Source: an uncultured Chloroflexia bacterium (GTDB taxonomy: Bacteria > Chloroflexota > Anaerolineae > Anaerolineales > UBA4823). Taken from it: a stretch of DNA of 64,000 nucleotides. The notes under the pieces are model-generated. The model was not told the DNA's origin. It worked only from the letters and a program-made list of their open reading frames with translations, and ran no database searches. Shown here piece by piece: positions 1 to 64,000 of the stretch (position 1 is its first letter; the number at the start of each line of letters is the position of its first letter). Where the stretch lies: NCBI GenBank assembly GCA_963797475.1, contig CAWCPR010000019.1, positions 186,987 to 250,986 of the forward strand. Direction: 5' to 3'. The position numbers and the translations under genes were made by a program.

Positions 1-2
1 TC

Positions 3-1286
3 AATGATTATCGTTTTAACATCCCTTACCAGGACGTTCAGCTTGACGCCCGCCTGGCTGCGAATCGGATCGAAAATCGCCTGAGGACCGCCTGGGGAGA
101 TGGAACCTGCGACCGGCTCGAGATCCTGAAACCGGTGTTCTATCGCGGCAGCGGCGCGTATATCATTGGACGCATTTGCGAAAAAGCCGGGGAAACCCGG
201 ATCATCCCCATCCTATTCTCCTTGCTCAACTCACCCGCCGGGATTTTCACCGATGCCGTGCTTCTTGACGAGGACGATGTGAGCATCGTATTCAGCTTTA
301 CGCGTTCTTATTTCCACGTCGAAGCCGACAGACCCTACGATCTGGTCACCTTCTTGAAATCGATCATGCCGTTAAAGCGGACCGCCGAGCTGTATATTTC
401 GATCGGTTACAACAAGCACGGAAAGACAGCGCTTTATCGCGATTTAAAAGAGTACCTGGCCAACACAACCGACCAATTTGAGATCGCTCGCGGCGAAAAA
501 GGGATGGTCATGGCAGTGTTCACATTGCCATCCTATGACATGGTCTTTAAGATTATTAAAGACAAAGTCTTGCCGCCTAAAACCGCCACTCGCAAAGAAG
601 TGATGGCGCGTTACGACCTGGTGTTCAAACACGACCGCGCCGGGCGGCTGGTGGATGCCCAGGAATTCGAGCATTTGAGCTTTGAATGCCAGCGTTTCTC
701 TCCCGGCCTGCTGAAGGAGCTTTTAGAGACGGCCCCAAGCATGGTTTCAGTTGCCGAGGATCGCGTTTCGATCCGCCACCTTTACGCCGAGAGACGGATG
801 ACGCCTTTGAACCTGTACGTGTTGGAAGCCGAGGGGCAAGCCGCACGCGCGGCTGTCCTGGACTACGGCGCCGCGATCAAAGACCTGGCGGCGACGAACA
901 TCTTCCCCGGGGACGTCCTGTTGAAAAACTTCGGCGTCACACGCCATGGCAGGGTGGTTTTTTATGATTACGATGAATTGACCCTGCTGACGGATTGTAA
1001 ATTCCGCAAGATTCCCTCTGCCCGCACTTATGAAGACGAATTTAGCTCGGATCCCTGGTTCTACGTCGGCCCGATGGATATTTTTCCGGAAGAATTCCGC
1101 ACATTTTTGGGGCTGCAAGAACCGCTGCGCAGCGATTTTATTCACGAGCACGAAGACTTATTCGGGATCGCGTTTTGGAAGGACATGCAGGTAAGACATC
1201 AAGCCGGCGAGATCGTAGATATTTTTCCATACCCTTCAAGCAAAAGATTGGAGGCGGATGCGAAGAGCCACTCAACTGGCTCTTGA
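3..1286 (+). CDS. aceK: isocitrate dehydrogenase kinase/phosphatase AceK, C-terminal ~427 aa (5' end lies outside the window)
   Basis: The frame is open from the window edge ([12 protein letters not shown]... precedes the first ATG at 135). Long blocks match E. coli AceK as I recall it: TAELY..IG..[58 protein letters not shown] and FPEEFR. Confidence 0.9.
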   Translation, partial: [427 protein letters not shown]

Positions 1287-1321
1287 CCAAAGCTCATCTC
1301 CGTGTACAATTAAACGCGCCT

Positions 1322-1406
1322 GGGGCGGTGGCGGAATTAGGCAGACGCAGGGGACTTAAAATCCTCCGGTGGTGACACCTTGTGGGTTCGATTCCCACCC
1401 GCCCCA
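1322..1406 (+). tRNA. tRNA-Leu, anticodon UAA, type II with long variable arm; CCA not encoded
   Basis: Hand-folded. Acceptor GGGGCGG/CCGCCCC, D stem GCG/CGC, anticodon stem GGGGA/UCCUC with loop CUUAAAA. Variable arm GGUG-GUGA-CACC, T arm GUGGG-UUCGAUU-CCCAC, discriminator A. Confidence 0.85.
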
Positions 1407-1408
1407 CT
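1352..1408. repeat. direct repeat copy 1 (att-like): anticodon loop to 3' end of tRNA-Leu
   Basis: 56/57 nt identical to 7304..7360. The only mismatch is C vs T at 1405/7357. Confidence 0.85.
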
Positions 1409-1502
1409 ATCCACGCCATATACGGGGACACACTGAGCAGACCACTCGTACAAGTGGCGGTCATTAAACCGTAAATGGAGGATTCAGGATATCTGCTCAT
1501 AA

Positions 1503-1802
1503 TTCAAAACCAGGGGATTACTCAGAAGTTTTCGCTACATTGCAACCCAAGGGATTCCTACAGAAGACCTAGACTTGGGGTTACAAGTCGAGGCATTTTT
1601 ACGTGCCAAACGAGCGGGGAAAAGGTCTCTGGGTAAATTGCGCTTTTATGACATGAAACTGGCGGCGTTTTGGCCCAGGTGGGCGCTTTTCTAATCTTAA
1701 AATGGGCGATTTTTCTGGATTAAAACACAAGTAGACCCACATCAAGTGAGGGCGCATGATTTCCGGCGTCTGGAAGTGCACGACATTGAGGGCGTTGTCT
1801 GA
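1503..1802 (+). pseudogene. tyrosine recombinase/integrase N-terminal remnant (frameshifted, catalytic domain absent)
   Basis: Frame 1503-1694 reads ...LGLQVEAFLRAKRAGKRSLGKLRFYDMKLAAFW*, which resembles the SAM-like N-domain pattern of XerC/D-type integrases. A second frame at 1725-1802 continues VDPHQVRAHDFRRLEVHDIEGVV*. No R..HxxR..Y catalytic region follows. It lies directly 3' of the tRNA. Confidence 0.35.
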
Positions 1803-2098
1803 ATTGGAGGCGAACATTGAGCAGGAAAGGGACTATTACTCGCATTGAAAGGTTGCGCCGTCGCATGGAATGCATCAGAGTACCGGTGGCTTGGCGACCT
1901 CCGCAATTGATTGAGATTCTCACTGACGATGACCCTAACGCCAGTCTGTTGGAGGGGGCAGTTGAATATCACCCTGGCTCGCGTCTGCCTCAGGACATTC
2001 CCCCAATACGTTACATTCTGGCGGACTTGCGAAACCCGGGCGACTTGGAACACCTGAAAGAGGTGTAATGATAGGAATTCAGCGCGCGGCCTTCCAAT

Positions 2099-2668
2099 TT
2101 ATTTTGGACGTTTTATCTTTGCGTTTTCTTCGAGAAGCTTTCTTGCATCTTCAAGCATCCGTTTCACCTTGAGAGACGCTTCGAGGAATTTAGAACCATC
2201 ATCTGAAAGAAGATCATGCAAAGGTTTTCGCCAGTCTGCACCGGCTTCTGAGCGCTGGATAGTCTCCGTAAGGGCTTGATCGTATTGTGGCTTTATGTTC
2301 ACAAAGTAATTCTTACAATGCATTCTGCACTCTTTGGGTGGGAAAGCTTCAAATTTGCCTGCTTCCGATGTCGCTATGATTCGAAGAAGAACCTCATCCG
2401 TAATTGTCGTCATCCCTTCCCAGCTATTGTTTGGCAAAATACTCAAGGGCAATTCGTTTAATTTACTCGTTTCTACTGCCTGTAAGGCCCTTGTCATGAT
2501 GTCTACTCCGGTATTAATTTCCTCCAGAAGAGTATCAATAATTGCAACACCTAGCCTGCTGTAATTCCTGCGTTTTTTATATTCTCCCAACGTGTCTTGC
2601 AACCAATAGGTAGCAACTGCGATAAGAATTGGCAGAACGACCGTATAGAAAAGATTTACAATCCACAT
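2099..2668 (-). CDS. hypothetical protein with single N-terminal TM helix (island cargo)
   Basis: ATG at 2668 is preceded by GGAGG (ttGGAGGggaatcctATG). The track's TTG start at 2683 overlaps that SD. N-terminus is hydrophobic (WIVNLFYTVVLPILIAVATYW). The gene sits in AT-rich sequence. Confidence 0.5.
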   Translation of the reverse strand: MWIVNLFYTVVLPILIAVATYWLQDTLGEYKKRRNYSRLGVAIIDTLLEEINTGVDIMTRALQAVETSKLNELPLSILPNNSWEGMTTITDEVLLRIIATSEAGKFEAFPPKECRMHCKNYFVNIKPQYDQALTETIQRSEAGADWRKPLHDLLSDDGSKFLEASLKVKRMLEDARKLLEENAKIKRPK

Positions 2669-2998
2669 AGGATTCCCCTCCAACTTATGAGATTTTTTGA
2701 GAAATAAATCTTCTGGTTTATGTGACTACTAAGGGCAGCGATTTTGCCAAAAATTTGTATCCGCCATAAAGCCTGTGATGACCTTCTTTACGGTTAGACC
2801 TATCATCAAGCCAATTGATTTTCCCTCATTCATTTCGCAATAGGCGACCCTGACAGGGAGGCAAAATTACAGGCGTTGCACGACGCGGGTTACATGCCAT
2901 TTTTGTAAATATCCCCGCGATTTGTCTGAACTTGAAGACTTGATGGGCGAGCCGGGATTCTAAGGAATAATGGGGATTTTGAGGTCGCTGTCCAAGTC

Positions 2999-4105
2999 TC
3001 ATTGATAAAACACTAGTAGGTTGTCGAAATACTGAATAGCTTCTGTTACTACGTCAGGGTTATTTGTCCAGATTCCAGCATTAAACTCTAAATCCATCTG
3101 GGTGAAATCCAAGTCCGCCGAAGACACCAAGACTTCCTTCTCGTCAATTGCTACTAGTCTCGAATGGAGTGCTTCTTTCTCGACTGGCATCTTGATACCC
3201 GCTTCCTGCATTCGCTGAAACGCTCGTCCTGCAAGCTTCTTTCGGTCACCCTCCGCACCCACCGGACCTCTTGAGAGAACAATAATTTCTATATCAGGAC
3301 AGCGTCGTTTAAGAGCTATTAATTCATCAACGAACATGTCCATTTGTCGAGTTGAAATTCTGATAATATGTTCTGCTCTTTTGAGCATATCTCCGATAGT
3401 TTCTTTGATGCTTGTAATTTTCCTCTCGTACCTACTACGATGAAAATCGGGTGAAGTATGAACAAAGGAAACTTCTGGAGCCTCGAATTTTCTTGCTTCC
3501 AACTCTGCACGTAAACTCTGATTCAACGCTTTTAGTCTTTGGATAGTCTGTTGCTGATTTCGCAAGGCTTGCTCTACTGGTGAAAGAATGGTCTGTATCT
3601 CGTCCTGAACTTCTGGTACTGCGAACGCCTCCAAATCTTCAATATGCTCTTCTCCTATACTCGACGGGCTCGACGACTCCCATTCTGGTTCCCCTTCTGG
3701 AAAGAGCGAATGATAATCCTCCGGATAGCGTTCGCGGTATTCTTGGAGATAAACCTGGAGCAGAGGCTCATAGTTTGGTAAGTTGATCCAACTCTCTCCC
3801 TGTCCTTGATACTCAATAAGTGGAGGGAGAGTTAAGTTTCGAGACTGTTGTATTCTTCCGAGAGAGGCAAGCAAGTTTGATGTACCTTTAGGAATGAATG
3901 GAGGATGCAATCCACTACTTTCAATACGTTCTTTCAAAACAATTGTCCGGGCAAAATAATTTTCTTTTCTCCCGCCTTTCTCCCAATCTTCTAGGATGAG
4001 AACAGGTATTGCTTTTAAATAATACGACTTTTCTCCCCCTTTCTCGCCGATAGCCAAAAGATCTCCAATTTCCCATTCGTGTGGTGGTTTTTCTCTCTTT
4101 GGCAT
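2999..4105 (-). CDS. hypothetical protein with C-terminal divergent PLD-like (HKD-type) domain
   Basis: 368-aa ORF. The C-terminal motif LHSRLVAIDEKEVLVSSADL keeps the HxK-x4-D-x6-GSxN spacing but reads HxR-x4-D-x6-SSxD. The central region looks coiled-coil (QQTIQRLKALNQSLRAELEARK). The N-terminal ~170 aa is unrecognised. Confidence 0.55.
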   Translation of the reverse strand: MPKREKPPHEWEIGDLLAIGEKGGEKSYYLKAIPVLILEDWEKGGRKENYFARTIVLKERIESSGLHPPFIPKGTSNLLASLGRIQQSRNLTLPPLIEYQGQGESWINLPNYEPLLQVYLQEYRERYPEDYHSLFPEGEPEWESSSPSSIGEEHIEDLEAFAVPEVQDEIQTILSPVEQALRNQQQTIQRLKALNQSLRAELEARKFEAPEVSFVHTSPDFHRSRYERKITSIKETIGDMLKRAEHIIRISTRQMDMFVDELIALKRRCPDIEIIVLSRGPVGAEGDRKKLAGRAFQRMQEAGIKMPVEKEALHSRLVAIDEKEVLVSSADLDFTQMDLEFNAGIWTNNPDVVTEAIQYFDNLLVFYQ

Positions 4106-4234
4106 CCTACATTACTCCGTTCATAAATAAATAGCTTAATGATCAATATGTTCCTTATACTGCTCTCCCTTGACGTGTATATACCCAACCATTATACTAT
4201 CCCTGTACATACACAAAAGTCAGGGGATTCGTAA

Positions 4235-4471
<237 letters not shown>

Positions 4472-4793
4472 TGAGTCCAGAAGCCCGATTGACAGGTGCG
4501 GTTCTCATTTCGGGCCGAACCGCTTCTTGCGGGCAATTATCTTCCCTGCGGCCACCCTATCAAGGGTGCTGCGCATCCCTACGGGACGGCGCCGCCAAAG
4601 AACGGCGGCGCCGCCCTTGACAGGGGCCCGGCCTACGGGAAGAAGCTCCGCAATATAAAGCGGTTCGGCGCAGAGTGTTCGCACCGACAGCTGAGGCATC
4701 CATGATAAACTCTCGCACAACCATTCGGACACCCATGCTCTGAATTCGAGTATCCTCCTGATCCTATCTTATGGGTAGATTTCAGGAGGTCGT

Positions 4794-6350
4794 ATGAGCG
4801 AGAGGATTCTGAACCTAATGGACATTCGAGAATTGTTGTTACACATTCGGGCTCATTCCAGTTATCGGCAAATTCAGCGGGATACCGGCTTTGACCGGCG
4901 AACGGTGAAACGCTACCGGCTATGGGCCCAAAAACAAGGGCTGCTGGAAGGGGATTTGCCTTCCCTGGAAGAACTGCAAGCGCTGTTCGAGCACTCTTTT
5001 CAGGAGAAGGCGCCTCCCCAGAACCAATCATCGGTGGAGAACTTCCGCAGCCAGGTCGATCAGTGGGCCAGGCAAGGCGTGGAGATCGCCGCCATACGCC
5101 AGCGTCTCATCGAACGGGGCTATACCGGCAGCTACGCGGCAGTCTGGCGCTTCGTACGCACGCTCAAACCAGGCCGAGAGACGGAGACCACCACCCGGCT
5201 GGAGACCAAACCCGGCGAAGAAGCCCAGGTGGACTTTGGATACGCCGGACGGATGATCGACCCGGAAAGCGGGGAATTGCGCAAAGCCTGGGCGTTCGTC
5301 ATGGTTTTGTCCTGGAGCCGCCACCAATACGTGGAGTTCGTCTGGGATCAGAAAATCGAGACCTGGCTGCGCTGTCACCGCAACGCCTTCGAGTTCTTCG
5401 CTCGGGTTCCCCAGCGGGTGCGGATTGACAATCTGCGCACGGCGATCCTGAAAGCGGTCTTCGACGAACCCCAGGTACAGTATACCTACCGAGAATGCGC
5501 CGAACACTATGGCTTCCTGATCGCTCCCTGCCGGGTGGCTACCCCTGAACACAAAGGCAAAGTCGAACAGGGCGGGGTGCACTACGTTTGCCGCAACTTC
5601 CTGGGCGGACACGAGCCAACCCCGATCACGAAAGCCAACCAGGATGTGCTGGTCTGGTGCAACACCACCGCCGGGCTGCGCATTCACGGCACGACCAAGG
5701 AGAAACCCCTGGAACGTTTCGAGCAGGTCGAGAAGGCCTGTCTCAAGCCGCTGCCGGAAAGCCCCTATGACCTGGCGGTGTGGAAGCACGTCAAGGTGTA
5801 TCGGGATTGCTACGTGGTCTTCGGCAACGCCTTCTACTCGGTGCCCCGGCGGTTGTACCCGGGCCAGCTGTGGATCTGCGGCGGGAGCAAACAGGTGCGC
5901 ATCTTCGATGAGAAACAAAAGTTGGTCGCCACCCACGAACGGGCTGCACATCCCGGTCAGCGCCTGACCAACCTGGCACACCTGCCGCCCGAAAAAGTGC
6001 CGGGACTGACCCAGGACTCTGACAGCCTGCTGGCCGACGCACAAGCCGTCGGCCCGGCAGCTGTGGAGATCGTGCAAGCCCTATTGAACGATCCGCTGCT
6101 CTACCGCCTCCCCACCGCAGGCCGCCTGGTGCGCCTGGCCAACCGCTTCACTGCAGAGCGCCTGGAAGCTGCCTGCCAACGGGCGCTCGCCTTCGGCGAT
6201 CCCAGCTACAAGACGGTCAAGCGTATTCTGGCACAGGGATTAGACGCAGAAGAAGCGGCCGTGCCGGTGGCTCTGCCCATCGCCACCACCTTTGCCCGCC
6301 GGACCGATGAGCTGGTCGGGGCGTTGGCGGAGGTGATCCCATGGAACTGA
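4794..6350 (+). CDS. istA: IS21-family transposase IstA
   Basis: 518 aa with an N-terminal HTH-like region (IRELLLHIRAHSSYRQIQRDTGFDRRTVKRYR). Size and the istA-istB overlap (ATGGAACTGA) are typical of IS21. Confidence 0.9.
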   Translation: MSERILNLMDIRELLLHIRAHSSYRQIQRDTGFDRRTVKRYRLWAQKQGLLEGDLPSLEELQALFEHSFQEKAPPQNQSSVENFRSQVDQWARQGVEIAAIRQRLIERGYTGSYAAVWRFVRTLKPGRETETTTRLETKPGEEAQVDFGYAGRMIDPESGELRKAWAFVMVLSWSRHQYVEFVWDQKIETWLRCHRNAFEFFARVPQRVRIDNLRTAILKAVFDEPQVQYTYRECAEHYGFLIAPCRVATPEHKGKVEQGGVHYVCRNFLGGHEPTPITKANQDVLVWCNTTAGLRIHGTTKEKPLERFEQVEKACLKPLPESPYDLAVWKHVKVYRDCYVVFGNAFYSVPRRLYPGQLWICGGSKQVRIFDEKQKLVATHERAAHPGQRLTNLAHLPPEKVPGLTQDSDSLLADAQAVGPAAVEIVQALLNDPLLYRLPTAGRLVRLANRFTAERLEAACQRALAFGDPSYKTVKRILAQGLDAEEAAVPVALPIATTFARRTDELVGALAEVIPWN

Positions 6351-7102
6351 AACACCAACTCGCCGAACAACTGCGCCACCTGCGTCTTTCGGGCGTCTTG
6401 GAAACTCTGGAAGCCCGCAACCGCCAGGCCATTGACGACAAATGGAGCTACCAGGAATTCCTGTCCCGCATTCTGGAAGACGAAGTCGAACGCCGCTCCC
6501 AGAAGCAGCTCAGCCTGCGACTGCGCCGCGGAGCGCTCAACTCGACCAAAACCCTGGAAGGCTTCGATTTCGACTTCAACCCGAACCTGAACCGCCAGCA
6601 GATCCTGGAGCTGGCTACCTGTGAATTCGTGCGCCAGAAACGGAATTTATTGATCTGCGGTCCAACTGGAGTTGGAAAATCGCACCTGGGTCAAGCCCTT
6701 GGCCAGGAATCGGCCCGGCAAGGTTTCGATGTGCTCTTCACCAGTGTGCAGAAAATGCTCCAGCACCTGAACGGCGGCCGCGCCGATAGCTCCTGGGAAC
6801 GCCGCATGGCAAACTACTTGCGGCCTGACCTCTTGATCTTGGATGACTTCGGCTTGAAGTCCATCCAGCCGCCTGGACCGGAAGACTTGTATGATGTTAT
6901 TAATGAGCGGTACGAGCATGGCAGCATTTTGTTGACCTCGAACCGCGCCCCCAACGAATGGGCGGACCTATTCCAAAACCCTCTCTTGGCTTCGGCCGGC
7001 CTGGATAAACTCCTGGATCGGGCGGAAGTGGTGATTATCCGTGGGCCTAGCTACCGCTCGAAGGGGCGCAGGAACCTGTTGGAGGAGGTGCAAATGAGCT
7101 GA
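6341..7102 (+). CDS. istB: IS21-family helper ATPase IstB
   Basis: 253 aa. Walker A is GPTGVGKSHL and Walker B is LLILDDFG. It overlaps the istA stop. Confidence 0.9.
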   Translation: MELKHQLAEQLRHLRLSGVLETLEARNRQAIDDKWSYQEFLSRILEDEVERRSQKQLSLRLRRGALNSTKTLEGFDFDFNPNLNRQQILELATCEFVRQKRNLLICGPTGVGKSHLGQALGQESARQGFDVLFTSVQKMLQHLNGGRADSSWERRMANYLRPDLLILDDFGLKSIQPPGPEDLYDVINERYEHGSILLTSNRAPNEWADLFQNPLLASAGLDKLLDRAEVVIIRGPSYRSKGRRNLLEEVQMS

Positions 7103-7163
7103 CTGAATCCTTTAACATTCGTCCAAAAACTTGTACTTTTCCAATCTGCATCCACTCAAAAGG

Positions 7164-7219
7164 TGGTACATCGTTGCCGCGAATCACTGGATCATGGTCG
7201 CCGCGAATCACTGGTACAT
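7164..7219. repeat. three 24-bp phased repeats TGGTACAT/TGGATCAT (IS21 right-end subterminal repeats, inverse orientation)
   Basis: Copies start at 7164, 7188 and 7212. The last copy ends 19 nt from the right terminus, mirroring the left end. Confidence 0.8.
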
Positions 7220-7303
7220 TCACGGGCGAGGATTGACAGTGTGGTTCTCAAATAAGGCGTAAAACCCCAAATATGGGGTAGTGGCAAAATCAGCGTACAC
7301 GGC

Positions 7304-7360
7304 GGACTTAAAATCCTCCGGTGGTGACACCTTGTGGGTTCGATTCCCACCCGCCCTACT
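7304..7360. repeat. direct repeat copy 2 (att-like): displaced 3' half of tRNA-Leu, not a functional tRNA
   Basis: 56/57 nt identical to 1352..1408. The upstream sequence cannot form a matching acceptor or D arm. Confidence 0.85.
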
Positions 7361-7423
7361 GGTACGTTTTTAGGCAGTTTGCGCTATCTAGCGTTGAATG
7401 TTAATGAATCGTCCTCCGTCCTG

Positions 7424-7987
7424 TTATTTATATGTATTCTTATATTCTTCAATCAACAAAACTTGGTGATAATCGGTTAATTTTCTAATTTCTTCGAGGT
7501 GTCTGCTAACTACATTTAGCTTTTCAACTAAGCTAGGGGGTTCAGAAAGTGGTTCTAAATCCAATCGCTGGTGAGTATCTGAGTAAAGTGTTAGATAAAT
7601 GTACAAATCATCAATCTTTTCTATTAGCAGGAAGCCGGGTTGAAACAATGTCGACGGTAGCAAGACCTTTAATCGGGCTGGGATTGTTCGGTTAATCATG
7701 CTCAAATCGCGCAAGAGATTCGGCCATTGTTTTCGTAACTCCCCCGCCGTCACCCTCCCGTTGATGAAAGCACTTGAAAGCGATTTGATTCGAGATAGAG
7801 CAAAGTCAATAGGCTCAATCCATTTAAGCGCTAATTCAAGCGCTTCGCGATATCGATCCTGTTGTTTGTCAATTTTCTGCTGCTTCCATTTCTGATTTTC
7901 TATTGACCGCGTAGTTAAGTAAGTAATCAGCCCGCCCGTGATTACACTAACAAGGACTATGAGTACTTGAACAACGTCGTTTGTCAT
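7424..7987 (-). CDS. hypothetical protein with single N-terminal TM helix
   Basis: 187-aa ORF in AT-rich sequence with N-terminal VQVLIVLVSVITGGLITYL. No recognisable domain. Confidence 0.45.
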   Translation of the reverse strand: MTNDVVQVLIVLVSVITGGLITYLTTRSIENQKWKQQKIDKQQDRYREALELALKWIEPIDFALSRIKSLSSAFINGRVTAGELRKQWPNLLRDLSMINRTIPARLKVLLPSTLFQPGFLLIEKIDDLYIYLTLYSDTHQRLDLEPLSEPPSLVEKLNVVSRHLEEIRKLTDYHQVLLIEEYKNTYK

Positions 7988-8101
7988 ATAAACTCAATAT
8001 CCTAGAGAAAAGAAGGCAACCGAGATTTCAGCCGTTTGTTAATAAAGCCTAGTTATTTGCAGATCAGAGCATTGGCTTTTCTCATTTTGCATAAGTTCTA
8101 G

Positions 8102-9043
8102 TTATTTCAATGTACCACCACATGTTACTACACCATAGGCTTCAGAAGATGTCTGCTTATCTATCAATTTTCCTTCCCAGACAATACCGCAGGTGACTGA
8201 TCCAGAAGCGTGATAATTTTTAGCGGAAACATACAAGGAGTCTCTGGAACTGGTAGTGAAGGAAATTTCCCATGGAACGGATTCAATACTTATTTCCTCT
8301 GTTTCGCCTTTGGAATTGAAAAACGTTAGGGAAACTGCATTGGTTGATCCTGTAATCCAGTAAGTAGCCTGGTTATGTAATGGATCAATGGTGACATTTG
8401 GGCCGGTAGTGGCAGTTGGGATAATATGGATATCGGTATCGAAAGTTATGTTTCCAAGTTCGGTTGTAAATTGATCCAGCAAACCCATTGATTTAGTCAT
8501 TATTGAGTTTACCTTTGCGTCACTCTCTTGGGACATAAATGCTAAATAGCCTTCAATAACCTTGTCCATGTACCTTATCAGATTAAATTGAACTAAACTT
8601 GCACATTGAGGATTGTCTAAGTTGTTGGCTTCGCGCCGAACGTTTTGAAGATTGGTTATCGCTTGTCCTAAAGAAATTCTTGCAGAACTTGAAGCCACTT
8701 GATTAGCATCGTCCCATTTACTGAGAATTTCCCGAATATTATTCCGATATTCTAGCGATTGCGCGCTACATGCGAGTTGTGTAGGGACAGGCGTTGAGGT
8801 TGGGGTCGGTAGGATCATAACTGAAAGATTTCCAAGCCTGCCGCTCAAAAGCATAAAAGCCAATCCAGCAACCACAATTACCAAAAGAACGCCAATGATA
8901 ATAGGCAATGGTCTGCTTTTTCTTGACTTATCCTTGGTTGGATTTGGAACTACATCCTCATTGCCCGGAAGCGGACGCCCGCAATACCGACAAACAATCG
9001 CCGCATCTTGGATTTCCTCAGCACAATACGGACACGCTTTCAT
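8102..9043 (-). CDS. zinc-ribbon membrane protein (N-terminal CPYC..CRYC, one TM, extracytoplasmic domain)
   Basis: [25 protein letters not shown] gives CxxC-x12-CxxC, followed by [23 protein letters not shown]. An SD (gaGGAAg) precedes the ATG. Confidence 0.6.
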
Positions 9044-9230
9044 GGCACACTTCCTCTCTGGTTAATTCGCTGGATTCCAAATCCAATATAGCAAATCAAA
9101 AACTCCAAGTCAATAAAATTCACTTGCATCAAATTGTCAACCGGCGAGGTCTGTAAGAAATCGTGACCTTACTCGCCCAACTTGGCTGGGTGTGCTCTTG
9201 TGGTCTTACCTGCTGGTAGTGCTGGGCTAT

Positions 9231-10979
9231 GGATGCTGATGGCGAATTGAGAAGAAAAAGAAAAGGAAGAGGGAATACAATAGGGTCAAAATCAGGATCA
9301 GGAGGTACCCCATGTCGCTCCAAGCCGAAGAAGAAAATCGGATTCCGACCCTAACGATCATGGTTGCGCAAGCAGCGTTCCCCAAGGGGAATCCGTATAT
9401 GACGATCCGCGATGAGCTGGGGATGTTGTTCAAGGATGAACAATTTGAAGAGCTTTTTTCAACCCACGGCCAGCCGGCCGAAGCTCCTTGGCAACTCTCT
9501 TTAGCGACGCTTATGCAATTTATGGAAGATTTAACCGATCGCCAAGCTGCGGATGCCGTGCGTGGGCGGATCGATTGGAAATATGTTTTAGGGTTGGATT
9601 TGAATGACGCCGGCTTTGATTATTCGGTGCTCAGTGAGTTTCGAACCCGTTTGTTGGACGGCGGGGCCGAGGCGAAGTTATTCAATATTCTCTTGGAATG
9701 GTGTCGAAAGCAAGGATATTTGAAAGGCAAGCGGCAAAGGACCAATTCCACCCACGTGATTGCAGCCGTTGCCAGCCTCCATCGGATCGAATTGGTGGGT
9801 CAAGCCTTATACCGGGTTCTCGATTTGTTAGCTCAAGTGGCCCCCGACTGGTTGCGCCAACAGGCAAAGCCCGAATGGTATGAACGGTATCGCCAACCCC
9901 TCACGGATTATCATCTACCCAAAGCAGAGACCGAGAAACAAGCCTTCCTCATCCAGATTGGAAAAGATGGGGCCGATCTTCTCCGCCAGATTTATGCCCA
10001 AGCTGCTCCCGAATATGTGCGCACGATCCCGGCGGTTGAAGTCTTGCGACAGATCTGGATCCAGAATTACTATCAAGAAGGAGAAACGATTGCCTGGCGC
10101 AAGGAGGATAATATCCCCCCGGCCAGCGTCCGGATCGCTTCCCCTTTTGACTTAGAAGCCCGCTTCAGCGCCAAGCGAGACAAGATTTTCTGGTTAGGAT
10201 ACAAGGTTCACCTGACGGAAACTTGTGACCCAGACACTCCTAACCTGATCACGCAGGTGGAAACCACCCTGTCCACGATCCAAGATAACCTGGCCCTAGA
10301 AGGCATTCAGGCCCAACTGAAGCAGAAAGAACTTGTGCCGGCCCAGCATTTGGTCGATGCGGGTTATGTATCGGCCGAAAATCTGGTGAGCAGCCAGCAA
10401 CAGTTCGGCGTGGATTTGGTCGGGCCGGTACGTGCCGACAATAGTTGGCAAAACCGAGAAGAGGGCGCATTTGCGCTGACCCAATTTCAAATAGATTGGG
10501 AGAAAAAGCAAGTGATTTGTCCGCTGGGCAAAGTTAGTAGCTCCTGGTTCCCCAGTAAAAGTCGTTTTGAGCAACCTACAATTCAGGTTCATTTTCGTCC
10601 CAAAGACTGCCTGGTCTGTCCTTCCAGGTCACAATGTACTCGCAGTAAAACATCTCCCCGGAATTTATGTATCCGGCCTCAGGAGTTCCACTTGGCTATT
10701 CAAGCCGCACGGGAACGACAAGCAACGAGTGAGTTTTGGGAGATCTATGCGGCGCGCTCAGGGATTGAAGGGACGATTGGCTTAGCCGCCGATAAACTGG
10801 GCATGCGTCGCACCCGCTACCGTGGGTTGGCAAAAACTCACCTGCACAACCTGTTATCGGCTACCGCTATCAACATGAAACGGATCCTCAATTGGCTAAC
10901 CGAAACGCCTCGTTCTCGTACTCGCATTTCTCACTTGGCAGCTTTGGCTCCTGCCTAACCGAATTCGCCAACAGCATCC
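9231..10979 (+). mobile_element. IS1182/IS5-superfamily insertion sequence
   Basis: Terminal inverted repeats GGATGCTGATGGCGAATT (9231-9248) and AATTCGCCAACAGCATCC (10962-10979) match 17/18. TAT flanks both ends. It carries a single transposase ORF. Confidence 0.75.
9312..10958 (+). CDS. IS1182-like DDE transposase
   Basis: 548 aa with AGGAGG 5 nt upstream. It has an InsH-N-like block (RQAADAVRGRIDWKYVLGL...FDYSVLSEFRTRL) and the C-terminal IEGTIG...MRRTRYRGLAKTHL...A.A.N.KR motif typical of IS5/IS1182 transposases. Confidence 0.85.
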   Translation: MSLQAEEENRIPTLTIMVAQAAFPKGNPYMTIRDELGMLFKDEQFEELFSTHGQPAEAPWQLSLATLMQFMEDLTDRQAADAVRGRIDWKYVLGLDLNDAGFDYSVLSEFRTRLLDGGAEAKLFNILLEWCRKQGYLKGKRQRTNSTHVIAAVASLHRIELVGQALYRVLDLLAQVAPDWLRQQAKPEWYERYRQPLTDYHLPKAETEKQAFLIQIGKDGADLLRQIYAQAAPEYVRTIPAVEVLRQIWIQNYYQEGETIAWRKEDNIPPASVRIASPFDLEARFSAKRDKIFWLGYKVHLTETCDPDTPNLITQVETTLSTIQDNLALEGIQAQLKQKELVPAQHLVDAGYVSAENLVSSQQQFGVDLVGPVRADNSWQNREEGAFALTQFQIDWEKKQVICPLGKVSSSWFPSKSRFEQPTIQVHFRPKDCLVCPSRSQCTRSKTSPRNLCIRPQEFHLAIQAARERQATSEFWEIYAARSGIEGTIGLAADKLGMRRTRYRGLAKTHLHNLLSATAINMKRILNWLTETPRSRTRISHLAALAPA

Positions 10980-10985
10980 TATGGG

Positions 10986-11276
10986 ATGCGCTACCTGACC
11001 GCCAGCCAACGCCTGCTTCCTTACGCCAACGAAGCGGTCTTGCCGTTCTACATTCTTCACCAGCCAATTATCCTGATCCTCGGCTACATCATCGTTCCCC
11101 TGCCGTTGTCTATTCTGACCAAATATTTGATAATCGCCCCGCTGGCCTTTGGGATCACTCTGGGGCTGTACGAGTTTAGCATCCGTCGTTTGAACCCTGT
11201 GCGGCGTCTCTTTGGGCTCAAAGTCAAGAAGCCTGGCTTGTTGCCAGCCGCTTTGACGACACAAACCTCAGCTTAA
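10986..11276 (+). pseudogene. C-terminal fragment of a polytopic membrane protein (acyltransferase-3-like tail), split by the IS1182-like element
   Basis: Removing the IS and one TAT joins 9117-9230 (...WLGVLLWSYLLVVLGY) in frame to GMRYLTASQRLLPYANEAVLPFYILHQP.... No credible N-terminal two-thirds exists upstream; a stop lies at 9114. Confidence 0.3.
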
Positions 11277-11286
11277 GATATAAATT

Positions 11287-11309
11287 GCCCGGACGTTGCC
11301 AATCCGGGC
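11287..11309. terminator. hairpin between convergent genes (GCCCGGA-N9-TCCGGGC)
   Basis: Perfect 7-bp GC-rich stem. The minus-strand reading is followed by AATTTATATCTT. Confidence 0.5.
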
Positions 11310-11337
11310 ATCAGGTTTAACGTAAAATGGGTTCCAT

Positions 11338-12606
11338 TCAGCGCCGGATTTGGGGCTGGAACCAGAAGGCGGCGTCCTCGCGGAAATTACCGTTCACATC
11401 CACGAAAAAGATAAATGAAACGTCCTCGCCATCCAGAGAGCTCAAATCAACGTCGATGCGGGTGGCTTTGCCGTCCTCGGACTCCTCCCAGCCGTCGATT
11501 TTCACTTCTTTCTTATCGCCAATCCGGTATTTCAATTGGAAAAGCACATCGCACTTAGGATTGTCATCCAGGCAGCCGATGGTCGCTAGGAAGTGATCGC
11601 CGCTCTTGATTCGGATGGGCGGGTACTCTCCCCGGATGTAACCATCTTTTACCATTTCAGGGCTGGTCCATAGGGCCGGCTCGTTTTCGTGGCGGTTTTC
11701 CAAAGCCGGATTCTCCAGAACGACGACGAAACCATCTTCATCCCCCGTCCTTCCTGGGCAGGGGAGGTCTCCGGCGTCGCTCTCCCAGGCGGCCGCGCAG
11801 TAATTGACCACAAAATTGTAGGCGATATGGACGTCGACGTCACCTCGTACGTCGATGACCACATTGATGGGCTCATTTGCCAGCGTGCCGACGCCAAATA
11901 TCTTCTTATCCTCGCTGCGCAGCTTCCAGGAGCTCTCGTAAGTGCCGTGCTTGTCCGGCGCGGTCAGGTTGATCTCGAGATCGATGGTTTCCCCCGGCTT
12001 GACATTTTCTCCAAGCGACTCGGTCTTCGAACCCAGATCATCCCCGCTGGCCAATACCAGGTCATATTTCTTCGTCCAGGTGCAGGTTCCGGCGTTGCGA
12101 ATGCGCCAGATCTTGGTGAAGTAGGTCCCCGGGCTGATCGTTGTGCCGTCTGGAATGGTCACATCGGAGATAAACTCCGCCCGGTTGCAAAGCACCGCGG
12201 TCGGCGCCGGACCTGAACCGGTGCCCGAACCTGAGCCAGACCCGGAAGAACCCCCCGCGGACGGGGTAATCGAGATTGCCGGTGTGTTTGTCGCCGTCGG
12301 GAACGGGGTCGACGTGGGTCTTGGCGTGAAGGTCGGAATCGGGGTACTGGTTGGAATCGGCGTTGAAGTTGGAGCCAGGGTTTGGGTCGGAGGCAGCGTC
12401 TCGGTTGGTGGGAGCGCTGTGGGTGTAGGGGGCGATAGTGTGGCATCCACGGTCTGCTGGGCTTCGATGGTCATCGCCGCCAGCGCCGAAATGGTTTCCT
12501 GGTTGACAGGCGCTGGGGAGGTTGCCGTCGAGAAATTGCAGGCGCCCACCAGTATCGACGCCAGCAATAAAACCAGGACCCTGTCAAATGTTGTTTGTAT
12601 TTTCAT
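11338..12606 (-). CDS. secreted lipoprotein with Thr/Pro-rich linker and NBR1-like Ig-fold domain
   Basis: ATG at 12606 has SD GAGGAG. Lipobox is LLLASILVGAC. A long PT-rich and GSGSGSGTGSG linker is present. The block ...FTKIWRIRNAGTCTW... resembles the NBR1 FW/Ig-like domain. The track's 523-aa extension lacks support. Confidence 0.75.
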   Translation of the reverse strand: MKIQTTFDRVLVLLLASILVGACNFSTATSPAPVNQETISALAAMTIEAQQTVDATLSPPTPTALPPTETLPPTQTLAPTSTPIPTSTPIPTFTPRPTSTPFPTATNTPAISITPSAGGSSGSGSGSGTGSGPAPTAVLCNRAEFISDVTIPDGTTISPGTYFTKIWRIRNAGTCTWTKKYDLVLASGDDLGSKTESLGENVKPGETIDLEINLTAPDKHGTYESSWKLRSEDKKIFGVGTLANEPINVVIDVRGDVDVHIAYNFVVNYCAAAWESDAGDLPCPGRTGDEDGFVVVLENPALENRHENEPALWTSPEMVKDGYIRGEYPPIRIKSGDHFLATIGCLDDNPKCDVLFQLKYRIGDKKEVKIDGWEESEDGKATRIDVDLSSLDGEDVSFIFFVDVNGNFREDAAFWFQPQIRR

Positions 12607-12674
12607 GCCGAATCTCCTCAATTGGGTTGTGTGCTGCATTGCTGATCGCAAAAACCAGGTCTGACCTTGAATCT

Positions 12675-12812
12675 TCATAGAAAATAGCGCCCCAATGTAG
12701 ATACCGGGCTGATGTGCGGGGCAATCCCTGTCTGCCAGACGGCGAACGCCAGGGCCAGAGCGATCAGGAGAGCGAGCAATAAAATAATCGTCCAACGGGC
12801 AGTTTTTGACAT
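12675..12812 (-). CDS. possible 45-aa single-TM small protein
   Basis: ATG at 12812 is preceded by GGAGA (8-nt spacer). The product is MSKTARWTIILLLALLIALALAFAVW.... It lies upstream of, and co-oriented with, the lipoprotein gene. Confidence 0.3.
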   Translation of the reverse strand: MSKTARWTIILLLALLIALALAFAVWQTGIAPHISPVSTLGRYFL

Positions 12813-12947
12813 TAACCTTATCTCCGGGTTGTTGGTCGTATAAAAAGACGCATCCACAATCCTCGCGTTCTGCTGTTACCATGATATAAGAAAATGCCCG
12901 TGAAATCAAGTGACAAAGTTCAGCGCGTCCATGCTAAAATCGGTCCC

Positions 12948-13883
12948 ATGCAAACTAAGATCGTTTTCATGGGTTCTCCCGAGTTTGCCCTGCCCAGCCT
13001 ACAGGCTCTGGCAGACCATTATCCGGTTGTCGGCGTAGTCACCCAGCCAGACCGTCCCGCAGGGCGCGGCCGCATTATAACCCCGCCGCCGGTTAAAGCC
13101 CTGGCCCTCGATCTTAATCTGCCCGTGATCCAACCCCGGCGGCTGCGCGAGCCTGAAGCCATGGCGCAGTTGAAAAGCTGGCAGCCGGATTTGATCGTCG
13201 TCGCTGCCTTCGGACAGATCTTAAAGCCAGAAGTGCTGGATCTTCCGCATTATGGCTGCGTCAACGTGCACGCCTCCCTGCTGCCTCGCTGGCGCGGCGC
13301 GGCCCCGATCCAGGCAGCCCTTCTGCAAGGAGATCCTCAAACCGGGGTGACCATCATGCGCATGGATCCAGGGATCGATACCGGGCCGGTCCTCAGCCAG
13401 CAAGCCACCTCGATTTATCCAGACGACACTGCTGAAACGCTGGGACAGCGTCTGGCGGCTTTAGGCGCTGAACTGCTCCTGGCGACCCTTCCAAAATATC
13501 TAACCGGGGAGATCCAGCCCCAACAGCAAGAGGATGCGCTGGCGACCTATGCGCCGATGCTAAAGAAAGGGGACGGGCTGCTGGATTTCAACCAACCGGC
13601 TGAAGCTTTGGAACGCAGGGTGCGCGCTTTTTTCCCCTGGCCAGGGACGTACACGCTGGTCGATGGTCAGGTACTGAAAATCATCAAAGCCCACGCGGTC
13701 ACACCAGATCCGGAGACGAATTCCAATTTAGAGCCGGGAGAGCGGATAAACTACCAGGGCCTGCCGGCATTCCGCACCTCAAAAGGCTTGCTGGTCCTGG
13801 ACCTGGTACAACCGAGCGGGAGAAAACCTGCGCCCGGCGCAGTTTTTTTGCACGGGGCGCGCCACTGGGAGCAGAAAAATTAA
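12948..13883 (+). CDS. fmt: methionyl-tRNA formyltransferase
   Basis: MQTKIVFMGSPEFALPSLQAL..., HASLLPRWRGAAPIQ. The internal ATG at 12948 gives the canonical N-terminus. Confidence 0.9.
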   Translation: MQTKIVFMGSPEFALPSLQALADHYPVVGVVTQPDRPAGRGRIITPPPVKALALDLNLPVIQPRRLREPEAMAQLKSWQPDLIVVAAFGQILKPEVLDLPHYGCVNVHASLLPRWRGAAPIQAALLQGDPQTGVTIMRMDPGIDTGPVLSQQATSIYPDDTAETLGQRLAALGAELLLATLPKYLTGEIQPQQQEDALATYAPMLKKGDGLLDFNQPAEALERRVRAFFPWPGTYTLVDGQVLKIIKAHAVTPDPETNSNLEPGERINYQGLPAFRTSKGLLVLDLVQPSGRKPAPGAVFLHGARHWEQKN

Positions 13884-14520
13884 CAGCCTCGCAAAATTCA
13901 ACATCGTCTTTCTCCGCCACGCAGAATCGGACGGTAACGTCTCAAGGATTATTCAAGGCCAATCCGACTTTCCGCTCACCGAGCGAGGCCGGGAACAAAC
14001 CTATCTCCTGGCGCAGAAATGGTCTGCTGAGCGAAGAGAATTCGACCACATCATCGCCAGCCCACTTTTGCGCGCTCGCCAGACTGCGGAGATCATCGCC
14101 GAAGTCTTGGGCGGGCAGGTGGCGTTTGAACCCCTTTGGAAAGAGCGCTATTTTGGTGATTGGGAAGGGTTGCAAGCGGAAGAGATCCGAAAGCTGAATC
14201 CGCTGGTCGACTTTTTCCACCCCTATGATCCTGCTGGGGGCATTGGGGAAAGCGTGGTCGACTTGTTCAGCCGGGCCGGAAGGGCATTGCAAAACCTGCT
14301 GCGCTGCGATCCAGGCAGTTATCTGATCGTAGCCCACGGAGCGATCTTGCAAATGGCCCTGTACACGGCCCTGGGGATTAATCCCTTCGGGAGCAGCAGC
14401 CAGGTCCGTTTTCGCATTTACAATACCGCCTTCGCCGAGCTGACATACGATCCGATTCAACGTCAGTGGTGGGTGCTTGGGTTAAATAACCACCCGCACA
14501 GCGATCAACTGCTGGATTAG
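13879..14520 (+). CDS. histidine phosphatase family protein (phosphoglycerate-mutase-like); start codon non-canonical or damaged
   Basis: The catalytic N-terminus FLRHAESDGN...QGQSDFPLTERG lies upstream of the first ATG (14068). The frame is open from 13750 and contains no ATG/GTG/TTG. ATT at 13879 has GGGAG 7 nt upstream and overlaps the fmt stop. Confidence 0.65.
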   Translation: MNSLAKFNIVFLRHAESDGNVSRIIQGQSDFPLTERGREQTYLLAQKWSAERREFDHIIASPLLRARQTAEIIAEVLGGQVAFEPLWKERYFGDWEGLQAEEIRKLNPLVDFFHPYDPAGGIGESVVDLFSRAGRALQNLLRCDPGSYLIVAHGAILQMALYTALGINPFGSSSQVRFRIYNTAFAELTYDPIQRQWWVLGLNNHPHSDQLLD

Positions 14521-14581
14521 GGTTGGGTGTGCATTAATCTCGGCCAAGATCCACATCTGAGATCATCTTGAGGAGCTGCAA

Positions 14582-15640
14582 ATGGCGGATCCACAGGGGT
14601 CGAATCAGCCCCTGAACGTGCTGGTCTTTGGCGCCGGAGCCATCGGGACCTATATCGGCGCCTCCCTGGCAATCCATGGTCAGCATGTCATTTTTCTGGA
14701 ACAACCAGCGGTCGCCAGCCGGCTGAGCAAGGCTGGATTAAGTTTGCAGGTCGACGGTCAGGAACACCATATCGAGAATCCTCAAATAGCCGCATCTCTG
14801 CAGGAGGCCCTGGATTCGGGGCCTTTCGATGGCTCCATTTTTGCCCTGAAATCCTACGATACGCCCTCCGTCCTTGAATCGATTTCTCCGTTCCAGGATC
14901 GAATGCCCCCGGTTTTATGTTTACAAAATGGGGTCGACAACGAACCCGCATTACGAGCGGTGTTAGGACCCCAAAAAGTGATCGCAGGGACGGTTACAAG
15001 CGCTGTTCGCCGGCTGGATGCCGGCAAGGTCATTCTGGAACGCTTACGCGGGATAGGCATCGCAGGCAGAGGGGATTTGCACCTGCGCCTGGTGAGAGCC
15101 TTTAACGGCGCCGGCTTGAACGCACGTCTGTACCGGCATGCCGGAGACATGAAATGGTCAAAAATGATCACAAACCTGCTGGCAAACGCGACCTCGGCGA
15201 TCCTGGACATGACGCCAACCGAGATTTTCGATCACCCGCAGCTTTTCCGGCTCGAGATTGCGCAATTGCGCGAAGCCTTGCGAGTCATGGCTGGCGAACA
15301 TTTCCAACCCGTGGATTTGCCCGAGACGCCGGTGAGAGCACTCGTATTTGCTGTCCGGCGCCTGCCCCTGGCCCTTGCTCGAACGCTTCTAAAGAACGCT
15401 GTGGGAAGCGGGCGCGGCGGTAAAATGCCCTCTTTTTACATCGATCTTCACTCCGGGAGCGGTAGAAGCGAAGTGGATTACCTGAACGGCGCCGTGGTCC
15501 GCCATGGCGAACACCTGGGGATTCCCACGCCAGTGAACCGGCTTTTGAATGATACGCTTCTAGCGCTCACCCGCGGCGAGCTCCCCTTGGACAATTTCGC
15601 TCGCCAACCCGAAAAACTTCTGGCAAAAATACCCGCCTGA
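14582..15640 (+). CDS. 2-dehydropantoate 2-reductase (ApbA/PanE family)
   Basis: N-terminal Rossmann motif VLVFGAGAIGTYIG, length 352 aa, family-typical C-terminal half. SD is GAGGAG. Confidence 0.8.
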   Translation: MADPQGSNQPLNVLVFGAGAIGTYIGASLAIHGQHVIFLEQPAVASRLSKAGLSLQVDGQEHHIENPQIAASLQEALDSGPFDGSIFALKSYDTPSVLESISPFQDRMPPVLCLQNGVDNEPALRAVLGPQKVIAGTVTSAVRRLDAGKVILERLRGIGIAGRGDLHLRLVRAFNGAGLNARLYRHAGDMKWSKMITNLLANATSAILDMTPTEIFDHPQLFRLEIAQLREALRVMAGEHFQPVDLPETPVRALVFAVRRLPLALARTLLKNAVGSGRGGKMPSFYIDLHSGSGRSEVDYLNGAVVRHGEHLGIPTPVNRLLNDTLLALTRGELPLDNFARQPEKLLAKIPA

Positions 15641-15678
15641 TTGATCCCTACAAAATTCCACACAATAGCGGGGAGGAA

Positions 15679-16991
15679 TCAGGTTGGCTGTTGGATCACT
15701 TCGTAAAACAAAGGCAATGGACTGACTTTATCATCGCTCCAGCGGTAGGCGCGCTGCAGCTCCTGGAACCCCAACTGTAATTCTTGCTCGTTCCTGGCAT
15801 GCACCCTGAACAATGGCTGGCCCACCTGCACTTGATCCCCCACTTTTTGGAGAATTTCAATTCCAACCGCGTGATCGATCGCGTCTTCTTTCCGGGTGCG
15901 GCCTGCGCCTAGCAAGACGGAAGTCTCGCCGACGATGCGGGCGTTGACTTCCTGGAGATAGCCGCTTTTGGGGGAAGGGAATTCTTTCCTGACCGGGGCG
16001 GTGGGTAAAAGTGAGGGGTTGTCAACATACGTGGGATCTCCCCCTTGAGCGACGACCAATGCCCGGAATTTTCGCAAGGCGCCCCCATTGTCCAACGCCT
16101 TGCGGGCCAGTTCACGGCCTGCACTTTCATTTTCCGCAACTTTCCCTAACGCCAGCATGTGGCTAGCCACAACCAGGCAGTGCTCGCGAAAATCCTTTGG
16201 ACCAGCGCCTTGGAGGGTATCCAGGGCCTCACGCACCTCGAGTGCATTCCCAACTGCGCTGCCAAGCGGCTGGTTCATGTCGGAGAGCAATGCAACCGCA
16301 TCTCGGCCCACCAGGTGTGCAATGGACACCATTAATTCCGCCAGGGAGGTCGCCTCCTCTAGGGTCTGCATGAAAGCCCCCGACCCCACTTTCACATCCA
16401 GTAAAATCGCTTGCGCGCCGGCAGCAATTTTTTTGCTCATAACCGACGAGGCAATCAGAGGGATGGATTGGACAGTCCCGGTTACGTCGCGCAGCGCGTA
16501 CAATTTACCATCCGCGGGAGCCAGGTCGGCTGTCTGCCCGGTGAGCACCAGTCCTTCCTCCCGAAGCTGGTGGATGAACTCATCTGTTGTCAGATCGGTC
16601 CTGAATCCTGGGATTGATTCCATTTTATCCAACGTGCCGCCGCTGAACCCAAGCCCGCGCCCGGACATTTTACCGACTGCCAATCCACAAGCTGCGACAA
16701 CCGGCTCTACAACCAGGGTTGTTTTATCGCCCACCCCACCGGTGGAATGTTTATCCACCGCAATTGGGACAACCCCGGTCAAATCCAGGGTCTCGCCGGA
16801 ATACGCCATTGCCAGCGTCAGATCGGTGGTTTCGCCGGCTGTCATGCCGTTCAGGAGCACCGCCATCGCCCAGGCTGCTGCCTGGTAATCTGCAATTTCT
16901 CCCAAGGCGTATCCCTTGACGAAATAAGTGATCTCCTCTTTGGATAGGGTCTGTTTGTCTCTCTTTTAATAATCACATCGACTGCGCGCAT
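15679..16991 (-). CDS. pdp: pyrimidine-nucleoside (thymidine) phosphorylase, N-terminus disrupted by a 1-nt frameshift
   Basis: The body has DKHSTGGVGDK and related motifs. ATG at 16991 with GGGAGGA gives MRAVDVIIK, then the frame is lost in a homopolymer at 16964-16967. The in-frame continuation is KRDKQTLSKEEITYFVKGYALGEIADYQ. The track ORF starts at TTG 16905. Confidence 0.8.
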
Positions 16992-17532
16992 GGATGACTC
17001 CGTCCTCCCTAAAAATTTTAAAAATCATTATAACGCCAGACGGATATTCTTCTTCTGCAATTCGTTGCCGGTCTCCAGGATATGCCCTGGTTAAGACGAT
17101 TTGCCCAGACGTGTTTATAGGATTCCCTTGATTTCGGGAGTTTCCGTTCTCAATATTAGAGAGGCTTAATCTAATCCGTTTGTGAAACGTAAGATTAACA
17201 ATATCAAGTATAATTCTTCTTAAGGATTGATGAACCGAGAGTGGTGAGCCTTTGAGTGCAAAGGGGGAAGCAAATCGTGGAACCAACGCTAAGTAAATAT
17301 CGAGAAACCGAGCAACGACGATTTATTCCCCGTGGCAAATTTTATAGATTACGGCGACCTTCATACCATATAATGTGTCCGGCAGCAGGAAATGAATTCC
17401 AAATTTGTTCGATAGGAAATATGGGGGATAACCTATCTGCAGGATTTTATTATAATCTTCTGCAAAGAGTATTCAGGTCGCTCGTTGTCTTCGGATGGTG
17501 AAGACTGAATACTTATCGATGAGATCACATAC

Positions 17533-18960
17533 ATGCTTGAAGTTTTACGAAGTTCGGGGATTATGCCGGACAGCGACGACCTTTACCGCGACATCGTCGA
17601 GAGGCAGACTGAGTTAATCTGCCGTTATCTCCCGGACGGCGTCTTAACGTTTGTTAACGACGCCTTCTCGCGTCATTTTAATCTCCAAGGCCAGCCTCTG
17701 GTCGAGCTAAATTTCTTTTCACTATTGGGGGAGCAGCAGCGCGCCACACTACAAAAAAACCTCCTGGATCTCAGCCCGAAAAACCCGGAAAGAACCTTAG
17801 AACATTCTTTCCTTACCCAGGAAGGCAAGACGATCTGGCAGCATTGGACAAACCTGGGAATATTCGACGAGCACGGGCTGTTGGTCGAGGTTCAATCGAC
17901 TGGCTTCAATATCACGGAGAGAAAGTTAGCCGAGCTCGCCGCGGACCGGCATGCCCGCGAATTGGGCGCATTGCATAAAGCAACGGCTGCCCTGCTCTCC
18001 ACTTTAGATCTCGAAGCCCTTTTGGGTCAAATTTTAGATGCGGCAATCAGCGCAGTCCCGGCAGCCAAGCGCGGTGTGATCCACTTAATTGCCCGCGACA
18101 CGGGCCAGTTGGAGATGCGAGCGGTCCTCGGGTACACCGAAACAGATCCTCGCATTAAGAAGTTCTCCTTACCCAGCGGCAAAGGCCATGTGGCGCGAGC
18201 GGTCAGCGAGCGCCAGCCGCTATTGATCCCCGATATTCAAAGCGATTATGAGCCTGACCAGGCAGTAGAGCGGCATCCAAAAGGGAACGGTGTCCAGTCC
18301 GCGATCGTAGCCCCCCTGATCCTTGGCGACCATGTGCTTGGGGCCCTCTCTCTTAAATCCTCTTCTCGCGCGGCTTTCTCTGAATCGGATCTGAACCTGG
18401 CTGTTAGTTTTGCCGCGACAGCCACAGCCGCAATTCGCAACGCCCAACTCCACGCAGAAGTCCAAAAACAGGCGATTACAGATACGTTGACCGGTATTTA
18501 CAACCGGCGAGGGTTTTTCGAGTTAGGGCGGCGAGAAGTAGAACGCTCCCTGCGCTTTAGCCGGCCCCTGGCGGCGATTATGCTCGATGTGGATAACTTC
18601 AAGCGCGTCAACGACAACTTTGGTCACCAGGAAGGCGACCGGGCGTTACAACTCCTTTCAGACTGTCTCAACAATAACATCCGCAAAGTCGATATCCTGG
18701 GACGTTATGGGGGCGACGAGTTTTCTATTCTATTACCCGAAATCGACATGTTTGCTGCTTCGACCGTCGCCGAACGCCTGCGCCAGAGCGTTTTTTCCAT
18801 GCCGATCGAGATCGATAAGGGGTCAATCCAAATCTCGATCAGCCTGGGGATCGCCAAAGTCTCCAGCGACACCCCTGACCTGGATACGCTTTTGGATCGC
18901 GCCGACCAGGCGATGTATGCGGCCAAAAAAGCGGGCAGAAACCGGACAGAGATCCGCTGA
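17533..18960 (+). CDS. PAS-GAF-GGDEF diguanylate cyclase
   Basis: GGDEF motif RYGGDEFSILLPE and the upstream GIYNRRGFFE block. N-terminal PAS-like and central GAF-like regions. Confidence 0.85.
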   Translation: MLEVLRSSGIMPDSDDLYRDIVERQTELICRYLPDGVLTFVNDAFSRHFNLQGQPLVELNFFSLLGEQQRATLQKNLLDLSPKNPERTLEHSFLTQEGKTIWQHWTNLGIFDEHGLLVEVQSTGFNITERKLAELAADRHARELGALHKATAALLSTLDLEALLGQILDAAISAVPAAKRGVIHLIARDTGQLEMRAVLGYTETDPRIKKFSLPSGKGHVARAVSERQPLLIPDIQSDYEPDQAVERHPKGNGVQSAIVAPLILGDHVLGALSLKSSSRAAFSESDLNLAVSFAATATAAIRNAQLHAEVQKQAITDTLTGIYNRRGFFELGRREVERSLRFSRPLAAIMLDVDNFKRVNDNFGHQEGDRALQLLSDCLNNNIRKVDILGRYGGDEFSILLPEIDMFAASTVAERLRQSVFSMPIEIDKGSIQISISLGIAKVSSDTPDLDTLLDRADQAMYAAKKAGRNRTEIR

Positions 18961-18965
18961 GCCTT

Positions 18966-19673
18966 TTATTCCAGCAGCGACCTGACTTTTCCCCAGATCT
19001 GCGCGAACATTTCAGTCGTTAATCTCCCCGTCTGGGTATTTTGCCGGCTGGGATGGTAGGAAGCAACCAGCCATGGGTTTTGTTCGCCCAAAGGATAAAC
19101 AACGCCGTGGGCGAACCCAAATCGATCTCCCTCAAGTCTTTTGCGGTGATAAATTCGCAGCACATTGTCAAAAGCGATCCTACCCAAAGCGACGATCACC
19201 TGTAAATTGTGCATCAACTGGATCTCAGCCTGCAAGAAAGGCAGGCAGTTGGCAATCTCTTGCGAGTTTGGCTTGTTTTGCGGAGGCGCGCACCGGCAAA
19301 CTGCGGAGATAAAAATGTCCTTCAAGACCAATCCATCATCTCGTGCGACAGATGTAGGCTGGTTTACAAAGCCGGCATTAAATAACGCACGAAACAGGAA
19401 TTCTCCCGAGCCATCCCCGGTAAACATCCGGCCCGTGCGGTTGGCGCCGTGTGCGCCTGGGGCCAGGCCGACAACGAGCACCTGTCCATGAGGATCTCCA
19501 AATCCGGGAACCGGCTTCCCCCAATAGATTTGCTCACGATAAGCGCGCCGGCGCTTTTCGGCCACCTCTTCTCTCCAGGAGACCAGGCGCGAGCATTTTC
19601 TGCACGAGCAGATCTGGTCTTCCAACCGGTCGAATTCAGGATAGAACGAATCTGCATTCATAAGCTCAAACAA
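18966..19673 (-). CDS. uracil-DNA glycosylase, family 4/5 (UdgB-like, Fe-S type)
   Basis: GLAPGAHGANRTGRMFTGD motif and an N-terminal Cys cluster (CSCRKCSRL). The start may instead be ATG at 19661. Confidence 0.8.
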   Translation of the reverse strand: MFELMNADSFYPEFDRLEDQICSCRKCSRLVSWREEVAEKRRRAYREQIYWGKPVPGFGDPHGQVLVVGLAPGAHGANRTGRMFTGDGSGEFLFRALFNAGFVNQPTSVARDDGLVLKDIFISAVCRCAPPQNKPNSQEIANCLPFLQAEIQLMHNLQVIVALGRIAFDNVLRIYHRKRLEGDRFGFAHGVVYPLGEQNPWLVASYHPSRQNTQTGRLTTEMFAQIWGKVRSLLE

Positions 19674-19694
19674 TTAACCCATTTACAACCCGGT

Positions 19695-20738
19695 TTATAA
19701 GATCAGCATCGCATCCCCAAAAGAATAAAAACGATAACCCTGCTGTTTGGCGACCGCGTAAGCGCTCAAGATGCGCTCCCGGCTGGCAAACGCGCTCACC
19801 AACATGATCAATGTGGATTTGGGGAGGTGGAAGTTGGTGATCAACGCGTCGACCACGCGGAATTTATAACCTGGCAGGATAAATAAATCGGTAGGGCCTT
19901 CGAATGGTCCAATGATCTCACCCGAACCTGCACGGTTGGCCGCGCTTTCCAGGGTGCGTACGCTCGTCGTCCCAACCGCGATGATGCGCCCTCCAGCCTG
20001 GTGAGCCCGGATGATATCCTCGGCTGCCTGGGTTGACACCTGGCACCATTCCGTATGAATTTTATGCTCTTTGGGGTGATCTTCAACAACTGGCGCAAAA
20101 GTATCCAGCCCAACATGCAGCGTGACGTAGGTGAAACCAATGCTCTGAGCTCGCAACCGGTTCAATAACTCGGGCGTGAAATGCAGCCCAGCCGTTGGAG
20201 CTGCGGCGGAGCCAGGCTGGCTGCCATACACCGTCTGGTAGCGCTCCGGATCGTTTAACGATTGATGGATGTAAGGAGGCAGCGGTACGTGCCCGATCTT
20301 CTCCAGGAAAGGCTCAATGGGCTCGCTAAACCGCACCTGCCGCCTGGGGCCCTCGTAAACTGAAGTAATCTCTGCCCGGGGTCCATCTTCTACCTGAACA
20401 GTTTTCCCTGTGGTCAATCCTTTCCCGCCGGCCAGGGCTTCCCAGGTGAGCTCGTCCATACGGCGCAGTAAAAGCAGCTCCACCCGACCCCCGCTGGGAA
20501 TTTTACGAGCGTAAAGCCTGGCAGGAATTACCCGAGTCTGGTTGAGAACCAGGAGGTCCCCCGGATTCAGAAACTGGTCGATGTTATGGAAAATCGCGTG
20601 GTGCAGGCGCCCACCTGCTCGATCCAATACCAGTAATCGTGAAGCGTCGCGAGGTTCAATAGGGGTTTGAGCGATAAATTCAGCAGGTAATTCGTAATCA
20701 AAATCGCTGGTATCTAATTGTCTTCTTTCTGGCATCAT
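19695..20738 (-). CDS. queA: S-adenosylmethionine:tRNA ribosyltransferase-isomerase
   Basis: FDYELPAEFIAQTPIEPRDASRLLVL. Length is 347 aa. Confidence 0.9.
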   Translation of the reverse strand: MMPERRQLDTSDFDYELPAEFIAQTPIEPRDASRLLVLDRAGGRLHHAIFHNIDQFLNPGDLLVLNQTRVIPARLYARKIPSGGRVELLLLRRMDELTWEALAGGKGLTTGKTVQVEDGPRAEITSVYEGPRRQVRFSEPIEPFLEKIGHVPLPPYIHQSLNDPERYQTVYGSQPGSAAAPTAGLHFTPELLNRLRAQSIGFTYVTLHVGLDTFAPVVEDHPKEHKIHTEWCQVSTQAAEDIIRAHQAGGRIIAVGTTSVRTLESAANRAGSGEIIGPFEGPTDLFILPGYKFRVVDALITNFHLPKSTLIMLVSAFASRERILSAYAVAKQQGYRFYSFGDAMLIL

Positions 20739-20962
20739 TTATTTAACAGCCGGACCACTAGGTTCAGCAAGACTGTCAGGAGGATCGAAAGCAAGATGGA
20801 TGTCACCAGGGGGAAAAAGCAACTGAAATTCCCACTTTGGATGTGGATATCGCCGGGCAGCCTGCCTAGCGGAAGGTTAGTCTTTGCTACTAAATATACA
20901 AGTCCGCCTAATATCACCAGGATGATCCCTAGAATGATTAAAATTCGAGCGAAATTCTCCAT
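20735..20962 (-). CDS. DUF2905-like small membrane protein
   Basis: 75 aa with LGRLPGDI..GN...FP..SI..S..LT pattern. ATGA overlap with queA. Confidence 0.6.
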   Translation of the reverse strand: MENFARILIILGIILVILGGLVYLVAKTNLPLGRLPGDIHIQSGNFSCFFPLVTSILLSILLTVLLNLVVRLLNK

Positions 20963-21019
20963 CTCACATCGGTCCGGAAATTCTCTTCATGCCGGCTAAA
21001 TATCTTTGCGCGCCTCAAC

Positions 21020-22044
21020 TCACATCAAACGCGGCTGGTTGTTGCTCGCATAGGGAATATTCAAATGTTCGTAAGCGAGTTTGGTTGCCACACGCCCTTG
21101 TGAGGTCCGCTCCAGGAAACCCAACTGCAGCAGGTAAGGCTCAACGACATCCATAATCGTATCTGGCTCCTCGCTGATCGAGGCTGCAATCGTGCTCAAT
21201 CCAACCGGGCCGCCGTTATACTTTTCTACCACCGTACGCAATACCCGCCTGTCCATATCATCCAGGCCCAGGGGATCCACATCCAATAAATCCAACGCTT
21301 CTTGTGAAACTGGCCTGGTGATCACGCCGCTGGCCCGGACTTCAGCATAATCCCGAACGCGACGAAGCAAGCGCAGTGCCACCCGCGGAGTCCCCGGCCG
21401 CGCAGGGCGATCTCATCTACACCTTCAGGGTCAGCTTCGATGCCAATAACTCCAGCCGCCCGCGAAACAATCGCTTTCATTGCGGGTAAGTCGTAGAAAT
21501 CCAACCGGTAAATCGCCCCGAACCTTGCCCGCAGTGGCGCCGTTACCAGGGCCAGACGAGTGGTCGCTCCGATCACGGTGAAGTGCGGCAGCTTCAAGCG
21601 GATGGAACGCGCCGAAGGGCCTTTGCCAATAACGATGTCCAGGGCGAAATCCTCCATCGCCGGGTAAAGTACTTCCTCAATGGAGCGACCTAAGCGGTGG
21701 ACTTCGTCGATAAAAAGGATATCCCCGGCTCGCAAATTGGTTAAAATTGCAGCTAAATCGCCGGGGCGCTCGATAGCTGGGCCGGCTGTGATTTTAATAT
21801 TCACGCCCATCTCGTTGGCAAGGATATGCGCAAGAGTCGTTTTCCCTAATCCTGGTGGACCGTAAAACATCACATGGTCCAACGGTTCTTCCCGCTGCCG
21901 CGCCGCTTCGATCAGGATTGCCAGATTTTCTTTCACCCGGTCCTGGCCGATTAAATCCGACAAGGTTTTGGGTCGCAGCGCCTGGTCCAGACGGTCTTCT
22001 GGCTGCGGAATTGGGTTTACCAGACGGTTATTCACATCATCCAT
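21020..22044 (-). CDS. ruvB: Holliday junction helicase RuvB, split by a 1-nt frameshift
   Basis: The two track ORFs (21322-22044 and 21020-21382) together make RuvB. Walker A is GPPGLGKTT. The frame switch falls between ...DEIALRGRG and [18 protein letters not shown], in the run at 21392-21395. Confidence 0.9.
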
Positions 22045-22141
22045 AAGGGCGATTATAACCTCTTGTTCTGTGGATTTAATGAATCATATCCAGAATCGGC
22101 GCATAAGATATAATAACGCCATCCCGCTTCAGGAGTAAATC

Positions 22142-22768
22142 ATGCCCAATATATTCCCGTCCCAGCATCCCCTTGTTGCTCACAAGTTGACCAAGCTGCG
22201 CGACAAAAACACGGACCCCAAGAAATTTCGCGAGCTCATCCGCGAGATCGCAGCATTAATGGCCTATGAGGCGACAGCCGATCTATTCTTAAAGTCGCGA
22301 ACGGTAGAAACGCCGCTGGATGTCGCCGCCGGGGCCGAATTAGCTGAAAAGATCGGCCTTGTGCCTATTTTGCGGGCCGGGCTTGGGATGGTTGAAGGCG
22401 TTTGGGGCTTAATGCCTTCTGCCGAGGTCTGGCACATCGGACTGTATCGGGACGAACGCACGCTCAAACCTGTGGAATATTATAATAAGCTTCCGGTGGA
22501 ACCCACCGTCTCCGTCTGTCTGATTTTAGATCCAATGCTGGCAACCGGTGGGTCAGCGGTCGCAACGGTGGACATTCTGAAACGCTGGGGGGTTAAAAAA
22601 ATCAAGTTCGTCGGCATCATTGGCGCGCCGGAGGGCATCCAACTGTTGCAAGCTCGCCACCCGGAAGTGCCAATTCACCTGGCTGCGGTCGACCTGCGCC
22701 TGAATGAAAATGGTTACATCTTACCTGGATTAGGAGATGCGGGCGACCGCCAATTTGGAACAGGGTAG
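22142..22768 (+). CDS. upp: uracil phosphoribosyltransferase
   Basis: [29 protein letters not shown] is AGGAG. Confidence 0.9.
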
Positions 22769-22775
22769 TCTCATC

Positions 22776-25025
22776 ATGTCTTCAGAGAAAATCGGACGCT
22801 ACGAAATAAAAGTTGAGCTTGGCCGGGGAGGCATGGCGACGGTTTATCATGCGTACGATCCCAGCTTCGAGCGCGATGTTGCCATTAAGGTCTTACCCCA
22901 GGTATTTCTTCATGACCCGCAGTTCCGCACCCGTTTCGAACGGGAAGCCAAAATGATCGCTCTGCTTGAGCATCCGGCTATCGTTCCTGTTTACGACTTT
23001 GGTGAGGATCACGAACAACCCTATATTGTCATGCGCTATATGTCAGGGGGTTCATTGGCAGATCGCATCAAACAAGGTGCGCTCACTGCGGAAGAGACAG
23101 CCAGTACGCTTTCCCGCTTGGCCCCGGCGTTGGATGCAGCCCATGCACGCGGCATCATCCATCGGGATCTGAAACCGGGAAACATACTATACGACCAATA
23201 CGATAACGCTTTTCTGTCTGATTTTGGCATCGCACGGCTGGTGCAGGAAGGCGGGGCCACATTAACCGGCGGAAATATCCTCGGAACCCCGGCTTACATG
23301 AGCCCGGAGCAAGTTCAAGGGGATAAAGCCTTAGATGGGCGCAGCGATATCTACGCCCTGGGGGTTTTGATCTATCAAATGCTCACAGGCCAACTGCCGT
23401 ACCAGGCCGATACGCCGACCAAAACGATGATGATGCACCTGCTCGAACCAGTGCCGCATATCAAAGAAAAGAAAAGCGAGTTGCCGATCGGGATCGATGA
23501 TGTCATCGCGAAAGCAATGGCGAAAGAGCCAGGCGATCGTTTCGCGACAGCCGGCGAGCTGGCGGCAGCCCTGGAGGCCGCCAGCCGAGGCCAACTCCCA
23601 ACCCAGACCATTATCTCGGGGGGGAAAATCAACGCCGCAGCTCAAACCATGGTCTCAATCCCCAAAAATACCTCGACCGTAAGCCCTGCGGGGGCGTTTT
23701 CTGGGGCAGCATCTATTGCCAGCAAACCTGTCTCAATTCCTTCCGGAATTCCGCCGGCTGGCAGGCGCTGGTCTGCCCTGGCGATAACGATCCCAATCGT
23801 CATCCTGGTTATCGCCGGCGTGATCGCTGTTATTGGATTCGCTTTCTTGGGGATGCGAGGCAATGGACCTCTCGCTTTCCTGGCGAAAACACCTACTGCG
23901 CTGCCCAGCCCCACATCCAGCGCCACCGCCCTCCTCACATTGCCGCCCGCCACGCTTACCTTGACAGTACAACCTATCGCTGTGGTTTTGCCAAGCGAGA
24001 CGCCTACCCCCACCTCCACGCTCTCTCCCTCCGAGACTCCAATCCCGTCAACTGCGACGGCTACGGAAACCTTACCCCCGGCTGCACCGGTTATCGGCGG
24101 CGCGGATAAAATCGCCTATCTAAATGCCGGCAATTTATGGATCGCAAACCTGGACGGCAGCGGGTTGGCTCAATTGACCAGCGATGGCGCATCGAAAACA
24201 AACTTAAGATGGTCGAACGATGGAAAATCGATTTATTACATCACCGGAAATTGTGTCCAGAGCGTAGAGATCGAGTCAGGTAGGATCGACATCCTAACTT
24301 GTATAAACTTCATCAACTCCTTTAAAGCTTTCGAGATTTCCCCTGATAACAGCCAGATCGCCTTAAGCCTGGATAACCAATTGTATATCATCGCTTATGA
24401 TATCGACCGGTTGGATCAAGTAAAAACCCGCTCCGATATTGCTGCCATGGCTGAATGCGGCGATTTTGCCCCGTATCAGCGCAATTTTGTCCAGGGTATT
24501 CGCTGGTCCAAGGATGGGATGTCGATCGCCGCAAAACTGCTGATTCCCCTGGCAGACGGAAAACAAGGCAACGCCATCCAGATCCTCCCGATCGACCGCT
24601 GTATTCCTAATCCACGAGCAATCGATAATTTTCCCCGGCCGCGTTTCCAAATGAAAGGGTACGATCAAAACCCGTTCATCCAAAATTTTTCCTGGGATGG
24701 GGTATTTCTTTTTGCATTAACTAACAATGTCCGCAATGATGGCTTCGGCGACTTGTATGTTTATAATTCGGATTTGCATAAAGCCCGCCTGGAGATCAAT
24801 CCAATCGATAATAAGTGCTGTTATCGTGACCCACAATGGAGTCCGGATGGAAATTATTTGATCTTGGCATTTCAAGATTATTCGCAAGGCTCAAACAGCG
24901 TTACCAGGCTTTATTACGTGCCATACGGCAGTATTGGCACAGGTGTGCAGTATTCTCCCATTCCATTACCCGATATCAGCAACCAGCGAGAAAAACCACA
25001 GCCAGTCTTACGACCGGCTCAATAA
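22776..25025 (+). CDS. Ser/Thr protein kinase with TM segment, Pro/Thr linker and C-terminal PD40/TolB-like beta-propeller
   Basis: GRGGMATVY, HRDLKPGNIL, DFGIAR, then TM ITIPIVILVIAGVIAVIGFAFL. C-terminal repeats such as IAYLNAGNLWIANLDGSG..LTSDG. Confidence 0.85.
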   Translation: MSSEKIGRYEIKVELGRGGMATVYHAYDPSFERDVAIKVLPQVFLHDPQFRTRFEREAKMIALLEHPAIVPVYDFGEDHEQPYIVMRYMSGGSLADRIKQGALTAEETASTLSRLAPALDAAHARGIIHRDLKPGNILYDQYDNAFLSDFGIARLVQEGGATLTGGNILGTPAYMSPEQVQGDKALDGRSDIYALGVLIYQMLTGQLPYQADTPTKTMMMHLLEPVPHIKEKKSELPIGIDDVIAKAMAKEPGDRFATAGELAAALEAASRGQLPTQTIISGGKINAAAQTMVSIPKNTSTVSPAGAFSGAASIASKPVSIPSGIPPAGRRWSALAITIPIVILVIAGVIAVIGFAFLGMRGNGPLAFLAKTPTALPSPTSSATALLTLPPATLTLTVQPIAVVLPSETPTPTSTLSPSETPIPSTATATETLPPAAPVIGGADKIAYLNAGNLWIANLDGSGLAQLTSDGASKTNLRWSNDGKSIYYITGNCVQSVEIESGRIDILTCINFINSFKAFEISPDNSQIALSLDNQLYIIAYDIDRLDQVKTRSDIAAMAECGDFAPYQRNFVQGIRWSKDGMSIAAKLLIPLADGKQGNAIQILPIDRCIPNPRAIDNFPRPRFQMKGYDQNPFIQNFSWDGVFLFALTNNVRNDGFGDLYVYNSDLHKARLEINPIDNKCCYRDPQWSPDGNYLILAFQDYSQGSNSVTRLYYVPYGSIGTGVQYSPIPLPDISNQREKPQPVLRPAQ

Positions 25026-25061
25026 TTATTACGCAGTGCGTCATTTTCTAACCTTGAAAGC

Positions 25062-25090
25062 TTGTAATCGACCAGGGATATTGTTATAAT
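25062..25090 (+). promoter_or_regulatory. sigma-70-type promoter candidate TTGTAA-N17-TATAAT
   Basis: -35 TTGTAA at 25062-25067, 17-nt spacer, perfect -10 TATAAT at 25085-25090. It lies 49 nt upstream of the small ORF and 269 nt upstream of aceB. Confidence 0.4.
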
Positions 25091-25138
25091 TAACACAAGT
25101 TGTTGAATGATGATAAAAGCCGATAGATGGAGGTGCGT

Positions 25139-25279
25139 ATGTTCTCAGGTTATGGACCACCTGTCCTGCCTTCTGGAATTCCTACATTGATGGATGATCG
25201 TCCAGAGAAAAAGGCGAAGCCAAATTTGATCAAAATATTCTTTCGCTGGATTGCTCGTTTATATCGTGAAATTGGATAA
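25139..25279 (+). CDS. possible 46-aa small protein / leader ORF upstream of aceBA
   Basis: GGAGG lies 5 nt before the ATG. The product is MFSGYGPPVLPSGIPTLMDDRPEKKAKPNLIKIFFRWIARLYREIG. It is below the ORF-track size cutoff. Confidence 0.3.
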   Translation: MFSGYGPPVLPSGIPTLMDDRPEKKAKPNLIKIFFRWIARLYREIG

Positions 25280-25358
25280 TTAGATTGTTATGAATTGATA
25301 ACCAGAGCGAAGCTTTCGAGCTCGCTCCAACTATTTGCAAGCGAAAAAGGAGGGATTT

Positions 25359-26966
25359 ATGCATTCAGCGCTTCCAGCAGGAATTGAGTTAAAAGGCCCC
25401 ATCAAACCAGGGTTCGATAAAATCCTTACCCCGGCTGCCCTGGCGTTTGTCGCCGGGCTCCAACGCGAGTTCAATTCTACCCGCAAGACCTTACTTTCAA
25501 AACGAGTTGAAAGGCAGCAAGCGTTTGACGCCGGTGAGTTGCCGGATTTTCTCCCGTCCACATTGGCTATACGAAATGACCGCACCTGGAGAGTCGCTGA
25601 CACTCCTACCGATTTGCAAAAGCGGCGCGTGGAAATCACGGGACCAACGGATCGCAAAATGATGATCAACGCCTTCAATTCTGGGGCAAGCGTCTTCATG
25701 GCCGATTTTGAAGACGCCAATTCACCCACCTGGCAGAACATGGTCGAAGGACAGGTCAACTTGCGTGATGCCATCGACGCTTCAATATCCTACACCAGCC
25801 CAGATGGGAAGCGCTACACCCTGAATGAGCAAGTCGCGGTATTGATGGTCCGTCCGCGTGGCTGGCACCTGAACGAAATTCATTTACTCATCGACGGCGA
25901 ACCCGTATCCGGATCCCTTTTCGACTTTGGCCTGTTCATTTTCCACAACGCCCGCCATTTACTGGAGAATGGGACCGGGCCATACCTCTACCTGCCCAAG
26001 CTCGAAAGCCACCTGGAAGCGCGCTTATGGAACGAAGTTTTCCTCCTTGCTCAAGACCAGCTTGGCCTGAGGCGCGGCACGATCCGCGCTACGGTGCTCA
26101 TTGAAACCATTCTGGCCGCGTTCGAAATGGAGGAGATCCTTTACGAATTACGCGATCATTCCGCCGGGCTCAACGCGGGTCGTTGGGACTACATTTTTAG
26201 CGTCATCAAGAAATTCCGCAACCAACCTGGATTCTTGCTGCCAGATCGCGGCCAGATTACCATGACTGTGCCATTTATGCGCGCTTATACAGAGCTTCTG
26301 GTAAAGACCTGCCACCAGCGAGGCGCTCACGCCATAGGCGGAATGGCCGCTTACATTCCCAGCCGGCGGGATCCGGTTGTAAATGAGATTGCTTTAGAAA
26401 AGGTTCGCGAAGACAAACGTCGAGAGTCTGGAGACGGTTTTGACGGCACCTGGGTGGCGCATCCCGATTTGGTGCCGGTCGCCATGGAAGTGTTCAATCA
26501 GAAATTGGGCGAAAAACCCCACCAAAAAGAACGTTTGAGAGCGGACGTCCATGTGACCGCCGCGGACTTGACACATTTCAAAATTGAAGGCGCTGAGATC
26601 ACGGAACAAGGCTTACGCCAGAATATCACTGTTCCCCTGCAGTATCTCGAGTCCTGGCTGCGTGGAACCGGCGCGGTGGCGATATTTAATTTGATGGAGG
26701 ATACTGCCACCGCGGAAATTTCTCGCGCGCAGGTATGGCAGTGGCTGCATAACCAGGAGGCCTGTCTTGCAGATGGCCGGCAGGTAAATAAGCAGCTCGT
26801 TCGAAGCATGCTGCCGGAAGAACTGGAAAAAATAAAGGTGTTGTTTGGCGAACAGCTTTTCAACCAGGGGAAATTCGAGCTTGCCAGCCAGTTGTTTGAC
26901 AAGCTTGTTACGGAAGATAGTTTCACCGAATTCCTGACATGGGCCGCTTATGGCCAACTAGACTGA
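25359..26966 (+). CDS. aceB: malate synthase A
   Basis: ATG at 25359 follows AAGGAGGG. About 535 aa, with malate synthase A blocks (e.g. [13 protein letters not shown]). Confidence 0.9.
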
Positions 26967-26986
26967 GATTCAGGAGAATTCTACAC

Positions 26987-28300
26987 ATGTACACGCAGGA
27001 GCAAATCGATTCATTGGCAACTTCGTGGGAGAAAGATAAACGCTGGTCCGGCATCACCCGGACCTATTCTGCCGAAGATGTCATCCGGCTGCGTGGCTCT
27101 TTGCAGCTCGATCACACTTTGGCGAAGTTAGGCGCGACAAAGCTGTGGAGCCTTTTACAGAACGAACCATACGTCCAGTCGCTCGGGGCTCTCAGTGGAA
27201 ACCAGGCCGTCCAAATGGTGCAGGCCGGCCTGCAAGCGATATACGTCAGCGGCTGGCAGATCGCCGGTGACAGCAATACAGCTTATGAAACCTATCCGGA
27301 TCAAAGCCTTTACCCAGTGGACTCAGCCCCTACCCTTATTCGCCGGATCAATCATGCATTGACGCGCGCAGATCAAATCCAACACATGGAAAATCGAGAA
27401 GGCATCGATTGGTTCGTCCCGATCGTTGCAGACGCTGAAGCCGGCTTTGGCGGACCATTGAATACCTTCGAATTAATAAAATCGATGATCGAGGCAGGGG
27501 CAGCCGGCATCCATCTTGAAGACCAGCTTTCCTCTTTGAAGAAATGTGGCCACATGGGCGGAAAGGTGCTGGTGCCGGCCTCGATTTTTATTCAGAAGTT
27601 GATCACTGCTCGTCTGGCGGCAGATGTAATGAGCGTCCCGACTTTGATCATCGCCCGCACAGATGCTGACTCAGCAACGCTGATTCGCTCCGATTCAGAC
27701 CCGGTAGACCAACCCTATCTGACTGGAGAACGCTCCTTCGAAGGTTATTTCTACTTGAAGGGCGGCGTCGAATATGCAATTCAACGCGGCCTGGCATTCG
27801 CCCCTTATGCCGATATGGTCTGGTGCGAGACGACGAAACCTGATATTGGTGAAGCGCGCGAATTTGCGCAGGGCATCCACGAGAAGTTTCCAGGCAAGTG
27901 GCTGGCATATAACTGTTCCCCTTCCTTTAACTGGCGGCGCAACCTGGATGACGAGAGCCTTTTGACGTTTCAGGAATACCTGGGTGAGATGGGTTACAAA
28001 TTCCAGTTCATTACCCTGGCAGGCTTTCATACATTGAACGCCAGTATGTTCGAGCTGGCGCACTGCTATAAACAGGAAGGGATGGCTGCCTATGCCAGGT
28101 TTCAAACGCATGAGTTTGATCTCGAAGACCGTTACGGTTATCGAGCGATTAAACACCAGAGCTTTGTTGGGGCCGGTTATTTCGATGAAGTTTTAATGAC
28201 CGTTTCGGAGCGGCAGGCTTCAACGACTGCGATGAAAGGATCTACTGAAGAGGATCAGTTTAAACCGCCTCAATATGATGAGGACATCATCCCTCTGTAA
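26987..28300 (+). CDS. aceA: isocitrate lyase
   Basis: ATG at 26987 follows CAGGAG. Signature KKCGHMGGK is present. Length 437 aa. Confidence 0.9.
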
Positions 28301-28313
28301 ACCTATTTTTACT

Positions 28314-28961
28314 TTATTCTACTTCCTGGCCTATCAAGCCCATTTGGATCGCCTTGCTAACCGCCTCCGCCCGGTTGGCAGCTTCGAGTTTTTCCAAAAT
28401 ATGGCGAACGTGTGTTTTAACGGTGTTCTCAGAGATGAAAAGCTCCTCGGCGATCTGTGCAGTCGTCATGCCTTGCGCTAGGCATTCCAGCACTTCCATT
28501 TCACGACTGCTCAACCCCATATCCGGCGGGCGCGCCTGGTCCAGATTAACTGCCTGGAGAACCTGCCTCGTAACATAGGGTGAAAGCACTGACATCCCTT
28601 GATGAACCAACAGAATGGATTTACGCAATTCCTCAGGTTCAGCGTTTTTCAACAAATATCCGTCTGCGCCGGCGGTGATTGCTCCCAGCAGGTCTTCCTC
28701 ATTCTTGGAGATGGTCAACATTAAAATACGGCTTTGCGCTCTTTTTTTCAGAATCCGCACGGTCTCTACACCACCCATCCCAGGCATATTGACATCTAAT
28801 AATACGACGTCTGGTTGGACCTCATGGATTATTTCCACGGCGCTTTCACCGTCCCCAGCCTCCCCAACCACCTGGAATTCCGGCATTTCACCTAACAAAC
28901 TGATCAGACCTGCCCGAAAAAGGGCATGATCGTCGACTACAACCAGGCGGATCCGATTCAT
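28314..28961 (-). CDS. NarL/FixJ-family response regulator (REC + LuxR-type HTH)
   Basis: VVVDDHALFR...DVVLLDVNMPGMGG and C-terminal LSSREMEVLECLAQGMTTAQIAEELFISENTVKTHV. Confidence 0.85.
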   Translation of the reverse strand: MNRIRLVVVDDHALFRAGLISLLGEMPEFQVVGEAGDGESAVEIIHEVQPDVVLLDVNMPGMGGVETVRILKKRAQSRILMLTISKNEEDLLGAITAGADGYLLKNAEPEELRKSILLVHQGMSVLSPYVTRQVLQAVNLDQARPPDMGLSSREMEVLECLAQGMTTAQIAEELFISENTVKTHVRHILEKLEAANRAEAVSKAIQMGLIGQEVE

Positions 28962-30835
28962 TTACCCGATTCTCCTGAATCGACGGTCTGGAGGCCTACC
29001 AAAGGCAGCCTCACCCGCACCACGGTCCCATCCGTGGGGCAACTAATAATTTGAAAATCTGCGCCGATCAAATCTGCACGCTCGCGCATGCCGCGTAAAC
29101 CATGCTGGGATGGTCCGGTTACATCTTCAGGGGCAAACCCTGCGCCGTTATCGCGTATTTCGAGCCAGAGGTCTGTCTCCACCTCTCGAAAACTGATCCA
29201 AACATGGGTGGCATCTGCGTGTTTTCGCACATTGCTCAAGGCTTCCTGCACGATTCGCATCAATTGGGCGTGTACCTCAGGAGGCAGTTCGGAGCTCAAT
29301 TCCAATGGTTCAAGGACGACGTTCAATTCACTAATTTCCTTGAATTCCTCGATCGTCTGCTCGAGCCATACGCTCAGGTTGTTTCCAGTCGGCCAGATTC
29401 TCAGCCCGTCAATCGCCTGGCGAACATCCAGGTACGCTTCGTTCAAGGTTGAATAACAAAGGTCAATGCTTTTTCGTAAGTGGTCAAACTCACGCCGCTC
29501 AAGATAATTCTGCATTTGTCCCATTGTCAGTTTTAAGAAACCGAGAGTCTGCGCCAGGCCATCGTGGATTTCCCTGGCCAGGCGTGTTCGCTCTTGGATC
29601 ATCGTTTTAAACTCAATATCAGCAACCAGGTTTGCATTTTGAATGATGAGCGCGACCTGTCCAGCCACCGTCTGGAGTACGGCAAGCTGTCTTTGATGTA
29701 AAACCTCCTGGCGCCGGCTTCCAACCAATAAAGCGCCGGCTGGTGGCCCGTCGCCGGATTTCAGAGGCGCCGCCAGGATCGATTTCAAACCCGGTTCAGA
29801 GTCTGTTTGTCCGAACAGATCTCCGAACATGACCGGGGAGCCTGAAGCGACGACCCCCTGCAAAACGCCTTCCAGGAAGGGCAGCGCCTGGTTCGGAAAA
29901 TTTCCTATCGACGTTTTCAAGAACCCGTCGCCCGATTCCTTAAGGATCAGCATGGCGAAATCCGACTCAAGGCTTTGCTGTACTTCTTCCAGCAGGCTGC
30001 TCAATAACCCTTTTATATCGGTTTTTTCCCGTATCACTTGCATTTGGCGCAACGCTGCCAGCTCGCGCTGCCGGAGCCTGGCGCCTTCCAGCGCCATGGA
30101 AGTCTCGTCTATCATCGCTTTTAAGAACTCCCGGGTTTCAGCGTCAATTTGGTCAGGATTTGAAAAGAAAAGATTCAATACCCCAAATTCATGCTCGCCG
30201 CGCCGGAGAGGCAGGCAAAATAATTCAGATGCCTCGGAAAATGGCCCTTTGAATAGTGGGCAACTTGAACTCTCCAGGAGTGTTTCCAAGTTCTCACAAT
30301 TCTTACAGCGATTACGTACAGCCGGAGTTGCCAGATATTCCACCCAATCGCTCATCCCAGGGGCAGGGAGTTCTCCATAACTGAGAGCCGCCAGCGGCTG
30401 CCCGTGTTCATCCAAAGGAACGTAAGAGACGCCCTTTGCTCCAACTAATTCCAGCGATAATTTCAACACCAAATCGATCACTTCATTCTCATCGCTGGCA
30501 TTAACATACTTCTGGCTGATTCGAAATATCGCTCTTAACCGCTTTTGGTCTTCAAGGACCAACCCATCTGCGATTTCAACTCGTTTCTGGAGCTGGTCGC
30601 GCTGCTCGATGAAGAAAATAACGCGGTCTGCAATGATATAAATTAGAACCAATCCCACAAGGGCTAGAGCCCAATAAACAGCCTGGCCTTCTCGGGATAA
30701 ATCTACTACCCATGGGGGTCGCAGGATTTCATGTAGAAGCGCAAACAGCAGGGTAACCGCGAGGATGATCCAGGGCAGCCATCGGAACCGAACAAATTTC
30801 GATATTTTCTGTATGAAAACGCTCACATCGTTCAT
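28958..30835 (-). CDS. membrane sensor histidine kinase with GAF region and HisKA_3/HATPase core
   Basis: H-box LAREIHDGLAQTL (NarX/LiaS type) and two N-terminal TM segments. 4-nt overlap with the response regulator gene. Confidence 0.8.
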   Translation of the reverse strand: MNDVSVFIQKISKFVRFRWLPWIILAVTLLFALLHEILRPPWVVDLSREGQAVYWALALVGLVLIYIIADRVIFFIEQRDQLQKRVEIADGLVLEDQKRLRAIFRISQKYVNASDENEVIDLVLKLSLELVGAKGVSYVPLDEHGQPLAALSYGELPAPGMSDWVEYLATPAVRNRCKNCENLETLLESSSCPLFKGPFSEASELFCLPLRRGEHEFGVLNLFFSNPDQIDAETREFLKAMIDETSMALEGARLRQRELAALRQMQVIREKTDIKGLLSSLLEEVQQSLESDFAMLILKESGDGFLKTSIGNFPNQALPFLEGVLQGVVASGSPVMFGDLFGQTDSEPGLKSILAAPLKSGDGPPAGALLVGSRRQEVLHQRQLAVLQTVAGQVALIIQNANLVADIEFKTMIQERTRLAREIHDGLAQTLGFLKLTMGQMQNYLERREFDHLRKSIDLCYSTLNEAYLDVRQAIDGLRIWPTGNNLSVWLEQTIEEFKEISELNVVLEPLELSSELPPEVHAQLMRIVQEALSNVRKHADATHVWISFREVETDLWLEIRDNGAGFAPEDVTGPSQHGLRGMRERADLIGADFQIISCPTDGTVVRVRLPLVGLQTVDSGESGK

Positions 30836-31126
30836 TTTACCCGAAATCTGGTTGATTGAGAAATTTCCCTCGAATTCGGACCGGGCAAAGTTGGCAGGCT
30901 GATCTTTAACATTCCAGAAAAGCCGGATTAACCCTTTCGTATTTTAATCTGCCCGAAAATCCTCCAGAAGGATGAAAGAAAATCATCCTCGCCGGCTGTA
31001 AAAACTCACCCGCGGGTGGATATACGGACTTTCAAAAAATTAGTATAAATAACATAATCTATTAAGGTTGCATAATTGCTTGATAATAACCACATTTAAG
31101 ATGGTCCAAAAGAGGAGGTACATAAA

Positions 31127-31528
31127 ATGAAGAAGCGCACAATCCTGGTTTTGAGCGTTCTGGCTCTTTTCGTCCTCGGCTTCGTATCCGCATGTGGTCC
31201 GAAAGCCGTGGAGATTTCAACGACGATGAAAGAATTCACATTCGATCCCAATTCATTCACCGTGCCTAAAGGCGCGAAGGTGACTCTAAAACTGAACAAT
31301 ATGGGTGCGTTGCAGCATGAATTCGTGATTATGAATTTAGGTAAGCAGGCAACGATTCCTTTCGATGACGACGATGAGGGAAATATTTATTGGGAGCAAG
31401 AGCTTGACCCCGGTGAAAATATGAGCGTAGAATTCACGGCGCCATCCGATCCGGGAGAGTATCAGGTTGTCTGCGGAACCCCCGGACACCTGGAGCAAGG
31501 CATGATGGCTAAATTGATCGTAAAATAG
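31127..31528 (+). CDS. type-1 (blue) copper protein, plastocyanin/auracyanin-like lipoprotein
   Basis: Lipobox LGFVSAC. Ligand pattern is H (ALQHEF), C-x2-H (VVCGTPGH) and M (GMMAKL). Strong SD GAGGAGG. Confidence 0.8.
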   Translation: MKKRTILVLSVLALFVLGFVSACGPKAVEISTTMKEFTFDPNSFTVPKGAKVTLKLNNMGALQHEFVIMNLGKQATIPFDDDDEGNIYWEQELDPGENMSVEFTAPSDPGEYQVVCGTPGHLEQGMMAKLIVK

Positions 31529-31536
31529 ATCGGTAG

Positions 31537-31983
31537 CTAATTTCCCAGCGTTCGTAAAAAGGTGATGACCTGCCAGATTTGCTCTTTACTCAAAATATTC
31601 CTCCAGGCAGGCATTGCGGAGTGAAATGGCGCCATTTGTCCACCCTCGTTGATTCTCCAAAACAAGTAAGCGTCGCTAAAATTGCCCATACTATCGGCTA
31701 GGTTGGCGGGTTTCGGCTCCAGAGACATGGAAACCGGCCCGTCGCCTTTGCCTTCATCCCCATGACAGGAGGCGCAGTTTGATTTAAAGATTTTTTCACC
31801 TGCGGTTACAGCCTCAGTCTGGCCTGAAAAGGGGTTTGTTTGACCTTCATAATCGGGTGGCGCAGTGGGTACACTGGTCGCAGGGCTGGAAGGCGCTGAT
31901 TGGGATGCGTTCCCACCACAAGCGAACAGAATGAATACACTGGTCACAATAACGACCAGAAATAGAATCCTGGTTTGGGTCAC
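31537..31983 (-). CDS. class I c-type cytochrome (lipoprotein)
   Basis: CASCHG heme-binding motif, distal Met region, lipobox ILFACGG. Confidence 0.8.
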   Translation of the reverse strand: MTQTRILFLVVIVTSVFILFACGGNASQSAPSSPATSVPTAPPDYEGQTNPFSGQTEAVTAGEKIFKSNCASCHGDEGKGDGPVSMSLEPKPANLADSMGNFSDAYLFWRINEGGQMAPFHSAMPAWRNILSKEQIWQVITFLRTLGN

Positions 31984-32007
31984 GATATCCCTCTATATGC
32001 CCAAAAC

Positions 32008-32478
32008 TTATTTCTCTAAACTTTTGAGCTCCTCTAAGATTTCTTCACTGTGGTTAGCAGGTTTAACTTTTTCGAAGACTTTGACGATCTGGCCCTTTTC
32101 GTCAATCAGGAAAGTCGTTCGTAAAACCCCTTCATACGACCTGCCCGCAAGCATCTTTGGCCCCCAGACACCGTATAGATCACACACTTTATGATTAGCG
32201 TCGGCCAACAGCGTAAACGGCAGGTCATATTTGGTTCTAAACCGGGTATGTTTTTCGGAGGTGTCCGGGCTCACTCCCAGAATCTCAACACCGGCCGCCT
32301 CATATTGGCTGTAATCATCGCGAAAGTTGCAAGCTTCAGTTGTACACCCAGGCGTATCATCCTTAGGATAAAAGTATAGAACGACCGGTTTACCCCGGTA
32401 ATCTTTGAGAGAACGCATCTCTCCATTCTCGTCAGGAAGTCTAAAATCAGGAGCAGAAACTCCAGCAGTCAATGTCAT
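32008..32478 (-). CDS. bcp: thioredoxin-dependent peroxiredoxin Bcp
   Basis: VVLYFYPKDDTPGCTTEAC motif. 156 aa. Confidence 0.85.
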   Translation of the reverse strand: MTLTAGVSAPDFRLPDENGEMRSLKDYRGKPVVLYFYPKDDTPGCTTEACNFRDDYSQYEAAGVEILGVSPDTSEKHTRFRTKYDLPFTLLADANHKVCDLYGVWGPKMLAGRSYEGVLRTTFLIDEKGQIVKVFEKVKPANHSEEILEELKSLEK

Positions 32479-32494
32479 ATTTCTTTTCCCGCCT

Positions 32495-32863
32495 CTATTT
32501 TATCAGGTTCGTCTTACGCAAAACTGCTTCTACCGCCGGGAACCCCGCCGGTTTTACAATCACCAATAACGCTCCGGTTTTTCGGGCCTTTATCGCCGTC
32601 TCAGGCTGGTCATCGGATGTGATGAATACGACCGGGATTTCGGCTAACTGAGGCAGGCGTCTCAAGTAAGCCATCACTTCGAAACCATCCACACCGGGCA
32701 TATTAATGTCTAAAAAGACAATGTCCGGAACAGTCTGGCTCAAGGCGAGCATGGCATTCCTGGGCCCGTATGCCGGGCTTGCTTTCACCCCAAGAAACTC
32801 GAGCATCCGGCAAAGACCGTCTGCTGTAAGTCGATTGTCGTCAATAACGAGCGCAGATGGCAT
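32495..32863 (-). CDS. single-domain CheY-like response regulator
   Basis: ALVIDDN...DIVFLDINMPGVDGFE...K. 122 aa with no output domain. Confidence 0.8.
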   Translation of the reverse strand: MPSALVIDDNRLTADGLCRMLEFLGVKASPAYGPRNAMLALSQTVPDIVFLDINMPGVDGFEVMAYLRRLPQLAEIPVVFITSDDQPETAIKARKTGALLVIVKPAGFPAVEAVLRKTNLIK

Positions 32864-32884
32864 AGCTTGGCGAAGAATACTAGC

Positions 32885-34882
32885 TTAATCGATGTTGGCA
32901 ACAATTTGTCCCATCTGTGCGATATCGTATCCGGGCATAGCTGCAACTGCCTGGCGGAATCCCGGATCAGCCAGAACTTCCAGGAGCGGCTCAAGCAGAC
33001 TGCTGGAATAATATTCCTCCGGGATCACGAGATCATAGCGTTCCTGGAACAATGGAACGAAATCCAGATCCAACGCTTGAGCGGCTGCGGCTATACCCAG
33101 CCCGCAGTCGGCCCGAAAAGATGCCACCGCAGCAGCAACCGCCAGATGGGTGTATTCTTCTTGAGTGTAACCTTGTATTCTTTCCGCTGCAATCCCCAAA
33201 AGGTCCAGGTGGTAATCCAATAACACGCGCGTGCCGGCGCCCCGTTGGCGATTCATGTAAGTCACGTCTGGACGGGCCAGATCGTTCAATGTTCGAATGT
33301 TTTTAGGGTTATTTTTCAACACCAGCAAACCTTGCTGCCTGCCCGCGAGAGTCACTAATTTGATCTTTGCCCCGGGTAAATATTGGCGGATATAACTCAA
33401 GTTATATTCCCCACTGGATGGATCCAACAGGTGAGAACCGGCCAGGTGGGCTTCGCCGCGCTGCAATGCAACCAACCCTCCCAGGCTGCCAACGTTTGCC
33501 GAAGCAAGCCGCCTCCCCCGGCTCACTAAATATTGAGCAAGAATATCCAGGGTCATATCGTGCGAACCAATCGCAAATATGGTATGCTCAAGGTCGGATA
33601 GGGGACGATACAGGCGCACATCGACCGGCGCTCCCGCCGGGAGACCTTGAGAACCGCGCGGTAATATTGCGATACCATCCGCACGAACTAACGAGGTGAG
33701 CACACCCGAACCGCGTGACAATGGGGCTGCCAATAATTTACCGCCCACCCGTCCTACAGCCACACGCAAGTAATCTTCATCTCCTGGCGGCGAAGTCACT
33801 TTCCGTGTCAGGGTTGCCTGGATCTTTACGGGTTCTGCCGGGGGGCGACCCAACCAGCGCGACAGCAATGGCTCCACGAAAATCTCTCCTGTTAAGGCAG
33901 CAGAGACTGGATAGCCAGGCACCCCAATAATTGGGACTCGTCCGGATTTCCCGGAACCTTCATCCGGATTTGAAACCATTCCCAGGATTACCGGGTGACC
34001 CGGTCGCACGGCAATACCATGAACGAGCAGCTCGCCCAGCGATTCGACGATCCTTGATGAATAATCTTCGGATCCGGCTGAAGACCCTGCATTAAGCAGG
34101 ATCAAGTCGAAACTGCGGGCAGCTTCTCTAACTTTTTGACGAATTTGTTCCAGGTCATCCACGGTAATCGGGAACCTTCTGGCTTCACCGCCCCAGCCAT
34201 TCACTTGCGCAGCCAGGACCACGGAGTTAAATTCAATAATATCGCCTTCTTTTACAGACGATCCGATCGGAACTAATTCCGTCCCGGTCGGCAGTATCGC
34301 TACCTTTGGGCGGCGCGCCACCCGAACGCTTCGGTGCCCACAGGCTGCGATCGCCCCCAGGTCTACAGGCCGGAGCACGTGAGCAGCAGGAAGTACGAGT
34401 TGAGTAGCCACCATGTCCTCGCCTAAGGGTCGAATGTGACTCCAGGGAGGCAGCGCTGCCCGGATACGAATACGCTCGGGTTTGCGGGGATCAGGAGCGA
34501 TTTGACCATCAGAATCCAGAGATTCTACGTTTTCAATTGGGATGACCGCATTTGCCCATCTCGGTACCGGATCGCCCGTATCGACGTACATCGCCTGAAC
34601 GGGTCCTTTGCTGGAAAGGCAGTTCAACAAGACTGGCGAAGTTAACATAGCGCCTTTTGTCTCGCCAGCATCCACAGCGAAGCCGTCCATCGCCGCCGAA
34701 TGGTAATGAGGGGATGAGATTTTTGCCCATACCGGTTCGGCTAACACGCGACCCAGGCAGCTTTCATCCAGACGCGCCTCTTCCACACCCAGTAAACCCC
34801 ACCGACCGGCAGATTTCAGGGCCTCTTCAAAACGAGCCCATGCATCAGAAAGCGGTATGTCGTGAAGATAAATTTTACTCAT
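32885..34882 (-). CDS. MoeA-like molybdopterin molybdotransferase fused to a C-terminal periplasmic-binding-protein-like domain
   Basis: The N-terminal ~410 aa is MoeA-like (PLGED..., DLILLNAGSSAGSEDY, GVPGYPVSA). The C-terminal ~250 aa (IGSHDMTLD...GEAHLAGSHLLD...NRQRGAGTR) is PBP-like. Confidence 0.8.
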   Translation of the reverse strand: MSKIYLHDIPLSDAWARFEEALKSAGRWGLLGVEEARLDESCLGRVLAEPVWAKISSPHYHSAAMDGFAVDAGETKGAMLTSPVLLNCLSSKGPVQAMYVDTGDPVPRWANAVIPIENVESLDSDGQIAPDPRKPERIRIRAALPPWSHIRPLGEDMVATQLVLPAAHVLRPVDLGAIAACGHRSVRVARRPKVAILPTGTELVPIGSSVKEGDIIEFNSVVLAAQVNGWGGEARRFPITVDDLEQIRQKVREAARSFDLILLNAGSSAGSEDYSSRIVESLGELLVHGIAVRPGHPVILGMVSNPDEGSGKSGRVPIIGVPGYPVSAALTGEIFVEPLLSRWLGRPPAEPVKIQATLTRKVTSPPGDEDYLRVAVGRVGGKLLAAPLSRGSGVLTSLVRADGIAILPRGSQGLPAGAPVDVRLYRPLSDLEHTIFAIGSHDMTLDILAQYLVSRGRRLASANVGSLGGLVALQRGEAHLAGSHLLDPSSGEYNLSYIRQYLPGAKIKLVTLAGRQQGLLVLKNNPKNIRTLNDLARPDVTYMNRQRGAGTRVLLDYHLDLLGIAAERIQGYTQEEYTHLAVAAAVASFRADCGLGIAAAAQALDLDFVPLFQERYDLVIPEEYYSSSLLEPLLEVLADPGFRQAVAAMPGYDIAQMGQIVANID

Positions 34883-34913
34883 TGCATTTTAGAATCAGGG
34901 AACTCCACTCGTA

Positions 34914-35900
34914 TCATTGGTAAGATGGGTCAGAATCGTCCGGCAAATTCTCTAAGTCCCGCCAGGGTAATAGGCTGGCGAAAGTACTCAGATCGAAATC
35001 TCCCTGAATTTCAATACGGCTTAAATAATACCTCGTTTCCGGTACGTGGCGAAAGAAGCCACCCAGACCTACCGCGTTCTGATAGCCATCCCGAACCAGT
35101 TGTGTGGCATAAGGCGTCGTCATTCCATAGGGAAATGAAAAGGTTTCAATCTGGACATCCAGCAAATTCTCTAAGGTTTCTTTAGAGCCTGAAATTTCAG
35201 CAGACAGGTCCACCTGCTCCTGGCGTAAATCTACATGCGAATTGGTATGGCTGCCGATTTCCCAACCAGCATCCAACATCTCTTTCAACTGCTTGACGTG
35301 CAGGAATCCCCCAATTTCCAATTGATTAACAATAATATAAGAAACACCCACGAGCCCATAATTCTCCATGACTGGTAAGGCATTGTCATAGACGTCCATA
35401 TAGCCATCATCGAAGGTAAGAATCACGGGGCGCGGAGGCAGTTCTACGCCTTCTTCAACCGCTTGCACCAGCCGCGATAGAGGGATGGATGTATACCCCC
35501 AGGCCCGCAAGGTTTTTATTTGCTTCTGAAAATTCGCGACAGATACAAAATATCGGGAAGGGGGATCGACGTCCGCAATATGGTGAAAAAGCAAAATAGG
35601 CACAATAGCTTCGCCGGCAGAATTCCAGACCCAGGTTGGCGTTGCGGTGGGCGTTGCAGTAGATATAGGTGTTTTGGTGAGTAATGGGCTCGGTGTAATC
35701 TTAAGATCCAGCGAAAAAAGATTCCCCGGAGGCGTGGCTGTTGCAGCCATGGGAATGGAAAGGGGCTGTTGGGTTTCAAAAGCCGTTACACCATCTCCCG
35801 CCGCTGACACCTTTACACCCATGGGAAAACCCGTCACACGCGCTGAGGTTACCAGGGCGAGGATCAGGATCTGCAAGATCACTCTGATAATGCGCTTCAT
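34914..35900 (-). CDS. secreted polysaccharide deacetylase (NodB homology domain)
   Basis: Signal peptide present. LTFDDGYMDVYDNALP and GSHTNSHVDL motifs. Confidence 0.75.
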   Translation of the reverse strand: MKRIIRVILQILILALVTSARVTGFPMGVKVSAAGDGVTAFETQQPLSIPMAATATPPGNLFSLDLKITPSPLLTKTPISTATPTATPTWVWNSAGEAIVPILLFHHIADVDPPSRYFVSVANFQKQIKTLRAWGYTSIPLSRLVQAVEEGVELPPRPVILTFDDGYMDVYDNALPVMENYGLVGVSYIIVNQLEIGGFLHVKQLKEMLDAGWEIGSHTNSHVDLRQEQVDLSAEISGSKETLENLLDVQIETFSFPYGMTTPYATQLVRDGYQNAVGLGGFFRHVPETRYYLSRIEIQGDFDLSTFASLLPWRDLENLPDDSDPSYQ

Positions 35901-35909
35901 CGAATTGGA

Positions 35910-37190
35910 TCAAAGGAGGAAAACGTCGACTTTCTCGCCAGCCTCCAACCCGTTTGCGTCGGGTGGGATACGGATCAAGCCATCCGCTTTAGCCAGGGTG
36001 AAAATTAGATTGCTTTTGCCAAAAACAGGCTCGGCCAGGTATTCAGGTGATTCTCCTTGACCAGAAGGCGCTAACCGGACAGCAACCCAGTCCTCCCGAC
36101 CAGCCTGAGAGGGCAGATTAAGCGTCAGTTTCGCTCCGACGCTTGATTTTGGCAGGGCGTGGAAACAACCTTGTAAGGTTTCCACTATAGGTCCCACAAA
36201 CAATGAGGCAATCACCAGGGCGCTCACCGGATTTCCAGGCAAACCGATTACCGGTTTTCCATTACAAACAGCCAGAATCGTCGGTTTCCCGGGTCTTACA
36301 TTCACGCCATGAACCAAAACACCGGGTTTTCCCAGGCGATTAATCACTTGAGATGTTAAGTCTCGTACGCTGGCAGATGAGCCCGCTGTGATCACGACTA
36401 AATCGCATTCTTCGAGAGCGATTTGGGCAGCAGATTGTAATGCATTGAAGTTATCCGGGATAATTCCATATCGTACAGGTATCCCTCCGGCCTGTAGCAC
36501 CAATGCGCTTAACGTAAAGGCATTTACGTCTCGTACCTTCCCAGGGCCAAGTTCGGCTTCTGGAGGCACGACTTCATCACCGCTAGATAAGATTCCTACG
36601 CTCGGGCGTTTTCCTACAGAAATTTGGGTGATCCCTAAAGCCATTAACCCCCCGATCTCTGCCGGCCGTAAGCGTACGCCAGCAGGGATCACATTTTCGC
36701 CGGCGGCGACATCCTCGCCTACATTCAATACGTTTTCTCCGAAAGCTACTGCCCGCAATACCTCGATTTCTTTTGCGTTCACCAATTGTGTGTATTCGAT
36801 CATTACTACCGCATCTGATCCTTCTGGGAGCATACCACCGGTGTGGATCAAAGCACATTGGGCATTGGCAATGGAAAATCCAGGAGCAGCGCCCATGGGT
36901 ACTTCACCAATAAGGGATAAGTAAGCCGGCAGTGATTCGCTTGACCCAAAGGTATCCGCGGCTCGGACAGCATAGCCATCTACAGTCGTACGGGGAAAGG
37001 TTGGCAACGGATGAGGGGCAAGAACGTCCTGGACGACTACACGACCTAACGCCTGGGCGGTTTTAACGACTTCTACCACCGGTTGGGGATGGAGATTGTC
37101 GAATAAAAGCTTTAAGGCGTCAGCCGGCGGCAGTAATTCTAAAAATTCTGGCATCCTTAGCCCTGTATTTACTTGAATCAGCATCGGCAA
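35910..37190 (-). CDS. moeA: molybdopterin molybdotransferase MoeA (stand-alone paralog); start uncertain (TTG 37190, ATG 37184 or 37154)
   Basis: GEDV..G, DLVVITAGSSASVRD, GLPGNPVSA. About 415-426 aa. Confidence 0.85.
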   Translation of the reverse strand: MPMLIQVNTGLRMPEFLELLPPADALKLLFDNLHPQPVVEVVKTAQALGRVVVQDVLAPHPLPTFPRTTVDGYAVRAADTFGSSESLPAYLSLIGEVPMGAAPGFSIANAQCALIHTGGMLPEGSDAVVMIEYTQLVNAKEIEVLRAVAFGENVLNVGEDVAAGENVIPAGVRLRPAEIGGLMALGITQISVGKRPSVGILSSGDEVVPPEAELGPGKVRDVNAFTLSALVLQAGGIPVRYGIIPDNFNALQSAAQIALEECDLVVITAGSSASVRDLTSQVINRLGKPGVLVHGVNVRPGKPTILAVCNGKPVIGLPGNPVSALVIASLFVGPIVETLQGCFHALPKSSVGAKLTLNLPSQAGREDWVAVRLAPSGQGESPEYLAEPVFGKSNLIFTLAKADGLIRIPPDANGLEAGEKVDVFLL

Positions 37191-37198
37191 TGATCAAT

Positions 37199-38125
37199 TT
37201 AATGAGTCCAAAATGTAAAGGCAATAAGATACGACATTGCCCCAAACAGCACGACGCTGCTCAACGTGACGGCAGTCCAATTCGGCTTCAAACCGGCTGC
37301 GATCCGGCGCATTTGCCATATTTGCAGCAGGCCGAACGGTAACGGCAGCAACGCAGGCAGAATGACGAATGAGGGCATGCCGAAAAGGGTCGCCAGCCCG
37401 ACCAACAAAAATGCTGTCAAAACGAGGATATTGTGTAAACTCATCCCCGCCTGCCAGCCCAAGCGCACCAAAAGTGTCTTTTTCTCATATTTAAGATCGG
37501 TGGCATAATCCGGAAGCTCAAAAGTCAAGAGCATCGCCAGGTTTATTGCAAACAGCGGGAAGGTGCTCATCGCCACAAGACGGTGCAATTCACCAGTTTG
37601 CAAGACGAACGCGTACGCCGGGACTAAAAAAGAGACCAGGAAGGCTGTGATCATTTCCCCGTAACCAGAGCTCTCCAATTGAAGCGGGGGAGTCGAGTAA
37701 AAGAAAGCCCCAAAAAACGCCACCACCATGATCAATATTGCTTGAGGGGAAAGGCGGGTCTGGGCGATCATCAGCACAGTCAATGAGGCCAGGACAGCCA
37801 GGCACCCGAGGGCGGCCATCAGGGCGACGCGTCTTGGCAGCTTCCCAGGGCCGATCGCGCCGCTGCCACCGGAAAATGGCGTCCTGTGCGGGTTATTCAT
37901 ATCTGCAGGCGCATTGTAATATTCATTTAAATAATGCGTACTTAATTGAAGTAATGTCACCCAGGCTTGACCCAGGAAATACAATCCCCAATCGATTGAG
38001 TTTCCCAGATAATGGGCGATTCCAACCCCCAAGGCGTAAAGCAGCGCCGCTCCCACCAGGAACAATGGACGCGACAATATTATGAACAGGCGTAATGGAT
38101 TTTGCAACGGTTCCTGTTGGTTCAC
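37199..38125 (-). CDS. UbiA-family prenyltransferase-like membrane protein
   Basis: Eight or nine predicted TM helices. It has a degenerate first Asp-rich motif region (LNEYYNAPADMNN) and family-typical length. Confidence 0.65.
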   Translation of the reverse strand: MNQQEPLQNPLRLFIILSRPLFLVGAALLYALGVGIAHYLGNSIDWGLYFLGQAWVTLLQLSTHYLNEYYNAPADMNNPHRTPFSGGSGAIGPGKLPRRVALMAALGCLAVLASLTVLMIAQTRLSPQAILIMVVAFFGAFFYSTPPLQLESSGYGEMITAFLVSFLVPAYAFVLQTGELHRLVAMSTFPLFAINLAMLLTFELPDYATDLKYEKKTLLVRLGWQAGMSLHNILVLTAFLLVGLATLFGMPSFVILPALLPLPFGLLQIWQMRRIAAGLKPNWTAVTLSSVVLFGAMSYLIAFTFWTH

Positions 38126-38155
38126 AAAGCCACCTAAACATCCGTGAAATTCGTA

Positions 38156-38665
38156 TCAGGCTTTCCTTAGCTCTTTTCGCATGTCGCGCATGTGGATCTG
38201 GTTGTGACGGTAGATCAATTTAATGATATCCTCCAATGGAGAAACTCCCAGGTAGGGATGCCGGCCGATTTTTTCAAGGTCACTGGCTTGCATTCCGGCC
38301 ACTAAATTAGCAGATTGTAGCCGTAAAGACTGGAAGTCATTCAGCAGAGTCTCCACTGAAACGTCACGTAACCCAGCCACTTTTTTCTCGTTATATTCGT
38401 CGATCCGGAAATCTTCCGGAGCCCCAGGACCTCCTTCCAGAATATTATCGATTAATCGCCTGAAAGAATCTTCAGCCGCTACCAAGTGCGCTAAAATCTG
38501 GCGGGCAGCCCAATGGGTTCCTTCGCTGTAGATTGGAACATCCATATCGTCAAAATCCAGGGCTCGAAAGAACGCCAATGTTCGTTCGCCTTCGTTGAGT
38601 AATTTTTCTGATAAACGCTCTGGGGTCTCGCCCATATTGCTCCATTCAGGGTGAATCTCTTTCAT
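38156..38665 (-). CDS. DinB-superfamily protein
   Basis: 169 aa. Four-helix-bundle His pattern (HLVAAEDSF..., IYRHNQIHMRD). Confidence 0.6.
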   Translation of the reverse strand: MKEIHPEWSNMGETPERLSEKLLNEGERTLAFFRALDFDDMDVPIYSEGTHWAARQILAHLVAAEDSFRRLIDNILEGGPGAPEDFRIDEYNEKKVAGLRDVSVETLLNDFQSLRLQSANLVAGMQASDLEKIGRHPYLGVSPLEDIIKLIYRHNQIHMRDMRKELRKA

Positions 38666-38719
38666 CTACCCCGGGATTCTGATTTAGGCCCGCAATGTGC
38701 GCCAAGCGTCCCCAACACG

Positions 38720-39196
38720 CTACGGTTCAACGGGGTATCCAGCCTGCTTCCAAGATTCGAACCCCCCCTTTATTGGCGTTACCTGGGTGAAACCATTGTC
38801 TAACAAGATGCGCGCCGCACCGGCGCTGGACTGTTCAGCAGGTCAAGTGCAATAGGGGATTATCCACTGATTCGGGTCCAGCTCACTCAATCGATTGGTC
38901 AGCTCAGCGCCTGAAATGGATAAAGCACCTGGAATGTGACCTTGCGAATAATAAGGTTCTCCGCGCACATCCACAAATACGGCCGTTTTCATATCGTACG
39001 CAGCCTTCGCATCTTTCAGACTGACACGTGGGATCTCCGGATAAGGGATTTGCTCGGACACTTGTGTCGGTGCAACGGTTTCGGAAGGCCCCAAGGGATT
39101 GTTCAAAAAAACAACAACTGCACCAGCTAAAAGAATTAGCCCTATCCCTACCAAAATGATCGGCCATAAAGAAACCGGTTTGCGTTGGCTTGCCAT
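38720..39196 (-). CDS. membrane-anchored single-domain rhodanese with in-frame TGA (38843-38845) at the catalytic-Cys position; candidate selenoprotein or nonsense pseudogene
   Basis: ATG at 39196 follows GAGGAG. TM is LWPIILVGIGLILLAGAVVVF. The rhodanese body ...VFVDVRGEPYYSQGHIPGA...IIPYCT-TGA-PAEQSSAGAARILLDNGFTQVTPIKGGFESWKQAGYPVEP stays in the same frame to TAG at 38720. Confidence 0.6.
38812..38826 (-). promoter_or_regulatory. SECIS-like hairpin candidate 16 nt downstream of the in-frame UGA
   Basis: The mRNA reads GCGCC-GGUGC-GGCGC: five G:C pairs and a 5-nt loop containing GGU. A possible lower stem is AACA/UGUU. Confidence 0.35.
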
Positions 39197-39254
39197 TAAA
39201 TCTCCTCGCGCACAGGAACTGTTGAGGTGACCAACTAAATTCAACAACTGCCGA

Positions 39255-41603
39255 TCATACCATATCCTGATATTGGTAGTTAAGTAACCTGAGCGCATTT
39301 AGAATTACGATTAACGTGCTGCCCTCATGGATAACAATCGCGACTCCAATTCCTGCCAATCCGGCGAGAGAAAACCCGCTTAACACGACGATAACTCCCA
39401 ACGCAAGAATGAGATTTTGGCGAATGATATTTTGCGCCGATCGCCCCAAGCCTATTGAAAATGGCAATTTCGTGAGTTCAGGAGCCATAAGGACGACATC
39501 CGCTGTTTTTAGCGCGACATCTGTGCCGGCCCCTCCAAGGGCGATCCCGATCGTAGCATTTGCCAGGGCAGGCGCATCGTTAATGCCATCTCCGACCATA
39601 GCGACAATTTGATGCGAATGAACCAATTCACTGACCGCATCCACCTTATCAGCCGGCATTAAATTGGCTCGGTAATCACTTACTCCCAACTCGGCAGCGA
39701 TCCTGGCTGCGGTTTGAGCATTATCCCCCGACAAGATAATATTTTTATGGATGCCCAGTCTATTCAGGGCAGCCAGCGTTTTGGCAGCCTCATCTCGAAG
39801 GACGTCGGCTACGGCAATAACCCCCCAGATTTCAAACTCAACGCCGATCAATATCGCTGATTTTCCTTGCTCTTCTAATTCGTCCAACTGGATTTGAATT
39901 CGATCCTCAATTCTTACTCCCAGATCTGTGAATAGGCTCTGGTTCCCAACTCGAATTTTCCTGCCATCTACCACGCCAATCAATCCGCGCCCGGTGATAG
40001 ACTGTACTTGATTGGATTGCGGAATAGGAAGCTGGCGCAGGTTAGCCGCTCTCAGGAATGCGGGCGCGAAAGGGTGGGCAGATCGAGCCTCGATCGCTGC
40101 AGTTATCGCTAACAAGTCGGATTCACTCAGCGTCGAAAAAGAAAATATATCCGTAACTTCCGGTTCTCCTCGGGTCAAAGTCCCAGTTTTATCAAAGGCA
40201 ATGGCTCGCAATCGCCCCAGATTTTCAAGGTGAACTCCGCCTTTAATCAGGATTCCGTTTCTGGCAGCTTGAGCGATACCGGCGAGGATCGCTGCAGGGG
40301 TGCCTAAAACCAACGCACAAGGAGAAGCAGCTACCAACAAGGTCATCGCACGTAAGAATGAGTTCGCAATGGGCACCCCAAATAGAGGCGGGACCATAAT
40401 TACGAGAAGATCAGCGATTAAAACTGCTGGGACAAAATACCTGGAAAACTTTTCCGTAATCTGCTCGGTTGGCGATTTCTGCGCTTGAGCTGCCTCGACC
40501 ATCTTCATCACTTGAGATAAGGTGCTGTCCCTTGCCAGTCGAGCAACGCGCACCTCCAGTACACCATCCCCATTGAGAGAACCGGCAAATACCGCTGCGC
40601 CTGGCCCTTTCTCGATGGGAATCGATTCCCCTGTAATAGAAGATTGATCAATTCCTGATCGCCCGCGTGTGATTTCCCCATCAACCGGTAACCTGACTCC
40701 AGGTTTTAACACCACGATATCCCCGATACGCAGCTTTTCCACCGGCGTTAAGATCTCCTCACCTTCACGCAGCACCAGAGAGGTTCTCGGGATCAGATTT
40801 TCAAGGGATCTAACCGCATTTCGAGCCTTATCTAAGGCATAGCCTTCCAGAGCATGCCCCAGGCTGAATAAAAACAGGAGCAAAGCCCCCTCGGCGAAAT
40901 CCCCCAAGACCGCTGCACCGAAAGCCGCAAAAACCATCAGCAAATCGGTATCTAAACGGCGCTCCCGAACTGCTTGCAAACCATGCCGGGCTACATGATA
41001 CCCCCCGAAAGCAAATGCTCCAAGGTATGATATCAAAGAGATTGGAGCAGAAAACACACCGAATTGGCTGCCCAACCAGCCGAGGCCCAATGTCCATCCG
41101 GATGCCAGGCTGAGAATTAACTCATTATTTTTTGATAGCCACTCCCGAAGGCCATACGATCTCACGTGATAACCAAGCTGATTCACCCGTTTATGGATGG
41201 AAGTTTCATTGGTTTTCCGAGAATCGTACTCAATTCTTAGCTTTTGATTTTCGAAACTGACGTCAACGCTCAGGACGCCTTCCAATCTGCCCAGGCTGTG
41301 TTCAACCACTAAAGCGCAGTCCGAACAGTCCAGTCCTTCCAGGTCGAATTGTCGGTGGTGGTAGCGGTTCAATATTCCAGCCGCCGCCTTTCTCGCGACC
41401 CGCTCAACGTCCGCGTCAGATACAACAGCCGGATCATAGTGTAAACAAATCCTTACAGGAGAGATGCCTCGATTGATATGAACACGTGAAAATCCATGAC
41501 GGGCTTGCAGGGCCGTTTCCAGCCGTTTCACACATCCATCTTGGTCATCTTCAATACCGGGCAGTAAGCCTGGTATTGCAAGCTCAATGTTTTTTTCGGT
41601 CAT
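39255..41603 (-). CDS. heavy-metal-translocating P1B-type ATPase (SPC / HEGST motifs) with N-terminal HMA-like domains
   Basis: DKTGTLT, GDGINDAP, TM motif ASPCALVLGTP and HEGSTLIVILNALR. An N-terminal ferredoxin-like domain carries CSDC. Confidence 0.9.
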   Translation of the reverse strand: MTEKNIELAIPGLLPGIEDDQDGCVKRLETALQARHGFSRVHINRGISPVRICLHYDPAVVSDADVERVARKAAAGILNRYHHRQFDLEGLDCSDCALVVEHSLGRLEGVLSVDVSFENQKLRIEYDSRKTNETSIHKRVNQLGYHVRSYGLREWLSKNNELILSLASGWTLGLGWLGSQFGVFSAPISLISYLGAFAFGGYHVARHGLQAVRERRLDTDLLMVFAAFGAAVLGDFAEGALLLFLFSLGHALEGYALDKARNAVRSLENLIPRTSLVLREGEEILTPVEKLRIGDIVVLKPGVRLPVDGEITRGRSGIDQSSITGESIPIEKGPGAAVFAGSLNGDGVLEVRVARLARDSTLSQVMKMVEAAQAQKSPTEQITEKFSRYFVPAVLIADLLVIMVPPLFGVPIANSFLRAMTLLVAASPCALVLGTPAAILAGIAQAARNGILIKGGVHLENLGRLRAIAFDKTGTLTRGEPEVTDIFSFSTLSESDLLAITAAIEARSAHPFAPAFLRAANLRQLPIPQSNQVQSITGRGLIGVVDGRKIRVGNQSLFTDLGVRIEDRIQIQLDELEEQGKSAILIGVEFEIWGVIAVADVLRDEAAKTLAALNRLGIHKNIILSGDNAQTAARIAAELGVSDYRANLMPADKVDAVSELVHSHQIVAMVGDGINDAPALANATIGIALGGAGTDVALKTADVVLMAPELTKLPFSIGLGRSAQNIIRQNLILALGVIVVLSGFSLAGLAGIGVAIVIHEGSTLIVILNALRLLNYQYQDMV

Positions 41604-41693
41604 GATTCTTTTCGGCCTCCGGTAAAGACAATTTTCTGTGATGATGGGTTGGACAGAAAAGGTTTTCGATAGGATCGAACCCTTTCTGAACCA

Positions 41694-42014
41694 TTAACCA
41701 TAAAGAACATGGTCTAAACCGCGCCGGTAAAGATCTGAAATATGTTCGTCATCAAGCTCGTAAAAAACTTGCCGGCCTTTCTTCCGAGCTCTCACTAAAC
41801 GCATCTGCCTTAAACCGCGCAACTGGTGTGAAACCGCGGATTCGCTAAGACCGACGCCATCTGCCAGCGCTCCAACATTGAGTTCTTTATCAAATAAGGC
41901 AGAGATAATCCGGATCCGGCTGGGGTCGCTTAGAGCGCGGAATAGCTCTGCCAGACGAGAGGCTGTTTGCTCGTCCAGGATCGTGGTGAGGTCGGTAACC
42001 GCTTGTTTTTTCAT
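41694..42014 (-). CDS. ArsR/SmtB-family metalloregulator
   Basis: ATG at 42014 gives 106 aa: ...LFRALSDPSRIRIISAL...LNVGALADGVGLSESAVSHQLRGLRQMRLV. The track's longer 154-aa form is unsupported. Confidence 0.85.
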   Translation of the reverse strand: MKKQAVTDLTTILDEQTASRLAELFRALSDPSRIRIISALFDKELNVGALADGVGLSESAVSHQLRGLRQMRLVRARKKGRQVFYELDDEHISDLYRRGLDHVLYG

Positions 42015-42033
42015 TGCAACCCTTTTACAATAG

Positions 42034-42057
42034 TTGAATATATGCTCATATATTGAA
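42034..42057 (-). promoter_or_regulatory. 11-2-11 inverted repeat, candidate ArsR/SmtB operator
   Basis: TTGAATATATG-CT-CATATATTGAA has one mismatch per arm pair. It lies 20 nt upstream of the arsR ATG. Confidence 0.45.
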
Positions 42058-42178
42058 TGTATTATACCAAACAAACGCCATCCCCGCAAGGTTGAACTCG
42101 GAGCCTTAAAATAAAAAGCCAGGAGGGGGCAATTTTCAACCACCCTGCCGGCGATCAATTATTAACAAGGTTAAGGAA

Positions 42179-43141
42179 TTACCGTCGAACCAGGTTCGAT
42201 AAGAAGAACCAAACATTCGCCGGGCGCTCGGCCAGGCGCCGTGTATAGTACGGGTACCACTCGGTGCCGTAAGGGACATAGACACGCACTGGATACCCCT
42301 CAGCGACAAGCTGCTCCTGCAAGTCCCTGCGGATGCCATAGAGCATTTGGAATTCCAACCCTTGTGGCGCTAACCCAATTTTCTTTGCGTATTTTTTTAC
42401 ATGCTGGATTCGTTCAAGATCGTGGGTAGCTATCCCTGGGAGGGGAGGAATTTTTTGATCCGGGCTGATCGGTTCAGTGCCGTGGTGCAGCGAACTGTCC
42501 AACAAACACTCAGCCAGGTGGTCATAATTGGCATCCACGTCCTCTTTTTTAGGAAATGCGATCTCGACTGGCTCTTTATAGGCCCCTTTACATAAACGCA
42601 CACGTCCGCCGGCTTCACAAATTTGATGGAGATCCTGCTCACTGCGATAAAGATAAGCTTGAATGACGACACCCACAACGGCTTCTCCGTATATGACTGC
42701 CATTTTTCGATAAAGTTTTAGGGTTACATCCGTCCAGGGCAAATCTTCCATATCGATGCGCACAAAGTTACCTTTTTCTCTGGCGCATTCCAAAATCCTG
42801 GCCAGATTCCTTTCACATAGACTGGTTTCTAAAGCCATCCCGATTTGTGTAAGCTTGATGGAAACATTGGCGCGTACACCCGAGCTATCGATTGCATCTA
42901 ACAACGTCAGGATGGATTGGGTGGCGGTTAGCGCCTCATCCGGCGTCGTCGTGTGTTCCCCAAGATGATCCAGTGTAGCGTTTATGCCACGTTCATTCAA
43001 AACACGAACGGCCTGAATCGCATCATCCAGGTTTTCCCCGGCTACGAATCGAGAGGCAGCTCGCCAGGCAAACGCCCACCGAGTGACAACGTGCCGCGCC
43101 CAGGCGGCCTTTGAAAGATAGATTAACAATGAGCGAAGCAT
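42179..43141 (-). CDS. proline dehydrogenase (monofunctional)
   Basis: RLCKGAY, FQMLYGI, YVPYGTEWYPYYTRRLAERPAN. Confidence 0.8.
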   Translation of the reverse strand: MLRSLLIYLSKAAWARHVVTRWAFAWRAASRFVAGENLDDAIQAVRVLNERGINATLDHLGEHTTTPDEALTATQSILTLLDAIDSSGVRANVSIKLTQIGMALETSLCERNLARILECAREKGNFVRIDMEDLPWTDVTLKLYRKMAVIYGEAVVGVVIQAYLYRSEQDLHQICEAGGRVRLCKGAYKEPVEIAFPKKEDVDANYDHLAECLLDSSLHHGTEPISPDQKIPPLPGIATHDLERIQHVKKYAKKIGLAPQGLEFQMLYGIRRDLQEQLVAEGYPVRVYVPYGTEWYPYYTRRLAERPANVWFFLSNLVRR

Positions 43142-43346
43142 AGATGGTTCCCAGCCAAACGACGGTCTAGATAGCGAGTCAGATTTTCATATGTCGTGGT
43201 GGATTGTGTGCAGGATATCTCTTTTTATTTCTGATTTTAACACACTCCGCAAGCTCTCGACGATCACTAAAAGTCAGCATTTTATGCGACAAAAGACACA
43301 AATCCTTTATAAGGCGATTTAGGGAAAGATTAATAATTAAATAGGT

Positions 43347-43362
43347 AGGCACAAAACTTGCA
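43347..43362 (+). promoter_or_regulatory. sigma-54-type -24/-12 promoter candidate AGGCAC-N5-TTGCA upstream of rpoN (overlaps a TAGGCA-N17-TATAAT sigma-70-like element)
   Basis: GG at 43348-49 and GC at 43360-61 have canonical spacing. It ends 36 nt before the rpoN ATG. TATAAT is at 43369-43374. Confidence 0.5.
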
Positions 43363-43398
43363 ACCATTTATAATTGATCCTATTCTCAGGAAACGAAA

Positions 43399-44808
43399 AT
43401 GCTATTACAAACACAAAATCACTCCTTACGTCCATTAACGACTGCGCATCTGGCGCAGACGATGACCCTGCTCGGGCTTCCGGCGCATGAACTCCGTCAA
43501 AAGATTAAATCTGAGCTGGCTTCCAATCCGGCGCTGGAATTAATTGAAGAGCGCCGCTGTCCGACCTGCCATCGACGCCTAAGTCACCGCGGGCCGTGCC
43601 TATTTTGCTCCCGCCCGAAAGCGACTGCAGGGGATCAACCGATTGTTTTCGTTTCCGCCAGAGAAGATGTTCGCAGTTATAAAGGCCGTTTTTCTACGGA
43701 TGAAGAGTTGCCCGATGAAGAATGGGCTGCAGCAACCGAAGAGCTGCCTGAATACGTGCTCAGACAAATTTCACCTGAGCTTGAGCCAGAGGACCGCCTG
43801 ATTGCAGCGCACATCCTCACCAGCCTGGATGACAACGGGCTTATGCCTGTTGAAATATTCGAAATTGCCCGTTATCACCACGTATTGATCTCTAAAGTCG
43901 AAAAAGTTCTCAATTTGATCCAACACGCAGACCCTATTGGCGTGGGATCTCCTTCTCCACAGCAGGCGCTCCTGGTACAAGCGCAAATCCTGGCGGAAAC
44001 GGGCGACATCAATCCATTGGTGGAGAAGGCGATCCGGGAGGGCATGGACTTACTCAGCCGGCGCGCATATCCGGAATTGGGCAGGAAGCTGGGTGTTTCC
44101 GCGGCGAAAGCGCATGAAATCGCATTGTTCATCGCGGATAATTTGAATCCATACCCCGGACATGCTCATTGGGGAGAAAGTCACACCAAAAGCGCCTCAC
44201 CGCTAACTTATAGCGAGCCAGACATTATCGTCTCACATTTAAACGATCCCGCCAGTTCACATCTGGTGGTTGAAATCTTATCTCCATACGCGGGCAGGCT
44301 ACGAGTTAACCCTCTTTTCCGTGAAGCTCTAACCAACGCTCCGGGTGAAAAAGCCGAACAATGGCAATCTGAAATCGACCAAGCCAGCTTACTGGTGAAG
44401 TGTCTGCAGCAACGCAACCATACTTTGGTGCGCTTAATGCAGCGAATGGTTGTAATCCAACGCGAATTCATCCTGCATGGGGATGCCCATCTGTTTCCAG
44501 TCACTCGCGCCCAACTGGCAGATGAGCTCGATGTTCATGAATCGACGATCTCCCGTGCAGTGTCCGGAAAAGCGCTTCAATTACCTAATCGTAAAATCAT
44601 CCCATTATCGAAACTTTTCGATCGCAGTCTGCATATACGTACCGCTCTTCGCCAAATTATCGATCAAGAATCGAAGCCGTTGAGCGACACCCAAATCAGC
44701 AAATTGTTGGATAAACAGGGATATTCGGTGGCGCGCCGAACTGTGGCAAAATACCGCTCTATGGAAGGAATTCTCCCAGCCCGCTACCGTCATTCAAACC
44801 AGGTATGA
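43399..44808 (+). CDS. rpoN: RNA polymerase sigma-54 factor with Cys4 zinc-ribbon-like insertion after region I
   Basis: Region I is LRPLTTAHLAQTMTLLGLPAHELRQKIKSELASNPALE. The C-terminal RpoN box is ARRTVAKYR. CPTC-x9-CLFC is at 43558-43608. Confidence 0.9.
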   Translation: MLLQTQNHSLRPLTTAHLAQTMTLLGLPAHELRQKIKSELASNPALELIEERRCPTCHRRLSHRGPCLFCSRPKATAGDQPIVFVSAREDVRSYKGRFSTDEELPDEEWAAATEELPEYVLRQISPELEPEDRLIAAHILTSLDDNGLMPVEIFEIARYHHVLISKVEKVLNLIQHADPIGVGSPSPQQALLVQAQILAETGDINPLVEKAIREGMDLLSRRAYPELGRKLGVSAAKAHEIALFIADNLNPYPGHAHWGESHTKSASPLTYSEPDIIVSHLNDPASSHLVVEILSPYAGRLRVNPLFREALTNAPGEKAEQWQSEIDQASLLVKCLQQRNHTLVRLMQRMVVIQREFILHGDAHLFPVTRAQLADELDVHESTISRAVSGKALQLPNRKIIPLSKLFDRSLHIRTALRQIIDQESKPLSDTQISKLLDKQGYSVARRTVAKYRSMEGILPARYRHSNQV

Positions 44809-44817
44809 AACTTCAAG

Positions 44818-46860
44818 ATGAGTTATCTTTCAAAGCTCTCTTTCGCAAACTTTAGCCCTAAACGTAATTCAAAAGCAGTTGAGATCGAAACCCTGCTCAA
44901 TTACATTCCCCATGCAGCCCTTCTGATCGATACTCAGACTGGACGAATAACCGGCGCTAATTATCGAGCAACCGAGCTGGTAGGAGCATCACCAACCGAG
45001 CTCAACAGGCTGAAAGCTGAAGAAGTGTTAGCCGGTTGGAATGAGCAATTTCCGCCTCAAAATCTGCTCCTCTCTCCTGATTTACCGCTCAACAATCCGA
45101 TTTGGCAGTCGAATTTAGAGTTGATTCAACGAGACGGTACAAGGATTAATATTCGCTTGACCCAAAAGGAGCTGCTGCCCAAAGATAGGCATATCCTGGT
45201 TATTTTTGACGCTGAGGATGATTTTAAAAATAACCGTTCTCAAATCCCTCAATCAACCTACATGTGGGAAAACTTGCTCAACCTGGCTGCTTCATCGCAA
45301 AAAACATCCTTCGAGCAAGGGATCAATCAAGCTTTGCAGGCTGGTCAGGTGCTTACCGAGGCAGGTATCCTGGCAGTCTATTATGCCAACGAACAAAACC
45401 CTGGTCTGGAGCGCTATTATGGGGTCGGCGAAACGGATAAACTACCCGAGCGCCTGTCACCACAGGACCTGACTCACCTGAACGTACCCTTCTTATGGAA
45501 ACCGAATGCCAGGTCACTCTCCAGCTTGCACCGGGCTGCTCGATCTTCAGGATTTTCCTACCTGGCTTCCAGTCCGCTGGGAAAGTCGACGGCATTGATT
45601 GGGCTATTGGTTGTGGCGGACCCCATAAAACAACCTGTCGAACAAATTCTCCCCTTCTTACAGCATGTTGGAACGACCATCACTGGCATCATCCAAAATT
45701 ACACCCGCTTCACCTCCATGGAAGAAACGCTCCAGAAACAAGCTTTGGACCTGGCGATTGCTGGTGCATTAGAGGAATCGGTTCTTGAAGGGTTGTTCGT
45801 CCTGACGCCGGATTTGTTAACATTGAAACTCAATCCAGCCGCTGAAGCGATGTTTGGATATTCTAACGAAGTTGCCCAAGGGCAGCCTGTTAAAAATATC
45901 CTGATCGGCTCGGAAACACTGCTTCCGGCATTGAAAGAAGCCCAACAAGGGAGCGGCACTTACGATCTTGGGAATATGCGCCTCTATCGCCGCAACGGCC
46001 AGGCTTTTTTGGCGCATTTACGCACGCTGCCAATATTGAAAAATGATTCTGTCGGCGGCATCATCGTCCTGATCCAGGACTTGAGCGAGCAAGAAGAGAT
46101 TAAAGAGCACACCCAACAATTAGAAAAGCGAGCATTGCTAGGAGAGTTCACCGCAATCTTCGCCCACGAGGTCAGAAACCCGATCAACAACATCAGCACC
46201 GGTTTGCAACTCATGGGGATGAACCTGCCCGAAGACGATCCGAACCAGGATGCGATCTCGCGCATGCAGCAGGATTGCGACCGGCTTGAAGATCTTATGA
46301 AATCAGTTCTTGCTATTTCCAAGCCTGCCGATTATGATATGGAAATCCTTAACCTGGAAATAGTCGTCCGGCGTCTACTCGAACGCATGCAACCGCGCAT
46401 GGTTAGGTTTAATGTGCAACCCCATCTCCAGGTAGAGCCCAACCTCCCGCCCGTACGCGGGAATTTACGGGCTTTGGAACAGGTGTTTAATAACCTGATC
46501 AACAATGCCGTTCAGGCAATGAGTGAAAAAGGCGGCCGGCTTGCACTTAAAATTCACCCCCTCAATACCTACCAGGATTTTGATTCGAGCCTGCCGCCAG
46601 GAGAAACACCCGAGCGGAAATCCTATTTAGAGGTAACTGTAGCCGATACCGGCCCGGGCATCCCGAAAGAATTGCAAGACAGGATCTTTCAAACGTTTTT
46701 CACCACAAACAAAGAAGGATACGGGTTGGGCTTGGCGATTGCCAAACGGATCGTTTTGGCTCACAAAGGAAATCTTTACGTCACCAGCTTCCCGGGCGGA
46801 ACGGTATTTCATGTGCAAATCCCCACGGCTGATGAACCTTACAACGATAAAACGAGGTAA
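44818..46860 (+). CDS. cytoplasmic multi-PAS/GAF sensor histidine kinase (NtrB-like core)
   Basis: H-box FAHEVRNPIN, N/G boxes (NLINNAVQAM, DTGPGIP, GYGLGLAI). No obvious TM segment. It starts 9 nt after rpoN. Confidence 0.85.
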   Translation: MSYLSKLSFANFSPKRNSKAVEIETLLNYIPHAALLIDTQTGRITGANYRATELVGASPTELNRLKAEEVLAGWNEQFPPQNLLLSPDLPLNNPIWQSNLELIQRDGTRINIRLTQKELLPKDRHILVIFDAEDDFKNNRSQIPQSTYMWENLLNLAASSQKTSFEQGINQALQAGQVLTEAGILAVYYANEQNPGLERYYGVGETDKLPERLSPQDLTHLNVPFLWKPNARSLSSLHRAARSSGFSYLASSPLGKSTALIGLLVVADPIKQPVEQILPFLQHVGTTITGIIQNYTRFTSMEETLQKQALDLAIAGALEESVLEGLFVLTPDLLTLKLNPAAEAMFGYSNEVAQGQPVKNILIGSETLLPALKEAQQGSGTYDLGNMRLYRRNGQAFLAHLRTLPILKNDSVGGIIVLIQDLSEQEEIKEHTQQLEKRALLGEFTAIFAHEVRNPINNISTGLQLMGMNLPEDDPNQDAISRMQQDCDRLEDLMKSVLAISKPADYDMEILNLEIVVRRLLERMQPRMVRFNVQPHLQVEPNLPPVRGNLRALEQVFNNLINNAVQAMSEKGGRLALKIHPLNTYQDFDSSLPPGETPERKSYLEVTVADTGPGIPKELQDRIFQTFFTTNKEGYGLGLAIAKRIVLAHKGNLYVTSFPGGTVFHVQIPTADEPYNDKTR

Positions 46861-46862
46861 TA

Positions 46863-48053
46863 ATGTCTGCAACTGTGCTGATCGTCGACGATGAAGAAAA
46901 TGCAAGGCTTCATATCGGCTCATTTTTAACTTCACGCGGCTACGAAATCACTGGTGTCGCCACACTCGATGAAGCTCGCCAATCCTTAATGCGTGGCAAT
47001 GCGGACATTATCTTATTGGATGTACAATTGCCGGATGGGTATGGTCCAAGTTTACTGGAAGAGACAGCGCACTTACCGATGCGCCCGCCAATAATTCTTA
47101 TCACTGCCTATGGGGATATTGATATGGCAGTAGATGCAATGAAAATGGGTGCGATTGACTTCCTACAAAAACCGATACGGCTGGCGCAATTAGAAAAATC
47201 GATCCAACGCGCCTCCGAAATAGTTGCACTGCACCGGGAACTCGCTCACCTTCGACATGCCCGCAATGAAAATCTGGATTTCATAGTAGGGAAGAGCGCC
47301 AAAATGAAAGAATTGATCAATTATACGCAAAGAGCTGCTGCCGCAACTGTTTCCGTATTGATCACTGGGGAAACAGGCACAGGTAAGGAAGTTCTTGCGA
47401 TTGCCATTCACCAGGCAGGTCCCAGGGCAAACAAACCATTTATCGCAATTAACTGCGCTGCCATTCAAAGCACGGTTTTGGAATCCGAGCTATTTGGTTA
47501 TGAGGCTGGCGCATTCACCGGGGCCGATAAACGTAAACATGGGTTGTTGGAAGTCGCGGATGGTGGAATTATTTTCCTGGACGAAATTTCATCCATGCCC
47601 ATCGATATGCAAGCTAAATTATTGCGAGTGCTGGAGGAGCGTGCGTTCCGGCGTGTGGGCGGTACGAATCTGATCAAAGTCGACGTACAGGTTTTAGCAG
47701 CCTCAAACCGCGATCTTCCGACATTATTGGCTGAGGCCAAATTCCGTGAGGATCTTTACTACCGACTAAAAGTCGTCGATTTGCATTTGCCGCCGCTGCG
47801 TGATCGCCGTGAGGATATCCCCGAGCTGGTTGGATTGTTCATCCGTAAGTTCAACCCCCAAATGGGCTTAAACATCACCGATGTTACCCCAAGGGCGATG
47901 TGTGCATTGATGGATCATAACTGGCCAGGCAACATCCGAGAGCTTCGTAATGTGATTGAACGTGCCATGCTGTTTTGTGATGAAGCTTCTATTGATCTCT
48001 CCCATTTGCCCATAGAGATTGCCAAACCAAACAACGGTTCAAAATCTGAATGA
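46863..48053 (+). CDS. sigma-54-dependent response regulator (REC + AAA+), lacking a C-terminal HTH DNA-binding domain
   Basis: REC is LIVDDEEN...DIILLDVQLPDG. AAA+ motifs are GETGTGKE, ESELFGYEAGAFTGA and IFLDEI. The protein ends 396 aa, about 25 aa after NWPGNIRELRNVIERA. Confidence 0.9.
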   Translation: MSATVLIVDDEENARLHIGSFLTSRGYEITGVATLDEARQSLMRGNADIILLDVQLPDGYGPSLLEETAHLPMRPPIILITAYGDIDMAVDAMKMGAIDFLQKPIRLAQLEKSIQRASEIVALHRELAHLRHARNENLDFIVGKSAKMKELINYTQRAAAATVSVLITGETGTGKEVLAIAIHQAGPRANKPFIAINCAAIQSTVLESELFGYEAGAFTGADKRKHGLLEVADGGIIFLDEISSMPIDMQAKLLRVLEERAFRRVGGTNLIKVDVQVLAASNRDLPTLLAEAKFREDLYYRLKVVDLHLPPLRDRREDIPELVGLFIRKFNPQMGLNITDVTPRAMCALMDHNWPGNIRELRNVIERAMLFCDEASIDLSHLPIEIAKPNNGSKSE

Positions 48054-48060
48054 TCCAAAC

Positions 48061-49569
48061 TCAAGGCTCGTTCCAAATCACATAGCTGTCCATATAACAA
48101 TATTTCTCCGTATTCCGAGTCGGTATACATACCTGGAACGCGATTAAAGTCCCGTTCTTTGCTGGAATTGGGGGGATGATAAGGTGCGATTGGCCGTTCA
48201 CACCTGTAAGCGGCATACGAAATTGCAGCCGGTCTCCCTCCGGCGGCATGACCGTCAATACAGGCTCCAAGTTGGTCAGGGGGACATTATTTTCCATCAC
48301 ACTTACCCAGATATCTTGCTCCTGATCAGATTGAACTAACTGGTGTGTCGCCCACACTTGCATACGGAGCTCACGTTCTGCTGGAGTAGGCATCTGAGGT
48401 GGCTGAGTGATTTTCGGTTGAACGTTTTTTTCCGTGCTTTCAGCCATTGTCAGGTGAAAGAAAAGCGCTTTATAGGTGTATCCAAGCGGCTCGGGGCGAA
48501 TGTCACCGTCTTGATTGGTGTTCAGGCAAAAGTTTTGGAAACACTGGCGAGATGTGTTATTTTCTATTGCCTTGAGCTCGGAAAGCGGCGCTCCCGAAAC
48601 CTCAATTCCCCCATGTTCTGTGATGTAATCCAGGAAGAATAATGGCACATTATGACCTAAATCACCTTGTATAGGGTAAAAAAACATGTTTGGATCGTTG
48701 CTGGGTAAAACCACGGGCTCTGGAGGATCTCCTATATCTTCAACAATATTCCGCAAAGTGACGATATTGTGGTCGTTCAGATCGACTGTCAACACAACAT
48801 TTTCGAATATTTGTTCCCCCTTGCCATCCTGGGCGATAAAAGCATCGGTAAGGGGGAAGCCCGTGAAATCCTTTCCAAAATTCTTGACCAAATTCTCGAA
48901 ATAAGAGTTGACTTTGGGAGGCGCTTCCAGAATGTTGTTTAATACTCCAGTATCTCGACATTGCTGGTTACAGTTCCAGGCTCCGTAGGGTAAAAGGCGC
49001 GCTTTTTCAGGAGAATCGCCTTCCGCGATGTAAAAGCCCAAATTCTCAAAATACTGTTCATAACGCTTTTTTTCGGGATTGTAATGCACTTCCGTCAGAG
49101 GTTTTCCAACTGTAAAGTCGCCGCCCAGTTTCTCGTATAAATTAATGAAATTCTGGAATAATATGTGACCGCCAACAAAAACAGCATCCGATCGTGTTGG
49201 CCTTGAAACCGGGGGTTCTGAAAAACCCATGACTTCGCCTAAAGGAGCCAGGTAAGTTCGTTTTGATCCAGAAAGCTTTGGGTCGAAAACCATCAAACCG
49301 CCAATGGTATATTGGCAGCGGACATCTCCCTGCGCAATAATTAATGAAATCGGCTCGCCTAAGGTCTCTGGTCCATTTAGCTTGTCATAAAACTCGCGAA
49401 ATAAGGGGTCAACCCGGTAAGAACTCTCTGCGGCTTGCGTTTCTATCGGAACAGAGGGCGCTTGATCGCATCCCAATACGATCAAAGCGAGGAGAATCAG
49501 CGTGAGCACCGCAAAATTTTTATAGGGGATTCTGGCAAACGGGAATGGCAAATTTATTCTCCACTCCAA
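48061..49569 (-). CDS. secreted lipoprotein with four internal ~45-aa repeats; function unknown
   Basis: Lipobox LIVLGC. Repeated pattern is F..F/Y...(L)GG....(L/V)G.P(L/I)(S/T)...Q.F.N, four times. Confidence 0.6.
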   Translation of the reverse strand: MEWRINLPFPFARIPYKNFAVLTLILLALIVLGCDQAPSVPIETQAAESSYRVDPLFREFYDKLNGPETLGEPISLIIAQGDVRCQYTIGGLMVFDPKLSGSKRTYLAPLGEVMGFSEPPVSRPTRSDAVFVGGHILFQNFINLYEKLGGDFTVGKPLTEVHYNPEKKRYEQYFENLGFYIAEGDSPEKARLLPYGAWNCNQQCRDTGVLNNILEAPPKVNSYFENLVKNFGKDFTGFPLTDAFIAQDGKGEQIFENVVLTVDLNDHNIVTLRNIVEDIGDPPEPVVLPSNDPNMFFYPIQGDLGHNVPLFFLDYITEHGGIEVSGAPLSELKAIENNTSRQCFQNFCLNTNQDGDIRPEPLGYTYKALFFHLTMAESTEKNVQPKITQPPQMPTPAERELRMQVWATHQLVQSDQEQDIWVSVMENNVPLTNLEPVLTVMPPEGDRLQFRMPLTGVNGQSHLIIPPIPAKNGTLIAFQVCIPTRNTEKYCYMDSYVIWNEP

Positions 49570-49676
49570 ATTTTCTTGTTTGGTATCGGCACAATATTAA
49601 ATGCACCCAAAACCTGCTCCCCTTTAATTCAACGAGATGACTGAGGCAGGAATATTATATCTCGGACTGAGATTTT

Positions 49677-49692
49677 TGGCACGCCTCTTGCA
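49677..49692 (+). promoter_or_regulatory. sigma-54 promoter, perfect core consensus TGGCACG-N4-TTGCA
   Basis: Read directly as gatttTTGGCACGCCTCTTGCActaaat. It is intergenic, oriented toward the ORF at 49809, and ends 116 nt before its ATG. Confidence 0.65.
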
Positions 49693-49808
49693 CTAAATCA
49701 ATAAGAATCTCTTATTAGCGTTGGATGCTCCTGGCGTATCGCGCATAAAGATGAAAAGATATTCATCCCATAGAGAGATGAATTTAACCCTTTCCAAGAC
49801 AGGCTCTC

Positions 49809-51179
49809 ATGATCTCACAAAGCTTACTCTCCACTACTTCCCGACTGGGATTTCATTATTTTCCCGATACAGTACATTATCGGGAGATCGATTTACATAC
49901 CTGGCTTCCTGAATTGAAGTCTCTGGGCAGCGCGTGGATAACCCTGGTTTCCCCTTTGGAAAGAGCCATACCGGAATATTTCCTGCGCGGTCTCTTGGAT
50001 GCAGGGATTGAACCCATCCTCCACTTTCCCGTAATGGTAGACACGCCGAACCTCTACCCTTCCTTGCAGCTCTTATTCAAAAATTATTCCCGCTGGGGTG
50101 TTCGCTTTGTTACACTTTTCGACCGTCCAAACATTCGAGCAGCCTGGTCCCCCAAGACTTGGACGCAAAGCGACCTGGTTGAGCGATTTCTCGATATTTA
50201 CCTGCCGCTAGCCGACCTGACTTTGAAAAGTGGCTTGACGCCCGTTTTTCCGCCTTTGGAGCCTGGAGGGGATTATTGGGATGTGGCTTTCCTCCAAGCC
50301 GCACTGCGCGGCATCCGCCGGCGCGGTCGCGCTAAACTGCTGGATGCGCTTACCTTGGGGGCTTACGCCTGGGCTGGAAACCGTTCACTAAACTGGGGGG
50401 CTGGGGGTCCCGAACGTTGGCCGTCTGCGCGTCCTTACTCGACTTCAACTAGGGTACAGGATCAGCGCGGTTTCAGGATTTTCGATTGGTATTTGACCAT
50501 TGCAAAGGCCGAACTTGGCCAACCCAAACAGATCCTGCTGTTAAAATCTGGGAGCCTGCTCGGCGACCACAACAATCCTGACCAGCCAGTGATAGATCAA
50601 AACACCCATTCGGAACGCAGCCTGGAAATTGCTCGTTTGATGGCCGGAGAGACAATCTCATCCCAAGACGGCCTTTTAGAATCCGTTCCTGCAGAAGTCA
50701 TCGCCTGTAATTACTGGCTGTTGTCCACCGATGCCAGCAGTTCAGCCGCCTCTCATGCATGGTTCCATCCGATTAATGGCCCCGTCTCGGCGGTGAACAC
50801 GCTGCATCATTGGTTGGCGAGCCGTGCAAAGATCACCAGTCAATTCGACATCCAGGGGACGTCCGGACAACCTGGCTCGAAACAAATCTCATCCTTTTTA
50901 GTTTCGACCGACCCCGAATCATCCCACCCAATCGCCCACTATCTTCTTCTTCCCGTTTACGAATGGGGCATTCACGATTGGCATCTGGACATTGTCCGCC
51001 CTTTCATCGAAAAAAACCATCCGACAGTTGGGTTCTCGATTATGGAGGCCTGCCTGGCCGCGCGGGTGACCGTAGTTGGTGGAGTTCAAGCCTTCCCAGA
51101 AGAAACTCTAGAAGTCCTCCGCTCCGCAGGCTGCCATGTAGAACGAATCATCGCAGATGGCACGGTTATTGCAACATAG
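49809..51179 (+). CDS. conserved hypothetical protein (456 aa), immediately upstream of ftsZ
   Basis: Long ORF with ordinary composition and no motif I can name. There is a 53-nt gap to ftsZ on the same strand. Confidence 0.6.
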   Translation: MISQSLLSTTSRLGFHYFPDTVHYREIDLHTWLPELKSLGSAWITLVSPLERAIPEYFLRGLLDAGIEPILHFPVMVDTPNLYPSLQLLFKNYSRWGVRFVTLFDRPNIRAAWSPKTWTQSDLVERFLDIYLPLADLTLKSGLTPVFPPLEPGGDYWDVAFLQAALRGIRRRGRAKLLDALTLGAYAWAGNRSLNWGAGGPERWPSARPYSTSTRVQDQRGFRIFDWYLTIAKAELGQPKQILLLKSGSLLGDHNNPDQPVIDQNTHSERSLEIARLMAGETISSQDGLLESVPAEVIACNYWLLSTDASSSAASHAWFHPINGPVSAVNTLHHWLASRAKITSQFDIQGTSGQPGSKQISSFLVSTDPESSHPIAHYLLLPVYEWGIHDWHLDIVRPFIEKNHPTVGFSIMEACLAARVTVVGGVQAFPEETLEVLRSAGCHVERIIADGTVIAT

Positions 51180-51232
51180 CTATTACCAAAGTACTGCGAG
51201 ACTAATAATTACCAAGAGCGAAAGGGATCACA

Positions 51233-52393
51233 ATGACCGACTTTTCATTATCCGGATCAATCCAACCGAGCCTGGATGGCATTCACAAACCCGTACTGAA
51301 GGTACTTGGCCTGGGCGGCGGAGGCAGCAACGCAGTCGGCCGGATGATTGAACTTGGCCTGACCGGCGTCGAGTTTATCGCGGCAAACACAGACCACCAG
51401 GCGCTGCTGACCAATCCTGCCCCTGTCAAAATCCAGCTCGGTCCGAAGGTCACGCGTGGGCTGGGTGCAGGAGGCAATCCAAGCGTTGGACAGGCAGCAG
51501 CGATTGAAAGCGCTCGAGAAATCGCTGCCGCGCTGCGCGGCGCCGACATGGTATTCCTAACCGCAGGCATGGGCGGCGGAACAGGCACCGGCTCTATCCC
51601 GGTCGCAGCAGAAATAGCGAGAGCTTTAGGAGCTGTCACGATTGCGATCGTGACCACGCCCTTCTCTTTCGAAATGGGGCGCCGGCAGCGCAATGCGAGT
51701 GAAGGATTGGCCAAGCTTCGCCAACAAACGAATACGCTCATCGCCATCCCCAATGATCGTCTGCTTTATGTGGCGCCGCGCAACCTGTCGTTGGAGACAG
51801 CTTTTCGCCTGGCGGACGATGTCTTACGCCAATCTGTGCAAGGTATTGCAGAGCTCATCACAGAACCTGGAATGATCAATGTTGATTTTTCGCACATTCG
51901 GCGTCTGATCCGCCTGGGAGGTGGCGCATTGATGGCGATTGGACAGGGACAGGGAGAAACCAAAACACACGACGCCTTAGATCAGGCGCTGCACCACCCG
52001 TTATTGGAATCGATCTCGCTGGAAAACGCGGCTGGTGTTATTGCTAACTTCACCGGCGGGCCTGATCTGACGTTGGCGGAAGTGGAAGAAGCCTTGACTC
52101 ATCTACAATCAGAGACCGGTGTTCAAACTGAGATCGTTTTGGGAGTTATCAACGATGACCGAATGGAAGACCGAGTCCAAACAATTCTGGTCATCACCGG
52201 GCTCGGAGCGCCAACATTGGAAGAAGCTTTATCCAGCGTAAAAAAGGCTCAACCACAGCCGAAACAAGAACCTACGCCAGTCCAACCCGAGGCGCCTCAA
52301 TCTGAAACTGCGTACCAACCGGAGCTTGCGGTCAACTCTCAGAACCTGGATGTCCCGGCATTCATCCGCCGCCGGAGCCGGTTAACGAACTGA
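51233..52393 (+). CDS. ftsZ: cell division GTPase FtsZ
   Basis: GLGGGGSNAV and GMGGGTGTG tubulin signature. C-terminal peptide is DVPAFIRRR. Confidence 0.95.
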   Translation: MTDFSLSGSIQPSLDGIHKPVLKVLGLGGGGSNAVGRMIELGLTGVEFIAANTDHQALLTNPAPVKIQLGPKVTRGLGAGGNPSVGQAAAIESAREIAAALRGADMVFLTAGMGGGTGTGSIPVAAEIARALGAVTIAIVTTPFSFEMGRRQRNASEGLAKLRQQTNTLIAIPNDRLLYVAPRNLSLETAFRLADDVLRQSVQGIAELITEPGMINVDFSHIRRLIRLGGGALMAIGQGQGETKTHDALDQALHHPLLESISLENAAGVIANFTGGPDLTLAEVEEALTHLQSETGVQTEIVLGVINDDRMEDRVQTILVITGLGAPTLEEALSSVKKAQPQPKQEPTPVQPEAPQSETAYQPELAVNSQNLDVPAFIRRRSRLTN

Positions 52394-52442
52394 TCATCCG
52401 ATTTATCAACAATCGCAGATTTCTTCAGCTAACTGCTTAAAT

Positions 52443-52688
52443 ATGGACAAGGAACAAATCCAATCCATCAGTAATGTAATCTATCGCCGATTCCCAGAAT
52501 TTGCCGGCACTCGTCCGACAGTAAAGCCACAAAAAATGGCTTCAGTAATTCCTGGGGATTCAACCGGCACATACCTGCTGACTTTTCAAAAGAAAGCCAG
52601 CCTCCCTGGGAACAAAACCCTGTCTCGTTGGGTACGAGTTGTCGCCAACGAGCAGGGGAAAATTCTCAAAATAACCACCTCACGCTGA
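52443..52688 (+). CDS. hypothetical small protein (81 aa)
   Basis: ORF directly downstream of ftsZ. No recognisable motif. Confidence 0.35.
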   Translation: MDKEQIQSISNVIYRRFPEFAGTRPTVKPQKMASVIPGDSTGTYLLTFQKKASLPGNKTLSRWVRVVANEQGKILKITTSR

Positions 52689-52714
52689 AACTCGTTTGTA
52701 ATGAGAGAAAAACC

Positions 52715-52936
52715 ATGAATATCACTCAAATTCCACAGCGTATTGAGCTAGTATTCTGGACAACGATCATTCCATTGATGAAGGATTCGCCTCGCTTTCG
52801 AAAAATGCTGCGAGATTTTTACCAGTTCCTTGACAAAATGGACCGGCTGTTCTTTTATCTGCAGTTCGTCAGCTGGGGGATCGCCGGCCTTGCACTAGGA
52901 TTTTTAGCGGGCTTTCTCTTTTTGGCAGTACGATGA
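52715..52936 (+). CDS. hypothetical small membrane protein (73 aa)
   Basis: The internal ATG at 52715 avoids overlap with the preceding ORF. C-terminal TM is WGIAGLALGFLAGFLFLAV. ATGA overlap with the next gene. Confidence 0.4.
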   Translation: MNITQIPQRIELVFWTTIIPLMKDSPRFRKMLRDFYQFLDKMDRLFFYLQFVSWGIAGLALGFLAGFLFLAVR

Positions 52937-53706
52937 TCATGCGCTGGGTTAAGAAATTCCCCTTTCTCTTTATATTCATTACTTGCCTTCTCCTCGGGCT
53001 GGCAGCAGGATCTTCTTTTGGGCTGACAAATAAGATCATTAAATCGAAGGCTCAATCCGATGTTCAGACAGCGCAGGAGGCAAAAATCCCCTCGGTTACC
53101 CCAAATGGCCAGAGAAATCTGCTGGTCATCGGGGTCGACCTTCTGGATTTTAAGACCCCACGCTTAGAGAGCGTGTGGTTGGTGCTTTATTCTCCTGCGG
53201 CCCCAAGCCTGACCCTGCTTCCATTGTTCCCGGCGTCCCTTGAAGGCGGCCCGGCACGCGATGAATATCTAGAAGAAAATTTCAAGCTAGATGAAAATGG
53301 ATCATTAGGGCAAGATTTTAAAGCCGCGCTGATATCGAAGGACTTGTGGTGGAGTAATTATGCTGTCATTGATGAAGTTGGCCTGGCTGAATTGATCGAC
53401 ATGGTTGGAGGCGCTCGCGAGAATAATGAGCCGGTGAGTGGCTTGAGATTGGTTGCAGCCGCAACGCCTCCATGGGAGAACCGCCAGACAGCTTTGCGTG
53501 ATCAATCGCAAATTTTAGAGCAGCTTTGCCAGGTTTCAAGTGAGCCATTAATTGTGTCACAACCTGGGCATATCCTGGAACTGTTCGACCAACACCTGGT
53601 CACAGACCTGGCGCCCGATCTTGTGGTCTCCATTTGGCGAGATATCCACGCATCGGGCTACCGGTTTTGTAAGATCATCGCCCAACAATACTCCATTGAC
53701 CCATGA
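52933..53706 (+). CDS. LCP (LytR/CpsA/Psr)-like membrane-anchored protein, divergent
   Basis: N-terminal TM present. NLLVIGVD...RLESVWLVLYSP...LTLLPLFP and YAVIDEVGLAELIDMVGG resemble LCP core blocks. Confidence 0.5.
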   Translation: MIMRWVKKFPFLFIFITCLLLGLAAGSSFGLTNKIIKSKAQSDVQTAQEAKIPSVTPNGQRNLLVIGVDLLDFKTPRLESVWLVLYSPAAPSLTLLPLFPASLEGGPARDEYLEENFKLDENGSLGQDFKAALISKDLWWSNYAVIDEVGLAELIDMVGGARENNEPVSGLRLVAAATPPWENRQTALRDQSQILEQLCQVSSEPLIVSQPGHILELFDQHLVTDLAPDLVVSIWRDIHASGYRFCKIIAQQYSIDP

Positions 53707-53752
53707 CACTGCAAAGTGTCGCTCTCCTAAATACAAACAACCTTGGAACGCA

Positions 53753-53783
53753 CTCGGCGGAGAAAACCGCCGAGTTCTCACTT
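53753..53783 (+). terminator. rho-independent terminator candidate after the LCP-like gene
   Basis: CTCGGCGG-AGAAAA-CCGCCGAG forms a perfect 8-bp stem followed by TTCTCACTT. Confidence 0.5.
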
Positions 53784-53852
53784 GGAACGCCATAGGGACA
53801 ATTTGAATTGAGCTGGATCAGTCAAAGAGAAAATCTTCTACGGATACCAACG

Positions 53853-53868
53853 AGGCATAATTCTTGCA
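53853..53868 (+). promoter_or_regulatory. sigma-54-type promoter candidate AGGCAT-N5-TTGCA upstream of the TM/TPR/protease operon
   Basis: GG at 53854-55 and GC at 53866-67 have canonical spacing. It ends 33 nt before ATG 53902. The predicted start site falls just before the GGAAGGAGG SD. Confidence 0.45.
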
Positions 53869-53901
53869 CCACTACGATTGGGAAGGAGGCAGATTAAACT
53901 C

Positions 53902-54231
53902 ATGCTAACGCCTTACACCTTACTTTTGATCATGACTTTGATTTTGTTCTTGTTAGGACTGGCGACATTCATCACCGGGGTCTTGATCCTGGCGCTGCGC
54001 GCACCGGGCCGTGAAATTCAAACCCTGGCTACACAAACCACTCGCCTGGCTCAAAAAGGCCTGGCCCAAGAGGTCAGCGGATTGGTTGGCAATGCATCGA
54101 GCCTGTTAAGTGTTATCAACCAACTCGTTTTGACCACTTCAGGGGTGGGAGCATTTATCACTTTGCTCGGCTTGTTGATCATGGGCGCGGCCTGCTGGTT
54201 AGCATTCAAGATATTTCAGGTGCCGCTATGA
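53902..54231 (+). CDS. small two/three-TM membrane protein (109 aa), first gene of the TPR operon
   Basis: Hydrophobic segments LLLIMTLILFLLGLATFITGVLILAL and GAFITLLGLLIMGAACWLAF. ATGA overlap with the next gene. Confidence 0.5.
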   Translation: MLTPYTLLLIMTLILFLLGLATFITGVLILALRAPGREIQTLATQTTRLAQKGLAQEVSGLVGNASSLLSVINQLVLTTSGVGAFITLLGLLIMGAACWLAFKIFQVPL

Positions 54232-57200
54232 CCTCCTCACATCACCTGGTTGAATTAAAAAAGAAATTTCCGGGAGAAGTCTGGAATTGGCTCGTTTTGT
54301 CTTTGAGACAGGACCCTTCTATCTGGAACCAGCTTGAAGACACCGACTTTGGCAGGAGTGCCCTGGAAGAATTGACCAACCAGCCTGAAGATTGGTCGCC
54401 GGCTTCTCTGGCGCTTTTAGATATGCATTACTCGGCGCCTCGCAACGCGCTTTTTTCTGAGCCTATGCCTCCGCTGACACCACCTTTGAAAAGGATGGCA
54501 AATCAGGCTTACCAGGGATGGATTGCGAAACAACCCACCGGCGCGACCAGACTGGCACAGGCCGGCCTGATTGCGTTGTATCTGCGAGAACAACGGATAG
54601 AAAATGGGAGCTGGCAGGACGTATGCATCGAAATTCTGCTTCGATCTGAACAAAATACTCAACTTACAAGTACCATACTGGCATGTTTGTTCGGCATGAT
54701 ATCCGACCCAGTGGATCTTCTGTCTAATTTAATAGTGAGTGAAGTTCCAGGAATTGTCCCTTCAAAAAAATCCAATTTGGCAGTCCAAATGGTTCTCAGC
54801 AATCCCCTGCTACCTGAGGAACAGGGGCGAATATTCTCTCAATCGTTAGGGAAAATAAACCTGGATCAGCAACTGGCTGTTCTAAAAGCGTTGAGAGAAC
54901 AGCGTCAATCTCTCGCAGTCCAGCTAACTAAAGCCCTGGCAGAAAATAGCATTAATTTAGATCAAAAATCCGGTAACGAACCAGGCAGCCAGGAATTTGG
55001 CAGATCTGCATCCGATCTGCTGAAGAGATTGACGAAACTGGTAGAGACGTCAGAGATTTGCCGGTTAGGAGCTCAACCAACCCTTTTTATCCCAACGGCC
55101 AAAGACGCAATCGCACTGACTCGTCACATACAAGCTTTTCTGGCCGATCAGGTTGGCCAGACCGCCCTGCTATCCGGAGAAAATAACGAGGCAATCGAAG
55201 CCTGGAAGCAAGCTACTCAAATTGATCCAGGAAACTCACTGTATGCTGCCGGTCTCGCTAAAGCTTTAATCCGTTCCGGTCGCAGCGAGGATGCGCAAGC
55301 GTATCTGACTACAGTCCATTCTGAATTGCACCAACCGCTGCATCCCGCTATTCAACTGGCAACTTTGATGGCGATATCCAGCCAAAATCAACCCGAGCTG
55401 GTAAAAACTGGCGCAACGAACGTCGCCAAAACCATCCTCGCTGGCTACGAATTGGAGAGTTACGAAAATTCAGCCAGTTATAGCGATGACCTGAAATCCC
55501 TGTGTCACCTCCTGCTCGAATTAGGTCTTAATAACGAAGCGGCTCAAATAGCCGAGTTTATCCTGACAAAACATCCGAACGATCCTATTTTCCTGGAAAT
55601 ATTTGCCCGGGCATTGTATTCCAACGGGTTGTTTTCAAAAGCGCTCGCCCCTGCACTGGTGTTGGTAGTTTTAGAGCCAGAAAACCTTTCATTGCGGAAT
55701 TTATTCGTCGATATTTTGGAAGGTTCACAAGAATGGACCACAGCGTTGAATGAACGTAAAGCGATTCTCGAACAATCCGAAGTCCATTCCTTGAAAGAAA
55801 TCCACGACTTGGCAAAATGCGCTCTCAATGCAGGCGATATAGAACAAGCCCTCCAGGCTTGTGAGAATGCCTTGGAGATGGATCCCAAAAATGGCGCTAT
55901 TTTCGCAACCTTAGGCCGGGTGAGGATTGCCCTTGGCGACAACGAGCAAGCGATGGGCGAATTCCAGCAAGCGACACAGCTTGCCCCTCACCAGGCAGAG
56001 ACCTGGCTGGCCTATGCAGAAGCATACTGTGCGACCGGACAGCCAGCGAAAGCCTTGGAGATCCTGCGCACAGCAAGTCTTGCCACACCTAACGATCCCC
56101 AAATTCACCTCGCTCTTGGAAAATCGTATCTGGAAGAGAAATCCCCTACCCAGGCTCTTACTTCTTTCCGCCAGGCAGCAGCCTTGCTCAACTACAAAAG
56201 CGCTCCACCATCCAGCGGAACAGGTGAAAAAGATGTGAAATCCACACCAGAAGGGCCACCTTCCAGATTGGCCCTCCAAATCGCTTACCATTTAGGTGAA
56301 ACATTGCATCAACTGGGGCATTTGGAAGAAGCCCGCCAGGTGCTTGAAGAAGCATATTCGAAAGCGCAAGGGAATCCTGACCTTGCCTATGCCTATGCGA
56401 AAATCTTGTTAGATCTCGACGAAGATAAAGCAGCATTACCAGCGCTTAAAGTTATCGTAAAGTCAAAACCAGAAAGCCCAACCCCATATCTGGAATATGC
56501 ACGCGCTTTATTAGCCGCAGACGAACAACCTCAACGGGCATTAACCCTGCTGAATCACGTTTTGAAATCGAGCGAAAACATGCCGGCGGTTTCCCAAGAG
56601 GCTCAGGCGTTACTCGGCGAAGCATACGCAGCCGCCGGCAATCTTGCAAAGGCGCGTGAGGCTTTCCGGCAAGCGCTCGATTCTCCAATCGCCCAAGAAC
56701 CTTCCTGGCGGGCGCGTCTTTCCATGGGCTTTGGCAAGGTCAACTTGTTGCTTGGCCAGGTTGAGACGGCATTAGCCGCCTTACAGGAGGCTGTCTCGTT
56801 CGGATCGCAAGACGCACGCATCCATCGCAGCCTCTCAGAGGCATATCTTGAATCCGGATTGATCACAGAATCCTTCCAGGCTGCCCATGAAGCGTTGAAA
56901 CTAGAGCCATCTGATCTGGCTAACCTGACCTGGTTTGTCTCACAAGCGCTTCGCATTCACGAACAGCCAGGAGGTATCCAACTCACCGCAGAAGAAGATG
57001 CGATCCAGGCTCTCAAACGTGCAACCCAGTTAGCCCCAGAGCGCGGCGACCTGCTTATCCGGCTGGGGGAGCTCGAGCTGCGCGAAGGCAACTCGCAGGC
57101 CGCACTGGACGCATTTAACCGGTTGGCTGCGATCCCCAAGGCGCTGGATTCAGATCTATACCAGGCGGCCATCCAACTCCGCCAGCTAGGGTCGAGCGAG

Positions 57201-59873
57201 CAAGCGATCCTTTTTCTCGAGCGTGCCGTCTCGGAGAAAAGAGACGAGAACGGCCAATTTAGAGAAAATAGCCTTGACGCCCTTGCTCCTGTCGATCTAT
57301 TAATCGAGCTATCCAGCGCTTACCGCCAAATCGGTCACTACGAGGCCGCACTCAAAACATTGGATGAAACGATCAATCTAAAACCGGGTGATGCAAACCT
57401 TTATGTAAGCAAAGCGGATCTGCTGCTCCAGGCGGGAGAACCACAAGAAGCACAGGCGATTATTCAAAAAGCCCTTGAAATCAACCCGGCGGATGCAGGT
57501 CTCCATCACAAGGCCGCCATCATCTTGCGCGCCAATAACGACCTCCCCTCTGCTTTAGCCCACGCCGAACAGGCGGCGTTCTTGGAAACGAACGGTTCTG
57601 GAATGAGCCACTACCTTGCTGCAGAATTGGCTTGTATTATGCTCCAACCGTTCAGAGCGCGTGAAATCCTTAAAAACCAAAGCGTGCCTGCAGAGGAAAA
57701 TGATACCCAGGTAGATGCCCTGCTTTTACGGACAGAGCTTGCCCTTGAAGCAGGCGAAGATTCCCAGGCTTCTGCGCTATTTGCAGCCAGCGGCGAAAAG
57801 GCCCCCCTGCACCCGCGTGGTCTTTCTGTTCAAGCGCGACTGACAGCCCGGCATGGCGACCATAAAGGGGCCGTCCAGTTTCTTCAGGAAGCCTTGAGAG
57901 GCATCCATTTCCCTCCAGCCCGAAAGAGCGTAGAGCCCGTGCGGCCACTTGGGAATGATGAAATTGCTGCCTGGCGCGGCGTGGGTGAAGCGGCTTTGGA
58001 GATTGCCGAATGGAATTTATCTTTGGAGCTATTCGGCAAAATTGCCGAAAATACTTCGCAAGAACCGCTGTCCCATCTTCAACTGGCGCGTGCACTGGTC
58101 CTTCAGGCCGAAGCACAACGGTTATGTAATGCCCTGGAAGTTGTCCAACATGCACCGGGAAACGAGTCGCTTTCGGAAGAATCCTATCAATTGTTTGAAA
58201 ATGCCATACAAGCTGCCTTTAAGCTGGTGGAAAGCTGGAAGTCATCAACCCCCGGAGACAAGCCTGCGGAAGGAGTTTCAGGAGAACAAGGCTCTGCCAC
58301 GCAAACATTCCGTCAAATCCCTCAATCCAGGGCCAGCATCGAGCGCTGGTATGCCCGTGGGAAAGCTGCATTCCACCCGGCGCCGCAGAGCGTGCAAGCC
58401 CTCGAAGGATTGCCCCCTGGTCCGGATATTGTCGCGGCTTTGGTTTCAACCCTGGGCACTTATGGTGATCCTATAGCGGCAACGAAGGCTGCACAGGCAT
58501 ACCCCCAACATCCCTGGGTTCTGCTGCAGCTTGCCCTGGTACAGGCCAATCAAAACCCTCAGCAAGCGCTGGGCACGGCTACCGTAGCGGTCGAATACCT
58601 ATCCCAAAGGTCTTATAAACGGCCGCACGAGACCCCCTTGCGGTACTTTCTATTGGCAAGACTGGCTCACCGGGTTGGCAATCATGCCATGGCCTTAAAG
58701 GCTATTCAAGCTGCTTTGAATTCCAGGCCTGATGAACCTCGTTGGCACGCATTGGCCGCCGAAATCTTCCAATTCAAAGGCGACCCTGCCTCACCCGCAG
58801 ACATCCCCGCCGCCGTCGCGCATTTGGAATCAGCCACACGCTTAGAACCCAAACATGCCCCCCATTACCTGGCTCTCGGTCGTGCGTACCTGGAAATCGG
58901 AGAGCATTCTAAAGGTCTGGAAACCCTGGAACAAGCCTGCCGCATCGCCCCCAATGAGTTTGAATCATGGTTAGCCCTCTCCTGCGCACAATTGGCTATA
59001 GGAGATTTAGAACAGGCAGCGGTAAGCGCCGAAAATGCGGTTGAGCATGCTGAGGACCCAATGGAGGCTTTGTTGCTGCGCGGCGAAATTGCTTTGAAAA
59101 CCAATAACCCGCGTGGCGCTCAAAGCCGGGCTCAGGCTGTCCTGCATATGAGGCCCGATCAACCACAGGCACTGACCCTGCTTGCTCACGCTCTAAAAGA
59201 TCTGAACCGGCCGGCCGAAGCGCTAGAGATATTGGAAAAGGCTATCCCACTTATCGGAAACCCGTTGCCTTTGCAATTGGAACGCGCTGCATTACTGCGG
59301 ATGTCTCAGGGCCAGGAAACTGCCTTAATCGCGTTGCAGGACCTGGCTAACCACTATCCCCAAGATGCGATGGTGCTGGCATCTTTGGCTGAGGCTTTAA
59401 TGGAAGGGAAAAAACCTGAGACCGCCATCCAGGCTGCCCGGCAGGCGCTGCAAATCGATGCAGGCGAACTGCCGCCACAAGCGAAATCACAGCTCCACTT
59501 TTTGATCGGCCGCCAACAGCGGCATAACGGCCAATTAGACCAGGCAATCCATCATTTGAGCCAGGCAATTCAACTTTGGCGCGAGAACGTGGAAGCCTAC
59601 CTGGAACTCGGATTCTCCCACCAGGACCGGCGCCAACAAAATCTGGCGTTAAAAGTCTACCAGCAAGCCATGCAAATCGCCTCCAACGATTACCGGCCCT
59701 ATTACCAGGCCGGGTTGGCATTGAAAGAGAGCAAAGATTACATGGGAGCAGAGTTTATGCTTCGCCGGGCAGCCCAATTAGCGCCTAACGATGTCAGCAT
59801 CCACAGGCTGCTCGGCGCAGTTGTCGCTCTGAATCTCGTCCACAACAGACACCAAACACCATCACACCTGTAA
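54228..59873 (+). CDS. giant tetratricopeptide-repeat protein (1881 aa)
   Basis: Dozens of 34-aa TPR-like units (e.g. EAIEAWKQATQIDPGN, AMGEFQQATQLAPHQAETWLAYAEAY, ALKVYQQAMQIASNDYRPYYQAGLAL). No signal peptide seen. Confidence 0.85.
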   Translation: MTSSHHLVELKKKFPGEVWNWLVLSLRQDPSIWNQLEDTDFGRSALEELTNQPEDWSPASLALLDMHYSAPRNALFSEPMPPLTPPLKRMANQAYQGWIAKQPTGATRLAQAGLIALYLREQRIENGSWQDVCIEILLRSEQNTQLTSTILACLFGMISDPVDLLSNLIVSEVPGIVPSKKSNLAVQMVLSNPLLPEEQGRIFSQSLGKINLDQQLAVLKALREQRQSLAVQLTKALAENSINLDQKSGNEPGSQEFGRSASDLLKRLTKLVETSEICRLGAQPTLFIPTAKDAIALTRHIQAFLADQVGQTALLSGENNEAIEAWKQATQIDPGNSLYAAGLAKALIRSGRSEDAQAYLTTVHSELHQPLHPAIQLATLMAISSQNQPELVKTGATNVAKTILAGYELESYENSASYSDDLKSLCHLLLELGLNNEAAQIAEFILTKHPNDPIFLEIFARALYSNGLFSKALAPALVLVVLEPENLSLRNLFVDILEGSQEWTTALNERKAILEQSEVHSLKEIHDLAKCALNAGDIEQALQACENALEMDPKNGAIFATLGRVRIALGDNEQAMGEFQQATQLAPHQAETWLAYAEAYCATGQPAKALEILRTASLATPNDPQIHLALGKSYLEEKSPTQALTSFRQAAALLNYKSAPPSSGTGEKDVKSTPEGPPSRLALQIAYHLGETLHQLGHLEEARQVLEEAYSKAQGNPDLAYAYAKILLDLDEDKAALPALKVIVKSKPESPTPYLEYARALLAADEQPQRALTLLNHVLKSSENMPAVSQEAQALLGEAYAAAGNLAKAREAFRQALDSPIAQEPSWRARLSMGFGKVNLLLGQVETALAALQEAVSFGSQDARIHRSLSEAYLESGLITESFQAAHEALKLEPSDLANLTWFVSQALRIHEQPGGIQLTAEEDAIQALKRATQLAPERGDLLIRLGELELREGNSQAALDAFNRLAAIPKALDSDLYQAAIQLRQLGSSEQAILFLERAVSEKRDENGQFRENSLDALAPVDLLIELSSAYRQIGHYEAALKTLDETINLKPGDANLYVSKADLLLQAGEPQEAQAIIQKALEINPADAGLHHKAAIILRANNDLPSALAHAEQAAFLETNGSGMSHYLAAELACIMLQPFRAREILKNQSVPAEENDTQVDALLLRTELALEAGEDSQASALFAASGEKAPLHPRGLSVQARLTARHGDHKGAVQFLQEALRGIHFPPARKSVEPVRPLGNDEIAAWRGVGEAALEIAEWNLSLELFGKIAENTSQEPLSHLQLARALVLQAEAQRLCNALEVVQHAPGNESLSEESYQLFENAIQAAFKLVESWKSSTPGDKPAEGVSGEQGSATQTFRQIPQSRASIERWYARGKAAFHPAPQSVQALEGLPPGPDIVAALVSTLGTYGDPIAATKAAQAYPQHPWVLLQLALVQANQNPQQALGTATVAVEYLSQRSYKRPHETPLRYFLLARLAHRVGNHAMALKAIQAALNSRPDEPRWHALAAEIFQFKGDPASPADIPAAVAHLESATRLEPKHAPHYLALGRAYLEIGEHSKGLETLEQACRIAPNEFESWLALSCAQLAIGDLEQAAVSAENAVEHAEDPMEALLLRGEIALKTNNPRGAQSRAQAVLHMRPDQPQALTLLAHALKDLNRPAEALEILEKAIPLIGNPLPLQLERAALLRMSQGQETALIALQDLANHYPQDAMVLASLAEALMEGKKPETAIQAARQALQIDAGELPPQAKSQLHFLIGRQQRHNGQLDQAIHHLSQAIQLWRENVEAYLELGFSHQDRRQQNLALKVYQQAMQIASNDYRPYYQAGLALKESKDYMGAEFMLRRAAQLAPNDVSIHRLLGAVVALNLVHNRHQTPSHL

Positions 59874-59878
59874 ACAAT

Positions 59879-62545
59879 ATGAGCTCTACATCGAACTTCG
59901 CCACTACATTGGACCAACAGTTACTGACTCGCCAGTCTTACATAAAAATGCTGAAGGCCGGTAATTCGACCGGTGAATTCCAATTCGTACACAATGCAGC
60001 AATGAACTGGCTGGCAGCTTATCCAGGCGACTTACAAGTAGGTTTACTGTACGCCATATCTTTAATGGAATTGGACAAAATACGCCAATCCTTGCCGGTT
60101 TTCGAGGGGCTTTGCCAGGCAGACCCGGAATTCTTGCAGGCGGCTGAGGGATTATTCAAGGCGCAATCAAAGACGAATGACCGCCAGGTCCCGAATACAC
60201 TGGCTTATCTCCTGGCCTTGGGCGGAAATGCGGGCGAACAAGAGACTGTGGCGCTTTGGGGTCGCCAGCTTTGGCTAAGCCGGTTTGCGATGCAAAAAGG
60301 CAACTTCGACCAGGCGGAAGATCTAATCCGCCAGATCCTGGCTATCGATCCCCCAACGCCATTAGTGGCCGTCACCCACCTGGAGATCTTAGAAGCCAAT
60401 GGACAGAGCCCGCTGCCAGCAAAATGCAGTCTGGCGGATTTCTACCACCAACGTTGGCCAAACTGCGTTCAGTGTACTTTATTCCTGGCCAATTGGTTGA
60501 TGGACAGCGGCGAGCATGATCGCGCTGTCTCCCTGCTGCACCAGGCAGCAGTGCGTGATGTGGGCGGTCAGGTTGCTACCCGCGTTTGGGGACACGGACA
60601 CCCTTATCGAAAAGTTTGGCCCACGAACTTAGAATTGGAGTTAAAATCCCAAATCCCCTCCGCTGTCGCTGCCGCTTTAGGTTGGAACCAGCTACCCAAA
60701 GAAATTCATAAGCAAGAAAAAGCAATACCGGCTTCTACTGCACCTGGAGAAGCGGTACTAACCCAGGCTCCGGAAACGGTCAGTGAATCGCTGCAAAGAC
60801 CGGATCGCCCACCCTTATATTCGCCTGTTGACCTTCCTGAATCTTTACTTCCGATCCAGGAAGAACTTGAAAAAATGGCGGGGCGATTAAACAGGCCAGG
60901 GCTTACACAATCTGATGGACGTTTTCCAGTCTACGTGGTCTTCTCCGTGCGTTCAAGGCTGGAATCGTATTATGGATTCCAGGCAGCCGGAGAGATCGAG
61001 GCGGAGATGGCCCGTCTGGCTGAAACTGCCCAAACCAAACCTTTAAGTCGGGAACGCCGGTTTTGGGGTGGGCGGATCTTTTTTCCTGATGCACCCTCAG
61101 GCTTTGAGAATTTCGAGTTTAAGCCTGCGAAACCAGGGGATCCCTGGGAATTAAAGCTTGCGCTGGCGGATTTGGACTCTTTCCTGGCGCAACGCGGCGA
61201 AAAAATCGGCTCGCTCCTGATCGTCGGAGGACCGGAAATTGTCCCTTTCCACCACCTGCCAAACCCTGTCGATGACGAAGATGCAGATGTGCCTTCAGAT
61301 AACCCGTATGCCACCCGGGATGAGAACTACTTCATACCCGAATGGCCGGTTGGCCGGGTTCCGGGTGGCTGCGGAAATGACCCTTCTCTGATCCTTAAAA
61401 CACTGCGCCAAATGAACTCCCAGCTTCGCGACCGATCCCGCAGGAGACCCTGGTACAAGAGGCTCTGGAAGCAACTCACAGGCTGGATCAAGCCTTCCCC
61501 CACCGCTGGCCGCCAGAGCCTGGGCTACACCGCTGCGATCTGGAAGCAATCCTCCCTTCAGGTTTTTCATCCGATCGGGGAAGCAGGTGCAATGCTGGTC
61601 TCCCCTCCAACGTCTGTCAACGCTGGACCGGGGAATGAAATATCTCAATTCGTTTTACCCCTTGCAAAATTAGGCTACTACAATTTGCATGGTTTGATAG
61701 ACGCCGGAGAATGGTACGGGCACCGGGATGCTTATACCGATCAGGATGGACCAGATTACCCGGTGGCGCTACGTCCGGAGGATATCTACAATGGTGTGGA
61801 CTGCAAACCTGCGCCATCAGTGGTTTTTAGCGAAGCCTGCTACGGCGCGCATATTGAAGGAAAGGCCATTCCAGAGGCATTGTCGCTCAGCTTTTTATCC
61901 GCCGGCTGCCAGACATTGATCGGCTCGACCTGTATGGCTTATGGTTCGGTAAACAAGCCGCTCATCGCAGCCGACCTGCTTGGATATGTATTCTGGAGTC
62001 GTTTGCGTGAGGGATTGCCGGCTGGAGAGGCTTTGCGGTGGGCAAAAATCCAGCTTGCGAACGAGATGAACCAGCGCCAGGGTTATCTGGATGGCGAGGA
62101 TCAGAAGACGCTTATTTCTTTTGTCCTTTATGGCGACCCAATGGCGCGGCTATCAGCCAACCAAAGATCTTCGAAACATGTGCGCCAATTTTTAACGCAA
62201 CCGGCTGAGATCAAGACGGTTTGCGACCGGGTGGATTCACATCAAGATGTCCAAACGGTTCCACAAGAAGTTCTGGAATACGTCCGGCATGTCGTTACCC
62301 AATATCTTCCTGGGATGGAAGGGGCTCGAATGACCTTTGCCAGGGAACATGCTAAATGCGACACTTCCTCACATAAATGCCCAACCGGACAGCTTCACAA
62401 GACCACACAGGTGGAGCAAGCCCCAAACCGGCGCCTAGTCACCTTGAGCAAGCAGGTCCAGCGCGCCGATCACACCCACAATCAATATGCGCGTCTGACT
62501 CTGGACGCAAAAGGAAAGCTTGTCAAATTGGTAGTTTCTCGCTGA
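59879..62545 (+). CDS. TPR-like N-terminal domain fused to a gingipain (C25)/caspase-like clan-CD cysteine peptidase domain
   Basis: LLIVGGPEIVPFH...SDNPYA...VGRVPG resembles the peptidase C25 core. The candidate dyad is His604 (YYNLHG, 61688-90) and Cys654 (VVFSEACYG, 61838-40), followed by FVLYGDP. There is a 5-nt gap from the TPR gene. Confidence 0.65.
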   Translation: MSSTSNFATTLDQQLLTRQSYIKMLKAGNSTGEFQFVHNAAMNWLAAYPGDLQVGLLYAISLMELDKIRQSLPVFEGLCQADPEFLQAAEGLFKAQSKTNDRQVPNTLAYLLALGGNAGEQETVALWGRQLWLSRFAMQKGNFDQAEDLIRQILAIDPPTPLVAVTHLEILEANGQSPLPAKCSLADFYHQRWPNCVQCTLFLANWLMDSGEHDRAVSLLHQAAVRDVGGQVATRVWGHGHPYRKVWPTNLELELKSQIPSAVAAALGWNQLPKEIHKQEKAIPASTAPGEAVLTQAPETVSESLQRPDRPPLYSPVDLPESLLPIQEELEKMAGRLNRPGLTQSDGRFPVYVVFSVRSRLESYYGFQAAGEIEAEMARLAETAQTKPLSRERRFWGGRIFFPDAPSGFENFEFKPAKPGDPWELKLALADLDSFLAQRGEKIGSLLIVGGPEIVPFHHLPNPVDDEDADVPSDNPYATRDENYFIPEWPVGRVPGGCGNDPSLILKTLRQMNSQLRDRSRRRPWYKRLWKQLTGWIKPSPTAGRQSLGYTAAIWKQSSLQVFHPIGEAGAMLVSPPTSVNAGPGNEISQFVLPLAKLGYYNLHGLIDAGEWYGHRDAYTDQDGPDYPVALRPEDIYNGVDCKPAPSVVFSEACYGAHIEGKAIPEALSLSFLSAGCQTLIGSTCMAYGSVNKPLIAADLLGYVFWSRLREGLPAGEALRWAKIQLANEMNQRQGYLDGEDQKTLISFVLYGDPMARLSANQRSSKHVRQFLTQPAEIKTVCDRVDSHQDVQTVPQEVLEYVRHVVTQYLPGMEGARMTFAREHAKCDTSSHKCPTGQLHKTTQVEQAPNRRLVTLSKQVQRADHTHNQYARLTLDAKGKLVKLVVSR

Positions 62546-62573
62546 TACCAAAATTCTAAGCACCGGAATAGTC

Positions 62574-62610
62574 AAAACGAGGCCTGTCAATAAGCCTCGT
62601 TTTAATTTTC
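62574..62610 (+). terminator. strong rho-independent terminator
   Basis: AAAACGAGGC-N10-GCCTCGTTTT forms a perfect 10-bp stem followed by AATTTTCCC. Confidence 0.7.
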
Positions 62611-62652
62611 CCATCACTTTCACCAACAAGCAAACATGGTATCATCACGCAT

Positions 62653-64000
62653 ATGGGAAACCGAGGACAATTCTCCGCCTTACGTTTTATCTCATTGGCC
62701 TTCATACTGATCGCCGTAGTGTTGACAACGGTGCAGTTGGCGCGCTTTAGCAGGATTCGCGCCTTTTTTCCGGCTGGCCTGAAAATTGCCGGCGTTCCGG
62801 TTGGCGGCCTGGACCGCCAGCAAGCGGCCCAACGCTTGTTGGAAGTTTATTCGCTGCCTGTTCAGCTCCATTACAACAATTCAACGATCGATCTGAACCC
62901 TGCCGTCGTTGATTTTCAATTAGATATTGACAGTATGTTGGCTGCTGCTGACCTGGAACGCACCCAAAATCTTTTCTGGCAAGATTATTGGGACTTCTTA
63001 TGAAGTCGTAATACGGCTCCGGCAGAGATCCCCCTGCGGGCTTCCTTCTCAGAGCCCCGGTTGAGAGCACTTTTAACGGACATCGCGACCCGTTATGACC
63101 AACCGCCTGTATCAGCCATGCCGGTCGCCGGAAGTGTCAACTTTCAACCCGGTAAACCCGGCACTGCATTGGATATTGATGGTTCGGTATTGGTAATAGA
63201 AACCGCAATGCGCTCTCTGACGAACCGCCAGGTCGATCTGACAATCCAGCATGAACGACCTTCCCGCCCGGCATTCAATAACCTTGGGATTCTGCTGCGA
63301 CAAACGATCCAGGTATCCGGATTTGACGGCCTGGCAGGCGTCTACCTTTTAGATTTGCAGTCAGGCCAGGAGCTGCACTTTTCCTACCAAAATGGAACGG
63401 ACCTGCCGGTTGAACCAGATATCGCTTTCACAGCTTCGAGCATCATCAAAGTACCCATCATGGTTTCTATTTTCCACCGGATGGGTGATGCCTCCGATCC
63501 TGAAACCTTGAAGCTTCTTTCGGATATGATCGACCTTTCAGGAAATGAAGCCGCCGATTGGTTGATGGATCGGGTGATTGATCCAAAACGAGGTCCATTG
63601 CTTGTCAGCGAAGATATGCAGGCAATCGGCTTAAAAAACACTTTTCTGGCAGGCTACTTCACTTTCGGCTCTCCGCTGCTCGCTGCTTTCAAGACGCCAG
63701 CCAACGAGCGACCGGATGTCAATACCGACCCAGATCCCTACAGCCAGACAACACCTTCAGACATCGGAATGCTGCTCGAAGATCTGTATATGTGCGCTCA
63801 AACCGGCGGAGGCACGCTCCCAGCGGTATTTCCGGGCGATATCAATCAGACTAAATGCCAGACGATGGTCACCTATCTGGTAAACAATAAGCTGCCGGTT
63901 CTGCTGACAGCCGGGATTCCCGAAGGCACACAGATCGCTCACAAACATGGATGGGTTTCCACTAACGGGATCATCAACACCATTGGCGACGCAGGGATCA
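62653..64000 (+). CDS. membrane-anchored class-A beta-lactamase-like serine hydrolase with in-frame TGA at 63001-63003 (3' end outside window)
   Basis: One frame runs from 62653 to the window end and is interrupted only by TGA 63001. N-terminal TM is ISLAFILIAVVLTTV. Downstream motifs are SxxK (ASSIIK), SxN (SGNEA) and KxG (HKHGW). Confidence 0.6.

Follow-up and report, generated by a model that had tools for sequence, protein, structure and literature searches.

Does an ftsZ gene that lies next to a small sigma-54 regulatory cassette belong to a sigma-54 regulon, and is it the gene that divides the cell? We examined a stretch of 64,000 nucleotides (the window) from a MAG (88.5% complete, 6.8% contamination) of the filamentous Chloroflexota order Anaerolineales, located on a contig whose GC content is below that of the main contigs, and compared it with 41 genomes of the order and 80 further species loci. 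Gene content (Table 1), motifs, motif conservation, enrichment and co-occurrence with rpoN were obtained by computation. We found that the locus, with its predicted promoters before rpoN, orf456 and ftsZ, is conserved across Anaerolineales, and it is likely to form the core of a conserved sigma-54 regulon for septation and cell-wall remodelling in this order. The evidence for the sigma-54 wiring is good; its physiological role is one that we infer.

Table 1. Genes and predicted promoters of the locus, in window coordinates.
Feature	Position	Strand	Basis
P1, predicted sigma-54 -24/-12 promoter before rpoN	43346..43365	+	TAGGCACAAAACTTGCAACC; exact pattern and PWM
TATAAT box, predicted sigma-70-type promoter overlapping P1	43369..43374	+	TAGGCA-17-TATAAT
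rpoN	43399..44808	+	Pfam Sigma54_AID/CBD/DBD
PAS histidine kinase, cytoplasmic, 680 aa	44818..46860	+	Pfam PAS, HisKA, HATPase_c
Response-regulator AAA+ sigma-54 activator, 396 aa	46863..48053	+	Pfam Response_reg, Sigma54_activat, AAA_lid_14
orf502, divergent conserved lipoprotein-like gene	48061..49569	-	LxGC lipobox; conserved neighbour
P2, predicted sigma-54 promoter before orf456	49676..49695	+	TTGGCACGCCTCTTGCACTA; exact pattern and PWM
orf456, cytoplasmic TIM-barrel (glycosidase-like) plus C-terminal alpha/beta domain	49809..51179	+	AF2/Foldseek
P2b, predicted sigma-54 promoter in last codons of orf456	51157..51176	+	ATGGCACGGTTATTGCAACA; exact pattern and PWM
ftsZ2, accessory FtsZ paralogue	51233..52393	+	TIGR00065
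orf81, conserved small protein after ftsZ2	52443..52688	+	Synteny in most relatives
orf257, membrane-anchored protein	52933..53706	+	Hydrophobic N-terminal segment
P3, predicted sigma-54 promoter before TM/TPR/protease operon	53852..53871	+	GAGGCATAATTCTTGCACCA; exact pattern and PWM
Small membrane protein; probable start ATG 53902 behind GGAAGGAGG	53902..54231	+	Sequence
TPR protein, 1881 aa	54228..59873	+	Pfam TPR families
TPR plus clan-CD (Peptidase_C25-like) cysteine protease, cytoplasmic, 888 aa	59879..62545	+	Pfam C25
TM plus peptidoglycan-binding-like plus class-A beta-lactamase-like serine hydrolase	62653..63999 (leaves window)	+	Pfam Beta-lactamase2

A preliminary description had read rpoN, the kinase gene and an NtrC-type activator gene as a tight operon whose activator has no DNA-binding domain, and both points were borne out. 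The kinase gene begins 9 nt after rpoN and the activator gene 2 nt after the kinase gene, and a Pfam search found the domains. RpoN possesses all three Sigma54 domains and the RpoN box ARRTVAKYR, and its gene is the sole sigma-54 gene of the assembly (a single tblastn match). The PAS kinase, whose gene always lies between rpoN and the activator gene in relatives, showed no hydrophobic segment when its sequence was read by eye. The activator carries GAFTGA and ends at the AAA lid, with AAA_lid_14 extending to residue 393 of 396; since its alignment stops at position 385 of the 463 in the NtrC model (positions 1-385 covered), it has no HTH. Its orthologues have 0-30 residues beyond the alignment with the window's activator, which leaves no space for an HTH. 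In most genomes of the order this enhancer-binding protein (EBP) is the one PF00158 protein, HTH-less everywhere; most genomes combine one sigma-54 with one HTH-less activator. A second EBP of 678 aa lacks GAFTGA, and the same type is present in a genome without rpoN (G038).

The pattern GGCAY-N5-TTGCA has four matches in the window (43348, 49678, 51159 and 53854), all on the plus strand and within 10.5 kb. Shuffled windows gave an expectation of 0.35 matches, and none of 100 shuffles gave four. Genome-wide, 27 exact matches were found in 5.82 Mb, or about 0.05 expected per given 10.5-kb stretch. Three of the local sites had been recognized before, with correct distances to the downstream gene: P1 (36 nt before rpoN), P2 (116 nt before orf456) and P3 (33 nt before the TM/TPR/protease operon). 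The fourth, P2b (51159-51173), had been missed, so the excess is above the three first counted. With a sigma-54 weight matrix (PWM) made only from relatives' sites, the four took ranks 1 (P2b, 28.3 bits), 3 (P2, 23.0 bits), 4 (P3, 22.5 bits) and 6 (P1, 21.2 bits) in the 5.8-Mb genome. In this genome, of which 90% is coding and 10% non-coding, 13 sites scored at least 18 bits; nine of them were intergenic and had a co-oriented gene at most 300 nt downstream. The comparison of intergenic with coding density proposed earlier thus showed unequal densities, with strong sites enriched about 7-fold in intergenic DNA. Upstream of five other conserved genes, used as negative controls, the PWM never exceeded 12 bits; upstream of orf502 it stayed below 12 bits in 11 relatives, with no sigma-54 motif.

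Conservation differed among the sites. P1 has an equivalent in all 13 relatives (23-30 bits), mostly 31-37 nt before the rpoN start, with distances up to 109 nt where the relative's alignment begins later. A sigma-70-type TAGGCA-17-TATAAT sequence (10/12 match) is also found at P1; among 14 sequences compared across relatives, eight have a TATAAT-like hexamer 16-17 nt past the -24 element and three more a TATACT hexamer 16-17 nt past the -12 element. For P2, 65 of the 80 species loci had a best site of at least 18 bits, placed 20-210 nt before the gene. P3 equivalents (22-26 bits) were limited to four of the 13 relatives compared, so conservation of the three motifs first proposed held for P1 and P2 but, in most relatives, not for P3; in relatives without P3 the operon probably depends on upstream promoters. 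P2b, 59 nt before the ftsZ2 ATG, was found in 76 of 80 species loci, always in the same reading frame. Its GGC codon is used in 73/76 (34% elsewhere), GCA in 76/76 (21% elsewhere) and an NTT codon in 76/76 while the amino acid varies among I, L, V and F. Because synonymous positions are fixed while amino acids vary, always leaving GGCAY and TTGCA intact, selection at P2b acts on the DNA level.

The motifs also follow rpoN. Gene order and promoters were the same as in the window in 20 long loci of relatives, and the promoters remain with orf456/ftsZ2 where rpoN sits elsewhere in the genome (G021, G039, G010 and G022). All ftsZ2-bearing genomes possess rpoN, and rpoN, orf456 and ftsZ2 are all absent from the eight near-complete genomes of one family (f15). 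G071, which has no rpoN, carries the protease-orf456 pair free of any motif. The joint absence of rpoN, EBP, orf456 and ftsZ2 in the incomplete G004 and G008 may reflect one missing contig and is therefore not independent evidence. Two further targets are probable outside the window. One is a site within murB, ahead of ddl-ftsQ-ftsA-ftsZ1, that was present in 35/35 genomes with rpoN and absent in 9/9 without it; its Leu codon is TTG in 35/35 (28% background), and many genomes show a weak -24 half there (GGCC or GGCT; 9-15 bits; 14.6 bits in the source genome). An Amidase_3 gene has a motif of at least 13.5 bits in 14 of 30 loci, absent in three genomes in which rpoN was not detected. Phylogenetic footprinting, codon-level evidence and co-occurrence with rpoN therefore uphold the sigma-54 regulon that had been suggested; four sites do lie within 10.5 kb, but the regulon is not only local.

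The window's FtsZ (FtsZ2) scored 373.9 bits against TIGR00065 (cut-off 295) and is 55-78% identical to its orthologues and 47% to FtsZ1. In the alignment it retains GGGTGTG and the C-terminal peptide, and its T7 loop reads NVDFSH in place of NxDFAD. The residue corresponding to E. coli D212 is His in 63, Asn in 9 and Asp in only 1 of 73 FtsZ2 orthologues, a loss of the T7-loop Asp in 72/73. In E. coli, D212A leaves 7% of GTPase activity (PMC8142252), and D212G lowers GTPase activity to 14% and treadmilling speed to 6.7% (bioRxiv 10.1101/077610). The gene is an accessory paralogue whose T7 loop is altered, and not the canonical division gene. The earlier proposal linked the switch to cell-division or filament-associated genes; the canonical ftsZ1 lies in the dcw cluster.

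We infer the following course, from phosphotransfer and transcription at the motifs to the biochemistry of FtsZ2 and the physiological outcome. The cytoplasmic PAS kinase would phosphorylate the cell's one functional EBP; since this activator (receiver plus AAA+) has no DNA-binding domain, it would work from solution on any sigma-54 closed complex. The activated holoenzyme would fire at P1, P2, P2b and P3. P1 would drive the rpoN-kinase-activator operon, giving positive feedback above the overlapping basal sigma-70 promoter; P2 would serve orf456, and P2b ftsZ2 and the genes downstream. P3, or read-through, would supply the TM protein, the 1881-aa TPR protein, the TPR-clan-CD protease and the peptidoglycan-binding serine hydrolase. 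The same sigma factor probably drives the Amidase_3 gene and the murB-internal promoter feeding ddl-ftsQ-ftsA-ftsZ1. Because FtsZ2 keeps the GTP-binding motifs and anchor-binding peptide while the T7 Asp is replaced by His or Asn, it would be expected to form, alone or with FtsZ1, slowly hydrolysing, poorly treadmilling polymers. As a guess, the outcome might be a signal-triggered special septation, or fragmentation or remodelling of filaments. We found no published description of such a sigma-54/FtsZ2 circuit in the literature, and the conserved wiring suggests that this order has a signal-gated programme of cell division not yet described.

It is also conceivable, although rather unlikely, that the wiring is real and the module non-divisional, a cytoskeletal, membrane-remodelling or stress/defence-type system reusing the FtsZ fold in the way that FtsZ-like families elsewhere have done. 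ftsZ2 is the sole divisome gene in the block. G071 has a protease-orf456 pair with neither ftsZ2, rpoN nor any motif, and in distant members of the order (L023, L029) the protease gene lies directly before orf456. The protease matches Pfam C25 (34.4 bits, cut-off 23, residues 640-758), its NLHG (His604) and EACYG (Cys654) are invariant in 10 orthologues, and no signal peptide was found in its sequence. It is thus, as first described, an intracellular clan-CD protease, gingipain/C25-like and with its His/Cys dyad intact, but cytoplasmic; the CRISPR-associated TPR-CHAT likewise combines TPRs with a clan-CD protease (bioRxiv 10.1101/2022.09.03.506347). The protein orf456, with no Pfam or NCBIfam match, gave an AF2 model (pLDDT 82.9) with weak Foldseek matches to GH128, GH84 and aldolase barrels; its gene, which always stands directly before ftsZ2, is present in 35 of 41 relatives and at least 518 species genomes. 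Against a non-divisional role, FtsZ2 retains the peptide by which canonical FtsZ binds FtsA/SepF-type anchors, the other probable targets (Amidase_3 and the murB site) are septal-wall genes, the block's last gene encodes a peptidoglycan-binding serine hydrolase, and the locus is syntenic across the order with no mobile-element context.

Somewhat less likely still is that the lineage divides mainly or only by the ftsZ under sigma-54 control, making sigma-54 an obligatory licence for every division. FtsZ2 does exceed the TIGR00065 equivalog cut-off with its anchor-binding peptide retained, and in the source assembly the dcw copy of ftsZ1, on another contig, is frameshifted by 1 nt within a CCCCGGG run; a genuine frameshift would leave ftsZ2 as the only intact copy. 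However, the affected position is a homopolymer in a MAG, and the presence of two FtsZ in one cell rests on relatives' closed genomes. A second FtsZ (43-50% identity) was found in 40 of 41 genomes, closed single-contig ones included, and in 6/6 genomes examined it follows ftsA in the canonical murC-murB-ddl-ftsQ-ftsA cluster. Seven genomes have FtsZ1 alone, presumably family f15 too, and no complete genome has FtsZ2 alone; besides, canonical FtsZ requires the T7 Asp for its turnover, and FtsZ2 does not have it.

That the motifs reflect coding constraint or another DNA-binding protein, with sigma-54 regulating something else, is very improbable: P2b and the murB site do lie in coding sequence for conserved peptides (DGTxIAT and [MVL]AxIL[HQ]), but P2b is constrained at synonymous positions, P1 and P2 lie between genes and keep the GG-N10-GC spacing exactly, the motifs are gone exactly where rpoN is missing, and all four local sites rank within the genome's six best matches to the sigma-54 matrix.

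Among the remaining genes, orf81 and orf257 gave no family match; orf81 is syntenic in most relatives and orf257 in many (27-37% identity). The small membrane protein is kept in relatives (45-63% identity), and the 1881-aa TPR gene is conserved in position between the TM and protease genes. The last gene of the block is broken by an in-frame TGA at 63001-63003, and its orthologue in relatives is a single 496-497-aa protein with Trp at this position. Metatranscriptome contigs of a relative cover, at low depth, the whole locus, some of them spanning P2.

The window contains four matches to the sigma-54 pattern GGCAY-N5-TTGCA (43348, 49678, 51159 and 53854), always on the plus strand, compared with 0.35 matches expected from shuffling the window; none of 100 shuffled versions reached four. 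Three of these sites had been listed in the preliminary description with correct distances to their genes: P1 before rpoN, P2 before the TIM-barrel gene orf456, and P3 before an operon for a small membrane protein, a TPR protein and a protease. The fourth, designated P2b (51159), had been overlooked; it is embedded in the final seven codons of orf456, 59 nt 5' of the start of ftsZ2, the accessory ftsZ of this locus. All four fit the TGGCAC-N5-TTGCW-like form of sigma-54 promoters, with GG and GC 10 nt apart, and are co-oriented with the downstream gene, 33–116 nt before start codons. The whole genome contains 27 exact matches; four within 10.5 kb compare with approximately 0.05 expected. A 20-position weight matrix, built on 54 sites from relatives only, was scanned over the whole genome, and the local sites (21–28 bits) ranked 1, 3, 4 and 6. 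Among the 13 hits of at least 18 bits, nine were intergenic and located no more than 300 nt upstream of a co-oriented gene, and a tenth was the coding-embedded P2b. The preliminary description had named an equal density of such sites in coding DNA as evidence against its proposed local regulon; this was not seen, as 9 of 13 strong hits were intergenic in a genome that is 90% coding by crude gene calls (10% non-coding).

Genes of the locus and their positions in the window
Gene	Position	Strand
rpoN	43399-44808	
PAS histidine kinase	44818-46860	
receiver-AAA+ activator	46863-48053	
orf502, divergent, lipoprotein-like	48061-49569	minus
orf456	49809-51179	
ftsZ (ftsZ2)	51233-52393	
orf81	52443-52688	
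orf257, membrane-anchored	52933-53706	
small membrane protein	53902-54231	
1881-aa TPR protein	54228-59873	
888-aa TPR + Peptidase_C25-like protein	59879-62545	
membrane-anchored, peptidoglycan-binding, class-A beta-lactamase-like protein	62653 to past window end	

The rpoN gene, single-copy in this genome, is followed by the kinase and activator genes with gaps of 9 and 2 nt, as previously described. The activator showed a PF00158 domain (232 bits) with the GAFTGA loop and a Response_reg domain (87.5 bits), and the kinase, whose gene ends 2 nt upstream, is its predicted cognate partner in phosphotransfer. The earlier claim that this activator has no DNA-binding domain was borne out: the protein extends just three residues beyond the AAA lid and aligns only with positions 1–385 of the 463-position NtrC model, so that no C-terminal HTH_8/Fis-type domain is present. 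Also, 13 orthologues end 0–30 residues from that same point, and most genomes of the order encode exactly one PF00158 protein, the HTH-less one beside rpoN. CtcC and FlgR are likewise enhancer-binding proteins (EBPs, the sigma-54 activators) without a DNA-binding domain (group Ic of PMC3162934; also PMC7482065). By analogy, the HTH-less activator should need no enhancer and should serve all sigma-54 promoters in the cell. A second AAA+ regulator (678 aa, with HTH; contig C1 of this assembly, G000:C1:452448-454481) has GVARKR in place of GAFTGA, and regulators of this type were also found in G038, a genome without rpoN. We considered it as an alternative activator at some sites, which is unlikely given the missing GAFTGA and the occurrence of the type in a rpoN-less genome; this regulator is probably not a sigma-54 activator.

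The source genome belongs to Anaerolineales, Chloroflexota, and related loci came from Anaerolineales, Anaerolineaceae, Anaerolinea, Leptolinea, Longilinea and Ornatilinea. Among 41 genomes of the family and order, an rpoN orthologue was present in 37, orf456 in 35 and an FtsZ 55–78% identical to that of the window in 34, and FtsZ2 was encoded directly after orf456 in every locus whose context was examined. Twenty 20-kb loci shared the order rpoN-kinase-activator, (orf502), orf456-ftsZ-orf81-(orf257)-TM-TPR-protease-hydrolase, with sigma-54 motifs at matching places. Conservation of the motifs in relatives, on which the proposed regulon had been made to depend, was evident for P1 (13/13 loci, 23–30 bits, mostly 31–37 nt ahead of the rpoN start), for P2 (at least 18 bits in 65 of 80 further species loci and recognizable in nearly all) and for the added P2b (76 of the 80); it failed for P3, for which only 4 of 13 relatives had a counterpart. 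The protease gene, with a motif of its own, directly preceded orf456 in the two most distant loci. Upstream regions of the kinase, orf81, orf257, orf502 and hydrolase genes, used as negative controls, never exceeded 12 bits. Besides, in four genomes (G021, G039, G010 and G022) rpoN is far from orf456/ftsZ and the promoters remain at the target genes, and rpoN-less genomes lacked the motifs examined there (amidase, murB and the locus of genome G071). For one relative (locus L036), metatranscriptome contigs covered the locus at a depth of 2–10, some spanning P2, without defined ends. It is very likely that the sigma-54 cassette is wired to the local promoters.

The coding-embedded P2b overlaps the codons of the peptide D-G-T-x-I-A-T in the same frame in all 76 orthologues. 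The Gly codon is GGC in 73 of 76 (34% elsewhere in those genes) and the Ala codon is GCA in all 76 (21% elsewhere), while A[C/T]N is kept throughout at the third codon, with the residue varying among T, M and I, and the fifth is always NTT with the residue varying among I, L, V and F. This combination of fixed codons and variable residues indicates that GGCAY and TTGCA, and not the peptide, are under selection.

P1 appears to be part of a double promoter. A sigma-70-type TAGGCA-17-TATAAT overlaps it (window 43346-43374), and in the window and 13 relatives the overlap was kept in 11 of 14 sequences: eight had a TATAAT-like hexamer 16–17 nt after the -24 element, and three others had TATACT 16–17 nt after the -12 element. 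No TATAAT-type box is present at P2. Judged by sequence, this arrangement fits a basal sigma-70 promoter that would provide the first sigma-54. With the activator on, the rpoN operon would be under positive feedback; with the activator off, the sigma-54 holoenzyme may occlude the sigma-70 promoter of rpoN.

The ftsZ of the window is one of two in this genome. Its product has the Tubulin/FtsZ GTPase and FtsZ_C domains and matched TIGR00065 at 373.9 bits (cut-off 295.2). The other copy is on contig C3 and is 47% identical over the aligned core; a copy at 43–50% identity was found in 40 of 41 relatives, closed genomes included. In all six relatives examined, this other gene follows ftsA in a murC-murB-ddl-ftsQ-ftsA cluster, and the window's gene is preceded by orf456 and not located at the end of the dcw cluster, a place held by the C3 copy. 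On these grounds of sequence and gene order, the C3 copy is the canonical FtsZ1 and the window's gene encodes an accessory FtsZ2. We also considered that the two genes came from two organisms binned together, since contig C19, which contains the window, is low in GC and the bin has 6.8% contamination; this was rejected as a general explanation because closed single-contig relatives carry both. Both proteins retain GGGTGTG and D-L-D-I-P-x-F-L-R, the C-terminal peptide that serves membrane anchors. Among FtsZ2 orthologues, GGGTG[ST]G was present in 73 of 76, and the C-terminal peptide, LDVPAFIRRR in the window, followed the consensus D/N-L-D-[LIV]-P-A-F-[LM]-R in most. In contrast, the T7 loop reads NVDFSH in the window's FtsZ2 and NLDFAD in FtsZ1, so that the second Asp of NxDFAD (E. 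coli D212) is lost; at this position 73 orthologues had His (63), Asn (9) or Asp (1). It has been reported that E. coli FtsZ D212A retains 7% of GTPase activity (PMC8142252) and that in D212G GTPase activity is down to 14% and treadmilling speed to 6.7%, with uneven septal synthesis (bioRxiv 10.1101/077610). The ftsZ1 of this assembly (G000:C3:752984-754139, locus L203) has a 1-nt insertion at approximately position 941, in a CCCCGGG run, that causes a frameshift and is probably an assembly error. The organism was detected in three soil DNA runs and in no RNA run; at the frameshift, the DNA runs had only short conserved fragments from other organisms.

Candidate sites outside the window also point to division and cell wall genes. 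One motif is located on the coding strand of the dcw-cluster murB, approximately 470 nt into the gene and upstream of ddl-ftsQ-ftsA-ftsZ1 (G000:C3:748824-748843, L156), in codons xTG GCN NNN ATC TTG CAN. ATC TTG CA was kept in 35 of 35 rpoN-containing genomes of the order, and its Leu codon was TTG in all 35, compared with a background of 28%. Nine genomes without rpoN (G034, G038 and seven others from family f15; eight of the nine 98–100% complete) had all lost both motif and peptide. Two incomplete genomes that seemed to be without the whole locus retained the murB site; they probably merely miss one contig. Because the -24 half is often weak, the murB site is a good lead and not a settled promoter. 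Similarly, an Amidase_3 cell-wall amidase gene (G000:C19:40535-41465, L119) has a 20-bit sigma-54 motif 128 nt upstream. Counting this genome, the motif reached at least 13.5 bits in 14 of the 30 loci studied, and three genomes without an identified rpoN lacked it. Other strong intergenic hits of the matrix preceded genes for a 1105-aa dCache-HAMP-GAF-PAS histidine kinase (C3:158270), an MBL-fold protein (C1:2683962) and an FHA-domain membrane protein (C1:2705531).

The orf456 product had no Pfam, NCBIfam or PDB sequence match and no signal peptide. Its AlphaFold model (pLDDT 82.9) showed alternating strands and helices in a beta/alpha barrel plus a small alpha/beta domain, with GH128, GH84 and aldolase barrels as best Foldseek hits, all weak (query TM-score 0.3–0.4), and residues E56, N108 and D158 are invariant. 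The idea that orf456 is a divergent FtsA was dropped in view of the barrel fold and of the true ftsA preceding ftsZ1. The first 270 residues of the protease are TPR. Its Pfam C25 match scored 34.4 bits (cut-off 23) and covered model positions 257–374 of 374 only, and the motifs of the catalytic His/Cys dyad, NLHG (His604) and EACYG (Cys654), do not vary among 10 orthologues. The AF2 model had a pLDDT of 65.5 (40–75 in the C25-like domain), and no PDB relative was found by profile or fold, all Foldseek and PDB-profile hits being to TPR. As the fold was not confirmed by these approaches, the basis of the clan-CD assignment is the Pfam hit together with the invariant dyad. No signal peptide or hydrophobic N-terminus was apparent when the protease sequence was read by eye, which predicts a cytoplasmic protein, unlike the secreted or surface gingipains. 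No CHAT match was present among its Pfam hits at E <=0.001. A by-eye resemblance of orf257 to LytR/LCP-like proteins was not backed by any family match.

The presence among the predicted targets of two FtsZ, ftsQ/ftsA/ddl, an amidase and a peptidoglycan-binding hydrolase suggests a role in septation or septal-wall remodeling in multicellular filaments, perhaps in the form of fragmentation, of a burst of division or of another process. We consider it likely, with less assurance than for the local wiring, that the locus is the core of a sigma-54 regulon for septation and cell-wall remodeling. Sigma-54 regulons generally serve nitrogen metabolism, flagella, envelope functions and development. A broad survey by Francke et al. 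did not find cell-cycle or division genes over-represented around sigma-54 elements (PMC3162934, Table 2) and reported sigma-54 in only some Chloroflexi (PMC3162934). Literature on sigma-54 with FtsZ or Anaerolineae, and on RpoN in Chloroflexi, yielded no sigma-54–ftsZ link, and that on FtsZ paralogues in Chloroflexi no description of a second FtsZ in Anaerolineae. The mechanism class, in which sigma-54 works with a kinase and an activator lacking an HTH, is known; as far as can be told, what is new is that such a system as a whole is given over to division genes and to an accessory FtsZ with altered catalysis.

The closest regulatory parallels are found in Chlamydia and in Helicobacter/Campylobacter. 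The CtcB-CtcC-sigma-54 system of Chlamydia (PMC7482065; CtcC in PMC3162934) likewise consists of one sigma-54, a sensor kinase and an HTH-less receiver-AAA+ activator, and its small, envelope-oriented regulon, tied to a developmental transition, resembles that proposed here. However, Chlamydia has no FtsZ and its sigma-54 regulon comprises type III secretion and membrane proteins, whereas here the three genes form one operon, predicted to be autoregulated and to control genes for an FtsZ paralogue, the divisome, peptidoglycan and a TPR/clan-CD protease. FlgS-FlgR-RpoN of Helicobacter/Campylobacter also combines a cytoplasmic kinase with an enhancer-independent HTH-less activator (FlgR, without DNA-binding domain; PMC3162934) for all sigma-54 promoters, but its targets are flagellar, rpoN is not in an autoregulated operon and there is no division link.

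With regard to FtsZ, chloroplasts likewise have two paralogues per compartment, FtsZ1 and FtsZ2 (PMC8142252). By analogy, the two proteins here would be expected to co-assemble, with one partner setting polymer stability and turnover; the Anaerolineales paralogue differs in naturally being without the T7-loop Asp and in its location behind predicted sigma-54 promoters. The E. coli D212 mutants, changed at the same T7-loop position, polymerize and are poor in GTP hydrolysis and treadmilling (bioRxiv 10.1101/077610; PMC8142252). Those are laboratory mutants of a sole FtsZ, whereas His or Asn is fixed here in a natural accessory paralogue across the order. For the protease, the nearest functional parallel is the Anabaena protein HetF, a clan-CD protease of the CHAT family that becomes part of the divisome and degrades PatU3 (PMC8406250, PMC9457339); it is an example of a caspase-fold protease with a functional link to division in a filamentous, multicellular bacterium. 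HetF differs in being a membrane protein with a CHAT domain, the protease here being C25-like, TPR-fused and soluble, and the TPR-plus-clan-CD architecture is only analogous to CHAT proteases (HetF, TPR-CHAT). Also, cyanobacteria lack sigma-54 (PMC3162934).

The murB-internal site is comparable to known routes by which alternative transcription raises division genes for non-vegetative septation. For example, Bacillus subtilis has a sigma-H-dependent ftsAZ promoter and Streptomyces a sporulation-specific ftsZ promoter, both boosting ftsZ for special septation. Both rely on sigma-70-family factors and on one and the same ftsZ, in contrast to the sigma-54, ATP-dependent activator and dedicated second FtsZ of the route proposed here.

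A more far-reaching and rather doubtful reading is that sigma-54 in Anaerolineales is a dedicated division sigma factor and that synchronous promoter firing sets off an all-or-none, signal-gated program of septation or fragmentation in the multicellular filaments. One cytoplasmic kinase and one enhancer-independent activator would then fire all promoters at once: those of their own operon, of the GTPase-attenuated FtsZ2 and its TIM-barrel partner, of the TPR-scaffolded caspase-like protease and of septal-wall hydrolases, with the promoter hidden in murB driving ddl-ftsQ-ftsA-ftsZ1. A static FtsZ2 scaffold and regulated proteolysis might thereby take the place of the usual control by treadmilling.

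Anaerolineae are abundant, poorly cultured filamentous bacteria in digesters, sludge, soils and sediments, where the length of the filaments is relevant to bulking and granulation. Should the wiring hold, the order would offer a natural T7-loop-crippled FtsZ working beside a normal one, and a minimal sigma-54 system of one sigma, one kinase, one activator and approximately ten promoters that would be easily rebuilt in vitro. It would also provide a second caspase-fold protease, after cyanobacterial HetF, tied to division in multicellular bacteria, and a clear case of a promoter written into synonymous sites of a coding sequence.

Several additional observations concern the assembly and the locus. 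The assembly is a MAG of 5.8 Mb in 22 contigs, 88.5% complete with 6.8% contamination, and the window corresponds to C19:186987-250986. GC content is 52% in C19 and C20 and 55–57% in the large contigs, and contig membership needs care. In a genome of another Chloroflexota class (G071:C43:18000-23355, L199), a C25-like protease gene is directly followed by an orf456 homologue; no rpoN and no sigma-54 motif were found there, nor any ftsZ within 1.7 kb downstream of the pair. The protease/TIM-barrel pair may be older than its link to sigma-54 and FtsZ2. Finally, the gene that follows the protease gene (TM, PG-binding-like and class-A beta-lactamase-like) is split by an in-frame TGA at window 63001-63003, which may reflect a nonsense mutation or an error in sequencing; the orthologue of this gene product in relatives is a single protein of 496–497 aa with Trp at the TGA position.
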